Of a stretch of DNA of 64,000 bases, positions 1-64,000 are shown in pieces (the stretch's first letter is position 1; every line of letters begins with the position of its first letter). Source of the DNA: Azolla caroliniana. Lineage: Eukaryota > Plantae > Polypodiophyta. The stretch spans positions 21,018,001 through 21,082,000 of the forward strand of contig JBHGNT010000004.1 of assembly GCA_043228905.1 (NCBI GenBank). Direction: 5' to 3'. Both the position numbers and the translations under genes were made by a program. Under the pieces are notes generated by a model. The model did no database searches. It was not told the DNA's origin and saw nothing but the letters and a program-made list of their open reading frames with translations.

Positions 1-341
1 AGGAGAGGAAGAGCACCATTGTGGGGGTTGCCTATTTTGAGTGCGAAAGGTATACCACATAGGACGAGCGTTAGGTTTAGGCTTTCTTTCTTCTTCGTCG
101 GATTAGGGTTTCGGGTTTATCATAGTCGTTTGGTGCGGCCTACGCGGCCGCCATTTTGTAATCGGTTTTCGGTTCTAATATATCTTGTTGAGCATTTGGC
201 CTCCATCTTCCTCTTGTTCATTCTTCCTCTTCTTGTGCTAAGCTCCATTCCGAAGTCCTATTCCTTCTCCCCTTCTCCTTAGTCCAAGACCCCCGTGGTT
301 CCGCCCTTCTCCACGCACGCGCGTAACAAACGTGACATCTT

Positions 342-359
342 TGGTGAACCCGACGTGAA
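342..359 (+). promoter_or_regulatory. Primer binding site complementary to the 3' end of plant cytosolic tRNA-Trp
   Basis: TGGTGAACCCGACGTGAA is the reverse complement of ...UUCACGUCGGGUUCACCA. The same PBS occurs at 10748-10765(-), 23675-23692(-), 25160-25177(+) and 33831-33848(-), each 4-5 nt after the LTR end. Confidence 0.9.
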
Positions 360-379
360 GGGCGGCAAGGGAGAAAGAG

Positions 380-3300
380 ATGGAAGAAGGCTTCGACTTC
401 GAGGAGATGATGACAAAGATCTTGATGGACGCCGGACGGAAGAGGGCGAGGCGAGAGGCGGCTCAACAAGCGGTCGAAAGGGTGGTCCGTCTAGTCGGCC
501 GGTTCGATGGGAAGGAGGTCCCAAAATTTTTGAGAGCCTACGATGCGGAAATGACGGGGATGGGCGTGGACGAAGCGACGAGGCTAGAGTTCTTTCGTCG
601 AGCGGCGGCCGCATCAAAGTACGAGGAGGTCAAGGAGCTCCAAGAAGCTCACGAATCGTGGGAGTCCTTTGAAGGGGCTCTAATGGAGGCATACGGGTGC
701 GCGGAATCGGAGGTAAGAGGTCGGCGAGAGTTCGATCGGTGGATGGCGTCGGCGAGGCGCCATCGGAGCGCAATAGAGGCATTCCGAGAGTTCGAGCGTC
801 GTTTCTCTCAACTCTCGGAGTGAGAACGAAGATCGGTGGGGGCGGACAAAGTCCTCCTATTTTTGAAGACGGTCCATCATGAGGAGAGGATGGACATCAT
901 GTTCGAGCTTCAAGACGATTATGGGGCGCATGGTCTCACCGAGGAGTGGCCCGAAGTAGAACGGGTGTGCCGACAACATGATAAGAGGTGGTCGGCCACA
1001 ACACGACCCGCGAGCGGCGGAGAAGAGAGGGCGGTGGGCGGCTACACACCACCGCCGGAAGAGAGCTCGATGCACGACCAACCGGAGGAGTACGACTTCG
1101 AGGCGTTGGTATGGGAGGCGTGCGAGATCGTGACGGCGAAAATCGAGGCCGGAAGGGCGTACGACGGTGACATGGGAGAGGGTGCGGAGCAAGCGACCCT
1201 CTTGCCTTGCGGTGAAGCGACGGCCATGGAGGCCGGTAACTACGGTTTCGGGACACGGTGGCCCGAAACATCGAGTCGGGAGGAGACGAGCGTCGGTCTC
1301 GCGACCTTCCACACACCGGACCTAGAGGCTTCGGCGGTCGGCCCGAGTGCCGGCACGAGACCTAGAGCTACGGACGGTGGCGGCGGCAAGGCGGACAACC
1401 GAGATGAGGACGAGACCGGCGAAGAAGAGGCGGCGGCAAGCATACTCGATGCTTGCGAAACCGAAGACGGGGTAGCCACGGACGACGATGTCCGAATGGA
1501 GGTGGCTACGGACGAGAGGAGTGGTGGTGTCGCGACCTTCCACACACCGGTCCTAGAGACTCCGGCACCCGGCCCGAGAGCCGGCGAGAGGCCTAGAGTG
1601 ACGGGCGGTGGCGGCGGCAAGGCGGGCAACCGAAACGACGACGACATGGGAGAGGGTGCGGAGCGAGCAACCCTCTCGTCTTGCGGCGAATGGACGGCCA
1701 AGGATGAGGCCGGTGACTACAAAGCGGAGAGCGCCACTTCGAAAGTGGGCGGAAGATTCGGGGCACGGCGGCCCAAAACATCGAGCGGAGAGGAGGCGAG
1801 CGGTGGTGCCGCGACCTTCCACACACCGGCCCTAGAGGCTTCGGCGGTCGGCCCGAGTGCCGGCACGAGACCTGGAACGACGGGCGGTGGCGGCGGCAAG
1901 GCGGGCAAACAAAATGATGCGGAGAACGGCGAAGAAGTGGTGGTGGCAAGCATACTAGAGGCTTACGGAATCGGAGATGGGGGAGCCGCGGACAACGACG
2001 TCCGAACGAAAGCGGCTACGGAGACAACAAGCGGCGGTGCCGGGTCCTTACCCACACCAATCCTAGAGGCTCCAATGGCCGGCCCGAGGGCCGGCATGAG
2101 GCTTAGTACGACGGGAGGTGACGGCGGCAAGGCCGGCAACGGAAACGAGAAGGAAGATTGGAGCGGACGGAGGCAAGACCCCTTGACACCGGGGCCGGAG
2201 ACTTCGGCGGTTGTGCTCGAATGCCAACGTGAGACCGGAGAGATAGGCGGCGACCGTGAGGAGGTGAGGCCCGGAGAGAGCGCATACGAAGACGAGTATG
2301 CGGGGCCCGGAATGGGCGTATACGGTGGGTCCGACGGAGAGGACCGGAGCGGAAACGAGGAGAGAGTCGGGAACCGACCCGACCGGAATACGGCACGGAA
2401 GAAGAAGAGAGTAAGGGCCGGCGAACCGGGCCCAAACCGAAGGAAGCCGGCGAGACCGATTGGCCGGTTACGGTTACGGTTACGGTTACGATGGGAGCCG
2501 GTAAGCGCGAGATGGAGGCTAACCGGGCACGACGACCATGGTTCGGGGGAAAAACGGAAACAAACGAGACCCTCCATACCCACTCTAGAGACTACGGCGG
2601 TTGCGGATCAACATAAGACCGGAGAAACGGCGGGTGGCGGCGAGGAGTCGGAGGCCGGAGCGTACGAGGTTACCGGAACGGATATCCGGTACGAGATGGT
2701 GGACGGGTGGGTCCAAGACGGCGAGCCCGTGTCGGAACGGGCTACGGCGACAAAGGAGGAGAAGACCGACACGGAGGTCGGGTCTACGGCGGAAGAGCGA
2801 GACGAGATGCATGCAATACGGCCGATGGAGGGCCAAGAGACAAGCATGCCTACGAAGGAGCCACATCGAGCGACCGAAGATGACGGTCGGATCACGCCTT
2901 CGAGAGGCGAATACGAGGAGGAAGGCGGCGACGACGAGACCTGGCACGATGCTAGGGAAGATTGGTGGGAAGAGGTGGCCTACGGAGAGGCTAAGACCGG
3001 CGGCCACGAAGATAAGGCCCGAGAGGGATCCTCCACACCGGCTATAGAGACTCCGGCGGTCGGCGCGAGTGCCGACGTGAGACCAAGAGTGGCGGACGGT
3101 GGCGGCGAGGGGACGAAGGCCACAACAGATGAAGGCACCGAGAGAGGCGTACGGGAGGTCGCGGAGAACGAAGATGTATGTGCCCAAAAGAACGAACACG
3201 ACATCACGAAGGATGTGTGCGGTCGAGCGGGCCAAGAGGGCCAAGAGGGTGTTCCTCCGAGCGAAACGGAGGTCGGGGAAGAAAGGTACCTTTCCGAAAG

Positions 3301-3967
3301 GGTACGCGAAGAGGAGCGGAATGCGAAACGTGCAATGCGGCCGCATGAGGGCCAAGCAACGAGCACGGGAACGATGGTATGCTCTACGGCGAGAGAGCAC
3401 GGCAAGCAAAGGGGAGGCGAAAAATGCGTGATGGGGTCATCGAAGGACCGAAGCACGAGCACGCATTCGGAGGACGACACCGACATACGGGGAAAGCCTA
3501 CGGAAGGCAAGCGCGGAGCGAGAAGAGTCGGCACGACGAGGTGCGCGGCACGAAAAAGGCGGATCCGGAGGATATGCGAGGCGGACAAAGGGTCGGCAAC
3601 GGCGTTCGGGAGGACCGAACGGGGAGGAAAGCGCGGGCATCGGATATGGCGGTCCGAGTGTAGTCGGTGGTTCGAGGAAACACGGTGGACGTGGCGGATC
3701 AGGTGGAGGCATCGACTCGGCGAGCATCATCGAGTGTGGCGGATCGGATGGGGCCGACGGTTCGAGACCATTCGACGAAGATGGTGGGCCGGAAGGCGAC
3801 GGTGGTTTGTGTGGACGGGGTGGACTTGCTCGAAGTGGAAGACGAAGCCGGGCAAGCCCACGAGGTTGCCAAGGGCTCGGTTGGCCGCCTTGGCCGAAAA
3901 TCTCACGTTTTGTCCCCTTTTGGCACATACCGGTGGATGTGCGGTTAGGTGGGGGCGGATGTCGTGA
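380..3967 (+). CDS. Gag N-terminal/capsid region fused to a ~1000-aa acidic Gly-rich repeat region; one in-frame TGA at 821-823
   Basis: ORFs 380-823 and 836-3967 are in the same frame. The N-terminus (GRFDGKEVPKFLRAY..W.SFE.AL) matches the Gag of elements C, D, E and H. Confidence 0.75.
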
Positions 3968-4635
3968 AGATTTTCGTCCGTAGGCGGAAACCCGAGCGAA
4001 GCAAGCAAACTCGCGATGTGCAACGTTGCACATCAACATGTTGTATTTCTATTTATCGATAGTGATAAGTATGGTGCTAGAAATGTACCTTAGGATTTGT
4101 AAAGTGTAAAGGTGATGTGCTTTTGCGCGCACATCCACGTGAGAGAGAGAGATAGGTACATAGTAGTTCGTGTAGAGGTGGGAGTTAAGACCCATCCTTC
4201 CCACCTCCCCTAAAATCAAGGGAAATATCCCCATTGATTGAAAGGGGATATTTTGTAGCACCCTTTTTGTAAACGGTCTTCTCTCCTTGTGCTATAAAAG
4301 GAGAGGAAGAGCACCATTGTGGGGGTTGCCTATTTTGAGTGCAAAAGGTATACCACATAGGACGAGCGTTAGGTTTAGGCTTTCTTTCTTCTTCGTCGGA
4401 TTAGGGTTTCGGGTTTATCATAGTCGTTTGGTGCGGCCTACGCGGCCGCCATTTTGTAATCGGTTTTCGGTTCTAATATATCTTGTTGAGCATTTGGCCT
4501 CCATCTTCCTCTTGTTCATTCTTCCTCTTCTTGTGCTAAGCTCCATTCCGAAGTCCTATTCCTTCTCCCCTTCTCCTTAGTCCAAGACCCCCGTGGTTCC
4601 GCCCTTCTCCACGCACGCGCGTAACAAACGCGACA
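3960..4635 (+). repeat. 3' LTR of element A (676 bp)
   Basis: TG...CA termini, preceded by PPT, near-identical to 1-337, TATA-like CTATAAAA near 4292. Confidence 0.93.
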
Positions 4636-7154
4636 GCGTGCCACAGAAGAGCTGCATGGAGCCTGCTCGAATGTAGGAGATGTTGAGATTGATCAGCACT
4701 TCTTCGTGCAGGAGACATCCTCGCATCCGGTTATACTCGAGGAACCGTACATTACGGCGGCACGAATGGAGACAAAAGTGTTGAACAACGGTTCGGCATA
4801 TGCACATGTCAAGAGCCAAGATGGGCGTCACTCAGTCCAGTTCCTGACGGTGCGACCGAACCATGAGTGTAACCGCGAGACCCTCGGTGGCGAAAACCGA
4901 GAGGATTTTTAGAGAGGGCTATCAAGGCGTGGGGCCACGATAGTACGGACACCCCGGAAAAACCCCACAGATGTACTATAGGCAAAAAGACTTGTACCAT
5001 AGGTAGGAAATTTTTGTTCTCCGATAGCGGAGATTGTACGATAGTCGGCGTAGTTGGCCAGGAAAAGAAGCGGGCAGAGGAGCGACTTCGGGCATGCGGA
5101 GTCCTCGGCCTTGAAGAGGAAATCAACAGAGCCGTGGAGGCGGACTCTTTCGACAACACCTTGGGGAAGTTACGGGAGGTGTTCGGAGAAGGCCTTAATG
5201 AGAACCGGACGATTCCGGTGTGTTCGGAAAGGATGTACGAAGTCATCGCCGACTTCGGTAATGGATTCGAGTCAGATCGGACGGCTCGAGTGGATACGAA
5301 GTACAAGACTGTGGACCGGAAGGTGAGGCCGGTCGTGGCACCCTTGCCGGAGGGCAGTGAGTTACGGATAAAGGGGGTCGTGTCGGACCCAAGTTTACGA
5401 GATCCGGCCAGCATAGGACACACGTTCACCGGCATAATGCTACGGGAGCTCAAGATCGGTGGGGGTGGCTTTCTACTACCGGCGAAAGAGGACCGGTTTC
5501 AGAGAATGCTTGGGAGGCACGGGAACGCTTTCGCATTCTCACCGGAGGAGATCGGGTGCGTAGACCCGACGGTTGTGGAACTAATGGTGATCTTCACGGT
5601 ACCGCATGTCCCGTGGAATCTCAAACCGGTACCCAGAGCTCACATCCCGAAGTTGATGGAGCTGCTGAAACAGAAGGTGGAGATGGGCATCCTCAAACTG
5701 TCGAGTGCCCCATACTCGAATCGGTGGTTTACCATGCCAAAGAAGAACGACACGTTGCGCTTTATTCAAGACCTACAGCCGGTCAACAAGGTGACCATTC
5801 AGAACGCAGGAATCGGACCGACCATAGACGAGTTCGTGGAGGCCTTCGCCGGAAGGTCGATTTACTCAGTCGGTGATCTGTACTCGGGGTACGATCAGTT
5901 CCAACTAGCCGTGGAGAGCAAGGACATTACGAGGAGGTGAACTCCTCTCGGCCTAGTGCGGATGTGTACCCTCCCGCAAGGAGGGACGAACTCGGTAGCC
6001 CACATGGTGAACGCAATGAACAAAGTGTTGAGGGATTGTATCTCGGGCATCACCATGCCATTTTAGACGACATCCCGATCAAAGGATGCCCGGTGGAGGA
6101 AAAGGACAAGACAATCAGACTGGACGGATGTCGGAAATTCGTGGCGGCTCACATTGATGACTGCGAGAAGGTACTGCAAAGACTAGAAGGCGCGAGGCTC
6201 ATCTTCTCAGGGGAAAAGTCGGCCTTCGGGCAATCGGAGATCATGGTCATCGGACACCTATGCGGGCCATACGGTCGGAAACCGTCTCCGGCCAAGGTGG
6301 AAGCCATCTCCGCGATGAAGCAAGACTGCAATTCAGTTACGAAGGTTCGAAGATTCCTAGGAGCATGTGCGTTCTACCATATCTAGATCCCGCATTACGC
6401 CCACGTCGCGGAGCCGCTCTATGGGTTGCTGAAGAAAGGGCGTAATTTTGAGTGGGGAGACGAGCATATGGAGTCGGTCCGGAAGATGAAAGAAGCACTT
6501 GTCGCGGCACCGACGCTCTGAAACGTTGTCTACGGCAAAGACACTCCGATTTACGTGATTGTAGACACGAGTCCGACCGGAATCGGATGGGTGATGAACC
6601 AAGAGGATGACGATAGCGCGAGGTTCCCCATCCGGTTCGGCGTGAAAGTCCTCAATGAGTGACAGTGAGGATACCCCCAGGTTAAACGCGAACTCTAGGG
6701 TATCGTTTCGGCGGTCAAGGCCGATAAAGACTACCTGATCGGGACAGAGGTGATAATGGAGACGGACTGCCTGCCGATTCTCAACATGGTTTCCGGATGC
6801 GCGACGCCCAGCTTGGAAATGCTTAGGTGGATAGCGTACATCAAGTCCCTGAATCTAGAAATACGACACATTTCCGAAAAGGACAATGTTATGGCCGACA
6901 TGTTTTCGAGAGCGAGGTTCGATGACGAGGACGACATGGTTTCGGAGGACGAGGAAGTCGGCGTGGACTTCGTCGAGACGGCTTGCGTAACAACAAGAAA
7001 GGGGAGCACTCCGGCGCTTAACGAATTCGACGAGAGCAAGTACGACGGGGAGTGCCTCCAGATTGGCGGGTTCCTGAAGACAATGACACTGGATGTGGCG
7101 TGGACGAAGGAAGAGACCAACCGGATTCGGAAGAAAGCGTATCGATTCTTCCTT
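4636..7154 (+). pseudogene. Element B pol fragment (PR end, RT, RNase H), same gypsy lineage; host of element A
   Basis: QHFFVQET..VILEEPY, LRFIQDLQPVN, DLYSGYDQFQL, LDDIPIKG, ETDCLPIL..ADMFSR. Several stops and frameshifts. Confidence 0.9.
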
Positions 7155-10100
7155 TCATGAGTATGTCGTCCAAAAACGGCATGGTGATGTTCCGTATGCA
7201 ATCTCTCAGCACTTTGTTGATAGCGTTCACCATGTGCGCCACCGAGTTGGTCCCTCCTTGCGGCAAGGTACACATCCGCACTAGGCCGAGAGGAGTCTGC
7301 ATCGTAGTAATATCCCTGCTTTCCACGGCTAGTTGGAACTGGTCGTACCTCGAGTATAAATCCCAGACCGAATAGATCGACCTTCCGGTGAAGGCCTCCA
7401 CAAACTCGTCAATGGTCGGCCCGGTACCCGCATTCTGAATGGTCACTCTATTGACCGGTTGCAGATCCTGAATGACGCGCAGCGTGCCATTCTTCTTCGG
7501 CACGGTAAACCACCGATTCGAATACGGGGCACTCGATGGTTTGAGGATGCCCATCTCCACTTTCTGCTTTGACAGCTCCATGAACTTCGGGATATGAGCT
7601 TTGGGTACCAGAATCGGTTTGAGATTCCACGACACATGTGGCACCGTGAATATCACCATCGATTCTACGATTGTCGGGTCTACGCACCCGATCTCCTCTG
7701 GCGAGAATGCGAAGGCTTTCCCGTGCCTCTTGAGCATCCTTCGAAACCGTTCCTCCTCCGCCGGTAGTAGAAACCCACCCCCACCAACCTTGAGCTCCTG
7801 CAACGTTATGTCGGTGAACCGGTGTCCTATGCCGGCTGGATTCCGCAAACTAGGGTCGGACGCGACCCCTTGATCCGCTCCATGATGCCCTCTGGCAAGG
7901 GAGCCGTTGTCGCGGTATTCCGCGGGTATGTGTAAGATCTTAGGTGGGACCGCGGGGGTCTTGGACTAGGGAGACAGATGGTGGAGTCCTTAAGCTTTGT
8001 AGGCTTCGGTCCGGAATCGGCTTCCGGCTTCGACGAATGTAGGGTTCCACAAAAAGACGGTTCACCGCGAATATGGACCCGACTCAAATATGTTACAAGG
8101 AAGATAGATATACACTAACATGAATATATATTACAAGAATTTTACAACAAGACGGTTACATGCCCGAATCCGGTGGCTATTACAAACAATCGGCTAATAC
8201 ATCAAGATAAGAATGGGGGTTTAGTGAAGGCGAGTCAACTGGGCCGCCCGAACCACAACGTCCATCGTTGGTCACGCCCCGAAGACGATGGAGTGTTCCC
8301 GTGCCACTTCGCCCTCCCTTCTCGAACCGGCCGCCATGTGAAACACTCTCCATCGAGGAGAGGAAACTGAACCTCCAAGTGCCGCCACCGGAATGCCGAA
8401 GAGCCGTTGTTGTAGAAACCCCAAACCAAAATACTAACTCGACCAAGAAGAAGGTAAACCCAAAACCCCAAGCTTATGAAACCTAGATCACATAAAGAAA
8501 CCCGAAACCCTAAATCCCCCATAATCTCTCACAAGATGAAGAACGAGACGAAGTACTAAACCTCCACTCAAGAAGAAGGAATCAAACCCATAAGACAAAG
8601 AAGAAGAAGACCCAAAATGAAACCCTAAACGAAATAGGGAGGAAGACTAAAGTAGAAGCCCTAAGAATAAGATGAAGAAGAAGAACACTACCAAACCCTA
8701 AATCTAACGGTATACCCTCCTAACTCAAAATGGGCAACCCCCCTACAAGGGACCTTCCCTCCCTTTTATAGAACAAGGAGAGGGATGTGTTACAATGTGG
8801 GATAAATCCCTTATTACATGGGATCTTCTATCCCGAATTAACTACTGTTCGGCGCCATAATGGCGCCCCTATCATTTACACAATTTGTACAAGGGTGAGT
8901 GCACATGATGCACCCCGCCGATTCTTCCGATATTCCCCGATTTCTCACTATGGCCCGGAATCTTCACGACACCGTGACTAGCCTCACCTCGATTTTTGAG
9001 CCGTGGTCTATCAAAGCCATGACCGGCTCCTGGACATCGCCGATCCAAACAGGGGTCTCTATCGTGGCCCTGGCCCAATGTAACTTCGAATAATGGTTCC
9101 CCGCCAACTCATCCTCTAGGGCCATGTCTTCCAGGTGCGTCGTTCACACCTCCACGGGCTTCTCCGGTTCCAGCTCCGTCGAGAGCCGCTTCGGCCTCAC
9201 CAAGTCCACGATAGAATCGTGGAACTCCTTCTTTGGGATCCCAAGCACTTCCTATAGCGACAGCTCAAGCTTGTTGTCAAGAATCTGCTCCTCTAGGACC
9301 TTCCGTAGGTCCAAGGTTCTTTCAATCTCCGTGCTCAACCGGTAACCGGCTGGCTTGGGTTTGTCTGGCACGCCGGAATTGCCGGCATCGTTCTTCTTCA
9401 GGCCAAACCGGGTCTCGTATCGTTGTGAGGGTCCGGCCCGTCGACCTTACCCGCGCGTTTATCTTCCACTAGAACCTCATAGTTCTGGCATGTGGCTTCC
9501 ACAAAGCCAGTCTTTTCCTCGACCGGATCGTCCCATCCAGTGACCTCCCTGATCCACTGCTCTGCGTGGTCCGCCTCTTCCTCCTTTAGCCGGACCCCGA
9601 AGAGGCCCTTTAGCACCAACGGCCAAAACCCAGAGTCTTTCATCTTCTGATCCTCGTCGCCCCCGACCCAGATCCCCGCCGACACCGAGTAGTGGACGAC
9701 CTCTACGTGTCGCGTCACGGCTTCCTCCATCAACCGCTTCATTCGGCCGCACCCGGTATTAAACTCCAGGGCTTTCCGAGTCTCACTCGCGTGTACTCAC
9801 CCATTCCAGAGGTACACCGCGTTAGTCCTGAGTGCTTCCGGATGTGACCGACTGCGTCACACCCATGCACCGTTGTCCTGCCGGCGGCCTCCAGTCACGA
9901 GATTGTTCACCGATGTCTCTCCGGGCCTGCACAATCTGGAGATCCCGCACCATTTGTGTCAACTCTTCTAGAGCTGATCCCCCGGAGAGTCCCTTGACCG
10001 CATCGGACGAGCCCGCACGCGACGCCATCCAAGTTTGAGTCTCGTCTTTCCTTACCAATACTGGCTCCTCGAACTTCCTTGCCAGGACCAGCCTTGCTGC

Positions 10101-11400
10101 TGGTGATCCCTCACCGCTCCATTCGCGCAGTTTGTCGAAACGACTACAGACTTGTTTTACCACGACCTAGTCTACCGTCAGCCCTTTGTTCGTCTCCAAT
10201 AGGAGACCCACTTTCTCTCTGTCCAACACATCCATCGCTTTGACGAACAGTAGGACCCAGCTCGTGTTGAGCACAATCCGGTCCAGCGCCGACAACCAAG
10301 CGAACCGTTTTTCAAATTCCTGGAGGAGCGCAGACGTGTTCCTCGCCTTTTCGGGGGTCTCCATCCACTCCATGAACTCTTGCTTTGACAGTCGAAGCAA
10401 GTCATCGAGCTTGTATTTCTCGAGGATTCGGCATTCAAACTCTCCCCAGGTCCGGCATCCAGCTTGTACCTTGAGCACCTCTACGTGAATGCCTGGCGTC
10501 GCCACCCGAGGGAAACCGGCCAACGGCCTATCTTCCGGAATGTCCCTCATCACCATTTCGGCCCGGTAGGCCTCCAAATAACTCGTGGTGTTCTTCCCAT
10601 TGAACCGGCCTATCACGCCAACAATCACTTTGATGGCCCTGTCGAGGGCGCCTGTGCCCTCGTGAGCGCTTACTATCTGATCAACCGCTACCGCCCTGGC
10701 TTTGGCGAGCTCCAATCCCTTCATCTTCAACTCCTCTATCACCTTGTTTCACGTCGGGTTCACCAAATATGTCGTGTTGTTTCGCTTTCGTGTATGAATT
10801 AAGGCGGGACCACGGGGGCCCTAAACTGAGGAGCGTGAGAGATGAGAGGGAGAGAGAGTAGCAAAAAACACAGAGAGACAGAAATGAGATAATCAATTCC
10901 AATAACAGTATAGATTACAGAGCTTGCAATGTTACAACCAGCAAGCCGGCGACAGACTCAACACGGACGAACACACGCACTGAAATTCGCAGTGGAGCCT
11001 CTACCGGAAGCACACGGGCTTTCACACAATAGAGACAGCCAACTTAACCCAAAATCCCTGCAGAAGCAACAACAATGGTGGAGGAGAGAGCTTGGTTCCC
11101 AGTCCGACAACACTTCCTCCTCCCCAAAAATGTCTGATCCCTGTATCAGTCTTTTCCCCTCCCTTTTATAGGCCACTGAGGAAGACTGTTACGCCGTCGG
11201 TTACATGCATTTATCCTCTATCCCATCAGACAGAGATTCGCTCGGATTCCCTAGACAATTAATGCGTACTACCTAGTATATTTACATCGGCTGAATCAGA
11301 CCTAGTTATGTACAACTTAATAAATATTGCGGCCATGCATAAGGGTTAGTTCCTGCGTCTTTTCCCACGTTTCCTCCTATGGCCGGTTTTCTCCACGACA
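7150..11400 (-). mobile_element. Element C: 3'-truncated gypsy (5' LTR, PBS-Trp, gag, PR with internal deletion, part of RT)
   Basis: 5' LTR 10770-11400, PBS 10748-10765, gag ORFs 10167-10742, 9822-10163 and 9398-9742, ALIDHGS near 9000, RT ORF 7018-7848. Confidence 0.88.
7908..8971 (-). mobile_element. Solo LTR (tRNA-Trp lineage) inserted in pol of element C
   Basis: TGTCG...CGACA termini and 4-bp TSD CCGT (7904-7907 / 8972-8975). Removing it restores VRLVTAPLPEG. Carries the lineage's U5 motif. Confidence 0.9.
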
Positions 11401-12661
11401 CCAGAATTTTGCCTTGACACATAACATCTTATTAAAACCATTGCATTGTCCAGTATCAGTCACAATAATAGATGGTCGACCCATTGCCTCTAGAAATATA
11501 ACTGAAGAGTCTGAATCAGTTCGTGTAGTTCTTGGTGATTTAGCTTGTGTCATCTCATTCAATATCATACATAGTCCGGAGCATTCGATTGTCCTTGGTC
11601 TACCTTGGTTTGAGCTTCACAACCCCCATATTGACTAGAGAAAATGAGTTATCCTAGAATCCAAGAAAAACCATATATCATATTTCCCTATTGCTTATAA
11701 CCCAAATTTAGAATGTTATCATATCTCAACAATATCTTTGGAAAACTTACACAAAGAGGGAGAGAAAGAAGAAATGTTTATATTTGCGGTAATAACAATG
11801 CCAACACCAACTCAACAAAAGTCGAGTACCTTTCTTCCAACCAAGTATCAAGAATTCCAAGATGTCTTCAATAAGGACAAAGCTGATAGACTCCCAGAAC
11901 ATCAACCTTATGATTGTCTTATTGATTTTCAGCCAGGAAAAGATCCACCGTGGGGACCCATTTATAGTTTATCACCTGCAGAGCTCAAGGTTCTTCGTGA
12001 CTATATCGATGAAAATTTAGCTACTGGATTTATTCGTCATTCCAAATCTCCTGCTGGTGCACCAATATTTTTTGTGAAGAAGAAAGATGGATCGCTTCGT
12101 TTGGTCGTAGATTATCGAGGATTAAACAAAATCACAATTCGAAACAGGTATGCCTTGCCTTTAATACCATCACTTTTGGAGCGGTTGAGTGGAGCCAAAT
12201 AATTTACAAAGATCTATCTTAGAGGTGCTTATAATCTAGTTCGAATTCGTCCGGGTGATGAATGGAAAACTGCATTTCGCACTCGATATGGGCATTTTGA
12301 GTATACAGTTATGTCATTCGGTCTTACAAATGCTCCTGTGGTTTTTCAGCATATGGCCAATGATATTTTCCGAGACTTCTTGGATATATTCACCATCATT
12401 TATTTGGATGATATCTTGATATTTTCCAAGACTCAAGAAGAGCATGATGAGCATGTACGCCAAGTTCTACAATGATTACAAGAATATGGTCTCTATGCTA
12501 AACTTGAGAAATGTAGTTTTGATCGCAACCAAGTGGAATTCCTAGGATACATAGTATCACCAAAAGGAATATCTATGGATCCAGGAAAGGTGCAAACAAT
12601 TCTAGAGTGGGAAACACCTCAATCTGTGCATGATGTCCAGTGTTTCCTGGGATTTGCGAAT

Positions 12662-13116
12662 TGTAAAAAGTAACGTGCGGAAGCAAGTATGAAGACCGAA
12701 CAAAAGGAAGAAAACTCAGGTTTAATGGAGAGCTTGAGCTTACGCAGTATACACGGGAGAGACAGAGAGAGTGAGAGAGAGAAAACACAAGAACTATATT
12801 CAACAAAAGTACACAATCTCTATTCACCACACTATACATATGTGTGTTCAATGAACACTTTTATACAAGTCCTAGAAGGACTGACCGAAGTACTGACAGT
12901 ACTTCAATGCTCATTAAGAGCTCCTACACTAACTCCCAAATATATTCCTCACGGAATATCTTTCCTAACGGCCTCCCGATTTACGCACCGATTTGGCCCT
13001 ACCTACGCACCGGTCTGTGTACCGGTTTATGCATTCGGCCTAACTGATTGGTCCCAACCGATCCGGTCCTCGGCTTCTTCAGCCGATCCGGCCGATGTTG
13101 AGCTTGTCTCTCAACA
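12662..13116. mobile_element. Solo LTR (455 bp, unrelated family, probably minus strand) inserted in RT of X
   Basis: TGT...ACA termini and 5-bp TSD CGAAT. Removing it restores GFANFYRKFI. Confidence 0.85.
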
Positions 13117-15119
13117 CGAATTTTTATCGCAAATTCATCAAGAACTACTCAAAGAAGGTGTTGCCTCTTACACAATTAACACATAAAAACCAACCATTCA
13201 TATGGAATTCTAGTGTTGTTGAGGCATTCAAAAGCTTAAAACATGTGTTCACATCAGCTCCTATTTTGATCCATGTTGACCAAGACAAGCCTTTTATTTT
13301 GGAAGCTGATGCATCAGATTTTGCACTCGGGAGTGTCCTGTCACAACCCAAAGAAAATAGGCTATTATATCCAATTGCTTTTCATTCGTGAAAATTTGAA
13401 GCTGCGGAAATTAATTATGAGGTTCACGACAAGGAGCTTTTGGCTATTGTCGACTCTTTTGAGCATTGGTGCCACTTCTTGGAAGGCTCTCCCCATCAAA
13501 TCATTGTCTATAATGATCACAAGAACCTAATGTATTTCCAGAATGCTCGAGTCTTAAATTGTCGATAGGCACATTGGGCACAATTTCTTACACGCCTTGA
13601 TTTGTTGATTGTGTATCGCCCCGCAATACACCAGGGAAAGGCAGATGCGCTATCTCGGCATTCGTACATGGCACCCTATTTAGGGGAACCTACTTTTGAT
13701 CATCAAAAGTAGATCCTCCTTGGTCCTGATCGTTTACAAGTGATGGTCGCTAATGCTTTTAAGACACCTACGGACTCGATACTTATAAGTACGATTCGTA
13801 CTGATCTTGAAGTAGACGAATTTTCCCAAGATGTCTTGAATCATATTATTCCAGATCATGCTTCTTGTTCAAGGTTGATGAATTCTCGTAAAGATTATAA
13901 TCAGTTCAGTTGGCATGATAATTTACTTTTTCGAAATAATTTGCTTTATGATGGCCGCTCTCGACTCCTTAATTTACAACATTGCCATGACATGCGATTG
14001 GCTGGACATTTTGGAGTTCACAAAACATTTTGTTGTAGATTGGTTCACTAAGATGGCACATTTTCTATCACGCACAAAGACTATTAATAGTCAAGAGACA
14101 TCAGATTTGGTTATGCGTGAAGTGTTTGGGCATCATGGTCTTCCTGATGACATCATTAGTGATTGAGGACCACAATTTATCTCAACATTTTGGAAACACT
14201 TGTTTGGGCTCCTCCAAATTGATTGTAAACTCTCTTGAAGCTATCACCCAAAGACTGATGGTCAAACCGAGCGTACCAATCAAACCGTGGAACAATACCT
14301 TCGTTGCTTCATCAATTATCAACAAGATGATTGGGTAGATTATTTACATTTTGCGGATTTTTCTTACAACAATTTAGTTCATTCTTCTACCAAAATTATC
14401 GCTTCTTTGCCAACAAGGGTGTTCATCCCCGTTGGACAATTCTTGACCACCCAAGAATCTCGAAAAACCCCGTTGCGGAGCATCGCCTACGTCATATCCA
14501 AGAAATTCATATTGCTCTTTCTCATCATTTACATCACGCTCAAGCCACCCATAAGAAATTTGCAGATCACCATCGACTCAACTCATCACTGGAAAAACCC
14601 AAATTTCAAGTTGGAGATCGTGTATATGGCTCTTACGACGTAATGTGAAGACCACTAGGCCTTGTAACAACCTGGATTATCAACGCCTTGGTCCATATTT
14701 AATCACTAAAAAGATCAATGGAGTTGCTTTTCAACTCGATCTCCCTCCTCAAATGCGTCTTCACCAAGTGTTCCATGTCTCACTATTGGAACCTTATACT
14801 TCAAACTATTCCAGATCGCGTTGTTCCCCCTCCACCTTATATTGAGCTTGATGAAGGCCTAGAATATAAAGTAAAATCCATTTTGGACTCCAAAGTTGTG
14901 AAGAACAAATTGTATTACTTTGTTGATTGGTTGGGTTATACACACGCGGATCAAACGTGGGAGCCAGCTGAAAATCTCAATAATACCAAAGAACTGGTGG
15001 CTGAATTTCATCAACGATATCCAAATAAGCCAACTCCTAGTTCGTGCATTGCGCCTCGTGGAACTCGTCGTCAAAGGAAGGGGATAATGTCATGAACATA
15101 TACCAAAACTCCAAGACTT

Positions 15120-15190
15120 GTAATAAGGATTCGAACCCATGACCTCTTCAAAGATAATGTGTAGCTTCAACCACTAGGATACATCATATT
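15120..15190 (-). other. tRNA-like A-box/B-box cassette in the LTR of X, antisense to the element
   Basis: Minus strand reads TATCCTAGTGGTT...GAGGTCATGGGTTCGAATCC with tRNA-like spacing. Confidence 0.75.
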
Positions 15191-15525
15191 ACATTTTCTA
15201 AATTATAAATTCTTATATTCTATCATGAAGAAACATATCTAATAGTGTGAAACGTTGCCACCATATAGGCTAACGCATGATTACCAAGTGTCATACTTGC
15301 ATGAATGCCAAGGGGCATGCTTGCATGAATGACAAATGGCGAGCATGCATGTATCCAAAGCATGCTATATAAACATATAGCGAACTATTGATGAACCATT
15401 CCGGTTCAATGCCAGTCTTCGGCATACTCTTGTAACCCTTGTTCTCATTGCTAATACATTTTCAATATCGTATTTCTCTCTCATTCCTCTCTTATTTTCT
15501 ATTTCTCATTCTTTTCTTCATGTTA

Positions 15526-16710
15526 AACTTGTCTTTGGCTACGGCCCTGACAGCCATTGACAAAACAAGTTATTAACCATTTGTCCCCTACTAGATCCAA
15601 TTTTTGGATTTGGGTTCTACCATGGTGAACATAGTCTTCTAGCGAGGAAAACTTCCTGCTAGATAGGTTCATTAAAGCTTGAGCTGCCTTGGTTGGAGAG
15701 GGAGGTTGCAGAAATTGGCCCTTGAAAACTGTGACAAAATCTGTCCAAGTATCGGGCAATTTCCCCAAAGTTCAGAGCCCACACCACCAAGCGACGGCCT
15801 TACCCCCTAGTTCTCGGCCGACATATGCAATCTTCATACTATCTGGCATGGGATAGAGCTCAAAATGAGACTCCCATCGGCCCAGCCACGTGCAGATTGC
15901 TTCTTTGGTTCTTTCCCTTTTTTCTCCCGTAAATGTCTTTACGACAAATGATGGTTCACCTTGACGCTCATCGGGTCTATTAGTGTCACGTTCTAAACTA
16001 ATGACACGTTGTCGCGATATATCCGCGAGTACATGTAGGATCCGAGGTGGGACCACGGGGGTCTTGGACTAGGGAGTAGAGGAGAAGGAATAAGACACAA
16101 AATGGAAGCTTAGCTCAAGAGGAGAAGAGAATGAATATGACATGAGGATTGAACAAGAGATCAATGGAGGCAAAATACTCAACAAGTTATATTAAGAAAC
16201 ACAAACGAATACAACCATGGTGGCATAAGCCAAAACCCAACGGCAACAAGAAACCCTAACCTCCTAAGTAAAGAAGATGATGATGAAACCCTAGAAGAAA
16301 AACTAAACCGAATAGAGACCCTCGACCTAAGTGGTATACCTCTCTCACTCAAAATAGGCAACCCCTTCACAAGAGACCCCTTCCTTCCTTTTAAAGCCCA
16401 AGGAGGGAGGTACATTACAATGTGGGATAAATACTCCCCCTTATTCTATTCACTGTTTTCCTACTATACATGTGCACATGTTGCACACCCCTGACTTGCC
16501 CATTCCACCCCGGTTTCACACTATAGCCGGAAATCTTCACGACAACGTGCCTCGAGAGCACTTTGAGATTGCCGATGTTCGGACACCTGATGAGCGGTTG
16601 AACTAAGGAAATTTTGTATTTGAAAGAAATATGACTCAATGGACATTGGTCCAGGAGGATTTCCTTGAGTTCCTTCCGATTGAGCTAATGAAATTGGGTC
16701 GTTATTCTAA
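15526..16710 (-). pseudogene. Retrotransposon gag relic of another family, interrupted by solo LTR 16010-16544
   Basis: KTFTGEK..ICTWLGRWESHF..KIAYVGRELGGKAVAWW and TW.DFV..FK.QF motifs. The frame is continuous across the solo LTR (ALEAR|VISLERD). Confidence 0.7.
16010..16544 (-). mobile_element. Solo LTR (tRNA-Trp lineage)
   Basis: TGTCG...CGACA termini, TSD ACGT on both sides, U5 motif GGGACCACGGGGGTCTTGGACTAGG. Confidence 0.9.
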
Positions 16711-17679
16711 GCCATTGAATGATTATTTTTGGCAAAGAAATAGGATAAGTTCAGACAAATAGTCATAACATCAAGTCGTGATGTAAACATATCATGGGCC
16801 AACATTAATCAATATCATGATCTCACGTCAATACCCCTCTAGAAGTATGAGATAAGGTTCAAGATCAAGTTACTATGGTAACACAAAGGTGTTTTAAAAA
16901 CCATGGGGGTGACAAATGAATGTCTTTCCCTAATCTCTATATTGTTTTTTTCATGGCGGCTCCCCGAGGCTCAACCATGTATGCTCGCGTCATGAATAGT
17001 TTATACATGACAAAAATGTTAACAATAAAGTATGTTTTTGTGCCCACATATGTGGCTTTGGCTCTGTAAGTCCTATTACAAGGACCCCGAAGTGCACTTA
17101 GACCTAAAGTCTAAACATGTCTTATAGTCATATGTATCAACAATGTTGTATGGTCTTGGTCATATTTGAACTCGAGACCTCGAGAACAAATGCATTAAAC
17201 ACTTGAGCTAACCAAATAGGTTGCCCGTTGTTGTGAAGATTCCAGGCCATAAGAGGAAACGTTATCGAATACGCGGGAACACGGGTGTACACGAGTACAC
17301 TACCCTTTTGAATTAACTTATGTGGGAGAGTAACGAGGAGAGCAAATCAAGGAGAGAATCTAGGGATGGATGGCGATGGGTCATTAAAGCTTATGTAACG
17401 GTTGCTCCTTGTGGAATAAAAGGGGCGGCCTTAGACTGTTTTAGGGGACGATGTGGAGGAGAAGAAGGGGTGGCCGAACCAGAGACAGGAGCTCTCACCT
17501 CTCTCTTTCGCTGGCTCTCGATTGAAGCTCAACGACCGAACCTCGGAAGGTGAACTCTCTACTCATGTCAGTAGCCCGCGTGCTCCCGACCAAAGGTTCA
17601 CCTTACTATTGTTTGCTCGAGAGCTCGAAGCTCGGTCACGGAACCATTCCGGTTGTTTCCCTACTCTTCACGCGCACGT

Positions 17680-20600
17680 TGTCGTGATGTGGCTCGCCTA
17701 GAAGCGTAGCGTTGCGCACACAAAGGATAACATGAAAGTGAGGAAGGAATCACTGGGATTATGGACGAAAGAGACGAAAGAGTAGAGATGGAGTGAATAG
17801 AGATCAATAAGATATGACAAAATAGGATTTTTAAGGAATATAAGATAAGAAAAGACAAGATATAAAATAATATATGAGAAAGTGTATGAAATTTATAATC
17901 ATTTTCATTAGAGAGTTACAAAATGATTGTGCACATCGTTGAACCTCCGAACTTTGTCTTGCAAGGTAATCGCTCTTCTCTTTCTTGATCGTAGACCACT
18001 ACAATCTTCACTCAATATTTTGATGAAGATAAGGCTCGAACCGCCTCCCTCTTGTTGAGAGTTGACCACCACGACCGCCAAGCTAGAGCTCCACGTTTAT
18101 GTTTTGTGTCCCATCCAATTCACTAAGCTTATAAGTAAAGTTATCATATACTTTTCTTACTATATAAGGCCCAAACCATCTTTCAGTGAACTTGCGGACG
18201 GTGCTATGTTGATTATCTAAACTGCTATCATACACGAGCACCCAATCTCCTTCTTCTATTTTCTTAGGTCGAATTCTATGAGTTTTATCAAAACGAATTT
18301 TATTCTTTAGTCGAGCCTCCTTCAATTGTTGGGCTACTATTTCTATATCTTCAGGTCAACGCTCTAATTGTTGAATTCGCAAAGCAAGTAATTCTTCTTT
18401 GCTCACCTCTTCTCTCCATGGAATAGATATCCATGACATAATTGATTCTTCTATTGGCATGATGGGATTTTGGCCAAGTATCAATTCAGTTGGCATGTAT
18501 CCTGTTACCGAACTATGAGCTGTTCGATCCACCCATAGTGCATAAGGTAGCATGTGTGGCCAATCTCTTATTTTACCTTTACAGCTTTTCACGATCGCCT
18601 TAACTATTAGGCTATGTCCTCTTTCAATCTTTCCATTGGCTTCTGGATTATACGCAATTGTAAGTGATAATTTGACCCCTATTCGGCTGAAGAATTCTCT
18701 AGCTTCATCAGAGTCGAGTTCTCCTCTATCTGCAATTATTTTACCAACACACCCGTAACGACATAGTACATCTTCTAACAAAAATTTACATACAGCTCTA
18801 GTTGTTTTTTGTCGTAGTGTTCTTCCTTCTACTTGGTTTGTAAGGTCTTCTCTTGCTAGTACAAAATATCGCATTTGACCTTCCCCAAGTGGCATTGTCA
18901 CTAGATCAACCATCCATTTATAATGCATTGATGATGAATATGTTGGTTTTAGCTAATCTCGATACCGGATAGTTGAATACCTCTGGCAAACCTCACAGGT
19001 TTCCACAAATTTCGTTACATCTTTATACATATGTGGCCACCAATACTTTTCTTTCAACTTCATAAATGTCGCCCATATGCCTCTATGTCCTGCCCACAAA
19101 CTATCATGGAATTCATTAATTAATTTTCTCTTAATGCCATCCTTACAAATGACTCGAAGAGGATTTTCGGTTGGCCTTTTTGGACGTCTCCATAAATGCC
19201 CTTCATGTAAAAAAAACTTGAATGCTCGTCTTCGAAATTCATTTAATTGTTTCTTCGACCATGATGGGTTGGCTTCTTGAGTCTTTAGAAAATTTCCTAT
19301 TTCTAACCATTGACCTTCATACTATGTGTCTTTGAACATTATACTTACATTAAACTCATCATGAGGCGTAATAGATTCTTGATGAGCAATTTGATGGCTT
19401 GTAGTTGCCTAGTTCTTATCTTCAATTTGCATCACCTTTTCATTTATGAACCTTGCCCTTGACAACATATCTGCAACTGGGTTGTCTTTTCCCTTTATAT
19501 GCCGCAATTCTAGGTTCATGGTTCTGATGTATGCAATCCACCGAAGCATTGCAATATCTGGTGTTGTGCAACTTGCTATCATTCCAATGAGTGGCAAACA
19601 ATTTGTTTCAACCACTACATCTGCTCCGATCAAGTAATCTCTATATGTTTTTAATGCAGTAAGCAAACCCCACAATTCTCGTTTAACTTGTGCATAGTTT
19701 CTTTGTCTTTCATTTAATATCTTTGCTCCAAATCTGATAGCATATCGATGTTGGTCTTCATCTTCTTGGTTGATAACCCAACCGATCCTGATTAGGCTAG
19801 TATCAACTGTTACTATAATTGGTATTTCACCTTTGTAGTCTGGTTGACGAAGAACTGGTGCTTTCAGTAATGCTTCTTTCAGCTGTTGAACAACTTGTGT
19901 ATGTTCCTCAGTCCAAATAAACTTCTTTCCTTTTCTTAAAAGTTGGTAGAGAGGATCTGAGACATGTGCAAAGTGTGGTAACCAAATATGATAAAACACA
20001 TGCACCCAAAAATCTTCTCACCTCTGTTACCGAGTCGCAAACTTCCTTCATATTTTGTATTGCGTTAATTTTGATCGGTGAAGGCTTCCTCCCATAGCAC
20101 CCACACATATGACCAACTATTAGAACTTCGTTTTTCCCAAAGCAAGACTTTGTTCCTGATAGTGTCAAATGTACTTGCTCAAGCTTATTTTAAATACTTT
20201 CACAGTCATTAATGTGATCCATCACAAACTTTCTGCAACCATCTCCAACCATAGTCTCATCTTTCTCTCTTTCTAAGCATCCCTTAATAGGAATATCATC
20301 TAAAAATGGCATAGTTACCTTTGGGATGTATTCATGTAGAACTTTGTTCATTGCATTCATCATATGAGCAACCGAATTCGTCGCACCTTGAGGTAGAGTG
20401 CACATTCGAACCAACCCAATTGGTGTTTTCATTGTTGTGATATTGCGACTATCAATTGCTAGTTGAAATTGGTCGTATCCTGAATATAGGTCTCCCATAG
20501 AGTAAATCGCTCTTCCAGCAAACGCTTCCGCAAATTCATCAACGATCGATCCGATTCCCGCATTTCGGATTGTGACTTTGTTAACTGGTTGTAGATCTTG

Positions 20601-23600
20601 AATGAATCTTAGAGAACCATCTTTCTTTGGGACTGTGAACCATCTATTGGAGTATGGTACATTTGAAGGCTCTAAAATCTTCATCTTGACTTTATCCTTC
20701 AGCAACTCCAACAATTGAGGTAATCGAGCTCTCGGTACTGCAATAGGTTTAAAATTCCAAGGAATATGAGGGATAGTAAATATTACCATTGGCGTCACCA
20801 CCTTTGGATTTACACAACCAATCTCCTCAGCTTTGAATGCGAACGCTTTCCCATGCCTAAAGATCATTTCTTTGAAAGTCGCGATCTCTAATTGCAGAAG
20901 AAATTCACCCCTTCCAATTCTCAAGTTATTTATTGTCTCCGATGTGAAGTGATGTCTGATCTTCTCTATTGGTCGAAGCATAGGCTCGGTTGCTGTTGCC
21001 TCCATCTTCTCTTCACTACCAATAGGTAATGGTATTGCAGCAGGTTTGACCTTTTTATCTATTGTTTTGTATTTTGTATTACATAAACTTTCTACTTCTT
21101 CATATTTACAATTATACCTATCAATCTCATAATACATATCAATTGAGTTTACATGTATCTTTCTGACATTCTCATCATCTTCTTTCAAATACATTTCTAA
21201 CTCTTCTAAAGTATTTGCAAAAGAAATTTCTTCCATAACACTTTCAATCTGCTCTTCCATTTCAAGTACTCCATTATCCTTCAATGCCTGCTGAAACAGA
21301 TTAGCATTCTTTTTCAAGTTCCTCTTGCATTCATACATCCTAGTCACACATATAGCACCACTTTCAAAAACATGAAATGACTTATTCATATGTTGTAATG
21401 CCCTATATGAGGGTCTTTTAATAATGGGACTATTGCAACCCTCACTCGCAACAATCCTAGTCAAAAACTTGATTATCAAAATCATCACAGTCTTTTGGTA
21501 TTGAATGATCACGAAGCTCTTGCTTGTTCCTCTCATGATTTGGGCGAACTGTCATAAATTGTACAGTTCATCGTCCATCTTGGCTACGGATTTTCGCATA
21601 AGCAGAACCATTGTCGAGGACTTTGGTCTCCATCCGTACCGTTGTAACGTATGGTTGCCCCAGGATTATTGGCTAGGTAGATCCTTCCTGCACAAAGAAA
21701 TGTTGTTCTACCTCTATATCACCAATAGTAACCTTTACATTTGGGCATGCACCAAATAAATCTTCCGTGACTGATGTGGCAGCTTTTACTCGCCAACCAT
21801 GTTGAGTATCAATTGGCCATCTACCTTTCCTGTAAAAATCAGCACTCATTATATTTATTTCAGAACCATGATCAATAAGTGCCATCACGGGGTCTGGAAC
21901 ATTTCCAATTTTCACATGATGCTCAGTAGTGGCTCTTGCCCAACATTTGCGAGAGTAATGGCTTCTTACATCTATTGAATTTATCATTGAGGTTGATGCA
22001 TGTTGAGAGTCAACAACGATATTGTTTGACTCGTTGCTCACCACTTCATATGCCACCTTCAGATTTGTCTCTTTAACCTGCTCATTTACTTGCTTCTTTC
22101 TTCGCACAATATCAATTATTTAATCATGAAATTCCTTTTTTGCAATACCTAACACTTCTCTTAGTGTAAATTCTACTCAACTGTCTAGTATTCTTGTTTC
22201 TAAAACTTTCTTTAAATCTGTATCCTTTTCAATATCAGACATTAATTTGAATGAAGGACCAGATTTACCTTTTTCGACCTTTGTGTCCATCTCTTTTCTT
22301 TTGCTGTCTCTTGTCTCATGTTTTTTTGTTGAGCCAATCTCATCATCCGGCCTTTTCCTTTTTTCTTCCACTATCACCTCATGCTCTTGGTGTTCTGCCA
22401 TCTGAGCATAGACCGTCATAGCATCTACTAGAACATCCCATCCAGTGTTTTTCCTTATAGAATCTCCAGCAACATGAAGGTCTTCCATCTTCATCTTTTG
22501 CTTTTGTGCAGTACTTACAACCTTCTCCCAGAATGATGATCGGGATGGCATGTCATCAAGGCGCATTCCTGTCGTTGCCGAGTAGTACATTGCGGAAGCC
22601 TTCTTTGCTTCAACTTCTTCAAATTTAACCTTGACACCACCATCACCAAAGTTCTTTGTAAGTGGACTTCTAGTTCAGTTAAATAAATGTTACCATTTTT
22701 CCAATACACCAAGTCTCGATTTTCCATGTCTTTATATTCCGCACAATCACGTAATCGATGTTCGAGACTATCACACCACATGCATCGAGGTCGAAATGAA
22801 TCCCTTGACCTCGAAGTTTGACCATTCTCAAGCTTTGCCACTTTAATTGTTAGATCTTTCATACTTTGAACTAAATCATCAAGCAAAGACTCACTCTTAG
22901 TTTCGATCATTTCTCGTGGTTGATGGACCATTTCATGTGACAGTTCTCGACCAAGTCTTTGAACTTCGATGTTTTGCTCAAGCCGATTTGTGATTCCCAC
23001 ATGCGGTATTTGTAGCATTGCACCATTCCTTTGCATTCTTTTCATAAATTTATTACAAGCATTTGTTACCTCATTCCAATCTGCAGTTATACCATCCTCG
23101 GTATTTGGTACTTCAAGCATAAATTCCAATTCTTTTCTATATCTCTTGTCAACTACCTGCAAAAATAAAGCAACCTTTTGCCAAGACAAAGAATTTCATT
23201 CTTCTGGCTTTAAGTGTCCATACATCCTATCAAACTCTTTTTTTGTGTCAGCCACAGATAACCCTTTATCTTCTTTTAAGATCCATTCATGAAATGAACG
23301 CATAGTAACTCGAGAGAAATCTTCACGAGAATATTCAGACACGAGTGCTTCTTTGAAGGCATTCCAATCCAAACTATGCAATGCTTGTATTTCACGAATT
23401 CTATCTCTTAATTCCATTTCTACTAATTTATAAAAGTTTGTTATCATATTGACATCATTCACACCAAACATTTCCATTTCATCATAATATATATTGACAT
23501 ACTTTGAGATATTTGTGCCATCAAACACACCAATCTTCTCTCGGACTTCTCATAAGGCATGAAATAATTGATCTTGGTTCAATTTTTCAATAAATAACCT

Positions 23601-24812
23601 TACCGAATCCATTGTACTTGTACTTGCCATATTGATGTTGATCTTTACTTTCGATGTCTCTTCTACTTCCCCGTTTCACGTCGGGTTCACCAAATTGTGT
23701 CGTGATGTGGCTTGCCTAGAAGCGTAGCGTTGCGCACACAAAGGATAACATGAAAGTGAGGAAGGAATCACTGGGATTATGGACGAAAGAGACGAAAGAG
23801 TAGAGATGGAGTGAATAGAGATCAATAAGATATGACAAAATAGGATTTTTAAGGAATATAAGATAAGACAAGACAAGATATAAAATAATATATGAGAAAG
23901 TGTATGAAATTTATAATCATTTTCATGAAATGATTGTGCACATCGTTGAACCTCCGAACTTTGTCTTGCAAGGTAATCGCTCTTCTCTTTCTTGATCATA
24001 GACCACTACAATCTTCACTTCAATATTTTGATGAAGATAAGGCTCGAACCGCCTCCCTCTTGTTGAGAGTTGACCACCACGACCGCCAAGCTAGAGCTCC
24101 ACATTTATGTTAAACTTCTTCCCTTCTTTCTCTATTTTTATGGTACCTCTTATGTAATACATAATTTGATTGATATCTCATACATATCTCTTATTGATCT
24201 TCTCTTTCACCCTTTAAATAGGTGCCCCCATGCATATGATGCATTGGAGGGTACAAGACATGCATGTGATGCATGATCGCCATTTGGCATTCATGCATTA
24301 CATGTGATGCATGATAAACATCTCGCTCATTTGAGCTTTTATGTATGAAACAATATATGCAATAAGAATAAACATGAAAATATAATCTTAAAGAGAAAGG
24401 ACCTAGCCTAATGATAGGTGTGTTAACTTTGGTGTATGAGGGTGTGGGTTCGAGTCTCAAAATACTATTGAATACAACATACAACTTTATTTTTATATCA
24501 TGAAGCAAATCCTTTATGTAATATAAAGTATATATAAAGTATGCTTTATTTTATGTATATTACTAGTATAGAGTAAATGGTAAGATTTGAGAGTCATGGG
24601 GTGGTGTTATTGGTTCAAGTCCTCTCTTGTTCGTGTAATATAATATATTTATCTATCTATATATATATATTATTTTTCTTTACATATATATCTAATATTA
24701 TCATATGTGTTGTTAATATTATCTTTATATATAAAACATTATCAAATGTTATTTTAGTTACGTATTTATCTTAGTGTAGACTTTTAATGTGAAGCTTTCG
24801 TACTTCACGACA
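17680..24812 (-). mobile_element. Element E: AT-rich gypsy of the tRNA-Trp lineage inserted in the 5' LTR of D
   Basis: 5' LTR 23698-24812; partial 3' LTR 17680-~18103; TSD ACGT/ACAT; gag 22177-23600 with CMWC..H..C knuckle; PR ALIDHGSEIN; RT 20190-21536; RH 19409-20005; INT 18083-19100. Confidence 0.92.
24397..24465 (+). other. tRNA-like A-box/B-box cassette in the 5' LTR of E, antisense to the element
   Basis: TAGCCTAATGATA at 24404 and GTGGGTTCGAGTCTCA at ~24444, followed by a T-rich run. Confidence 0.72.
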
Positions 24813-26564
24813 ACATTCTACCCACTAGCGTTAATCTACTACATCGTTTTACGTTGCTATTCGACTAGAGACTTTGTCACTGACTCTGATCCAGTTGTAA
24901 TCGCATATTGCGTTATGCGCCCATTCGCTTTAATATAACTTACCTTGTTAATCCGAATAGCTCGCGGTGTCTCTTTCTTGTCGCGTCGTGTCGGGCTGGA
25001 AACACACGATTCTCTCTCCGCTACTCTTCTCTATCTACCCACGGTCTTTGTGTTAACGCGAAGTGTAGACTCTTTCCCCTCACTTCCTGATTCCTTGGAT
25101 CAAGACCCCCGTGGTCCTACCCCGTTTCTACGCATCCGCACGGAATACCACGACATCTTTGGTGAACCCGACGTGAAACACGGGCAGAACAGGAATCTGA
25201 AAATCAGAGGGAGTGAACTCGCCGAAGCGATGGCGGTGGCTGTAGACCGCCTAGTTAGTGCTCGCGAGGGCATGAGTGCCCTCGACAGGGCCATAGAAGC
25301 AACGGTCGACAAGATAGGCCGGTTCAGTGGTAAAGACACCACGAGTTACCTGGAGGCCTACATATCCGAGATGCAGATGAGGAACATTCCGGAGGACAAA
25401 TGGCTGACCAGATTTCCACGGCGTGTGACGCCGAGCATCCATGCAAAAATGATCGAAATACAAGCAGGATGCTGCGATTGGGCAGACTTTGCGGAGCAGG
25501 TTCTCGAGCGGTACAACTTCGATGACTCAACCGGGTTGACAGCCCTGGCAAGGGTCAAAACCCTTCAGCGCTCCTCCAGGAGTTCGAGTCACGATTCGCG
25601 CGACTTTCAACGTTGGACCGGACTGTGCTTGACACGAGCAAGGTTCTGCTATTCTTTAAATCATTCGATTTGCTCAACCACAACAATGTGGGCCTACTAT
25701 AGACAAACAACGGTCTCACAGTCGACTGGTCGATGACAGGCGGGCAAGAAAGACCGGAGGAGCAGGCCCTTCGAGGAGGTATGACACCTAGAGCAGACCC
25801 AAGAGGCACGATGCCGCTCCAACTGGGTCCTAGGAAAAGGAAAAGGGCAAGGTTCCGAGCTTCCGACTAAGCTCGGAGATCGAGAAAACGACGAACTTGC
25901 GGAAGGTTCTGGAGGAGCGAGTTCTCGATAGTCGCGTAGAACTCATGCTGAGGTAAGTGCTAGGCATAGCAAGGAGAGAATTCCACGACAGCATCGTGGA
26001 TCTCGTGAAGAGAGCGTCTCACGATGGAACCGGAACCGGAAAAGCCGTTTGAAGTAAGGTCAACGCTCCTCGACGAGATGACCGCGGAAGACGAGCTTGC
26101 GGAAAGCCACTACGCCAGGCCACACTGGGCAAGAGCGACAACAGAAACCCCGGTTCATATCGGGGATGTGAAGGAGTCAATGGTAACGTTGATCGACCAC
26201 GGGTTGGAAATTAACCTAATGTCCATGGACTTCTACAAAAAGGGGAAATGACCAATCAACATTAAACATAGATGGAAGATACACGCGGCTACGAGGGCCA
26301 TAGAAGAGCTACACGGGGCTTGTCCAAATGTCAAAGTAAGTGTTGGGGACGTCGAGATAGACCCGCACTTTTTCGTGCAGGAGACGTCTTCCCATCTGGT
26401 CATTCTCAGCGAACCATACATCACGGCGGCTCGAATGGAGACCAAAGTACTAGACAATGGTTCAGCCTACGCTAGGGAAAAAGTCAGGACGTCCATCATT
26501 CCGTCCAGTTTTTGATAGTATGGCAGAATCACGAGCGAAACTGGGACACCCTCAGGAACACCGG

Positions 26565-27698
26565 TGTCGTAAAGATTCCCGGCCTTAGCGAGAAAATTGG
26601 GAATAATGGGAGCATCGGTGGGGTGCGGCGTGGGCACCCACCCTTGTGTATACATGCAAATAATAGGGGGCGCCAAAACATGAGTTAATTCGGGACAGAG
26701 GATCCCATGTATAGCAGAATTTATCCCACATTGTTACGCATCCCTCTCCTTGTTCTGTAAAAGGAAGGGAGCATCCCTTGTAAAAGGGTTCCTCATTTTT
26801 CAGGTTCCATAGGTTCCCATTTCTTGTATTTGGGTTCCATTTTTATTTTCTTTATAATAGAGTTTGTTTCCATTCTGTTTGTTTCTGTTAGGGTTTCGTT
26901 GTGTGAGTGTGTAGGTGGATGTGTTTAGTTGTGGTAGACAGTGCACAGGTTGTATTCACTCCTTTCTTTCTCTCTGTGTATGTTGTCTCCCCTTTCTCCA
27001 TCATCTGTGCGTGTGTCCTGGGTGTTGTCGCGGCGCCGACGTTCGCGACAAGCCGTGGGCTCGGCGGTTAGGTATCTTGTTTCCCTCTCTTGCATGTAGG
27101 ACCCCACTTGCACCGGTGAGCCCATGTGCTCCCGATAGGCGGCTTGGCGACGGGAGATGGTCATTTCTGGAAGAGAGGTGCCCTGCACGAGGATCCTCGT
27201 CACGCGAACAAGCCCGAGTGCTCCCCGACCAGTCCTAGGAAGCAGGCTCCCTCTCGCTCTTCATGTGGAACCGGCGTGACCACGAGCGTCGTGTGCATAT
27301 ATGTGTGTGTGTGTTTCCGGTTACCATAGGGTCCGAGGGCGGATGCATGCGTAGTTGCCAGTGTTGAGGTGCCTGTTGTAACCGGGTGTGTATATGTGTG
27401 TGTGCATGTACGCGGGCGCGTTTAACCGGGTCGTGACCCATGCCTCTTTTGAGGCCCTTGTACATGTGGGCATGAGGGCTACAAGGATACGCGCGCGTGC
27501 GCTCTCTTCCTTCAAGAGTACGGGTTGCTTCCGGGACACGTCCGCAACCGGCCGGTTCAGGCTTCCCCGAACACCATCCGGAACCGATCCGACTAACAAC
27601 GCGACAGGCTCTAGAGGATTCGGGTTTCCGGAAACTCCTCCCCTCTTGGTCCATGACCCCAGTGGTCCCACCTGGATCCGACATGGAAGCACGCGACA
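26565..27698 (+). mobile_element. Solo LTR (tRNA-Trp lineage, ~1.13 kb) inserted in pol of D
   Basis: TGTCGTAAAG...CGCGACA termini, TSD CCGG/CCAG, U5 motif TCCATGACCCCAGTGGTCCCACC. Confidence 0.85.
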
Positions 27699-28857
27699 CC
27701 AGCCGAGAGGATTTTTAGAAAGTTCTATCAAGGCGTGGGGTCGTGATAGTCTGAACGACCAAAACATACCCCACACCTGTACTAAAGGTAGGAAAATTTT
27801 GTTCTCCAACAACGGAGGTTGTACCATAACCGGCATTAGCGGCCGAGAAAGGAAACGAGCCGAGACACGCTTGAAGGCATGCGGAGCCTTGGGCCACGAT
27901 GAAAAGATTGGTGAAGTCGTGGAGGTGGTCTCGTTCGATGACACCCTTGGAGAAATCGAGAGGGTAGTCGAAGGAGGTCTAAGTGAAGATCGGGTCATAC
28001 CGGTGAACTCAGTCGAGATGTACGAAGTCATCGCGGACTTCGAAAGGGAGAAGAGGGCGCATCGGACTGCCCGAATAAACACCAAGTACAAGACTGTGGA
28101 CCGGAAGGTGAAGCCAGTCATGGCTCCCTTACCAGAGGGCAGTTGGGAATGAATAAAGGGGGTCACCACTGACCCCAGCTTGCGAGCTCCGGCCGGCATA
28201 GGACACCGTTTCACCAACAAAACACTGCGAGATCTGAAGATTGGTGGGGGTGGCTTCCTACTGCCGGCTGGAGAGGACCAGTTCAAGAGGACGCTCGAGA
28301 AGCACAGGAAAGCCTTCGCATTCTCACCGGAAGAGATCGAGTGCGTCGACCTAACCATGGTCGAACCGATCGTGATCTTTACAGTACCGCACGTGTCGTG
28401 GAGTCTCAAGCCGATCCAGGTACCAAGAGCTCATGTTCCGATGTTGATGGAGTTTCTTAAGCAGAAAGTGAAGATGGGCATCCTCGAACCATCGAGTGCC
28501 CCATACTCTAATCAATGGTTTACGGTACCGAAGAAGAACGGCACGCTGCGCTTCATTCAGGACCTCCAGCCGGTCAATTAAGTAACCATCTGCAATACGG
28601 AGTCGGACCGTCAATCGATGAGTTCGCGGAAGCCTTCGCTGGGAGATCCATATATTTAGTCGGAGATATGTACTCGGGGTATGACCAATTCCAACTGGCC
28701 GTCAAAAGCAGGGACATCACGACGATGCGGACCCCTCTCGGTTTGGTTCGGATGTGCACCCTACTGCAAGGAGGGACCAACTCGGTGGCACACATGGTGA
28801 GCGCAATGAACAAAGTCCTGAGGGATTGCATCCTGTCATGACGACATACATTTTGGC

Positions 28858-28926
28858 CTTACAAGGATTCGAGCCCAAAACGTCTTGGTCTATATGTTAG
28901 ACCTTTAACCATTATACTAACATATA
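28858..28926 (-). other. tRNA-like cassette in the LTR of F (second copy ~42639-42707)
   Basis: Minus strand: TAGTATAATGGTTA, then a GGTCT-7nt-AGACC anticodon-like arm, then GGGCTCGAATCC. Confidence 0.72.
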
Positions 28927-28979
28927 TGATGTATAGTTATAATAAATATATTATTAGTTATTACAAGACATTTAGAGTA

Positions 28980-29050
28980 TTCTAGAACATTCTAGAATAT
29001 TCCAGAACAATCTAGAACATTCTAGAATACTCCATAAGGACCTATAAATA
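28980..29050 (+). promoter_or_regulatory. Heat-shock-element array plus TATA box in the LTR of F
   Basis: About 10 alternating nTTCn/nGAAn units (TTCTAGAACATTCTAGAATATTCCAGAA...) ending ~15 bp before TATAAATA (29043). The array is expanded in the 3' LTR (~42760-42870). Confidence 0.75.
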
Positions 29051-29165
29051 GGTGTCTATTCATTCATCACAACTCATTCGGTTCAACACTAGTTTGTAAC
29101 CCCTTAGCCTACTTTTTGTAATCCTTGCTCTCTTATAATATAAACTCTCTTTCCATTTCTAGTGT

Positions 29166-29222
<57 letters not shown>
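29166..29222 (+). repeat. (CT)n microsatellite in R/U5 of the F LTR (shorter copy ~43017-43058)
   Basis: Directly visible. Confidence 0.95.
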
Positions 29223-29227
<5 letters not shown>

Positions 29228-29280
29228 TACCTTCTACTGTCATCTTATTTTTCTCTCTCCTATTCTCAAGTCACGACAGT

Positions 29281-29291
29281 TTGAACCGAAT
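29281..29291 (+). promoter_or_regulatory. Self-priming PBS of F
   Basis: TTGAACCGAAT is the exact complement of ATTCGGTTCAA (29076-29086), which lies ~33 nt after the TATA box. No TGG tRNA-type PBS. Confidence 0.82.
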
Positions 29292-31087
29292 TTATCTCTT
29301 TTCTTCTTCTCCAACTTCTTCTTCGTATCTTAACCTTATTCAACCAAATCTAGCAATTTTCTATCACATCTATGGAGTCCGTCAGCAAGCAAGAATATAT
29401 GCATGTTCTCTCCGAGCTCGAAATGCTAACAACCAAATTCGTGGCACTAGAGCATGAAAATCAAAGATTGTTGGGAGACCTACAACAAGTAAGTGCTGAG
29501 AAAGTACAACAATATGAAGAATTATCTCAACGGGTGCATCAATTGGAGACTACTCTATTGCAACGACAAGCGGCGGAAGTTCAAACCTCGCCGAAGGAAC
29601 CCAAGATTAGTCTGTCGGCCAAGTTTGACGGTACAAGGTCTCAATTTCATGGATTTTTAAATCAGGTACGGCTTGTGATTAAATTGCATCCTAGCTGTTA
29701 CCCAACTAATGTTGCTCGTGTGTGTCTAGTTGGTACCTTGTTAACGGGTACCACATTGGCGTGGTTTGCACCACTCCTAGAGAAGCACTCACCATTATTA
29801 GAAGATTTTGAAGGGTTTATTAATGAGTTCCAAGCCAACTTTGGAGACATTGATAGTATGAGGACTGCAATAAACAAAATTCGGCGATTATGACAAGGAG
29901 ATCGTCCTGCTTCCGCTTATGCTGCAGATTTTGGCCTTCTAGCATGTGATATTCCATGGGACGAGGCGGCATTAATGGACCAATTTTGTCAAGGTCTGCG
30001 CAATGATGTGAAGGATTTACTTCTTACCTTCCATGATGATCCAAAATCTCTTACTGAAGCAGTAAGCCGGGCCGTGCGATGTGACAATTGCTTATTTGAG
30101 CGGCGTTCTGAGCGCCAACAAATGTTACGTTTTCGACCAACAGAAACATATGCTTCAGTGGTTGCAACTCCACCCCAAGTATCAAAGTCAAGTGTGGTAG
30201 AAGGCCCTACTCCAATGGAAATCGAGACAACACGACGTCGAGGACCATTATCGGATGCTGAAAAGCAACGACGGCGAGCGAATCGTTTATGCCTCTATTG
30301 TGGTGGTCCAGGGCATATTGTTGTGAATTGTCCACATAACACATAAACCACGACGACAAGTTAACCAAGTAAGTGCTCATGACAATCCCATCTCAATTTC
30401 TGCCCCGCCTTCTCGTAACCCAAGTAGACCTAGTAGTCCCTGTCATAAAAATACATTTGATGTCTTGAGCCAATTAGATGATGTGTTAAACGAGTAAGTC
30501 CGGCCAAAATCGGAGCCATTTGGTTGGACAGCCCTAGGCATGTAACTTCCGTCCCTAGTTGTGGTTCCATTTCATCCAGTCAAGTTAGTCAAGTTTTCTC
30601 TGCACAAGTTGAGCTTAACACATCTAGGTGCCATCGAGTCCCAACTTCTGCCTTCTTAGACTCTGGAGCCAACTCTTGTTTCATGGATCGTGAGTTTGCT
30701 GTAATGCATAATATTCAGTTGCATAAGCTCTTATCAAGTTTTGAACTCTTGACACGACCATGTTATAATCTAGTATTATGAGTTAACCAAGATATCTAGT
30801 ACATAGTTATATATGCAATTGGTCCTTATTATTTTGCTAGCATCATGTGCATAGTTGCTCCCTTGTAGTATTTACACTTGGCACATGCATGCATACCTAC
30901 ATGCTCTATTGTAGATTCACATGCGTGCAACAAGTATGCATGCCATGTAGTATAAATAGAGGAGTTCACCTTGAAGGAATTCAAGGTGAACAACACCAAT
31001 TATGGAGTCTTTCCTTTAATACTATCTTCTTTCTTGTCCATTTGGTTATCTTCTTGCTTATCTCTTGAGCTTATGATCCGTGACAAT

Positions 31088-31098
31088 TTGTTCACCTT
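31088..31098 (+). promoter_or_regulatory. Self-priming PBS of G
   Basis: TTGTTCACCTT is complementary to AAGGTGAACAA (30983-30993), ~32 nt after TATAAATA (30951). Confidence 0.82.
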
Positions 31099-32058
31099 CC
31101 CATCCTCATAGCTCTCCCTCTCATAAGCCATAGCTATGTCCGACTCAACTAGTGAGTTAGGCCAAATAATGGTAGCCTTACGACAACTACAACTTGAAAA
31201 TGAAGCTCTTCGAAATTCTTTACAAGAACTTCAAGTCGGTACCTCCCTATCCTCACAACCCCCGAACCCTAGTCTCCCACAACAACCTAGCCTAGAGCCC
31301 GATCTTCTACCAACATCTAGCCTAGCTTCGTCACAGTTTCTTGAGCCTAAGGTTAGCCTCCCAGAAAAATTTGATGGAACGAGGTCACGTTTCCGAGGGT
31401 TCATCAACCAAGTTCGACTTATAATTCGGCTACAACCTCAACGTTGTCGTGCCTTTCGGCTCCGGATCGTTGCGTGAGTCGGGTGGGAACCGCCGAGGTT
31501 TTGGACTAGGAGAAAGAAGAATATGAGATGAGGCTAGTAATGAATAGATTATTAGAAAGAGAGATAGAAATCTCGTGAATCCCACGAGTGTATTGTATTC
31601 GATTAATCAATATTTAGATAAGAATATGTATTTAGATTGAAAGAAAGATATAAGAAACTTGTGAATCCCACAAGTATAATTATATTATTTTCGTGAATCC
31701 CACGATTATATTAATTGGTTGGTGTTTTCGGAAATATATCCAATTTCCAAATATTTCACACACCTATTACATTGTGCTCCCCATCCTTATGTAGTGATGG
31801 GAGAGACTAAGCATAGCTACATGCTTTTTTTCTAATATGTTCATGCACACTAAATGTGCATGTGATGCTTTTCTAATCCTTGCTTTTATTTGCTAAATAT
31901 AGTGCTCATGCACGCTAGATGTGCATGAGTCACTTTTTAGTCGCTTGCGTTTTTCTATAAAATATTCACGCACTCTAAAAATACATGATTTACCTTTTAA
32001 TAAAGGTAGGCGCAAATAAAGCACTTATAGTTATTAAATCTATTTATAGAACACTAAA

Positions 32059-32130
32059 GATAAGGTAGCATAATGGTAAAGTTGAGGTTTGGCTACGTGG
32101 AGGTACAGGGTTCAAATCTTGCCCTATGCA
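32059..32130 (+). other. tRNA-like cassette in the LTR of H (second copy ~34467-34538), antisense to the element
   Basis: TAGCATAATGGTA at 32066 and CAGGGTTCAAATCTTG at ~32106. Confidence 0.72.
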
Positions 32131-32188
32131 CGTGATAAATATCTTGATATATTATTTTATTTATTTATATGTAATTAAATCGGTTATA

Positions 32189-33835
32189 TTATTTTTTTAC
32201 TTTTTCACGTAGTGTACGAAATACACTACGACACTCGCCCCCTCCGAACCCGCACATCCTCCGGTATGTGCCGAAGTTGCCGATGCTCGTTGTCTCCCCT
32301 TCATCCTCCGTTTGTCCCGCTATGTCAACTTTGTCTCTCCATTTTGAGTAGACGCATTCTTTCCACCCGAACCATTGTCGCCATCCGATCCACCATATTC
32401 TTTGTTCATTCTTTGCATTGCCATGAGTGGTTGTCATGGTCCCTTGTGGTACTCTTGAGCATCTCGGTGTGTTGTCTCTCTCCACTCCGCGCTTGTCTTC
32501 CGTAGGTTCTACCCACGCGTCGATGTCGACCTCCGAATACGCGCTCGCTGTTAGGTCCTTGTGCGGCTTTAATGCATGCTTTATTTCTCGATGTTGCACA
32601 TGCGTCGTATTAGGCCGTAGCGCATGCTTCGTATTCCATCGTAGTGCATGCGCCGTATTACCCCGTAGTGCATACTTATTTTTGCACCGTAGCGCGTGCT
32701 TCTTTTTGCGCCGTAGCGTGTGCTTCTCTTTACGCCGTAGCACGTGCTTCTTTTGGTGCCGTAGTGCGTGCTCCGTATTACATACTTCTCCCATCGTAGA
32801 CCCGACCTTCGCGTTGTCATGCTTTTGTTTACATCGGAATTTCAGACGGATCATCTTCCATCCGAACCGGCTTCCGACTTTACCTTCCTTGTTGCCACCT
32901 CCCGTCTCTCCGGTCTCACGTTGGTTCTCGGACACAACCGCCGAAGTCTCTAGAATTAGTGGGTAGGAATCCTCGGTATTATCATCTTCCATTGTTTCAC
33001 CCATAGCCATGTTCTCCTTGGCTATCTCTCCTTCGTATGCATCGGCTTCGACCTTCGTTTCGTTGCCGCCACTTTCCTTATCTTCGGTGTTATGTCGACA
33101 CCCGGGCTCTAGTACCGAAGTCTCCGAAACAATGGTGAAGGAATCCCTTCGTTCGTGCTCATTTACTTTGTCTTCCTCGTTGCCCTTCCAGTCCTCCACT
33201 TTTCCACCGACACATTCCGTCTCTCCGGTCTCACGTTGGTGCACGGGCACAGCCGCCGAAGTCTCTGGAACCGGTGTGGGGATACCCTTTCGTCCTCGAT
33301 CTTCCTCCTCCTCGTCCTTTGTTGGCCTCGACTTTGGTTCGGTTTTAAGCTCCCCTTCAATGTCGACTTGCGACTTTTCATGCATCTCCAAACCCTTCCG
33401 CATCAAGCTCTCCTTCGGTGGTAGTCGGTGGCCGCTTTTCACCCACTGTTGACCACCGTTCGTGGACCATGTCCTCGTCCGCTTCGGTCTTAGATAGTCA
33501 TATGTGTCTCGTATAGCTTCTTCAAAGGACTCCCACATCGGGCTTTGTTGTCGTATCTCGTGGATTCTCTCTTGAAGCTCATCCGTAGCCACCCGGTTGA
33601 AAGATAACACTTGCAATCTTTCTGAGATACCATATCGCAACATCTCCATTTTGTAGTCACGTAGATAGCGTGACACGTCCTTTCCATCGAATTGCCCGTT
33701 CTGTTGCACGAGCCGTTGTACTACTGTCGTGATCTCCGACATCTCGCGTTGTTCTTGTAGCATTCTCTCGAACATCATCATCATCATGTTCATCGCCTCT
33801 TGTTGATTCTCCATCTCCTTGCCACCCGCCTTCAC
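32189..33835 (-). CDS. Intact ORF: truncated Gag plus acidic repeats and 8-aa HALR repeats
   Basis: 548 codons without a stop. GQFDGKDVSRYLRDY..WESFEEAI Gag motif; ETSAV..QRETGE motifs shared with element A. Confidence 0.78.
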   Translation of the reverse strand: MKAGGKEMENQQEAMNMMMMMFERMLQEQREMSEITTVVQRLVQQNGQFDGKDVSRYLRDYKMEMLRYGISERLQVLSFNRVATDELQERIHEIRQQSPMWESFEEAIRDTYDYLRPKRTRTWSTNGGQQWVKSGHRLPPKESLMRKGLEMHEKSQVDIEGELKTEPKSRPTKDEEEEDRGRKGIPTPVPETSAAVPVHQRETGETECVGGKVEDWKGNEEDKVNEHERRDSFTIVSETSVLEPGCRHNTEDKESGGNETKVEADAYEGEIAKENMAMGETMEDDNTEDSYPLILETSAVVSENQRETGETGGGNKEGKVGSRFGWKMIRLKFRCKQKHDNAKVGSTMGEVCNTEHALRHQKKHVLRRKEKHTLRRKKKHALRCKNKYALRGNTAHALRWNTKHALRPNTTHVQHREIKHALKPHKDLTASAYSEVDIDAWVEPTEDKRGVERDNTPRCSRVPQGTMTTTHGNAKNEQRIWWIGWRQWFGWKECVYSKWRDKVDIAGQTEDEGETTSIGNFGTYRRMCGFGGGECRSVFRTLREKVKK

Positions 33836-36800
33836 GTCGGGTTCACCAACTGTGTCGTGCCTTTCGGCTCCGGATCGTTGCGTGAGTCGGGTGGGAACCG
33901 CCGAGGTTTTGGACTAGGAGAAAGAAGAATATGAGATGAGGCTAGTAATGAATAGATTATTAGAAAGAGAGATAGAAATCTCGTGAATCCCACGAGTGTA
34001 TTGTATTCGATTAATCAATATTTAGATAAGAATATGTATTTAGATTGAAAGAAAGATATAAGAAACTTGTGAATCCCACAAGTATAATTATATTATTTTC
34101 GTGAATCCCACGATTATATTAATTGGTTGGTGTTTTCGGAAATATATCCAATTTCCAAATATTTCACACACCTATTACATTGTGCTCCCCATCCTTATGT
34201 AGTGATGGGAGAGACTAAGCATAGCTACATGCTTTTTTTCTAATATGTTCATGCACACTAAATGTGCATGTGATGCTTTTCTAATCCTTGCTTTTATTTG
34301 CTAAATATAGTGCTCATGCACGCTAGATGTGCATGAGTCACTTTTTAGTCGCTTGCGTTTTTCTATAAAATATTCACGCACTCTAAAAATACATGATTTA
34401 CCTTTTAATAAAGGTAGGCGCAAATAAAGCACTTATAGTTATTAAATCTATTTATAGAACACTAAAGATAAGGTAGCATAATGGTAAAGTTGAGGTTTGG
34501 CTACGTGGAGGTACAGGGTTCAAATCTTGCCCTATGCACGTGATAAATATCTTGATATATTATTTTATTTATTTATATGTAATTAAATCGGTTATATTAT
34601 TTTTTTTACTTTTTCACGTAGTGTACGAAATACACTACGACAACGTTATGGAGATGGTCTTCGACAAGTCGGCCTTGTGGGTACCCTTCTCTCCGGTCCG
34701 GCCCAAGCTTGGTTTGCACCATTGGTAGAAACCTCGTCACCTCTATTGGAGGACTTTCCCACCTTCCTCGCCGAGTTAGAGGCCACATTTGGTGAGATGG
34801 ACCGACGACGTACAGCTCTTAACAAGATTTATGCACTCGAACAAGGTTCACGTGCAGCTTCGGTCTATGCTTCAGAATTTCGACAACTAGCATGCGACGT
34901 GAATTGGGATGATCAAGCTTTAGCTGATCACTTTCGGCGCGGCCTTCGAAGCAATGTCAAGAATCTTCTCTTAAACTTTCCGAATCCCACCTCATTATCC
35001 CAAGCGATTTCACAAGCAGTCCATTGTGACAATCGTCTTTTCGAATTTCGCCAAGAAGAGCGCCGGACTTGGGTTCCACCTCATTCACTTCCACGCCATG
35101 CCCTGGTCATACAACCCCAGGCATCCTCACACTCGCCTACTTTGGCAGATGCTCCTGTCCCCATGGAAATTGATCAAGCCCGATTTCGGCCATTGACTGA
35201 TGTTGAATGACAATTTCGGCGGGTTAATGGCTTGTGCATGTATTGTGGCGCCTCCGTTCATGTCGTTCGCCATTGTCCTAGGAGTACTCGCCCACAATTC
35301 CATCGAGCTAACGGACCCCAACATCCGGAAAACGACATAGTTCGATTGCAGTAGGAGCCATGCAACTGGACATCTCCCGTCGCCCACATTCTCTTGGTTC
35401 CATTGCCGGACCATCAGGCAATTTCACATTGGAGGTATGGCTTTCGTTTAACTCTAGTTCCATTCAGTCTGTTGCTTTACTTGATTCTGGGGCATCTTCT
35501 TGCTTCATCGACGTTGCGTTTGCCCAAGCACATGGCGTACCTGTCGTTGGCCTCTCAAAACCCATTCCAGTTGAAGCCATCGACGGGTGCATCCTCTCGT
35601 CAGGTGCAATTACTCAAGCTACAATCCCATTAGGGCTTCGGGTGGGCTCACACCAGGAGGAGCTCGCCTTTTACCTCATCGCATCTCCTCGACATCCGAT
35701 CTTCTTAGGACTAACGTGGTTGGAGACGCACAATCCAATAGTGGATTGGTGCAACCGCTCGATCACATTTAGCAAGCCAAGATGCTCGTGCAAAAGTATG
35801 AAGGTAAATTCAGTTTCCAATCCTTCGGAGACGGTCGACCTCGAATTGACTACCCCATCATCGGTCCAGGATGGGTTTGTTTGTGGCGCCATTTCTAACA
35901 CACTCCATGTTATTCCCGAAAAATACCAACACTTCTCCGACGTATTTGAAAAATGTAATGTTGATCGTTTGCCTGAACACCGGCTCTACGACTATCCGAT
36001 TGATCTTCAAGAAGGTGTGTGTCCACCATTTGGTCCTCTATATGCGTTGTCTGCACCAGAGTTGAAGGCCCTTCGTGTGTATCTCGATGAGAACCTCGAG
36101 AAAGGATTTATTCAACCTTCTAAGTCACCAGCCGGGGCCCCCATTTTATTTGTGAAGAAGAAGGATGGCTCTCTACGCTTATGTGTCGACTACCGAGGTC
36201 TCAACAAACTCACTGTGCGCAACCGCTATCTGCTACCTCTGATCCCCGAACTCCTTGATCGGCTCCGAGTTGCGCGTGTCTTCTCCAAAGTTGATCTGCG
36301 TGGAGCGTACAATCTAGTACGCATCAAGCCGGGGGATGAATGGAAAACCGCATTTCGAATACAAGGTAATGCCTTTTGGTCTTACTAACGCTCCCGCAGT
36401 TTTTCAACATATGATGAACGATATATTCCGGGAATATCTTGATCTTTTTGTTGTCATTTACCTTGATGATATTCTCATTTTCTCGCCAAACATGGAGGAG
36501 CACACTCGCCAAGTCCGATTAGTTCTTGCCAAACTTCGTGAGCATGGCCTTTATGCCAAAGGCCAGAAATGCGAGTTCGACCGTACCTCGATCGAATTTC
36601 TAGGCTACATCATCTCGCCCACTGGCATCACCATGGATATGAAGAAGATCTCTGTCATTCAGGTGTGGGCGACTCCAAGGCGACTTAAAGATGTGCAATC
36701 CTTCCTCGGCTTCGCAAATTTTTACCGTCGCTTCATCAAGGGGTTTTCCACCCTAGCACAACCTCTTATCACTCTCACCCATAAAGGCACTCCATTTTTA

Positions 36801-38865
36801 TGGACCTCGGAGGCGCAAAATGCATTCGACTCACTCAAACACGCATTCATCACTGCCCCGGTGCTGCTACATGCCGACGCCACAAAACCCTTCCAAGTCG
36901 AAACCGATGCCTCTGACTTTGCCATTGGTGCCATCTTATCCCAAGCAGACGACAACAACCTAATGCACCCAGTGGCTTACTATTCCCGAAAATTTACGGC
37001 ATCCGAAATCAATTATCCCATTTACAACAAGGAGCTTGCTGCTATCATTGTTGCCTTTGAAGAATGGCGACCCTACTTGGCTGGCGCACAACATCCTGTC
37101 CAGGTAGTGACTGATCACAAAAATTTAGTTTATTTTTCCACCACTCGTACTTTGAATCGAAGGCAAGCCCGTTGGTCGACATTTCTCGCTAACTACGATT
37201 TTGAGATCGTATTTCGACCTGGTGGCCAACATGGGAAGGTTGATGCCCTTTCTCGCTGAGCTGACCTTGCACTCCGCCCTGGGGATGCTAGTTCTGCTCA
37301 ACAATCTAGACGTTTGTTGAAACCCGACCAATTGCATCTTTTTGCCACTTGTATGTTGCAGGATGATTCTTTACTCCAACAAATCACTGATGCATCCAAG
37401 ACCGATGCGTTCGCCAACAAGATTCGAGATAGTCTGCAAAACCCCTCCAAGGCGACCAAAAGGAAGGATCTTGACACCTTCACCATACAAGAGGGTTTGT
37501 TGTTCCGAGATCATCTCTTATACGTCCCAGAGGGCCCATGTTGCACCCGGGTGTTGCGGGAATGCCACGACGACCCACTTGCAGGTCATTTCGGGGTCGC
37601 GAAAACCCTCGAGCTAATCTCTCGGGGGTATTGGTGGCCACAACCATGGAAGTTGGTCAAAGAATACATAAAGAGTTGTGAGGTTTGTGCTCGCTCCAAA
37701 GCCATTCATCATCGGCCATACGGCTTACTATAGCCGCTTCCATGTCCTCGTCGTCCTTGGGCCTCTATCTCTATGGACCTGATAACTGATCTACCCTTGG
37801 TCAATAGCTATGGCTCGGTGTTGGTCGTTGTCGATCGGTTTACGAAGATGGCTCACTTCACTCCATGCTCCAAAACCATTTCAGGAGAAGGAATGGTGCA
37901 TCTACTACTCAACAATGTGGTACGCTTGCATGGACTCCCCCCGATGATGTCATCTCGGATCGCGGACCCCAGTTTGTCTCTCATTTCTGGCAGCGCCTGC
38001 TACAAACTTTAGGCATCTCTGTCAAGTTGTCCTCCGCTTATCACCCCCAAACTGACAGGAAAACGGAGCGTGTCAACCAAATCCTTGAGCAGATCCTTGA
38101 GCAGTATCTTCGGTGCTCGGTTAGTTACCAACAAGATGATTGGGTCAACTTACTTTCGCTCGCGGAATTCGCCTACAATAATTCTCTCCATGCATCGATT
38201 GGCGTCACTCCCTTCTTTGCCAACTATGGTTTACATCCTCGCTTCAACATTTCCCTTCCTACCACTTCCGTGAACCCTTCGGCTGAGGATCGCGCCCGCA
38301 TTTTGGAAGAACTATATCATGATTTATCCTTGGAGCTTAGTCTTGCTAGTGAACGATACAAGAAGCAGGTTGATCGCCATCGATCTTCCACTCCACACTT
38401 TGTCGTTGGAGACATGGTCTGGTTGTTACGTCGACACATCTCTACTACTCGTCCATGTGCGAAACTTGATTACAAGAAATTGGGACCATTCCGTATCATC
38501 GAGTGCATCAATTCCGTCGCCTTCCGGCTCGCCCTTCCATTCCACTTCCGGATTCACGATGTTTTTCATGTCTCCCTCCTCGAACCCCATTATGCTTCAC
38601 AACTCCCAGGACGTCAAGCCCCACCACCACCACCTGTGCAATTGACGACAGGGGAGGAATACGAGGTCGACCAAATCCTTGACTCGCATTGGCACCGTTG
38701 ACACTTGCAATACCTCGTCCTATGGAGGGGTTACCCCATGTCTGAGGCCACGTGGGAACCATCGGCAAATTTACAAAATGCCCCAGAGGTCATCCAAGAT
38801 TTTCATCACCGATATCCCCACAAACCAACGGCCGATTTGGGAAGGCGGCGTAGGAGGGGGGATAA

Positions 38866-38935
38866 TGTCAAGATTCGAACTCTTGACACGACCATGTTAT
38901 AATCTAGTATTATGAGTTAACCAAGATATCTAGTA
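38866..38935 (-). other. B-box hairpin and weak A-box at the very start of the G LTR
   Basis: Minus strand TGTCAAGA-GTTCGAA-TCTTGACA forms a perfect 8-bp stem. TAGATATCTTGGTTA lies upstream. Confidence 0.55.
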
Positions 38936-41900
38936 CATAGTTATGTATGTAATTGGTCCTTATTATTTTGCTAGCATCATGTGCATAGTTACTCCCTTGT
39001 AATATTTACACTTGGCTCATGCATGCATACCTACATGCTCTATTGTAGATTCACATGCGTGCAACAAGTATTCATGCCATGTAGTATAAATAGAGGAGTT
39101 CACCTTGAAGGAATTCAAGGTGAACAACACCAATTTTGGAGTCTTTCCTTTAATACTATCTTCTTTCTTGTCCATTTGGTTATCTTCTTGCTTGTCTCTT
39201 GAGCTTATGATCCGTGACAGCTCCCAAGCCCAGTGTCAGTCGGAGTCATTGATGGATGCCCCATAGCATCAGGTGATATAGTTGAAGAGTCTGAACCAAT
39301 TCATGTAATCCTTGGCAATTTGGCTAGTGTCATCTCATTCAACATCATTAGTAGTCCAGAGCACTCCCTAGTTCTTGTTCTTCCATGGTTTGAGCTACAT
39401 ACCCCAACTATTGATTGGAGAAAAAGAACCATTGAAGAAGTCACAATACAATCTGAGCCTCTTAAAACTCCAACAAAGGATATGACATTCCAAAAGATTT
39501 CGACAATCTCTATACAGCAATTACGTGAGGAAGGATGGAAGGAAGACATGTTGGTGTTCGCAGTTTTAACAACACCCACATCGAGCTCACAAGAATCGGG
39601 GGTCCAACTACCGAAGAAATATATAAAATTCTCCGATGTTTTTGATAAGGTGAAGGCCGATAGACTACCAGAGCATCGACCATATGATTGCCCAATTGAT
39701 TTGCAACCCAGAAAAGAGCCTCCATGGGGGCCAATTTATAACCTTTCACCCACGGAGTTAGAGGTTCTTCGTGAATATATCGATGAGAACTTGGCGAATG
39801 GGTTTATCCAACATTCAAGATCTCCTGCCGGCGCACCGATATTTTTCATTAAGAAGAAAGATGGTTCGCTTCGTCTGGTCGTGGATTATCGAGGATTGAA
39901 TAAAGTAACTATTCGAAACCGATATGCTCTACCATTGACTTCAAGCCTTCTGGAACGCCTCAATGGAGCTAAGTATTTCACAAAGTTAGATCTTCGAGGT
40001 GCTTACAATCTTGTTCAAATTCGTCCTGGGGATGAATGGAAGACTGCTTTTCGTACTCGCTATGGCCATTTTGAGTATACAGTGATGCCATTTGGTCTCA
40101 CGAATGCACCAGCAGTTTTCCAACATATGGCGAATGACATTTTTCGAGATTTCCTCGATATTTTCGTCATAATTTACCTAGATGATATCTTGATCTACTC
40201 AAAAACTCAAGAGGATCATGATATACACGTTCGACAAGCTTTGCAACGGTTGCGTGAATATGGTCTCTATGCAAAATTGGAGAAGTGCAGCTTTGACCAG
40301 CGTTAAGTGGAATTTTTGGGGTACATAGTCTCTTCACATGGCATCTTTATGGATCCAGCAAAGGTTCAAACAGTTTTGGATTGACAAACACCACAGTTTG
40401 TGCGAGATGTACAATGTTTTTTAGGGTTCGCAAACTTTTATCGTAAGTTAATCAAAGATTATTCAAAGTTCGTATTGCCCCTCACTCAACTGACACAGAA
40501 GAATCAACCATTTGTGTGGAGTATAAATGCAAACTCTGCATTTGAAGGATTAAAGCAAGCATTTACATCCTCACCAATTTTGATGCATGTTGATCCATTG
40601 AAGCGCTTTATACTGGAAGCTGATGCATCTAACTTCGCACTAGGAAGCGTATTATCCCAGATTAGCAATGATGGCCAACTGCACCCTGTGGCTTTTCATT
40701 CACGGAAATTTGAAGCTGCACAAATCAACTATGAGATTCACGACAAAGAGCTTCTTGCCATTGTGGATTCTTTTCAACAATGGTGTCATTTTTTGGAGGG
40801 TTCTTCTCAACAAATCATTGTCTATAATGATCACAAAAATCTAACATACTTCCAAAGTGCTCGAGTCTTGAGTCGTCGACAAGCTCGTTGGGCGCAGTTT
40901 TTAACTCGTTTTGATTTCGTAATTCTATATCGCCCTAGGACGCAACAAGGCAAAGCAGATGCTTTATCTCGGCGTTCATATATGGAACTTCAACCAGGAG
41001 AGGCCGCATTTGAAAGTCAGAAGCAAATCCTCTTGGGTCCTGACCGTCTACGACTAATGGCTTTTCATGCTATAGACACACCCGAGGATTCAAGTCTTCT
41101 AGACTCCATTCGGGAGCATATTGAGACTGATGAATTCGCCCAAGATATTCTGAACCATATTATCCCAGATCGTGCTTCTTGTTCACAATCTCAAAATCCT
41201 CGTCAAGACTACAACCAGTTCAATTGGCATGATGGTTTACTTTTTCGACAAAATCTCTTATATGTGCTTGATGGTCCTTCTCAACTCCAAGTCTTGCAAC
41301 AATGTCATGATACACCAATGGCTGGACATTTTGGCATCCACGAGACTTTGGCGTTAATTTCTCGAAGGTATTGGTGGCCACGACTTCGCCATTTTGTTAC
41401 GGATTATGTTCATAGTTGGGATACATGTTGCCGATCCAAAAAACCTCGACATCATCCATATGGCTTATTACATCCAATGCCTATTCCTGAGAGTCCATGG
41501 AAATCTATTTCGTTGGACTTCATTACGGATCTACCACCTTCCAAGGGTTTTGATTCTATTCTCACGGTAGTAGATCGTTTTACCAAGATGGCACATTTTC
41601 TTCCTTGCACAAAGGCCATTACGAGCCAAGAGACGGTCGAGTTACTCATGCAAGAGGTGTTTCGGCATCATGGTCTTCCTGATGATATTATTAGTGATCG
41701 AGGTCCCCAATTCATCTCAAAATTTTGGCGGCACATGTTCAAACTCTTACATACTTCTTGCAAACTCTCTTCCGGCTACCATCCAGAAACTAATGGACAG
41801 AGTGAGTGCACCAACCAAACAGTAGAACAATATCTTCGTTGTTTTGTCAACTATCAACAAGATGATTGGGTTGATCTATTACATTTGGCGGAATTTGCTT

Positions 41901-43013
41901 ACAACAACTCAGAACATTCTTCTACTGGATATTCCCCATTTTTTGCAAACATTGGGTACCATCCTCGTTGGACTATGCTTGAACATCCCGAACTCCCGAC
42001 AAACCCGGCTGCTGAAGATCGGCTCACCCGACTCCAAGAAGTTCAAGATATCCTTTTGCACCATTTATGTGATGCTCAAAACACTCAAAAGAAGGTTGTC
42101 GACCGTCATCAATGTGATTCATCGACTACGTTTCAAGTGGGGGATCGAGTATGGCTCTTACAAGGTTGCATTAAAACAACCCGACCTTGCTGCAAATTGG
42201 ATTATCAACGTTTTGGCCCATATGTGATATCTGGTAAGATCAATGATGTGGCATTTCGCCTTGATCTTCCCCCTCATATGCATCTTCACCCGGTCTTCCA
42301 TGTTTCACTTTTGGAGCAGTACACAACCAGCTCTATTCCAGGCCGTCTTACATCTCCCCCACCTCCAATCGAAGTTTCGAATGGCTCTGAATATGAAGTT
42401 GCTGCCATTCTCGACTCCAAGATCGTTCGCAACAAACTGTATTATTTGGTTGACTGGTTAGGTTATACACCTAATGATCGAACATGGGAACCTCTTGAGA
42501 ATCTTGTTAATGCCTCCGAAATGGTTGTTGCATTTCACAACAAATATCCTCATAAGACAAGTCTGAAATCTTGTCTTCCGACTCGTGGAACTCGTTGTCG
42601 AAAAGAGGGGATAATGTCATGACGACATACATTTTGGCCTTACAAGGATTCGAGCCCAAGACGTATTGGTCTATATGTTAGACCTTTAACAATTATACTA
42701 ACATATATGATGTATAGTTATAATAAATGTATTATTAGTTATTACAAGACATTTAGAGTATTCTAGAACATTCTAGAGTATACCAGAACAATCTAGAGTA
42801 TTCTAGAACATTCTAGGATATTCCATGATTATATTAAATATCATAAATATTCTAGAACATTCTAGAATATCAATAAGGACCTATAAATAGGTGTCTGTTC
42901 ATTCATCACAAATCATTCAGTTCAACACCAGTTTGTAGCCCCTTAGCCTACTCTTTGTAATCCTTGCTCACTTATAATATAAACTCTATAAACTCTCTTT
43001 CCATTTCTAGTGT

Positions 43014-43059
<46 letters not shown>

Positions 43060-46000
43060 TACCTTCTACTGTCATCTTATTTTTCTCTCTCCTATTCTCA
43101 AGTCATGACACATCCCAGACATCACCATGTTGTTCCTGGACGACATCCCTATAAAGGGTGTCTAGAGGACACGAAGGATGAGTCAACCGGAGCGGACGAA
43201 TGCTAAATGTTTGTTATGGACCACATCTCCAACTGTGAGAAGATACTGCAAAGGCTTGAGGGCGCTCGGCTTACCTTCTCCGGGGAGAAGTTGGCTTTCA
43301 GACAGCCAGAGATCTTGGTGGTCGGCCACCTGTGCAAGTCGTACGGCCGGAAGCCATCCCCGGCAAAGGTAGAGGCCATCTCGGCAATGAAGGAGTGCGG
43401 ATCCATCACAGAAGTCCAACGTTTCTTAGGAGCATGCGCCTTTTACCACATATGGATACCTCACTACACACACATCACCGAACCACTCTACAGCTTGCTG
43501 AAGAAAAGCAGGAAGTTCGAATGGGTCGAAGAATACACAGAGGCAGTCTGAAGGGTAAAACGAACGTTGACAATGGCACTGGCTTTACGGAAAGTAGTGT
43601 ACACACCGGACTCTTCGGTTCACATCACGGTAAACACTAGCCCGACCGGAATCGGATGGGTCGTAACTCAAGAGGATGAGAACGGCACGTGTTTCCGTAT
43701 CCGGTTCGGTGCGAAGGTATTGAGCAAACGACAGCGAGGATACGCCCAGGTCAAGCGCAAACTGTGGGGTATTGTTTCAGCGGATAAGGTCGACAAGGAC
43801 TACTTGATCAGGACAGAAGTAATTATAGAGACGGACTGCTTGCCGATTCTCGATATGGTCTCCGGATGCACAACTCCTGACCTGGCCATGCTCAGATGGA
43901 TTGCGTACATCAAGTCCCTGAACCCAGAAATACGGCACATCTCTGGAAAAGACAACGCCATGGCCTATATGCTTTCCAGAGCAAGGTTCGAGAAGGAGGA
44001 TGACATGGTATCAGAAGACGAAGAAGTCGGCACAAACTTCTTCAAATCGGCAAGGATGAAGGTAAAAAGGCGGAGCACTCCGTCCCTGAACGAGTTCGAT
44101 GAGGACGACTACGACGGGGAGTGACTTCTAATCGGGAGATTCCTAAAGACGATGACGAAGGACGCCTCGTTGACTAGGGAGGAAGCGAGTCAACTCCGGA
44201 AGAAGGCGTACAGGTACTTCCTATGAAACAGGAAAATTTGGAGGCATCCGAAGTAGCGGAACGACACGCCACTACGAGTAATAGCACGGGCGGAGGATCA
44301 AGAGAGACTGATATCAAAGTTCCACGAAAGCTTGTGGTCCGGGCACCGGGGTACATGGGCCACGTTCGAGAAGCTAAAGGAGAAATATTGGTGGCCAGGT
44401 ATATATAAAGGCGTGCACAACTTTGTGTCAACATGCAAAAGCCGCCAAATGCACTCAGTGGTTCGTCACCGCAATGAGGTGCACCCAACATACCTGTCGG
44501 CCGTACACTTCAAATGGATGGTCGACTTGGTAACAATGTCGATGGGAGTAGGCCAGATGCGATACCCGGTGCTAGCAAGGGAAGATCTGACGAACCAGGT
44601 GGAGGGTCGAGCACTGACAAACAAGACCACCGCAGTCGTATGCAAATTTCTGATCGAAGATGTCAGATGCCGATATGGGTGCATAGGAAAGATTGTGGCT
44701 GACCGAGGAGAGCTGGATCTGGAGGAGGCCGAGGAACTGTTCGACCGGTTAGGTGTGAGGTTGTCCCTCACAACGGCATACAACCCTAAAGCGAACGGGA
44801 AGATTGAGCAAGGCAATGGTCCAATCGTAAAGGCCATTGTACGCGCGTGCGAAGGACGAGTCGGCGACTGGCCGAGGCTACTCCCTTATGCGTTATGGGC
44901 GAACAGGACTACCCAACATTCGGTGACAAGGTACATGCCGGCAAAACTCATGTTCAGGCAGAAACCCATCATACCGGGGGAGCGGAACCAGACCCAACGG
45001 TTGGGATCGAAGGCAACGATTCAGACCAGGAGGACGAGTAACAACTGGCCTCAGAATCCCTCACTAGATTCACTACCCGGCACATACCGGAGGATGTGCG
45101 GTTTAGTGGGGGTGGATGTTGTGAAGATTCCGGGCCATAAGAGGAAACATCGTCGAATACACGGGAACACGAGTGTACACAAGTACACTACCCTTTTGAA
45201 TTAACTTATATGGGAGAGTAACGAGGAGAGCAAATCAAGGAGGGAATCTAGGGATGGATAGCGACGGGTCATTAAAGCTTATGTAACGGTCGCTCCTTGT
45301 GGGATAAAAGGGGCAGCCTCAAACTGTTTTAGGGGATGATGTGGAGGAGAAGAAGGGGCGGCCGAACCAGAGACAGGAGCTCTCGCCTCTCTCTTTCGAT
45401 GGCTCTCGGCTGAAGCTCGACGACCGAACCCCAGAAGTTGAACTCTCTGCTCGTGACCAGAGGTTCACCTTACTGTGTGTGTTTGCTCGAGAGCTCGAAG
45501 CTCGGTCACAAGACCATTCCGGTTGTTTCCCTGCGCTTCACGTGCACGTTCTACCCACTAGCATTAATCTACTACATCGTTTTACGTTGCTATTAGACTC
45601 GAGACTTTGTCACCGGCTCTGATCCAGTTGTAATCGCATACTGCGCTATGCGCCCAATCGCTTTAATATACCTTACCTCGTTAATCTAAGTAGCTTGCAG
45701 TGTCTCTATCTTGTCGCGTCGTGTCGGGCTGGAAACACACAATTCTCTCTCTGCTACTCTTCTCTGTCTACCCACGGTCTCTATGTTCACGCAAAGTTCA
45801 GACTCCTTCCCCTCACTTCATGATTCCTTGGTTCAAGTCCCCCGTGGACCTGCCCCATTTCTACGCATCCACGCGGAATACTGCGACACCGTGGTGAATG
45901 TTTAACGTTTTATGCGTATAAAAGATATGTGAGGCATTTTCCCATATATGTTTTTTTAAAACAAACATATATGTCAAGAGTCCTTATTTCCCTCTCGTTT

Positions 46001-46572
46001 ACCACAAACTATGTTGGTACGTTACCTAATCTCAAGTCTCATAATTACGATGGCATACGCCAAAGTACAACCTAATGGACAAGCCAAATGAGCCCTCTTT
46101 TCGTAGTAGGCCCACGTGGCCCATCTCATGGTTACGTCATTACGAATGCCTTTCGTAAGAATGATCTCATGGTGGCATCGTGTCCATGTAATGAGGGAGG
46201 GATGTTGAATATGTGTGTGATAGGAGCAACCTCACATGAAGTGGGTCAAGCCCTACATTCTCAACATCATTGTGGCTATGAGCATTTCATTACGTAACGA
46301 AATCGATGTGACCAATGGGGATGTCAACAAAAAAAATTGTTGAAAAAAGGATGGTGACTACGCCATTCTCACAAAAATGTGAGGACGGCCACCAAGATCC
46401 TTTCCCCGAATATACACATACGATATAGAAATCACGTAATAACCAATATACACATATGTATATTTATCACATATATACGATCAAATACGTATACACGTGA
46501 CCACAAATGCGTATATTAAGAAAAATCATAACATCAAATAGCCAACATATTATGAAATCGAGACATGTAATC

Positions 46573-46830
46573 GAGGCATATAGCCTCTACGCACACGAAA
46601 CATCCAAAAATAAGGGTTAATCGTAATACGCAATTGAGGTATTGACCTCTTACACATACGATACCAAATGTATATCATTTACATAAAAATCGAGGTATTG
46701 ACCTCATACGCATATGTAGCATATGTATGTGAACGTAATACGCAATTAAGGTATTAACCTCGTACGCATACAACACTAATCAAATATCAAATATATGTCA
46801 AATGAGGTATTGACCTCATACACATATGTA
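46573..46830. repeat. 56-bp periodic repeat carrying the hairpin GAGGT-ATTG-ACCTC
   Basis: Core copies at ~46636, 46692, 46748 and 46804, with a variant at 46573. Confidence 0.75.
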
Positions 46831-47077
46831 AACGTTTTATACAACCAATTAATTACCGCTACAACATCATTGAATCAACGAAAAACAACACATATTGACC
46901 ATATACATGATTAGATGGGAGAAGAAAAAATAGAAAAAAAAAACAAGAAAGAGTTGTCGAAGTTCCTTTGTTGATCGCTATCTAGATCAAGGTAGAACGC
47001 ACGTCGATCGATCACCATCCATTAAGAAGACAAAAACAAATAAAGGAAACATTAGAAACATAAGCTCTGATACCAAT

Positions 47078-47532
47078 TGTTAGAGTTATATTTTAATGTA
47101 AGCATATGATAAGGATAAAAGATATATGAAATAAGAAAGGAGAGAGAGAAAGAAGGGTGTCAATCCACCCGACCACCCCCAAGCGAAGGGATCGAGATGG
47201 ACTCGAGCCTCAATCGGCGTCCCATACCACCATCGTGGCGTCGAGTCGTACCTTGTGCTGGCGCACTCGCTACAAGAGTTGACCCACCACAACGTTAGAG
47301 TCTCGATGTAGTCAAAAGATGATGAAATGAGGGTAGCTAGGCCTCATATTTATAGCGATACCCAAGGCCCCCAAGCAAGTTCACACTTGGCCTAATGGGT
47401 TGTCTCAATCCCAAGAATTAAAAGTCATCCTCCCCTTCTTTACACTCTCGTTTAACCCTCACACTTATCCACGTGTATAGAATACTATGGTAAATTCCCA
47501 CCATGGGATATTGTATGGTCATGCCCGTAGCA
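47078..47532 (-). repeat. LTR flanked by a PPT on one side and a tRNA-iMet PBS on the other
   Basis: Minus strand: CTAGAGGGGGAT-TGCTAC...CTAACA-AT-TGGTATCAGAGC (PBS 47064-47075). Confidence 0.8.
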
Positions 47533-49600
47533 ATCCCCCTCTAGAACGAATGTCTAGTAATCTTTTGAGATAGCCACATCATTGCAAGTTTGGTGAATGC
47601 ATATTGAATCTCTCCAAAAAAATTTAGATTTAACCTATCTAAGATGGATTGAGTTGTTGAGTCGTCCTATATCGTGTGATCTTTATATCGAGAATATGGC
47701 GTGAGAATATGGAAAAAGTCAATTGCAATTGTCGTCTAAGTTTGGCAATCTCACAAACATTTTAGTCAATGAGCAACATATCATCCACATAGAGGATAAG
47801 ACACAATTTAACTATCAAACATGTCTTTCACATATAGACAATGTTCCTCATTGTTGCTTAGAAAACTCGACTAACTACATGAAATCATTAAATTTTTCAG
47901 TACCATTATTAGGGTGCCTACTTCCAACCATATAGACTCTTCTTGAGCCACTAGACTAGATGTTCTTAGTTGAGTGACACAAAACCTTCTCGTTTCTCCA
48001 TATAAAATTCCTCATCAAGAACACCAAGGAGGAAGGTTGTTTTTACATCTAGTTGAACAAGTTCTAGGTCCTCGATATCTACATTTTCACAAACATGGGA
48101 AAAATATCGTTGAATGTTGTATCCTTATCGGAAACCCATCACAACTAACATGACCTTATACTTGGGACGAGCCAAATAAGATGTTTAGTTGAGTTGGAAG
48201 CCCCATAATATGCACAAAACTAGTTGTCGATTTTTTTGGCAATGGAACCAAATCCAAGTTAATAGTTATGTTTAACTCTGTTGCTAATTCCCAATTAGCA
48301 TAATCAAGAGTTGTCATAGATTCTTTGTATGTGGAAGGTTCATTAGGATCTGTGTAAAAAATACTTGATGGATACCTTTCTAGTGTATAAGTAGTTGATT
48401 GGGTTTGTTGACTACAGATATGGACAGAAGACTCGTCAAGAGAAGGGTTGTCACCTCCTTGAAGTAAATGTTCAAACTTCTAACTTCTAACAATTTGTCT
48501 TGTCTCAAAGGTCCCACAATCTATAACCAATGTTTCCATTAGAACTATAATAGTTGAGAAAGATGCGTTTGCATGAGTGAGACTCCAACTTTCTTCTCTC
48601 ATCCTTGGGTTCCAAGGCAAACGTTTTACATTCGAAGATCCATAGCTTGCCATAGTTGGGATGTTTGTGAGTGTAGAGCTCTTGTGGAACCTTGAAGTTG
48701 AGAGGTCTACTTAGTGACATGTTAAATTATGTGCTCTACAGTGAGTTATGCCATATGATAGAGTAGAATGATCACCATGGAAACATTTCTCTTTTGAATG
48801 GTTAGATTCATTTGTTCAACAATGCCATATTGCCCCAAACTATACAACATATGTCACGATTTCATGTCAGATACCTCTTTGTTCACATAAAAAGGTGAAT
48901 TCATCAAATTTATACTCTCCCCCATTATCGGAACGTACATATTTCAACTTTTGATCCATTTGATTCTCTAACAACCATTGCAAGCCAATCTTGAAAGACA
49001 ACAAAGACTTTGTCATTGGTTCTCATAAGATAGACCCACACAATTGAGGTATCATAATCAATAAATGTGACAGAGTATGAGACATTACTAAGCAGCTAAT
49101 GTGAACACATGGTCACAAACAACTGAAGGAACAAATCAAGGGGTTTCAATTCTCTTGTTGTGTTAGCGAGGCAACTTGCATGTTCGTTGTACTAGGAATG
49201 CACAAAATTGATGGTCGAAATAGGTGAGTTGGGGAATGTAATCAATATTGGATAGATGTGTGATGTTAGTTTGTCTCAAGTGCATGAGTCTCCCATGTCG
49301 TAATGAGAACACCATAAGATCGACCAAAAATAATTCACTCTCCCATTGAGTGACATACTAAGGATACAAGGTATGTACATTGGGTCTCAAGCAAGTATAA
49401 GGTTCCCTTTGTGGATCGACCACCCTCTTGATTGGAAGCTCTACCTATCCTCTTGAGTAGTCGTTAATCATATCATTATCTGCGCACAGAGGATCCAATT
49501 AGTTATACCTTCATTGTACCCTTTTGTTGTAATGGTGTTTGGGTTCCTAATATATAATATAACCTTTGTCTACAAATGATTATCATAATTAACATAGTGG
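47533..49600 (-). pseudogene. Highly degraded Ty1/copia pol (INT-RT)
   Basis: Minus-strand LKYVRSDNGGEY (~48913-48948), GYRLWDL (~48510) and LVQLDVKTTFL (~48040). The right boundary is approximate. Confidence 0.75.
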
Positions 49601-51473
49601 TGGAATTTAGATGTCATGGAAACCTATTTTCTTTTATCATGTTATCAGGAACTAGATTAGTGTGAATATAACTTGCCCTCCATGACAATCAAGTACCATG
49701 AATGAATAAAATTGGATTTAAACAGATGAATTATATTAAGATTATAAATATGACCATGGCCCACACCAAGGTGAAGATAATCAATGACGTATTCAATTAG
49801 ACAAATTTCACATTGACCACTTGAATAACACATGTGGACTATTCATCCATACACCACTATGTACCCAATGAGACTTCACCAACTCAAAGGCTATGATGAT
49901 GCTCAAGAAGATTTATCCCTACATCATCACAGGAAGGAGTTCCTTGAAGGGGTCTTTAGCATATATCCAATAAATATAAGTTTTATCTACCCTTGAGTGT
50001 AATTGATTGGTCACCTAATTGCGTAATGTGAAGACAATGACAATAGCACGAAAAGAGATTTAATATGCATACGCCTCAAAGGGAATCAATCACATGTTCT
50101 ATTATTGGGAAATTTCCCCTAGACCAATTGAATAGTTTATGTGGACACAATATACACCCAACAATTGTTGTACCCAATGAGACACAATGGGACTTTGACT
50201 TTCAAAAGTGCTATTATGAAGGTTTGTAACTAGATCATCATGCAAAGGAGCTCTTGGAGGTCTTAATATTTCAATTTGACATGTACATTAACTATCGTGG
50301 AACATGTGATTGATTCATTGCCTATTAGGTGTATTGTGAAGAGAATGAGAATAACATGAGAAGAGCAATGCCTAAAATAAATGTGGGGTTAAAACTAGTA
50401 ACAATACCTTATTAACCATGTATCTTGATTTTATTTGAGCGGTTAGGGTCAATATGTCTCCAATTATCTAATTTTCATTAGTATTTTTAGATCCAAGATA
50501 ATATATAAAAGCAATTCTTACTTGTCTATAAATTAGATCCCAATGTAAAATATACAAGTTTATGCAAGCCATTCTTACCTCTCTATAAATTAGTCATAGA
50601 ATTGAGACAACACAAGTTCATTCCTCACCATGGATTAGGCCCATCCCATAAATCACAATCGATTCTCATGAATCTTAAAGTTTTATCTGTCCCCCATTAC
50701 TTAAACTTCTAGACATACTAGCTCTTACTTCTATAGTTGAGGGCATCTACTATACCCAATTCAGGTAAAATTACATAGAAACATCTTATCTAAGAGACCA
50801 AATTCATTAAACATAGAAACATCCAACCGTGTACTATAAAATATCTAGATAACTTTATATATCATGTATGCCTTGATATTATAAAGCCCAATACAAGGGT
50901 GATTGATTGACAATAAGATTTGTCCTTATTAATCAATCACAAGCCCACAAGAAAATATCACACACCTTTACGATAAGTCGAGAATGGGATGCATCGATAG
51001 AGTTCCAGAACATAAGGACATGGTTGATAACACGAAGATGATTACTGCAATGGGAATGAATCCTTGTGGACCATCAAGGATCTTTAATTACTGAAAATGC
51101 CAGACAAGCGGGCACCTAGCGGGGAGGATAGAAGGACACGCAAGCGCGTGCACGAGAGGTTGGTCGGGGTTTTCTCTTCGGGCATGGTAGCGGGTGTGAA
51201 ACCAAAAAAGAACACGAGGAAGAGAAATATCTAAGCTAAAAAAGCCCTCCATTTTATCTACATATATATACATACATGAGAAGGAGAAGTACCTCGATCT
51301 CAGGAGATTTGATCGAATCTATTGACTTTAGATTCTTGAGGTTCAGAAGAATCTTTCTTTTGAGCTGGGGAATCTATCGGCACTAACTCGTATCAAATCC
51401 ATTCATTAATATCAGATGATGATGGCTCGTCGCCCAGATCGACTGTAAGCCTCCTCCTGACGACGACGACGAC

Positions 51474-53477
51474 ATGGAGAAGTGGTCGGCTATGGCGAAG
51501 CAGGAGAATGAGAAGAAGAAGAAGAAGAAGAAGACGAAGATTGTGGTGAGCTCCAGTAGTGATCATCATCAGAGTTTATGGGACGGGGTGATGAGCATCC
51601 TGTCCAGATGGCGTGGCCCGGCAGCTGCAGAGGACGTGAAACCCAATTATGGCATGGCGGATGATGGTCATGGTAATGGTCATTGTAATGGTCATGGTCA
51701 TGGTAATGGTAATGGTAATGGTAATAGTCATGGTCATGGTAATGGTAATAGTCATGGTCATGGTCATGGTAATAGTCATGGTAATAGTCATGGTCATGGT
51801 CATGATAATGGTAATGGTCATGGTCATGGTACTGTCAAGAGCGGGAGCCGCCATTGCGCCGCCTCTGCCGCCGCCAATGGCCCCCCCCACATGAGCAGTG
51901 ATGTGACCAAGGCCGCCGCCTGGCAATGGCTCCATGGCCGCCGCCATTCTAGCCCTTCCCCCGTCGCTTCAACTCCCCACCATCATCTGAATCATGCTTC
52001 CGCCCACCCTGCACATCTTCATCTCCTCCCGCCTCCGCCGCCGCCTCCGCCTAATGGTATGCTTAATCCCACCAGCCTTAACAACGCCGCCATCGATAAG
52101 GTTACTACTGATGATGATGTGATCAGGCCGCCTTGGACTGTCAAGACTGCCACCAGCACCAGCACAGCCGGCGATTCCCGCTTCAAATCCGAAGCCATGG
52201 ATCGAATGATCAGTAACACATATAAGATGCCACCCCCGAATCTGAATCCTGCCAATCTCAGCAAGATCGGTGGTGCGACGCCTGCTACTACCACTTCCAT
52301 TGATCACGAAATCCCTCCTCGCGATCAGTTGCCATCTCTCTTCGACGATCTGGATCTCTGCAGCCTCAAAGCTCGCATGGTGGAGGCGCATCTCCCTCGC
52401 CCATGCCCGCCGCCGCCTGTACGTCGCGCCGCCTCTCGTGATCCCCTTCGCAAACTGCCTGCTACTCCTTATGGCACATCGACTGACGCCTTCCAAAAGA
52501 TTCTCCGCCATTTCGCCGCCCCATTCAAATCAGGTCAAAGACCAGGTACTGCAGGATCGAATTGTAATCCCCGATCTGCAGGACGAGGAAGACGTGAATT
52601 CTCACAGCACAGCCATGGAGCCAGCTATGCCGAAGATGGCGACGCAGAGATGGAGGAGCAGGATGCGCCTGAACAACAGCATTACCATCACTACATTTAT
52701 CACCATCACCATCATTATCACCATGGCCGACCTGCTAGAGACGAATTCACTGGCTCTGACCTGAACGACGAGGAGCATTATGCAGAGGCAGCATCAGTAC
52801 TGGAGCTTGATTATGATGATTATGGGAGCTCAAGGATGAGCTCGGGCCGTGCGAGTAGTCGAAGCTCAAGCCGCCCTAATAGTCATCGACCCAGGCGGCA
52901 TTCAGGCAGCGACTACGTTCAGATGTCTCGGAGAAGACCGGATCTTTTCTTCCATGGGACTACCTGCGTAGATCAGTACGCCAGTGGCGATCTTGCAGAG
53001 CGTAGCAATTTCCCGCCCGAATCAGAATCTGCGCGATCAGAAATCGCTGCCATGGATCCTCCGAGGTGCAGGGAACGTGGAGGCGGAAGTACTGAGGAGG
53101 TAATTATGGAAGAAAAGGATGATGATTATGATGCGCAGATGAGTAGCAAGCAAGGACGAAGCCGACGCCATTCACATACAGAATACAGAAACGATCGGCG
53201 AAGATCGCTCTCATGGAGAAAGATTGTTGATCATAAGATGATGATGGAGGAGGAGGAGGAGGAGTCGAGACAGAGCGGGCCATCGTCATCGTCGTCGTCG
53301 TCTTCATCCTGCAGGAGGTATAACGTTAGTGGCGATGGTCTGCAGAATGTGGGAAATGCAGGCGATGGTGAAGAAGGAGAAGGAAGAGAAGCTATGGCGA
53401 GACGCCGTGAAGAAGGGCGTCGAAACAGACGGCACTCTGCAGACGGACTGCCACGGCAAAGCGCCGTCAAAACGTGA
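51474..53477 (+). CDS. Probable host gene (or its first exon): 667-aa low-complexity, probably disordered protein of unknown function
   Basis: Long GC-rich ORF in AT-rich flanks with no TE motifs. Contains poly-K, (GH/GN)n, poly-P, poly-H and poly-S tracts. Possible splice donor at AAAAC|GTGACG near the end. Confidence 0.65.
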   Translation: MEKWSAMAKQENEKKKKKKKTKIVVSSSSDHHQSLWDGVMSILSRWRGPAAAEDVKPNYGMADDGHGNGHCNGHGHGNGNGNGNSHGHGNGNSHGHGHGNSHGNSHGHGHDNGNGHGHGTVKSGSRHCAASAAANGPPHMSSDVTKAAAWQWLHGRRHSSPSPVASTPHHHLNHASAHPAHLHLLPPPPPPPPNGMLNPTSLNNAAIDKVTTDDDVIRPPWTVKTATSTSTAGDSRFKSEAMDRMISNTYKMPPPNLNPANLSKIGGATPATTTSIDHEIPPRDQLPSLFDDLDLCSLKARMVEAHLPRPCPPPPVRRAASRDPLRKLPATPYGTSTDAFQKILRHFAAPFKSGQRPGTAGSNCNPRSAGRGRREFSQHSHGASYAEDGDAEMEEQDAPEQQHYHHYIYHHHHHYHHGRPARDEFTGSDLNDEEHYAEAASVLELDYDDYGSSRMSSGRASSRSSSRPNSHRPRRHSGSDYVQMSRRRPDLFFHGTTCVDQYASGDLAERSNFPPESESARSEIAAMDPPRCRERGGGSTEEVIMEEKDDDYDAQMSSKQGRSRRHSHTEYRNDRRRSLSWRKIVDHKMMMEEEEEESRQSGPSSSSSSSSSCRRYNVSGDGLQNVGNAGDGEEGEGREAMARRREEGRRNRRHSADGLPRQSAVKT

Positions 53478-53499
53478 CGCCAATATTATCGTCATTAAC

Positions 53500-53710
53500 T
53501 ATATACATATGTATATTATATATATTATGCTTTCTTCCATTATTATTATCATCGTTATCTTCTTATCATTATTATAATTTATTGATATTACGTTATAATT
53601 ATTATTATTACTATTAGTCTATTACTATTACTATTACTATTACTATTATATGCTATTACCATTATCATTATCATTATTATTACTACCATATTTATTATTA
53701 CCATTACCCA
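53500..53710. repeat. (TAT/TAC/CAT)n low-complexity microsatellite
   Basis: Directly visible. Confidence 0.85.
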
Positions 53711-56700
53711 TCGCAAACTAGCTTTTACAAAGTTATTTAGATTTTTTTTTACTTCACAAAAATCTATTTCCTTTACAACTGTCAACAACCCCCACCCAAC
53801 AACAACTACATGTCCATGTCCAATGTCCCCCCCACCAATGATAGGATGTTCATTGTCCACGCGTAACTCTGTAAATGCGCCCGCCCGACATTGAGGATCA
53901 AAGGATCAGAAGAGTGTGGCTACCGAGAGTGCTCACTCGATCGTTTTCGGTAACTATCCATGTGCATTGATTCATCCGAGTAGAAAATGTAAAAGGAAAA
54001 ATATGGCCTTTTCTTTAGTATGAGGATAGGAAATTATTTTGAGAGACATGAAAGTACGCGTGTAGCTTTTGGAAAGCGTTTCGTAATCATGATGAATGGT
54101 TGCGCAAAGTTTTTATGTGGACAATGAGATTTTGGAGAATGTTTCTTGTCTTGACGCTATCATCCCTTCACATATGAAAGACAGTTCTTTGGGATTAATA
54201 AGATTGAGACCAATTTTCAAAACCCTCTCTCTAAAATAAAAAACCTAAATTTAGTGTGTTTCTGGCCATTTATACTCCAAATGAGACCAAGATTTAAAAA
54301 GGTTGCATAGAGTGGATGCTTTTGAAGCTTGAAATGGTATGAAGAATAGAAGAATTGGATCATTGAGAAGAGTGTAATGTTGATCAATGAATGTAATTTG
54401 AAATATTATATTTCTATGAGATGATATGGGTTTATGGAGGGTTTTTCTCCCTCGTGTATCACACAATCTTCTATAATATATTATGTGGGCTGAGTAACTA
54501 TTTTTATCATGGCAAGCAATGAAAAAAATACATGGATGGCATTTTCTATGACAACATGTGGATTTATTAAAAAGCCTTTTGAATTGTTGGACAATTAACT
54601 AAAAATTGAGGATACTTTTGTTGTAAATGAGGCGGTGGGGATTATGATTAGTTTTGTGGGGAGAAGCGGGAGTTTTGTTGAATATGGTTGAACTTTGATG
54701 TACTTTGTTTGCTAACTAATGTGAAGTAGTGTTTTTTTGGTATAAATAAATAAATAAATTTAGGATAAATTGTCAAAAGCACCCCTCTTTACTTTTCTAC
54801 TTGGTCAAATAACCTAAACTTTTGAGAGATGGTTAGAATACCCCTTCCTCCATAACAACAAAAATGAAACTTTTGGCACCACAATTTCAACATTATTCTA
54901 GCACCTTTCTTGCCTCTTATCACCACCACCATTGATTCTAAAGCACCGTATGAGATTTTTTGAGGTATTTCTAGAGGCATGCTTGCCTTTTCTTCCCTCG
55001 ACAAACATACATTGTCTTTCCTCAAAAATTATGGCATGTTCAATACTTCTTCGGATTCATCAAGGCTTAATCTAATAGAATAGGTTAGCTCTAAACTCAA
55101 TCTCATCAATGTTGTTATTGATATAGAAAAATACTTTTTCACTTCTTAAATCGGTGATGGAATTGGCAAGAGAAATCTAATTTGATTCGTTATTTGTGGC
55201 GGTTCCGATATGTGAAATTAGTGCAATTCGATAGAACATTTGTCATGGAGTCTAATAAATAATTGGGTTATAAATGAACTTCTTTAACTTTTTTGGCAAG
55301 GAAATATATAGAGAAGTTTAGGGAACACAAATTCTATAATTTGACTAATTTAATCAATTATTTTCGTAAAGAAGCAAGTGTCACTAGTTTGTACACAATG
55401 GATTGTAATACCAATGAGATGATCATGAACATAATCTATGGAGATCATAAAAAGGGATAGATGAAATTACCTGAATTTTGTTACAATTTGAAGGACAACA
55501 ATCTACAGAGTGGAATTGTTATTGACGATTTTCAAGGTAAATTTTATAGATAATTTATTGCATATAGGGTTTGTTTTAGTGGATTTTAGAGTTTGCAAAA
55601 AAATTGTGAGATTAGGTGTGACTTCTTTTTTTACCTATAAGCATCGTGAGCATTTTCTCGCTCTTAGTGTTATGCTACAATCTACACAAGGTTTATTTCC
55701 TATTATTACCTTTGTTGTCATCTATAGTGAGAATGCATAGACCTAGACATGGTATTTGCAACATTCTACACAACTGTTTACAAGTGAATACATGCCTTTT
55801 CCCTCTAGGCAAGATTGAAGAAAAATGCGACAACAATGAGTTCTTACATTAATTTTTGGAGCCAATTGGTGCAAAGACAATTATTGAATACAAGGACTAT
55901 GTTGTATTCATGACAACAATAAATCATGCAACACTCGGTTTGCAATTGGAAGCCACAATACCAAGTAACTAGGCTACCATATACTTTCATGACAAACACT
56001 TTGGGCAATTGACTTCGAACATAGCAAAGTTTTGTGATTTGTCCATATTGCATGCATGAGAAAAACCCGTCAATATTGTAATCATTGTTAAAAATCACAC
56101 ATGCTTTTGATGACAAAATTCTACAGAATGGGTAATGGATCTTAGGGCTACATAGGAAAAAATGAGGCAAAAAGGCATTGAAGAAGAGAAGCACACCAAT
56201 CCAATAAACAACCAAGTTCGAAATTGTCATTCCAATAAGATTGACATGTTTTGTAAATACACACCACTTGGAATCATAGGTTGCAAGCCAAATCATAACA
56301 TTAAACTCAAGTAACATTTTTGTTTTGTTTTAATAATATATGTATTGTTAGCCATGACTCATGTTTTGAAAGATCTTGATCTCTCTCACATCCTTCATAC
56401 CAACTTGGTGACCCCTCCAAACTCTATATCGAAGACACCATTAACTTATGAACTATTGGAACAACAAATTGTAGGGACTCAATTAGTCATTGATTAGAAA
56501 ACATTTGTCAACATATGTCAGGGTTAATTTGAGAACCAAAATATTTGTCTTTAAAAATTGTATTTGAGAGTTACTATTCATCTCAATCTCTCCCATTTGT
56601 TCTCATCTAGTTTTTTTGGCTTCCTTTATGTTGTTCAATTGTCCCTCCAACATAATTGTCTTTAGCTTTGCAATATTCAAAAGTGTAAAAAACTATTGGA

Positions 56701-56946
56701 TGATAAACTATGGGGCCTCAAGAGTAATTGTGGGTCAGAAAATGTTTGGTAGCATGTTTTAGACCTTTTTTGGGCATCAAATGATATATGGCCTATACAG
56801 ATCGTACTTGTAATTATCATAAATTACAAGGTGTGACCTTTGATATATAAACATTGAAGGGGAAATGGCATAAATGTGCCCATATGTATGAGAATTAAAA
56901 AAACACACTTGCTTGTTTTCAAATTTAGAGATATATTTTTGGTAAT

Positions 56947-59900
56947 TGTTGAGATATCAAGCTCAACTAAGTTTAGCCGTTAAGTCAACCACGTAACTTA
57001 GTAGTTACATAAATAGAATCTATTTTGAATGTTGACTATTAATTATTTTGTTCCTAGTATTTAACTGGGAAATCTCTAGATTCCCCACTATCGAGTTCAT
57101 TTAATGTCTATCTTACACCCTTGTACTTATATTCTCCTCACAGGTGCACCTTTGCACATGAGATGTATATATACCTTAGTGTGGGTATTTTTGTAACTTG
57201 ATGATGTCTTTTAATATAAGTAAGAGTTTCTTGTGCTACATGTTAATCATCCTCCACTCAAGTGTGACTTCCTCTCCACATAATTAGATACTAATTAACC
57301 CTTAGTTAATCATCTAATTATTAACATGATATCAAAGCAGGTGTTTTAGCAGATCCACTAAGCCCACCCGATTCATAGTGATTGTGTGTTCGACATACCA
57401 ACGACAAATCCGACTATCCGTTACTGTAGTGCCACTATGTTGCACGAGTATGAAACTAAGGGAAGAAAAGCCAAAAGGAAGACACTACACCAACATGAAT
57501 GCACAAATGAGCAGTTTGCTCCCTAACGAAAAGCTAGATCGGAGTAATTTCTCATATTGGGAGTACAAGATGAACCAATACCTAGTCGATCAAGGGTATT
57601 GGAGCTATATCGACAGTGGGCGCAAAAACAAACCCGACATCACAAACGCCAACTACCCAACATGGGAGCAAGGGGCAACTTGGGTGATGTACTGTTTGGC
57701 AACATGCGTCCACAATCACATGCTCTCTCACATTCATGATGTGAAGACGCCTAAAGAAGCGTGGCAGAAATTTGAGACGAATCTTCGTTGCAAACACGAC
57801 CCCCGACAAGCTTCAACTTCGACAAGAGTTGAACAACATCCAACAAAAAGACATGATTGTGTCAAACTACACGAACAAAATCAAGAATATATGTGACTCA
57901 CTCAACTCCATCAACATAAACATCGAAGAGGATGAGATCGTGCAAGTGTGCTTGGGAGGCCTCACACAATGGTTCGACCCAATAAGGACGACAATCTTAG
58001 TGAGGGGGAACCCTCCCTCATTATTCGACCTTCAATCCATGTTATTGGTCAAAGAGAACCATGTGAGAACAAAGAGCAAGACATCGGAAGGGCAAATGTT
58101 CTTTTCGAATTCAGAAGGTGGTTGAGGCGAAAGAGCTCGGTTCGAGCAAGGCAGAGGACGACGAGTCAACTAGCATGATGAAAATAACTCGACCTTTCAG
58201 CAAGAAAATGGAAATACTCGAGGAACCTTCGAAAGAAGGGGGAGTTTTCATGCCGAATATAGTCAGCAAATCAGGCCCGTTACTTGCAATTATTGTGGTA
58301 AGAACGACCACCGCAAAGAGGAGTGTAGGAAAAAGAGAAGCAATTCAGCTTCCACAAGTTAGGAAATCATCAATTACGCCGCTAACTTTGAATTCGAAGA
58401 CTACGGAGGCATGTTCATCATGAGGCATAAGGAGAACACTATGTCAACATACGATTCAGCCAGCGCATCTCCATCAAAAGAAGCATGGTTCAGTGACTTG
58501 CGCACACCCGATCGACCCGGCTATGTGGAAACGGGAGATGACACCACACACACCATTCGGCATATCGGCAACATCCCTCTTGGCAAGGGCAACAACAACT
58601 ACATTAAGAATGTCTTACACGTTCCCACGATAACAAAGAATTTGGTCTCGATCGGCCAAATTGTGGAGCAAGGCATGCAAGTCCGCTTCAACAACGGGGT
58701 TGTTTCATAGAAAAGAATGGCCAACTCATAACAAGAGGACGGAGGGAAGACCGAATGTTTATTCTTGATTCCAACGAGGTAAAATTGGCCATGTATGCCG
58801 AAGGTCTCAAAACCGAGACGAACATCGAGTTGTCGCACAAGAGAATCGGCCACATCAATGTTGTGGCACACGAGGTTTATGTTGGAAGAAGTCGATCTTG
58901 TCGCATCTACGAGTATTCGAAAATATAGCATACGTCCACATCCCGACCGAGAAACAATAGAAACTCAAGCTGAGGTCCGAAAAGTGCATTTTCGTGGGAT
59001 ATTCGTTCAAACAAAAAGGATAAAAGTGCTTCAACCCTTCTATCCAATCGGTTCGGGTAAGTCGAGATGTTATTTTCGACGAATCGACATCTTGGTATAA
59101 GCTTGATTTGGCTCCATCCGAACCGACCAAGGAAGAGTTAGGTGTCAACTCAGATGACGACATGCAACCGCTACCTGTACCATGGGAAAGTCCAAGCTCA
59201 ACCATGATGAGCGAACCACAAGAGCCTCCAAGCACCGAAAGCATACCTCGACCAGGGGCCGGCTTGGACAAAGGCAAAGGCAAGATGCACGAATATGAAG
59301 TCGATCAACTCGACGAAAGTGATTCAGATGTGTTGGCTCACTCTTTGGATTGTGAGTTAGGAGTGCCCATTATGCGGACCATTGGTATAAAGAAGGCAAT
59401 GGCATCTACAAACGAAAAACTCAGACGCTCTTCCCGTGAGAAGAATCCGCTTACTCGATTCGGCTACAATGAGTATATGGCACATCACTATGCCTTCATG
59501 AAGAAGGTAGCAACCAAATGAGAGCCGGAAAGTCAGAAGTTGTTTGTTACCCTCGATGGATTGAAGCCATGGATGAAGAAATGCAAGCACTAGTCAACAA
59601 TGACACATGGGATCTTGTGGCACCAACACCGCATAAGAAGGCGATCGATTGTCGATGGATTTTCAAGATCAAACACAATGCCGATGACTCCAGCAACTGA
59701 TACAAAGCCCAACTTGTCGCTAAGGGGTATGCTCAAACCCATGGCATCGATGATGAAGAAACCTTTGCCCTAGTGGCAACGATGACTATTCGGCTAGAAG
59801 GCTACACTGATGCCTACTAGGTCAACAATGTATTTGATCGACATTCGACATCCGGATTCATCTTCTCACTAGGAAGTGGGGTGATTTCGTGGAGTAGCAA

Positions 59901-61286
59901 AAAGCAACCAACCGGAAGCGGAATATAGGGGCGCAACCATAGTCACTTGCGAAGCAATTTGGTTGAAGCGGCTATTAAAGGACTTCAATGAAACGGTCGA
60001 CAAGCCGATACATATCTACTGCGACAATCAAAGCAGTATACAACTAGCCCAAAACCCGGTCTTCCATGCCCGAAAGAAACACATCGAGGTCCATTATCGC
60101 TATGTTCGGGAGTGCATCGTCGTGGGAGGCATCGACCTCTGACACGTCGATATTGATCAACAAACGACTGATATCTTTACCAAGGCCTTAGGAGCGGACA
60201 AGCTCCACCAGTTCTCGATGACACTCGGCCTTCGGTAGATTAACACACCAAGCCTTCATCAAATGCTTGAGGGGGAGAATACCGATAGCCTAAAACTGTC
60301 AACTTGACATAAGTCGGAACCAAGAAACCGACACGCGGAAAACAAAATCGGATGTCAGACTCCTCATACTCGAGCTTGAGGGGGCATGTTGAGATATCAA
60401 GCTCAACTAAGTTTAGTCGTTTAGTCAACCATGTAACTTAGTAGTTACATAAATAGAATCTATTTTGAATGTTGACTATAAAGGATTTTGGTCCTAGTAT
60501 TTAAGTGGGAGATCTCTAGATTCCACACTATCAAGTTCATTTAATGTAGGACTTACACCCTTGTACTTATATTCTCCTCACACATGTGTAACAATAGGCA
60601 ATGGTTCAGTTCAATTTAGGTTTAGGTTTTTAAAAACGGTTCGGTTCGGTTTTAACAGCCAGAAACCGAGGTTTAAACAGTTTAACGGTTTTTTATTTTT
60701 TATTTTATATTAATTTTTTTTAAAAATTTGTAAAAATTTTAAAAAATGGTTTTTAAACTATCTTTTCATTTTTAGACCTTATTCTCACATTTTAGGATCT
60801 TAAAAATTTTAAATAATGAGATATTATAAATTTAAAAAAATTAAAAATTAAAAATTAAAATTTTGACCTATGCTGAAAACCGAAACTGAACCACGAAACC
60901 ACGGTTTTTATGGTTTGAAAATTGTTTAACGGTTTCGTGGTTCGGTTTAGGTTTTAAAAATTTTAAACAATTCGGTTCCAAACCGGTTTGGTTTGGACCC
61001 TCTCAAACCAAACCAAACCGTTGCCGATTGTTACACATGTGACATGAGATGTATATATACCTCATTGTGGGTATTCTTGTAACTTGATGATATCTTTTAA
61101 TAATAATAAGTAAGAGTTTTTTGTGCTACACTTGTTAATCATCCTCCATTCAAAGTGTGACTTCATCTCCTTCTCCCTCTCACACACACATATCACATAA
61201 TATTCCGCAACTTAATCACACACATGATTAAATATTCACATAATTAGATACTAATTAACCCTTAGTTAATAATCTAATTATTAACA
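56947..61286 (+). mobile_element. Internally deleted Ty1/copia element
   Basis: LTRs 56947-57326 and 60387-61286; TSD GTAAT/TTAAT; degenerate iMet PBS TGATATCAAAGC; gag knuckle CNYCGKNDH..C; NVLHVP..KNLVS; WIEAMDEEM..NDTWDLV; RNase H YCDNQS..NPVFH. The INT and RT cores are largely deleted. Confidence 0.92.
60589..61033. mobile_element. hAT-type MITE inserted in the copia 3' LTR
   Basis: TIRs TAACAAT(A/C)GGCAA(T/C)GGTT, 8-bp TSD CACATGTG, subterminal AACCG/CGGTT repeats, AT-rich centre. Absent from the 5' LTR. Confidence 0.9.
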
Positions 61287-62033
61287 TTAATTTAAAGCTC
61301 CTAATCATGGAACTAGCAAATTATGAGCAAACATTAGCATGTTACTCGAATTAAGACATGACAACTTTGTAATTGTAACTTCAGTTAGAAGTTACCCATT
61401 GTCTAAATAGAGGCCTAATTTAATGTTACACACATAACTGAAGGGAATAATTCCAAAGGCATTTTAATGTATTTGAGGGTAAGAAAACTACTTATCTTAT
61501 GACTTGAGGACCCATTGGGATTTGGATTACATTGGTGCCTAAATAGCTACCCCTTTTTGATGCAGGCAACATTTCAGAGATGCCATGGTTAACCACCCTT
61601 AATCCATTGTTTCTTTAATCTTCTAATTAATTGCTTATTGTTAGTATCAAATATAAGAATCACTAATTTGGTTTCTTATCTAGCTTATTAGTATCTTATA
61701 TATGTGATTGTATGAACTTCAAAGGTATAATTAAAGGCAATATACGATTGCATTCGGCTCGTGTCATCTACTCTGAAGCCAAAACTGCGATTAATGAAAC
61801 CTAATTTCTAATCAACCCAACATGTATATAATTAATCGCGTGCGTAATGCTAACATTAATAATGTTACCAGGGGCTTTAAAATGCAGCAGCGGCGAGGAT
61901 TAGATCGTTAATCAAAATTTTGACGTTCAGAGATTTTTCCCCTAAAATCAGGCGAGCGAGCGAGCTAGAGGAAATCCATAGGCGAGTGAGCAGCAAGCAG
62001 CGAGCTGTGGGTTTAGGGTTTTTAGAGAAAAGT

Positions 62034-62078
62034 CAGAGACAGAGAGACAGAGACAGAGACAGAGACAGAGACAGAGAC
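62034..62078 (+). repeat. (ACAGAG)n microsatellite immediately before the RIO2 ATG
   Basis: Directly visible. Confidence 0.9.
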
Positions 62079-62079
62079 C

Positions 62080-63062
62080 ATGAAGTTGGATGTCGATGTT
62101 CTGCGCTACCTGTCGAAGGACGAATTCCGGGTCCTTACGGCAGTGGAGATGGGCATGAAAAACGTAGGTCTCCTGCATTTATAAGCTACGTGTAAAAATT
62201 GTTTGATTGATTTTTACCTCGTATCCTGTCCTATCCAACTCGTAGAGACGGGAGGGGGAAGAAAGAGGGGCAGACAATCGGGAAATGGTTGAGATGGCTC
62301 TGCATCAACTGTTTGGAGACCTTGAATTCTTAGTTTGATACACCTATGTAGCATTAGTTTAAGAGAATTGATATGTGGTGTAACAAAGATGTGTGAAAAT
62401 ATGGATTTGAATTCGTGAGCTTGTGTCGATAATCTAATAGCTTACTACTACTAGGAACAGGATCAGTCCATTAAAAAACGATTGAAAATGACTTTCAGAG
62501 AGCAAAGAAGAACTGTATTATCTAACATCAGTAGGCGTAAAATTTAGTTCTTGATATTGTGGTTATGTTGATTTGTTATTTGTTGGCGACGCCTGAATGC
62601 ATTTTCTTTACACTTTCTGTGTAGCATGAAATTGTTCCAGTGGAGCTTGTTGAGCGCATCGCTGGTCTCAAGTATACCATCTTAACAAAGCTTTTCAAAT
62701 TTATGACAAGATATACAATCTGTGTGTGGCTTAAATCTGTTGTTAGCTAATGAGGTGTATCTTGAGGATGTCAACACATTGAAACTTGAATTACAGGCAT
62801 GGAGGGGCTTATAAGAATATCAAGACTTTGTTGAGACACAAGCTAGTTCATCACGACTCATCCAAATGTATAGTCTCTCATCTTCAGTGGAAACTTCAGA
62901 CCATTATTTGTCTAACACTTCTAATGTTTTTATTTTTTTTCCTAAAAGACGATGGTTATAGGTTGACAAACCTAGGTTATGACTTCCTCGCCATAAAGAC
63001 TATGACCAACAGAGGCCTTATTGCTGGTGTTGGGAGGCAGATTGGTGTTGGAAAGGAATCTG
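62080..63062 (+). CDS. RIO2: RIO2 atypical Ser/Thr kinase, exons 1-4 (62080-62163, 62625-62671, 62797-62867, 62949-63062); the gene is incomplete here and no further exon was recognised
   Basis: Spliced with GT-AG introns it reads MKLDVDVLRYLSKDEFRVLTAVEMGMKN|HEIVPVELVERIAGLK|HGGAYKNIKTLLRHKLVHHDSSKY|DGYRLTNLGYDFLAIKTMTNRGLIAGVGRQIGVGKES, the Rio2 winged-helix and P-loop. Confidence 0.95.
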
Positions 63063-64000
63063 GTATGTTAACTGTATTATTGTAACCTTTCATTTGAATT
63101 GTGTATGCTAAGCATGTGGTATTACACATGTGTACTGTTATCCCTTATATAAAATTCATATACATGTGTATGATTGTATGACCTACTTCCTTTAATAAGG
63201 ATAGAATTAAAGACATGGGAATTTTGCAGTGGTCTACTATCAGTTCGGTCATAGATAAAAGATTTGGCAACAAGCCCAAAATTAAGTTATTTTATTTGAC
63301 AGGATCTCTGCAATGCTTCAATATAGGTCTCCATCTTATGGAACTGATAGATGGTGAAGCAGAAAACATGGCTTTTGCGTATTAAGTAAATGGATAATAA
63401 AGGATACACAAATATTCTAAAACTGGAGGAAATGTGAGCTTACTTATTCATAGTACCCATAAGAATCTAAATGGTAATAGATATGGTTAAAGGGAATTCC
63501 AGGCCTATGCCTCAGTTGGAACTCTTCAAAAGAGGCAATTTGTAGAAGAGGCACCACAGTTTATTGAAAGAGGTTTGATGAAAGAGGTATTTTTATCCAT
63601 TCACAAGAGAGAATGTATTATGAATGCAAATTACAGCAAGATTTTAAGTTTGCAACCATGGAAACGTGAGATGAGTTACACGAAAACAAGTTGCTGGAAG
63701 GATGCTGAAGCATAGTCTTTATACATTTCAAAGGAGTTTCTGCAACCCTAGAGATGAGAGACAACCATTATGCAGTGTTGGATATGCAGAATGATAATGA
63801 ATGAGAGAAAATTTCGTATAAATAATGCTTTCAAACAAATATGATCTTATATATATAATGCTACTATATAGTATTGGTAATGTCTTGTTTTATTATTTGA
63901 TATCTTTTCATCTAGATTATGAATAATCAAGAAGGTAGTTTTAAATTAATTAACCTGCCTCGTGTTTCCAAAACTTTTATTATGTTCGAACTATCAATGT

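Follow-up and report, generated by a model that had tools for sequence, protein, structure and literature searches.

Why do LTR retrotransposons of the fern Azolla caroliniana carry tRNA-like A and B boxes that read outward from the U3 region? The question was raised by a first-pass annotation of a 64,000-nt stretch of contig JBHGNT010000004.1 (hereafter the window), which listed such boxes in five LTR families (X, F, E, H and G) described as unrelated.

Box motifs in the LTRs and their scores

On re-scoring, the annotated motifs were present at every listed site (Table 1). Matches were scored against TRGCNNAGTGG plus GGTTCGANNCC (maximum score 18) with a spacing of 38 to 50 nt from A-box start to B-box start. 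The spacings of 43 to 44 nt in X, F, E and H agree with the tRNA-like T8-to-G53 distance of 44 to 45 nt annotated earlier. The anticodon-like arm of F (GGTCT AACATAT AGACC, a 5-bp stem and a 7-nt loop) is also present as described. Seven copies in the window scored at least 15/18, or five sites when duplicate LTRs were collapsed. Whole-window dinucleotide shuffles gave a mean of 0.61 matches at this cutoff (maximum 4; a score of 17 was never reached), and 300-nt block shuffles gave a mean of 0.60, with 0/300 reaching five. A shuffle control was proposed in the first-pass annotation; the five collapsed sites observed stand against about 0.6 expected from the shuffles. The X score of 17/18 was reached in none of 300 shuffles. 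Every window match counted toward the excess falls within an LTR. Distant chromovirus loci (470 kb) showed background only (6 matches at 15 or higher). ARAGORN in default settings and Rfam found no tRNA in the window. The modules were rejected as tRNA genes on these two blank results and are treated as box cassettes.

Table 1. Positions of carrier elements, primer sites and box modules in the window
Feature	Position	Strand	Description
Element X	3' LTR start at 15088		Chromovirus; module X lies inside this LTR
Element F	28834-43110	+	Chromovirus; target duplication CATCC
Element E	17681-24812	-	Phygy-like
Element H	31445-34642	-	Gag-only, 3.2 kb; target duplication ACGT
PBS TGGTGAACCCGACGTGAA	H 33826-33843; E ~23675-23692; A ~342-359	- (H)	Same PBS in all three
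F self-primer site ATTCGGTTCAA	29076-29087	+	~30 nt past TATA box
Module X	15113-15189	-	Antisense, 3' LTR; A box TATCCTAGTGG, B box GGTTCGAATCC; 17/18, spacing 44
Module F, 5' LTR	28852-28927	-	Antisense; 15/18, spacing 44; R1 62.8 bits
Module F, 3' LTR	42633-42708	-	Antisense; 14/18, spacing 44; R1 61 bits
Module H, 3' LTR (lower coordinates)	32060-32121	+	Antisense; 15/18, spacing 43; R1 26.3 bits, E = 3e-6
Module H, 5' LTR	34468-34529	+	115-175 nt from LTR 5' end; scores as 3' LTR copy
Module E, antisense copy 1	24404-24457	+	U3 of 5' LTR; 15/18, spacing 43; R1 12.8 bits, E = 0.04
Module E, antisense copy 2	24564-24622	+	14/18; ARAGORN at 75% threshold; weak alone; missing from first-pass annotation
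E sense box pair	24040-24093	-	15/18; repeated in other LTR at 18032-18085; downstream of TATA box
G LTR start	38866-38892	-	Terminal inverted repeat TGTCAAGA/TCTTGACA around GTTCGAA; B-box-like hairpin only

The listed modules are antisense and are found between the LTR 5' end and the TATA box, 20 to 355 nt from the former. The element orientations and LTR positions annotated for them were borne out, but orientation is not constant: E also has a sense box pair (15/18) in both LTRs, so antisense orientation is not exclusive. This sense pair is tRNA-Leu-like by ARAGORN at the 85% threshold, the same threshold at which module H is found. It is not detected by profile R1, which was built solely from chromovirus modules, and it may be the one match expected by chance. 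The A box in the F 3' LTR is damaged by a G-to-T change that dates from after insertion. Counting against the reading proposed below, position 54 is C in F and position 10 is T in three families. The G hairpin (8-bp stem about GTTCGAA) is present as annotated but is one base off the T-loop register. G lacks a credible A box, stays under 14/18 and is blank with R1; the hairpin copy in its 5' LTR (30734-30760) is decayed. The G relative L018 lacks the motif, and L004 matches only partially. Among the LTR families of the window, the module is absent from family A, the 17229/45117 family and the 56947/60387 pair, and G has the hairpin only; the relative L095 also lacks the module.

Carrier elements and conservation of the module in relatives

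The pol genes of X and F share 72 to 77% nucleotide identity, and their LTR starts and modules are alignable and homologous. By sequence, both are placed in one self-priming Tcn1/Tf1-type chromovirus clade. E and H have an identical PBS, like LTR termini and an ACGT target duplication in both, and their sequences place them in one ACGT-targeting Phygy-like clade with a tRNA-Trp-type PBS. We take the PBS of H, E and A to match the 3' end of plant tRNA-Trp. Phygy elements use a tRNA-Trp primer and make a 4-bp NCGN target duplication. The five supposedly unrelated families are thus effectively two lineages (X/F and E/H) plus the hairpin of G, and the claim that the surrounding LTR sequences do not align fails for the LTR starts of X and F. 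With only two effective lineages, their common orientation is statistically weak evidence.

F, G and their relatives have an 11 to 12-nt complement between the R start and the leader, indicating self-priming. The F self-primer is an exact 11-nt complement to the leader sequence TTGAACCGAAT right after the 5' LTR (~29281-29291). The relative L003 has a compensated insertion in the self-primer, ATTCCGGTTCAA pairing with TTGAACCGGAAT. The complement and the compensated insertion show that F requires no tRNA primer.

The L-numbered relatives were drawn from metagenome contigs. Chromovirus relatives at 92, 84, 78, 72, 68 and 66% pol identity keep the module 21 to 39 nt inside the LTR start, and the remaining U3 is unalignable. 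L086, a close relative of X, retains it at 16/18. Phygy-like relatives at 66% and 34% gag identity also have the module antisense in U3. In the LTR conservation profile, U3 peaks over the B box (0.73) and the A box (0.61-0.66), against 0.04-0.54 elsewhere in U3, and the self-primer (0.77) is the sole LTR part scoring above these regions. The comparison of boxes with the rest, also proposed earlier, came out in favor of the boxes: pairwise identity in the chromovirus clade is 0.76 at box positions vs 0.48 at non-box positions (Mann-Whitney p = 7.5e-5). The invariant module positions (G53, T55, C56, A58, C61, T8, A14 and G18) are universal tRNA positions, and variation falls at 57, 59, 60 and 62, which are naturally variable. 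Cloverleaf pairing is 49%, equal to shuffled and slid controls. R1 detects the Phygy-like modules of H and L094 with 26 to 33 bits over both boxes (E = 2e-8 to 3e-6). Twelve real tRNA genes gave at most 12.8 bits with R1, in the T-arm half only, these controls being bacterial and GC-rich rather than the host's own.

A run of at least four T is found downstream of the B box in X, L086, L003, L001, L084 and the F 3' LTR. L085 and L087 have no such run within ~60 to 80 nt downstream of the B box, and in the F 5' LTR copy TTTT is located between the boxes. Since terminator T-runs are not clade-wide, a defined Pol III transcript is not clearly conserved. The open reading frame of L087 contains an extra antisense box pair (16/18), in the variable linker between protease and RT.

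Origin of the cassette and competing explanations

As judged from sequence, the modules are tRNA-derived: both boxes and a remnant of the variable loop (AGGTC) stand at their tRNA-numbered places. They are present in excess over chance, conserved vertically and constrained specifically at the boxes, a pattern that indicates selection at least in the chromovirus clade. Pairing is not retained, so selection would act on the boxes as DNA sequence, and the intact boxes alone within a remnant suggest a selected DNA site. Box-only constraint is what a TFIIIC/Pol III site predicts; given box-only selection without a cloverleaf, we infer a putative TFIIIC-bound DNA site. The first-pass annotation left open whether a tDNA-like module was captured or converged upon. 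Capture from a shared source is favored because the chromovirus-only R1 detects the Phygy-like modules and gives tRNAs no more than 13 bits; convergence fits the profile worse. The cassette probably had one common source for both lineages.

The modules are degenerate tRNA-derived cassettes, similar to the head of a tRNA-derived SINE, that read outward (antisense) from U3 and have descended vertically within two Ty3/gypsy lineages of this genome. We propose that each contains an internal type-2 Pol III promoter, presumably bound by TFIIIC, alone or together with Pol III. Such occupancy along the outer U3 edge would likely set up a boundary, or a patch of open chromatin, for the LTR Pol II promoter, and short outward Pol III transcripts might arise as a by-product. 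That the cassette is kept as a DNA site of this kind, with TFIIIC binding and a chromatin effect, is our tentative preference, held with slightly less than even confidence.

A tRNA or tRNA-derived SINE captured into U3 once or twice might instead be a tolerated relic with no function of its own, which we consider unlikely although it deserves serious attention. It could have entered when a SINE inserted into an active copy, or through a template switch onto a packaged tRNA in plus-strand synthesis. The orientation bias could arise if a sense tRNA-like structure in genomic RNA is cut by RNase P/Z or brings poly-T/poly-A signals. An origin by SINE insertion into LTRs was proposed for Helenus (Kojima, 2024, PMC10886601), and a relic would agree with the decayed cloverleaf, the non-conserved terminators and the lack of the module in L018, L095 and A, though these are related. 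It would also agree with the L087 linker pair, which implies that tRNA-like pieces do enter other element sites, again antisense. However, even decay is expected of neutral sequence, and the box positions vary much less than the other 50 positions of the module; the invariant sites coincide exactly with universal tRNA/box sites; the module is among the best-conserved LTR parts where other U3 is unalignable; and neither a SINE tail nor a target duplication is found beside it. It is improbable that the cassette is kept for its product, an outward Pol III RNA of ~90 to 120 nt with a regulatory or decoy role or a SINE-like passenger, which in the 3' LTR would cross the U3/PPT junction. Pol III units are used by some retroviruses and herpesviruses. 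The boxes and their spacing are in keeping with plant tRNA gene promoters, as is the AT-rich TATA-like stretch that precedes each A box by 20 to 35 nt. TTTT lies inside the LTR in X, L086 and L003 and is gained from the polypurine tract complement, just outside the LTR edge, in F, L001 and L084. An analogue is offered by bovine leukemia virus, whose miRNA cluster has internal type 2 promoters and is transcribed by Pol III, according to an excerpt of PMC12498455. But the transcribed part beyond the boxes is poorly conserved and has no conserved fold, L085 and L087 lack a terminator, and TATA-like motifs and T-runs are cheap because U3 is AT-rich throughout.

A second primer site of the Ty3/Gypsy type, with U3 docking the primer tRNA at the 3' end of genomic RNA, is very unlikely. 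The polarity is correct (in the genomic RNA the sequence runs complementary to the T and D arms of a tRNA) and such sites are documented in Ty3 (PMC5371799) and Gypsy (PMC1635307). But self-priming in F, G and their relatives, with the indel of L003 compensated, speaks against a Ty3-style 3' primer site, and a near-identical module occurs in lineages with different primers. The E/H modules match tRNA-Trp only slightly, with ~7 contiguous nt (AATGGTA) in the D arm and nothing specific in the T arm. Modules as tRNAs or as tRNA docking sites on element RNA were set aside, the cloverleaf being unselected. Chance matches in AT-rich LTR DNA without common descent are scarcely credible as a general explanation. 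Weak matches are indeed common (17 in the window vs 7 expected at the 14/18 cutoff, and 41 'tRNAs' called by ARAGORN at the 80% threshold), but the excess at 15/18 or higher, the fixed position in relatives and the cross-lineage R1 matches argue against it. For X, F and H, chance was ruled out by the score excess, the relatives and the profile matches; G, the E sense pair and antisense copy 2 of E may be chance matches.

Comparison with known systems

Among known systems, the Helenus TRIMs ('TRIMp3'; Kojima, 2024, PMC10886601) come closest: part of their LTR is tRNA-derived, the A/B boxes are conserved and the encoded tRNA is non-functional; SINE or tRNA capture was proposed as their origin, and 'not a few LTRs' in Repbase were said to have tRNA-like parts. 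As in Helenus, tRNA-derived A/B boxes are carried here inside the LTR of an LTR retrotransposon. However, the tRNA-like part is sense in the Helenus LTRs compared (Helenus-1_SMo and three wasp families, PMC10886601 supplement), where Pol III would make the element's template RNA, whereas the modules here are antisense and upstream of the Pol II TATA box. Helenus elements are non-coding (311-1263 bp), whereas the carriers here code for proteins, being autonomous chromoviruses with pol and a 3.2-kb element with gag alone. Selaginella Helenus, the only plant Helenus reported, is GC-rich and differs by eye from the AT-rich modules. In the literature we found no report of an antisense arrangement in protein-coding gypsy elements; the novelty supposed earlier applies to that form, and tRNA-like LTR parts as such are known from Helenus.

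Cassandra TRIMs are transcribed from their own Pol III promoter (as stated in PMC10886601). They too have a Pol III gene fragment with an internal promoter in both LTRs, conserved across species. The Cassandra fragment is 5S rDNA with a type-1 promoter, in sense, in small non-autonomous elements; the cassette here is tRNA-derived, antisense, and its promoter is predicted. In yeast tDNA barriers, ETC sites, mouse B2 and human MIR/Alu TFIIIC sites, the B box binds TFIIIC and a chromatin boundary is formed. Our comparison with these insulators draws in part on excerpts of PMC8136502 and PMC7014570. In such insulators a B box, accompanied by an A box or not, serves as a DNA site rather than encoding an RNA, which matches the box-only constraint; they are either loci of the host or SINE copies recruited once inserted, whereas here the candidate site is built into an LTR retrotransposon. 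The Ty3 bipartite PBS and the Gypsy 3' PBS likewise place a complement to internal tRNA arms in U3 or at the 3' end (PMC5371799, PMC1635307). Those are short matches to the element's own primer tRNA, whereas the carriers here include self-priming elements and the module mismatches the primer tRNA. Like a SINE2 head, the modules are degenerate tRNA sequences in which the boxes and an AGGTC remnant of the variable loop persist while the anticodon arm has decayed. Unlike SINE2, they have no LINE-derived body, A/T-rich tail or target duplication, and from family to family they keep a fixed position with respect to the LTR end.

Antisense A and B boxes in the LTRs

A box test fixed beforehand (A box TRGCNNAGTGG plus B box GGTTCGANNCC, A-start to B-start 38 to 50, 9 + 9 positions) was applied to the window. 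Seven matches scored at least 15/18: X 17, the F 5' LTR 15, H 15 (two copies), E antisense 15 and E sense 15 (two copies). All are located in LTRs, and collapsing duplicate LTRs leaves five sites. The mean number of matches at this score in 300 dinucleotide shuffles was 0.61 (maximum 4) and none reached 17; shuffling in 300-nt blocks, which preserves local composition, gave the same outcome. The excess over chance expected in the first-pass annotation is thus found with both shuffle types, and the motifs that it reported are present at all its sites, antisense to the element. The consensus of a type-2 internal Pol III promoter, A box plus B box, is found in X (8/9 + 9/9), F (7/9 + 8/9), H (8/9 + 7/9) and E (7/9 + 8/9). 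It is not found in the chromovirus G: the terminal hairpin around GTTCGAA assigned to this element is there, but its box score is below 14/18. The A-start to B-start distance is 43 to 44 nt in every module, the spacing of tRNA genes, matching the T8 to G53 distance of 44 to 45 (tRNA numbering) noted before.

The antisense orientation was also said to be constant. This holds for all conserved modules; the exception is the 15/18 sense pair in the E LTR, downstream of the TATA box. This pair was called tRNA-Leu-like by ARAGORN at a lowered threshold and is unlike the other modules. It may be the one match expected by chance.

ARAGORN at default settings called no tRNA in the window, and Rfam gave none even at E up to 10. 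The box cassettes appear only at lowered ARAGORN thresholds (75 to 85%), where they surface amid 11 to 108 background calls. The paired fraction of cloverleaf cells (49%) equals that of shuffled and slid controls, no compensatory covariation was detected in the module cloverleaf, and of its stems only the T stem is partly kept, in its inner 3 bp. A functional tRNA gene was rejected because no finder called one at sensible thresholds and the stems are not maintained. Nor do the module alignments bear the marks of a tRNA-derived SINE insertion: they contain no SINE tail or target duplication beside the tRNA-like head, and the distance to the LTR end stays at 21 to 39 nt in eight chromovirus-clade LTRs.

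Two lineages and their primers

Self-BLAST, ORF and Pfam calls show a nest of LTR retrotransposons (44% GC), whose features are collected in the table together with those of related loci (L numbers, elements on metagenome contigs).

Features of the nest and of related loci (window positions unless a locus is named)
Feature	Positions	Strand	Description
F	28834-43110	+	LTRs 445-495 bp; target duplication CATCC; pol with RT, RNase H, integrase, SH3_Tf2-1, chromodomain
G	30734-39219	+	nested in F; target duplication GCTC[T/C]
H	31445-34642	-	nested in G; 3.2 kb; 796-bp LTRs, 99.6% identical; single 548-aa ORF
X	11450-15087 (pol)	+	pol 72-77% nucleotide identity to F pol; 3' LTR from 15088; no 5' LTR
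E	17681-24812	-	nested in another LTR; 5' LTR ~1.1 kb; RT and integrase encoded
H target duplication	31441-31444, 34643-34646		ACGT/ACGT
E target duplication	17677-17680, 24813-24816		ACGT/ACAT (one copy mutated)
E internal deletion	18103-18140		integrase frame fused to mid 3' LTR
E sense box pair	18032-18085, 24040-24093	-	15/18
Degenerate tRNA-like stretch	17164-17225	-	TAGCTCAAGTG ... GAGTTCAAATA; outside any LTR, adjoins outer end of LTR starting 17229
F self-primer	29076-29087 with leader 29281-29291		exact 11-nt complement
G self-primer	30983-30993 with 31088-31098		
L003 self-primer	4300-4320 with 4457-4470		compensated one-base insertion
F U3 repeats	28975-29036, 42756-42870		tandem palindromic repeats of TTCTAGAACATTCTAGAA
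L097 LTRs	3810-3910, 1005-1105		convergent A boxes TAGCCTAGTGG and TGTCCTAGTGG, opposite strands
L087 pol box pair	1072-1124	-	16/18 antisense, TGGTGCAGTGG ... GGTTCGATCCT, in open pol frame

The module-bearing families had been described as five unrelated ones. By sequence comparison they belong to two lineages, not five. X and F are alike in pol, in the LTR terminus TGTCATGA and in where the module sits; for these elements, Pfam gives the domains Chromo, SH3_Tf2-1, rve and RT_RNaseH. In F, G and relatives an 11- to 12-nt self-primer complement lies about 30 nt past the TATA box and pairs with the leader 1 to 2 nt after the 5' LTR; in L003 the one-base insertion is compensated, which is covariation in this pairing. 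F and G thus self-prime in the Tf1 manner, and X, being without a 5' LTR, is taken to do so via its relative L086. With a chromodomain integrase and a leader complementary to the R start, F and X are classed as Tcn1/Tf1-type self-priming chromoviruses. Self-priming plant chromoviruses constitute the Tcn1 clade, known in mosses and club-mosses (Neumann et al., 2019).

In the second lineage, the LTR termini of E and H resemble each other, and the target duplication, 4 bp long, is ACGT in both. The PBS TGGTGAACCCGACGTGA is common to E, H and a further gypsy element of the window, A; we take it to be the 3' end of plant tRNA-Trp. A literature search with the PBS string returned unrelated primers only. 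From the PBS, with its presumed tRNA-Trp identity, and the target duplications of E and H, the three are classified as probable Phygy-like non-chromoviruses. For Phygy, a moss-specific clade, tRNA-Trp is listed as the primer and NCGN as the 4-bp target duplication (Neumann et al., 2019). Judged by its TE lineages, the genome would probably be that of a moss.

Through its deletion E has lost the C-terminal end of integrase together with the PPT and some 700 bp of U3; since integrase is now fused to the middle of the LTR, the U3 of E is visible only once. Contigs from three public runs connect 31438 to 34641; therefore G copies without the H insertion exist. Summed contig depth across the window is far higher at the H LTR than anywhere else, which indicates that H is highly repeated. 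Leaf and plant metagenomes contain window sequence.

Conservation and probable common source of the module

Relatives were collected as whole elements on metagenome contigs via protein searches, most of them from the ENA series ERZ1034xxx and ERZ27227xxx. The antisense module is kept in chromovirus-clade relatives at 92, 84, 78, 72, 68 and 66% pol identity; box scores of the relatives are 14 to 16/18. The B box ends 21 to 39 nt inside the LTR start in X, L086, F, L001, L084, L085, L087 and L003. Among Phygy-like relatives, an antisense module scoring 16/18 directly follows gag in L094 (66% gag identity), and both LTRs of L097 (34% gag identity) contain one. The convergent A boxes of L097 flank one near-palindromic B box within an 8-bp inverted repeat. 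No module was found in L095, in the G-like L018 or in the examined flank of the P0022 family (57% identity), which has an extra ORF past pol. The 78 metagenome chromovirus loci at 36 to 46% identity (470 kb) yielded background box pairs only. Judged from these sequences, the module is confined to near relatives. The box pair in L087 pol sits in the hypervariable protease-RT linker, where other members have unrelated sequence.

When seven LTRs of the chromovirus clade are aligned over their whole length, conservation peaks at the terminus and the self-primer (0.77) and, within U3, around the B box (0.73) and the A box (0.61 to 0.66); the remaining U3 ranges from 0.04 to 0.54. Within the module (eight sequences, one clade), mean pairwise identity is 0.76 at the 23 box positions vs 0.48 at the 50 other positions (p = 7.5e-5). 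On both measures the boxes are better conserved than their surroundings, as the first-pass annotation required of a real module. G53, T55, C56, A58, C61, T8, A14 and G18 are invariant, and variation at 57 (G/A), 59, 60 and 62 is as in real tRNA genes. The AGGTC variable-loop remnant is retained. Since cloverleaf pairing is no better than in the controls, the constraint acts on the two-box sequence rather than on a folded RNA.

The eight chromovirus modules were made into a sequence-only profile, which was run on 461 kb. Both boxes were matched in L094 (33 bits, E = 2e-8), H (26 bits, 3e-6), L097 (16 bits, 0.005) and the first E antisense site (13 bits, 0.04), while 55 distant loci gave a single partial match (at most 8.8 bits, E at least 0.77). 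Twelve genuine E. coli tRNA genes scored at most 12.8 bits, in the T-arm half only. Matches across lineages, compared with these tRNA controls, therefore suggest a shared tRNA-derived source or inter-lineage transfer rather than convergence, with the control tRNAs being bacterial. Of the capture or convergence proposed at first, a common tRNA-derived source is favored and convergence is less likely. The degenerate tRNA-like stretch outside the LTRs (17164-17225) also matched the profile at E = 0.04.

Possible roles and comparison with known elements

We tentatively prefer to read the cassette, at the outer U3 edge, as a site for TFIIIC or a type-2 promoter that the element carries with it. A constraint limited to the boxes is what a DNA site for TFIIIC predicts, with or without Pol III. 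A selected outward RNA product appears quite improbable. AT-rich TATA-like stretches lie 20 to 35 nt upstream of each A box, and TTTT follows in several families, in some via the polypurine-tract complement. A T-run terminator is found shortly downstream in X, L086, L003, L001, L084 and the F 3' LTR, but is missing in L085 and L087, which makes a defined RNA product doubtful; in the F 5' LTR, TTTT falls between the boxes. The module might also be a tolerated relic whose antisense bias comes from selection against sense tRNA-like structures. The independent 16/18 antisense pair in the L087 protease-RT linker and the related families without a module speak for this explanation, which we consider plausible but less probable than a TFIIIC site. 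A Ty3-like 3' PBS, that is a second primer site, was rejected for the self-priming elements and is disfavored for E and H, despite matching polarity. Sites for tRNA at the 3' end, within U3 or close to it, occur in Ty3 and Gypsy (PMC5371799, PMC1635307). However, F, G and relatives self-prime, so no tRNA is needed in F and G; with tRNA-Trp the E/H modules probably have no more than a contiguous stretch of about 7 nt in common; and elements with different primers carry the same module.

The TFIIIC-site reading has a stronger form, to which we give about the same weight as to the relic. Two unrelated Ty3/gypsy lineages would then carry a selected, heritable, outward TFIIIC/Pol III cassette, tRNA-derived and exchanged between them, as a portable chromatin boundary shielding the LTR Pol II promoter in nested heterochromatic TE clusters. 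If TFIIIC binds the boxes, these retrotransposons would have their own tDNA-type boundary or open-chromatin element, in effect their own insulator. This would be relevant to how elements remain expressible within silenced clusters of nested TEs, and to the origin of host tDNA-like insulators. Low-stringency searches for tRNAs or SINEs in TE-rich plant genomes return too many predictions because of such cassettes; the cassettes also provide a sequence marker for following exchange between LTR families.

Like Helenus/TRIMp3, the elements have tRNA-derived sequence inside the LTR. The tRNA-like part of Helenus faces forward, and its presumed role is Pol III synthesis of the element's own RNA. The conserved modules here are all antisense, unlike the sense sequences in Helenus LTRs (Helenus-1_SMo and three wasp families), and a TATA box plus self-primer or PBS defines a Pol II-type transcript in the module-bearing elements. 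Helenus is a non-coding TRIM of about 0.3 to 1.3 kb, whereas F and X have full pol plus chromodomain, H is 3.2 kb and E encodes RT and integrase. Helenus-1_SMo (Selaginella), the sole plant case, is GC-rich and different in sequence in a by-eye comparison. Cassandra, unlike the modules here, carries 5S rDNA. The survey of Kojima (2024; PMC10886601) covers elements of less than 1 kb only. Our literature search found no report of antisense tRNA-like cassettes in U3 of protein-coding gypsy elements; the cassette described here faces backward, ahead of an ordinary Pol II promoter, in such elements.

In alternating GAA with TTC, the TTCTAGAACATTCTAGAA repeats in the U3 of F match heat-shock elements, and Rfam gave weak miRNA-like hairpins over them. 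Arrays of this type are longer in L001, L084, L085 and L087 than in F.
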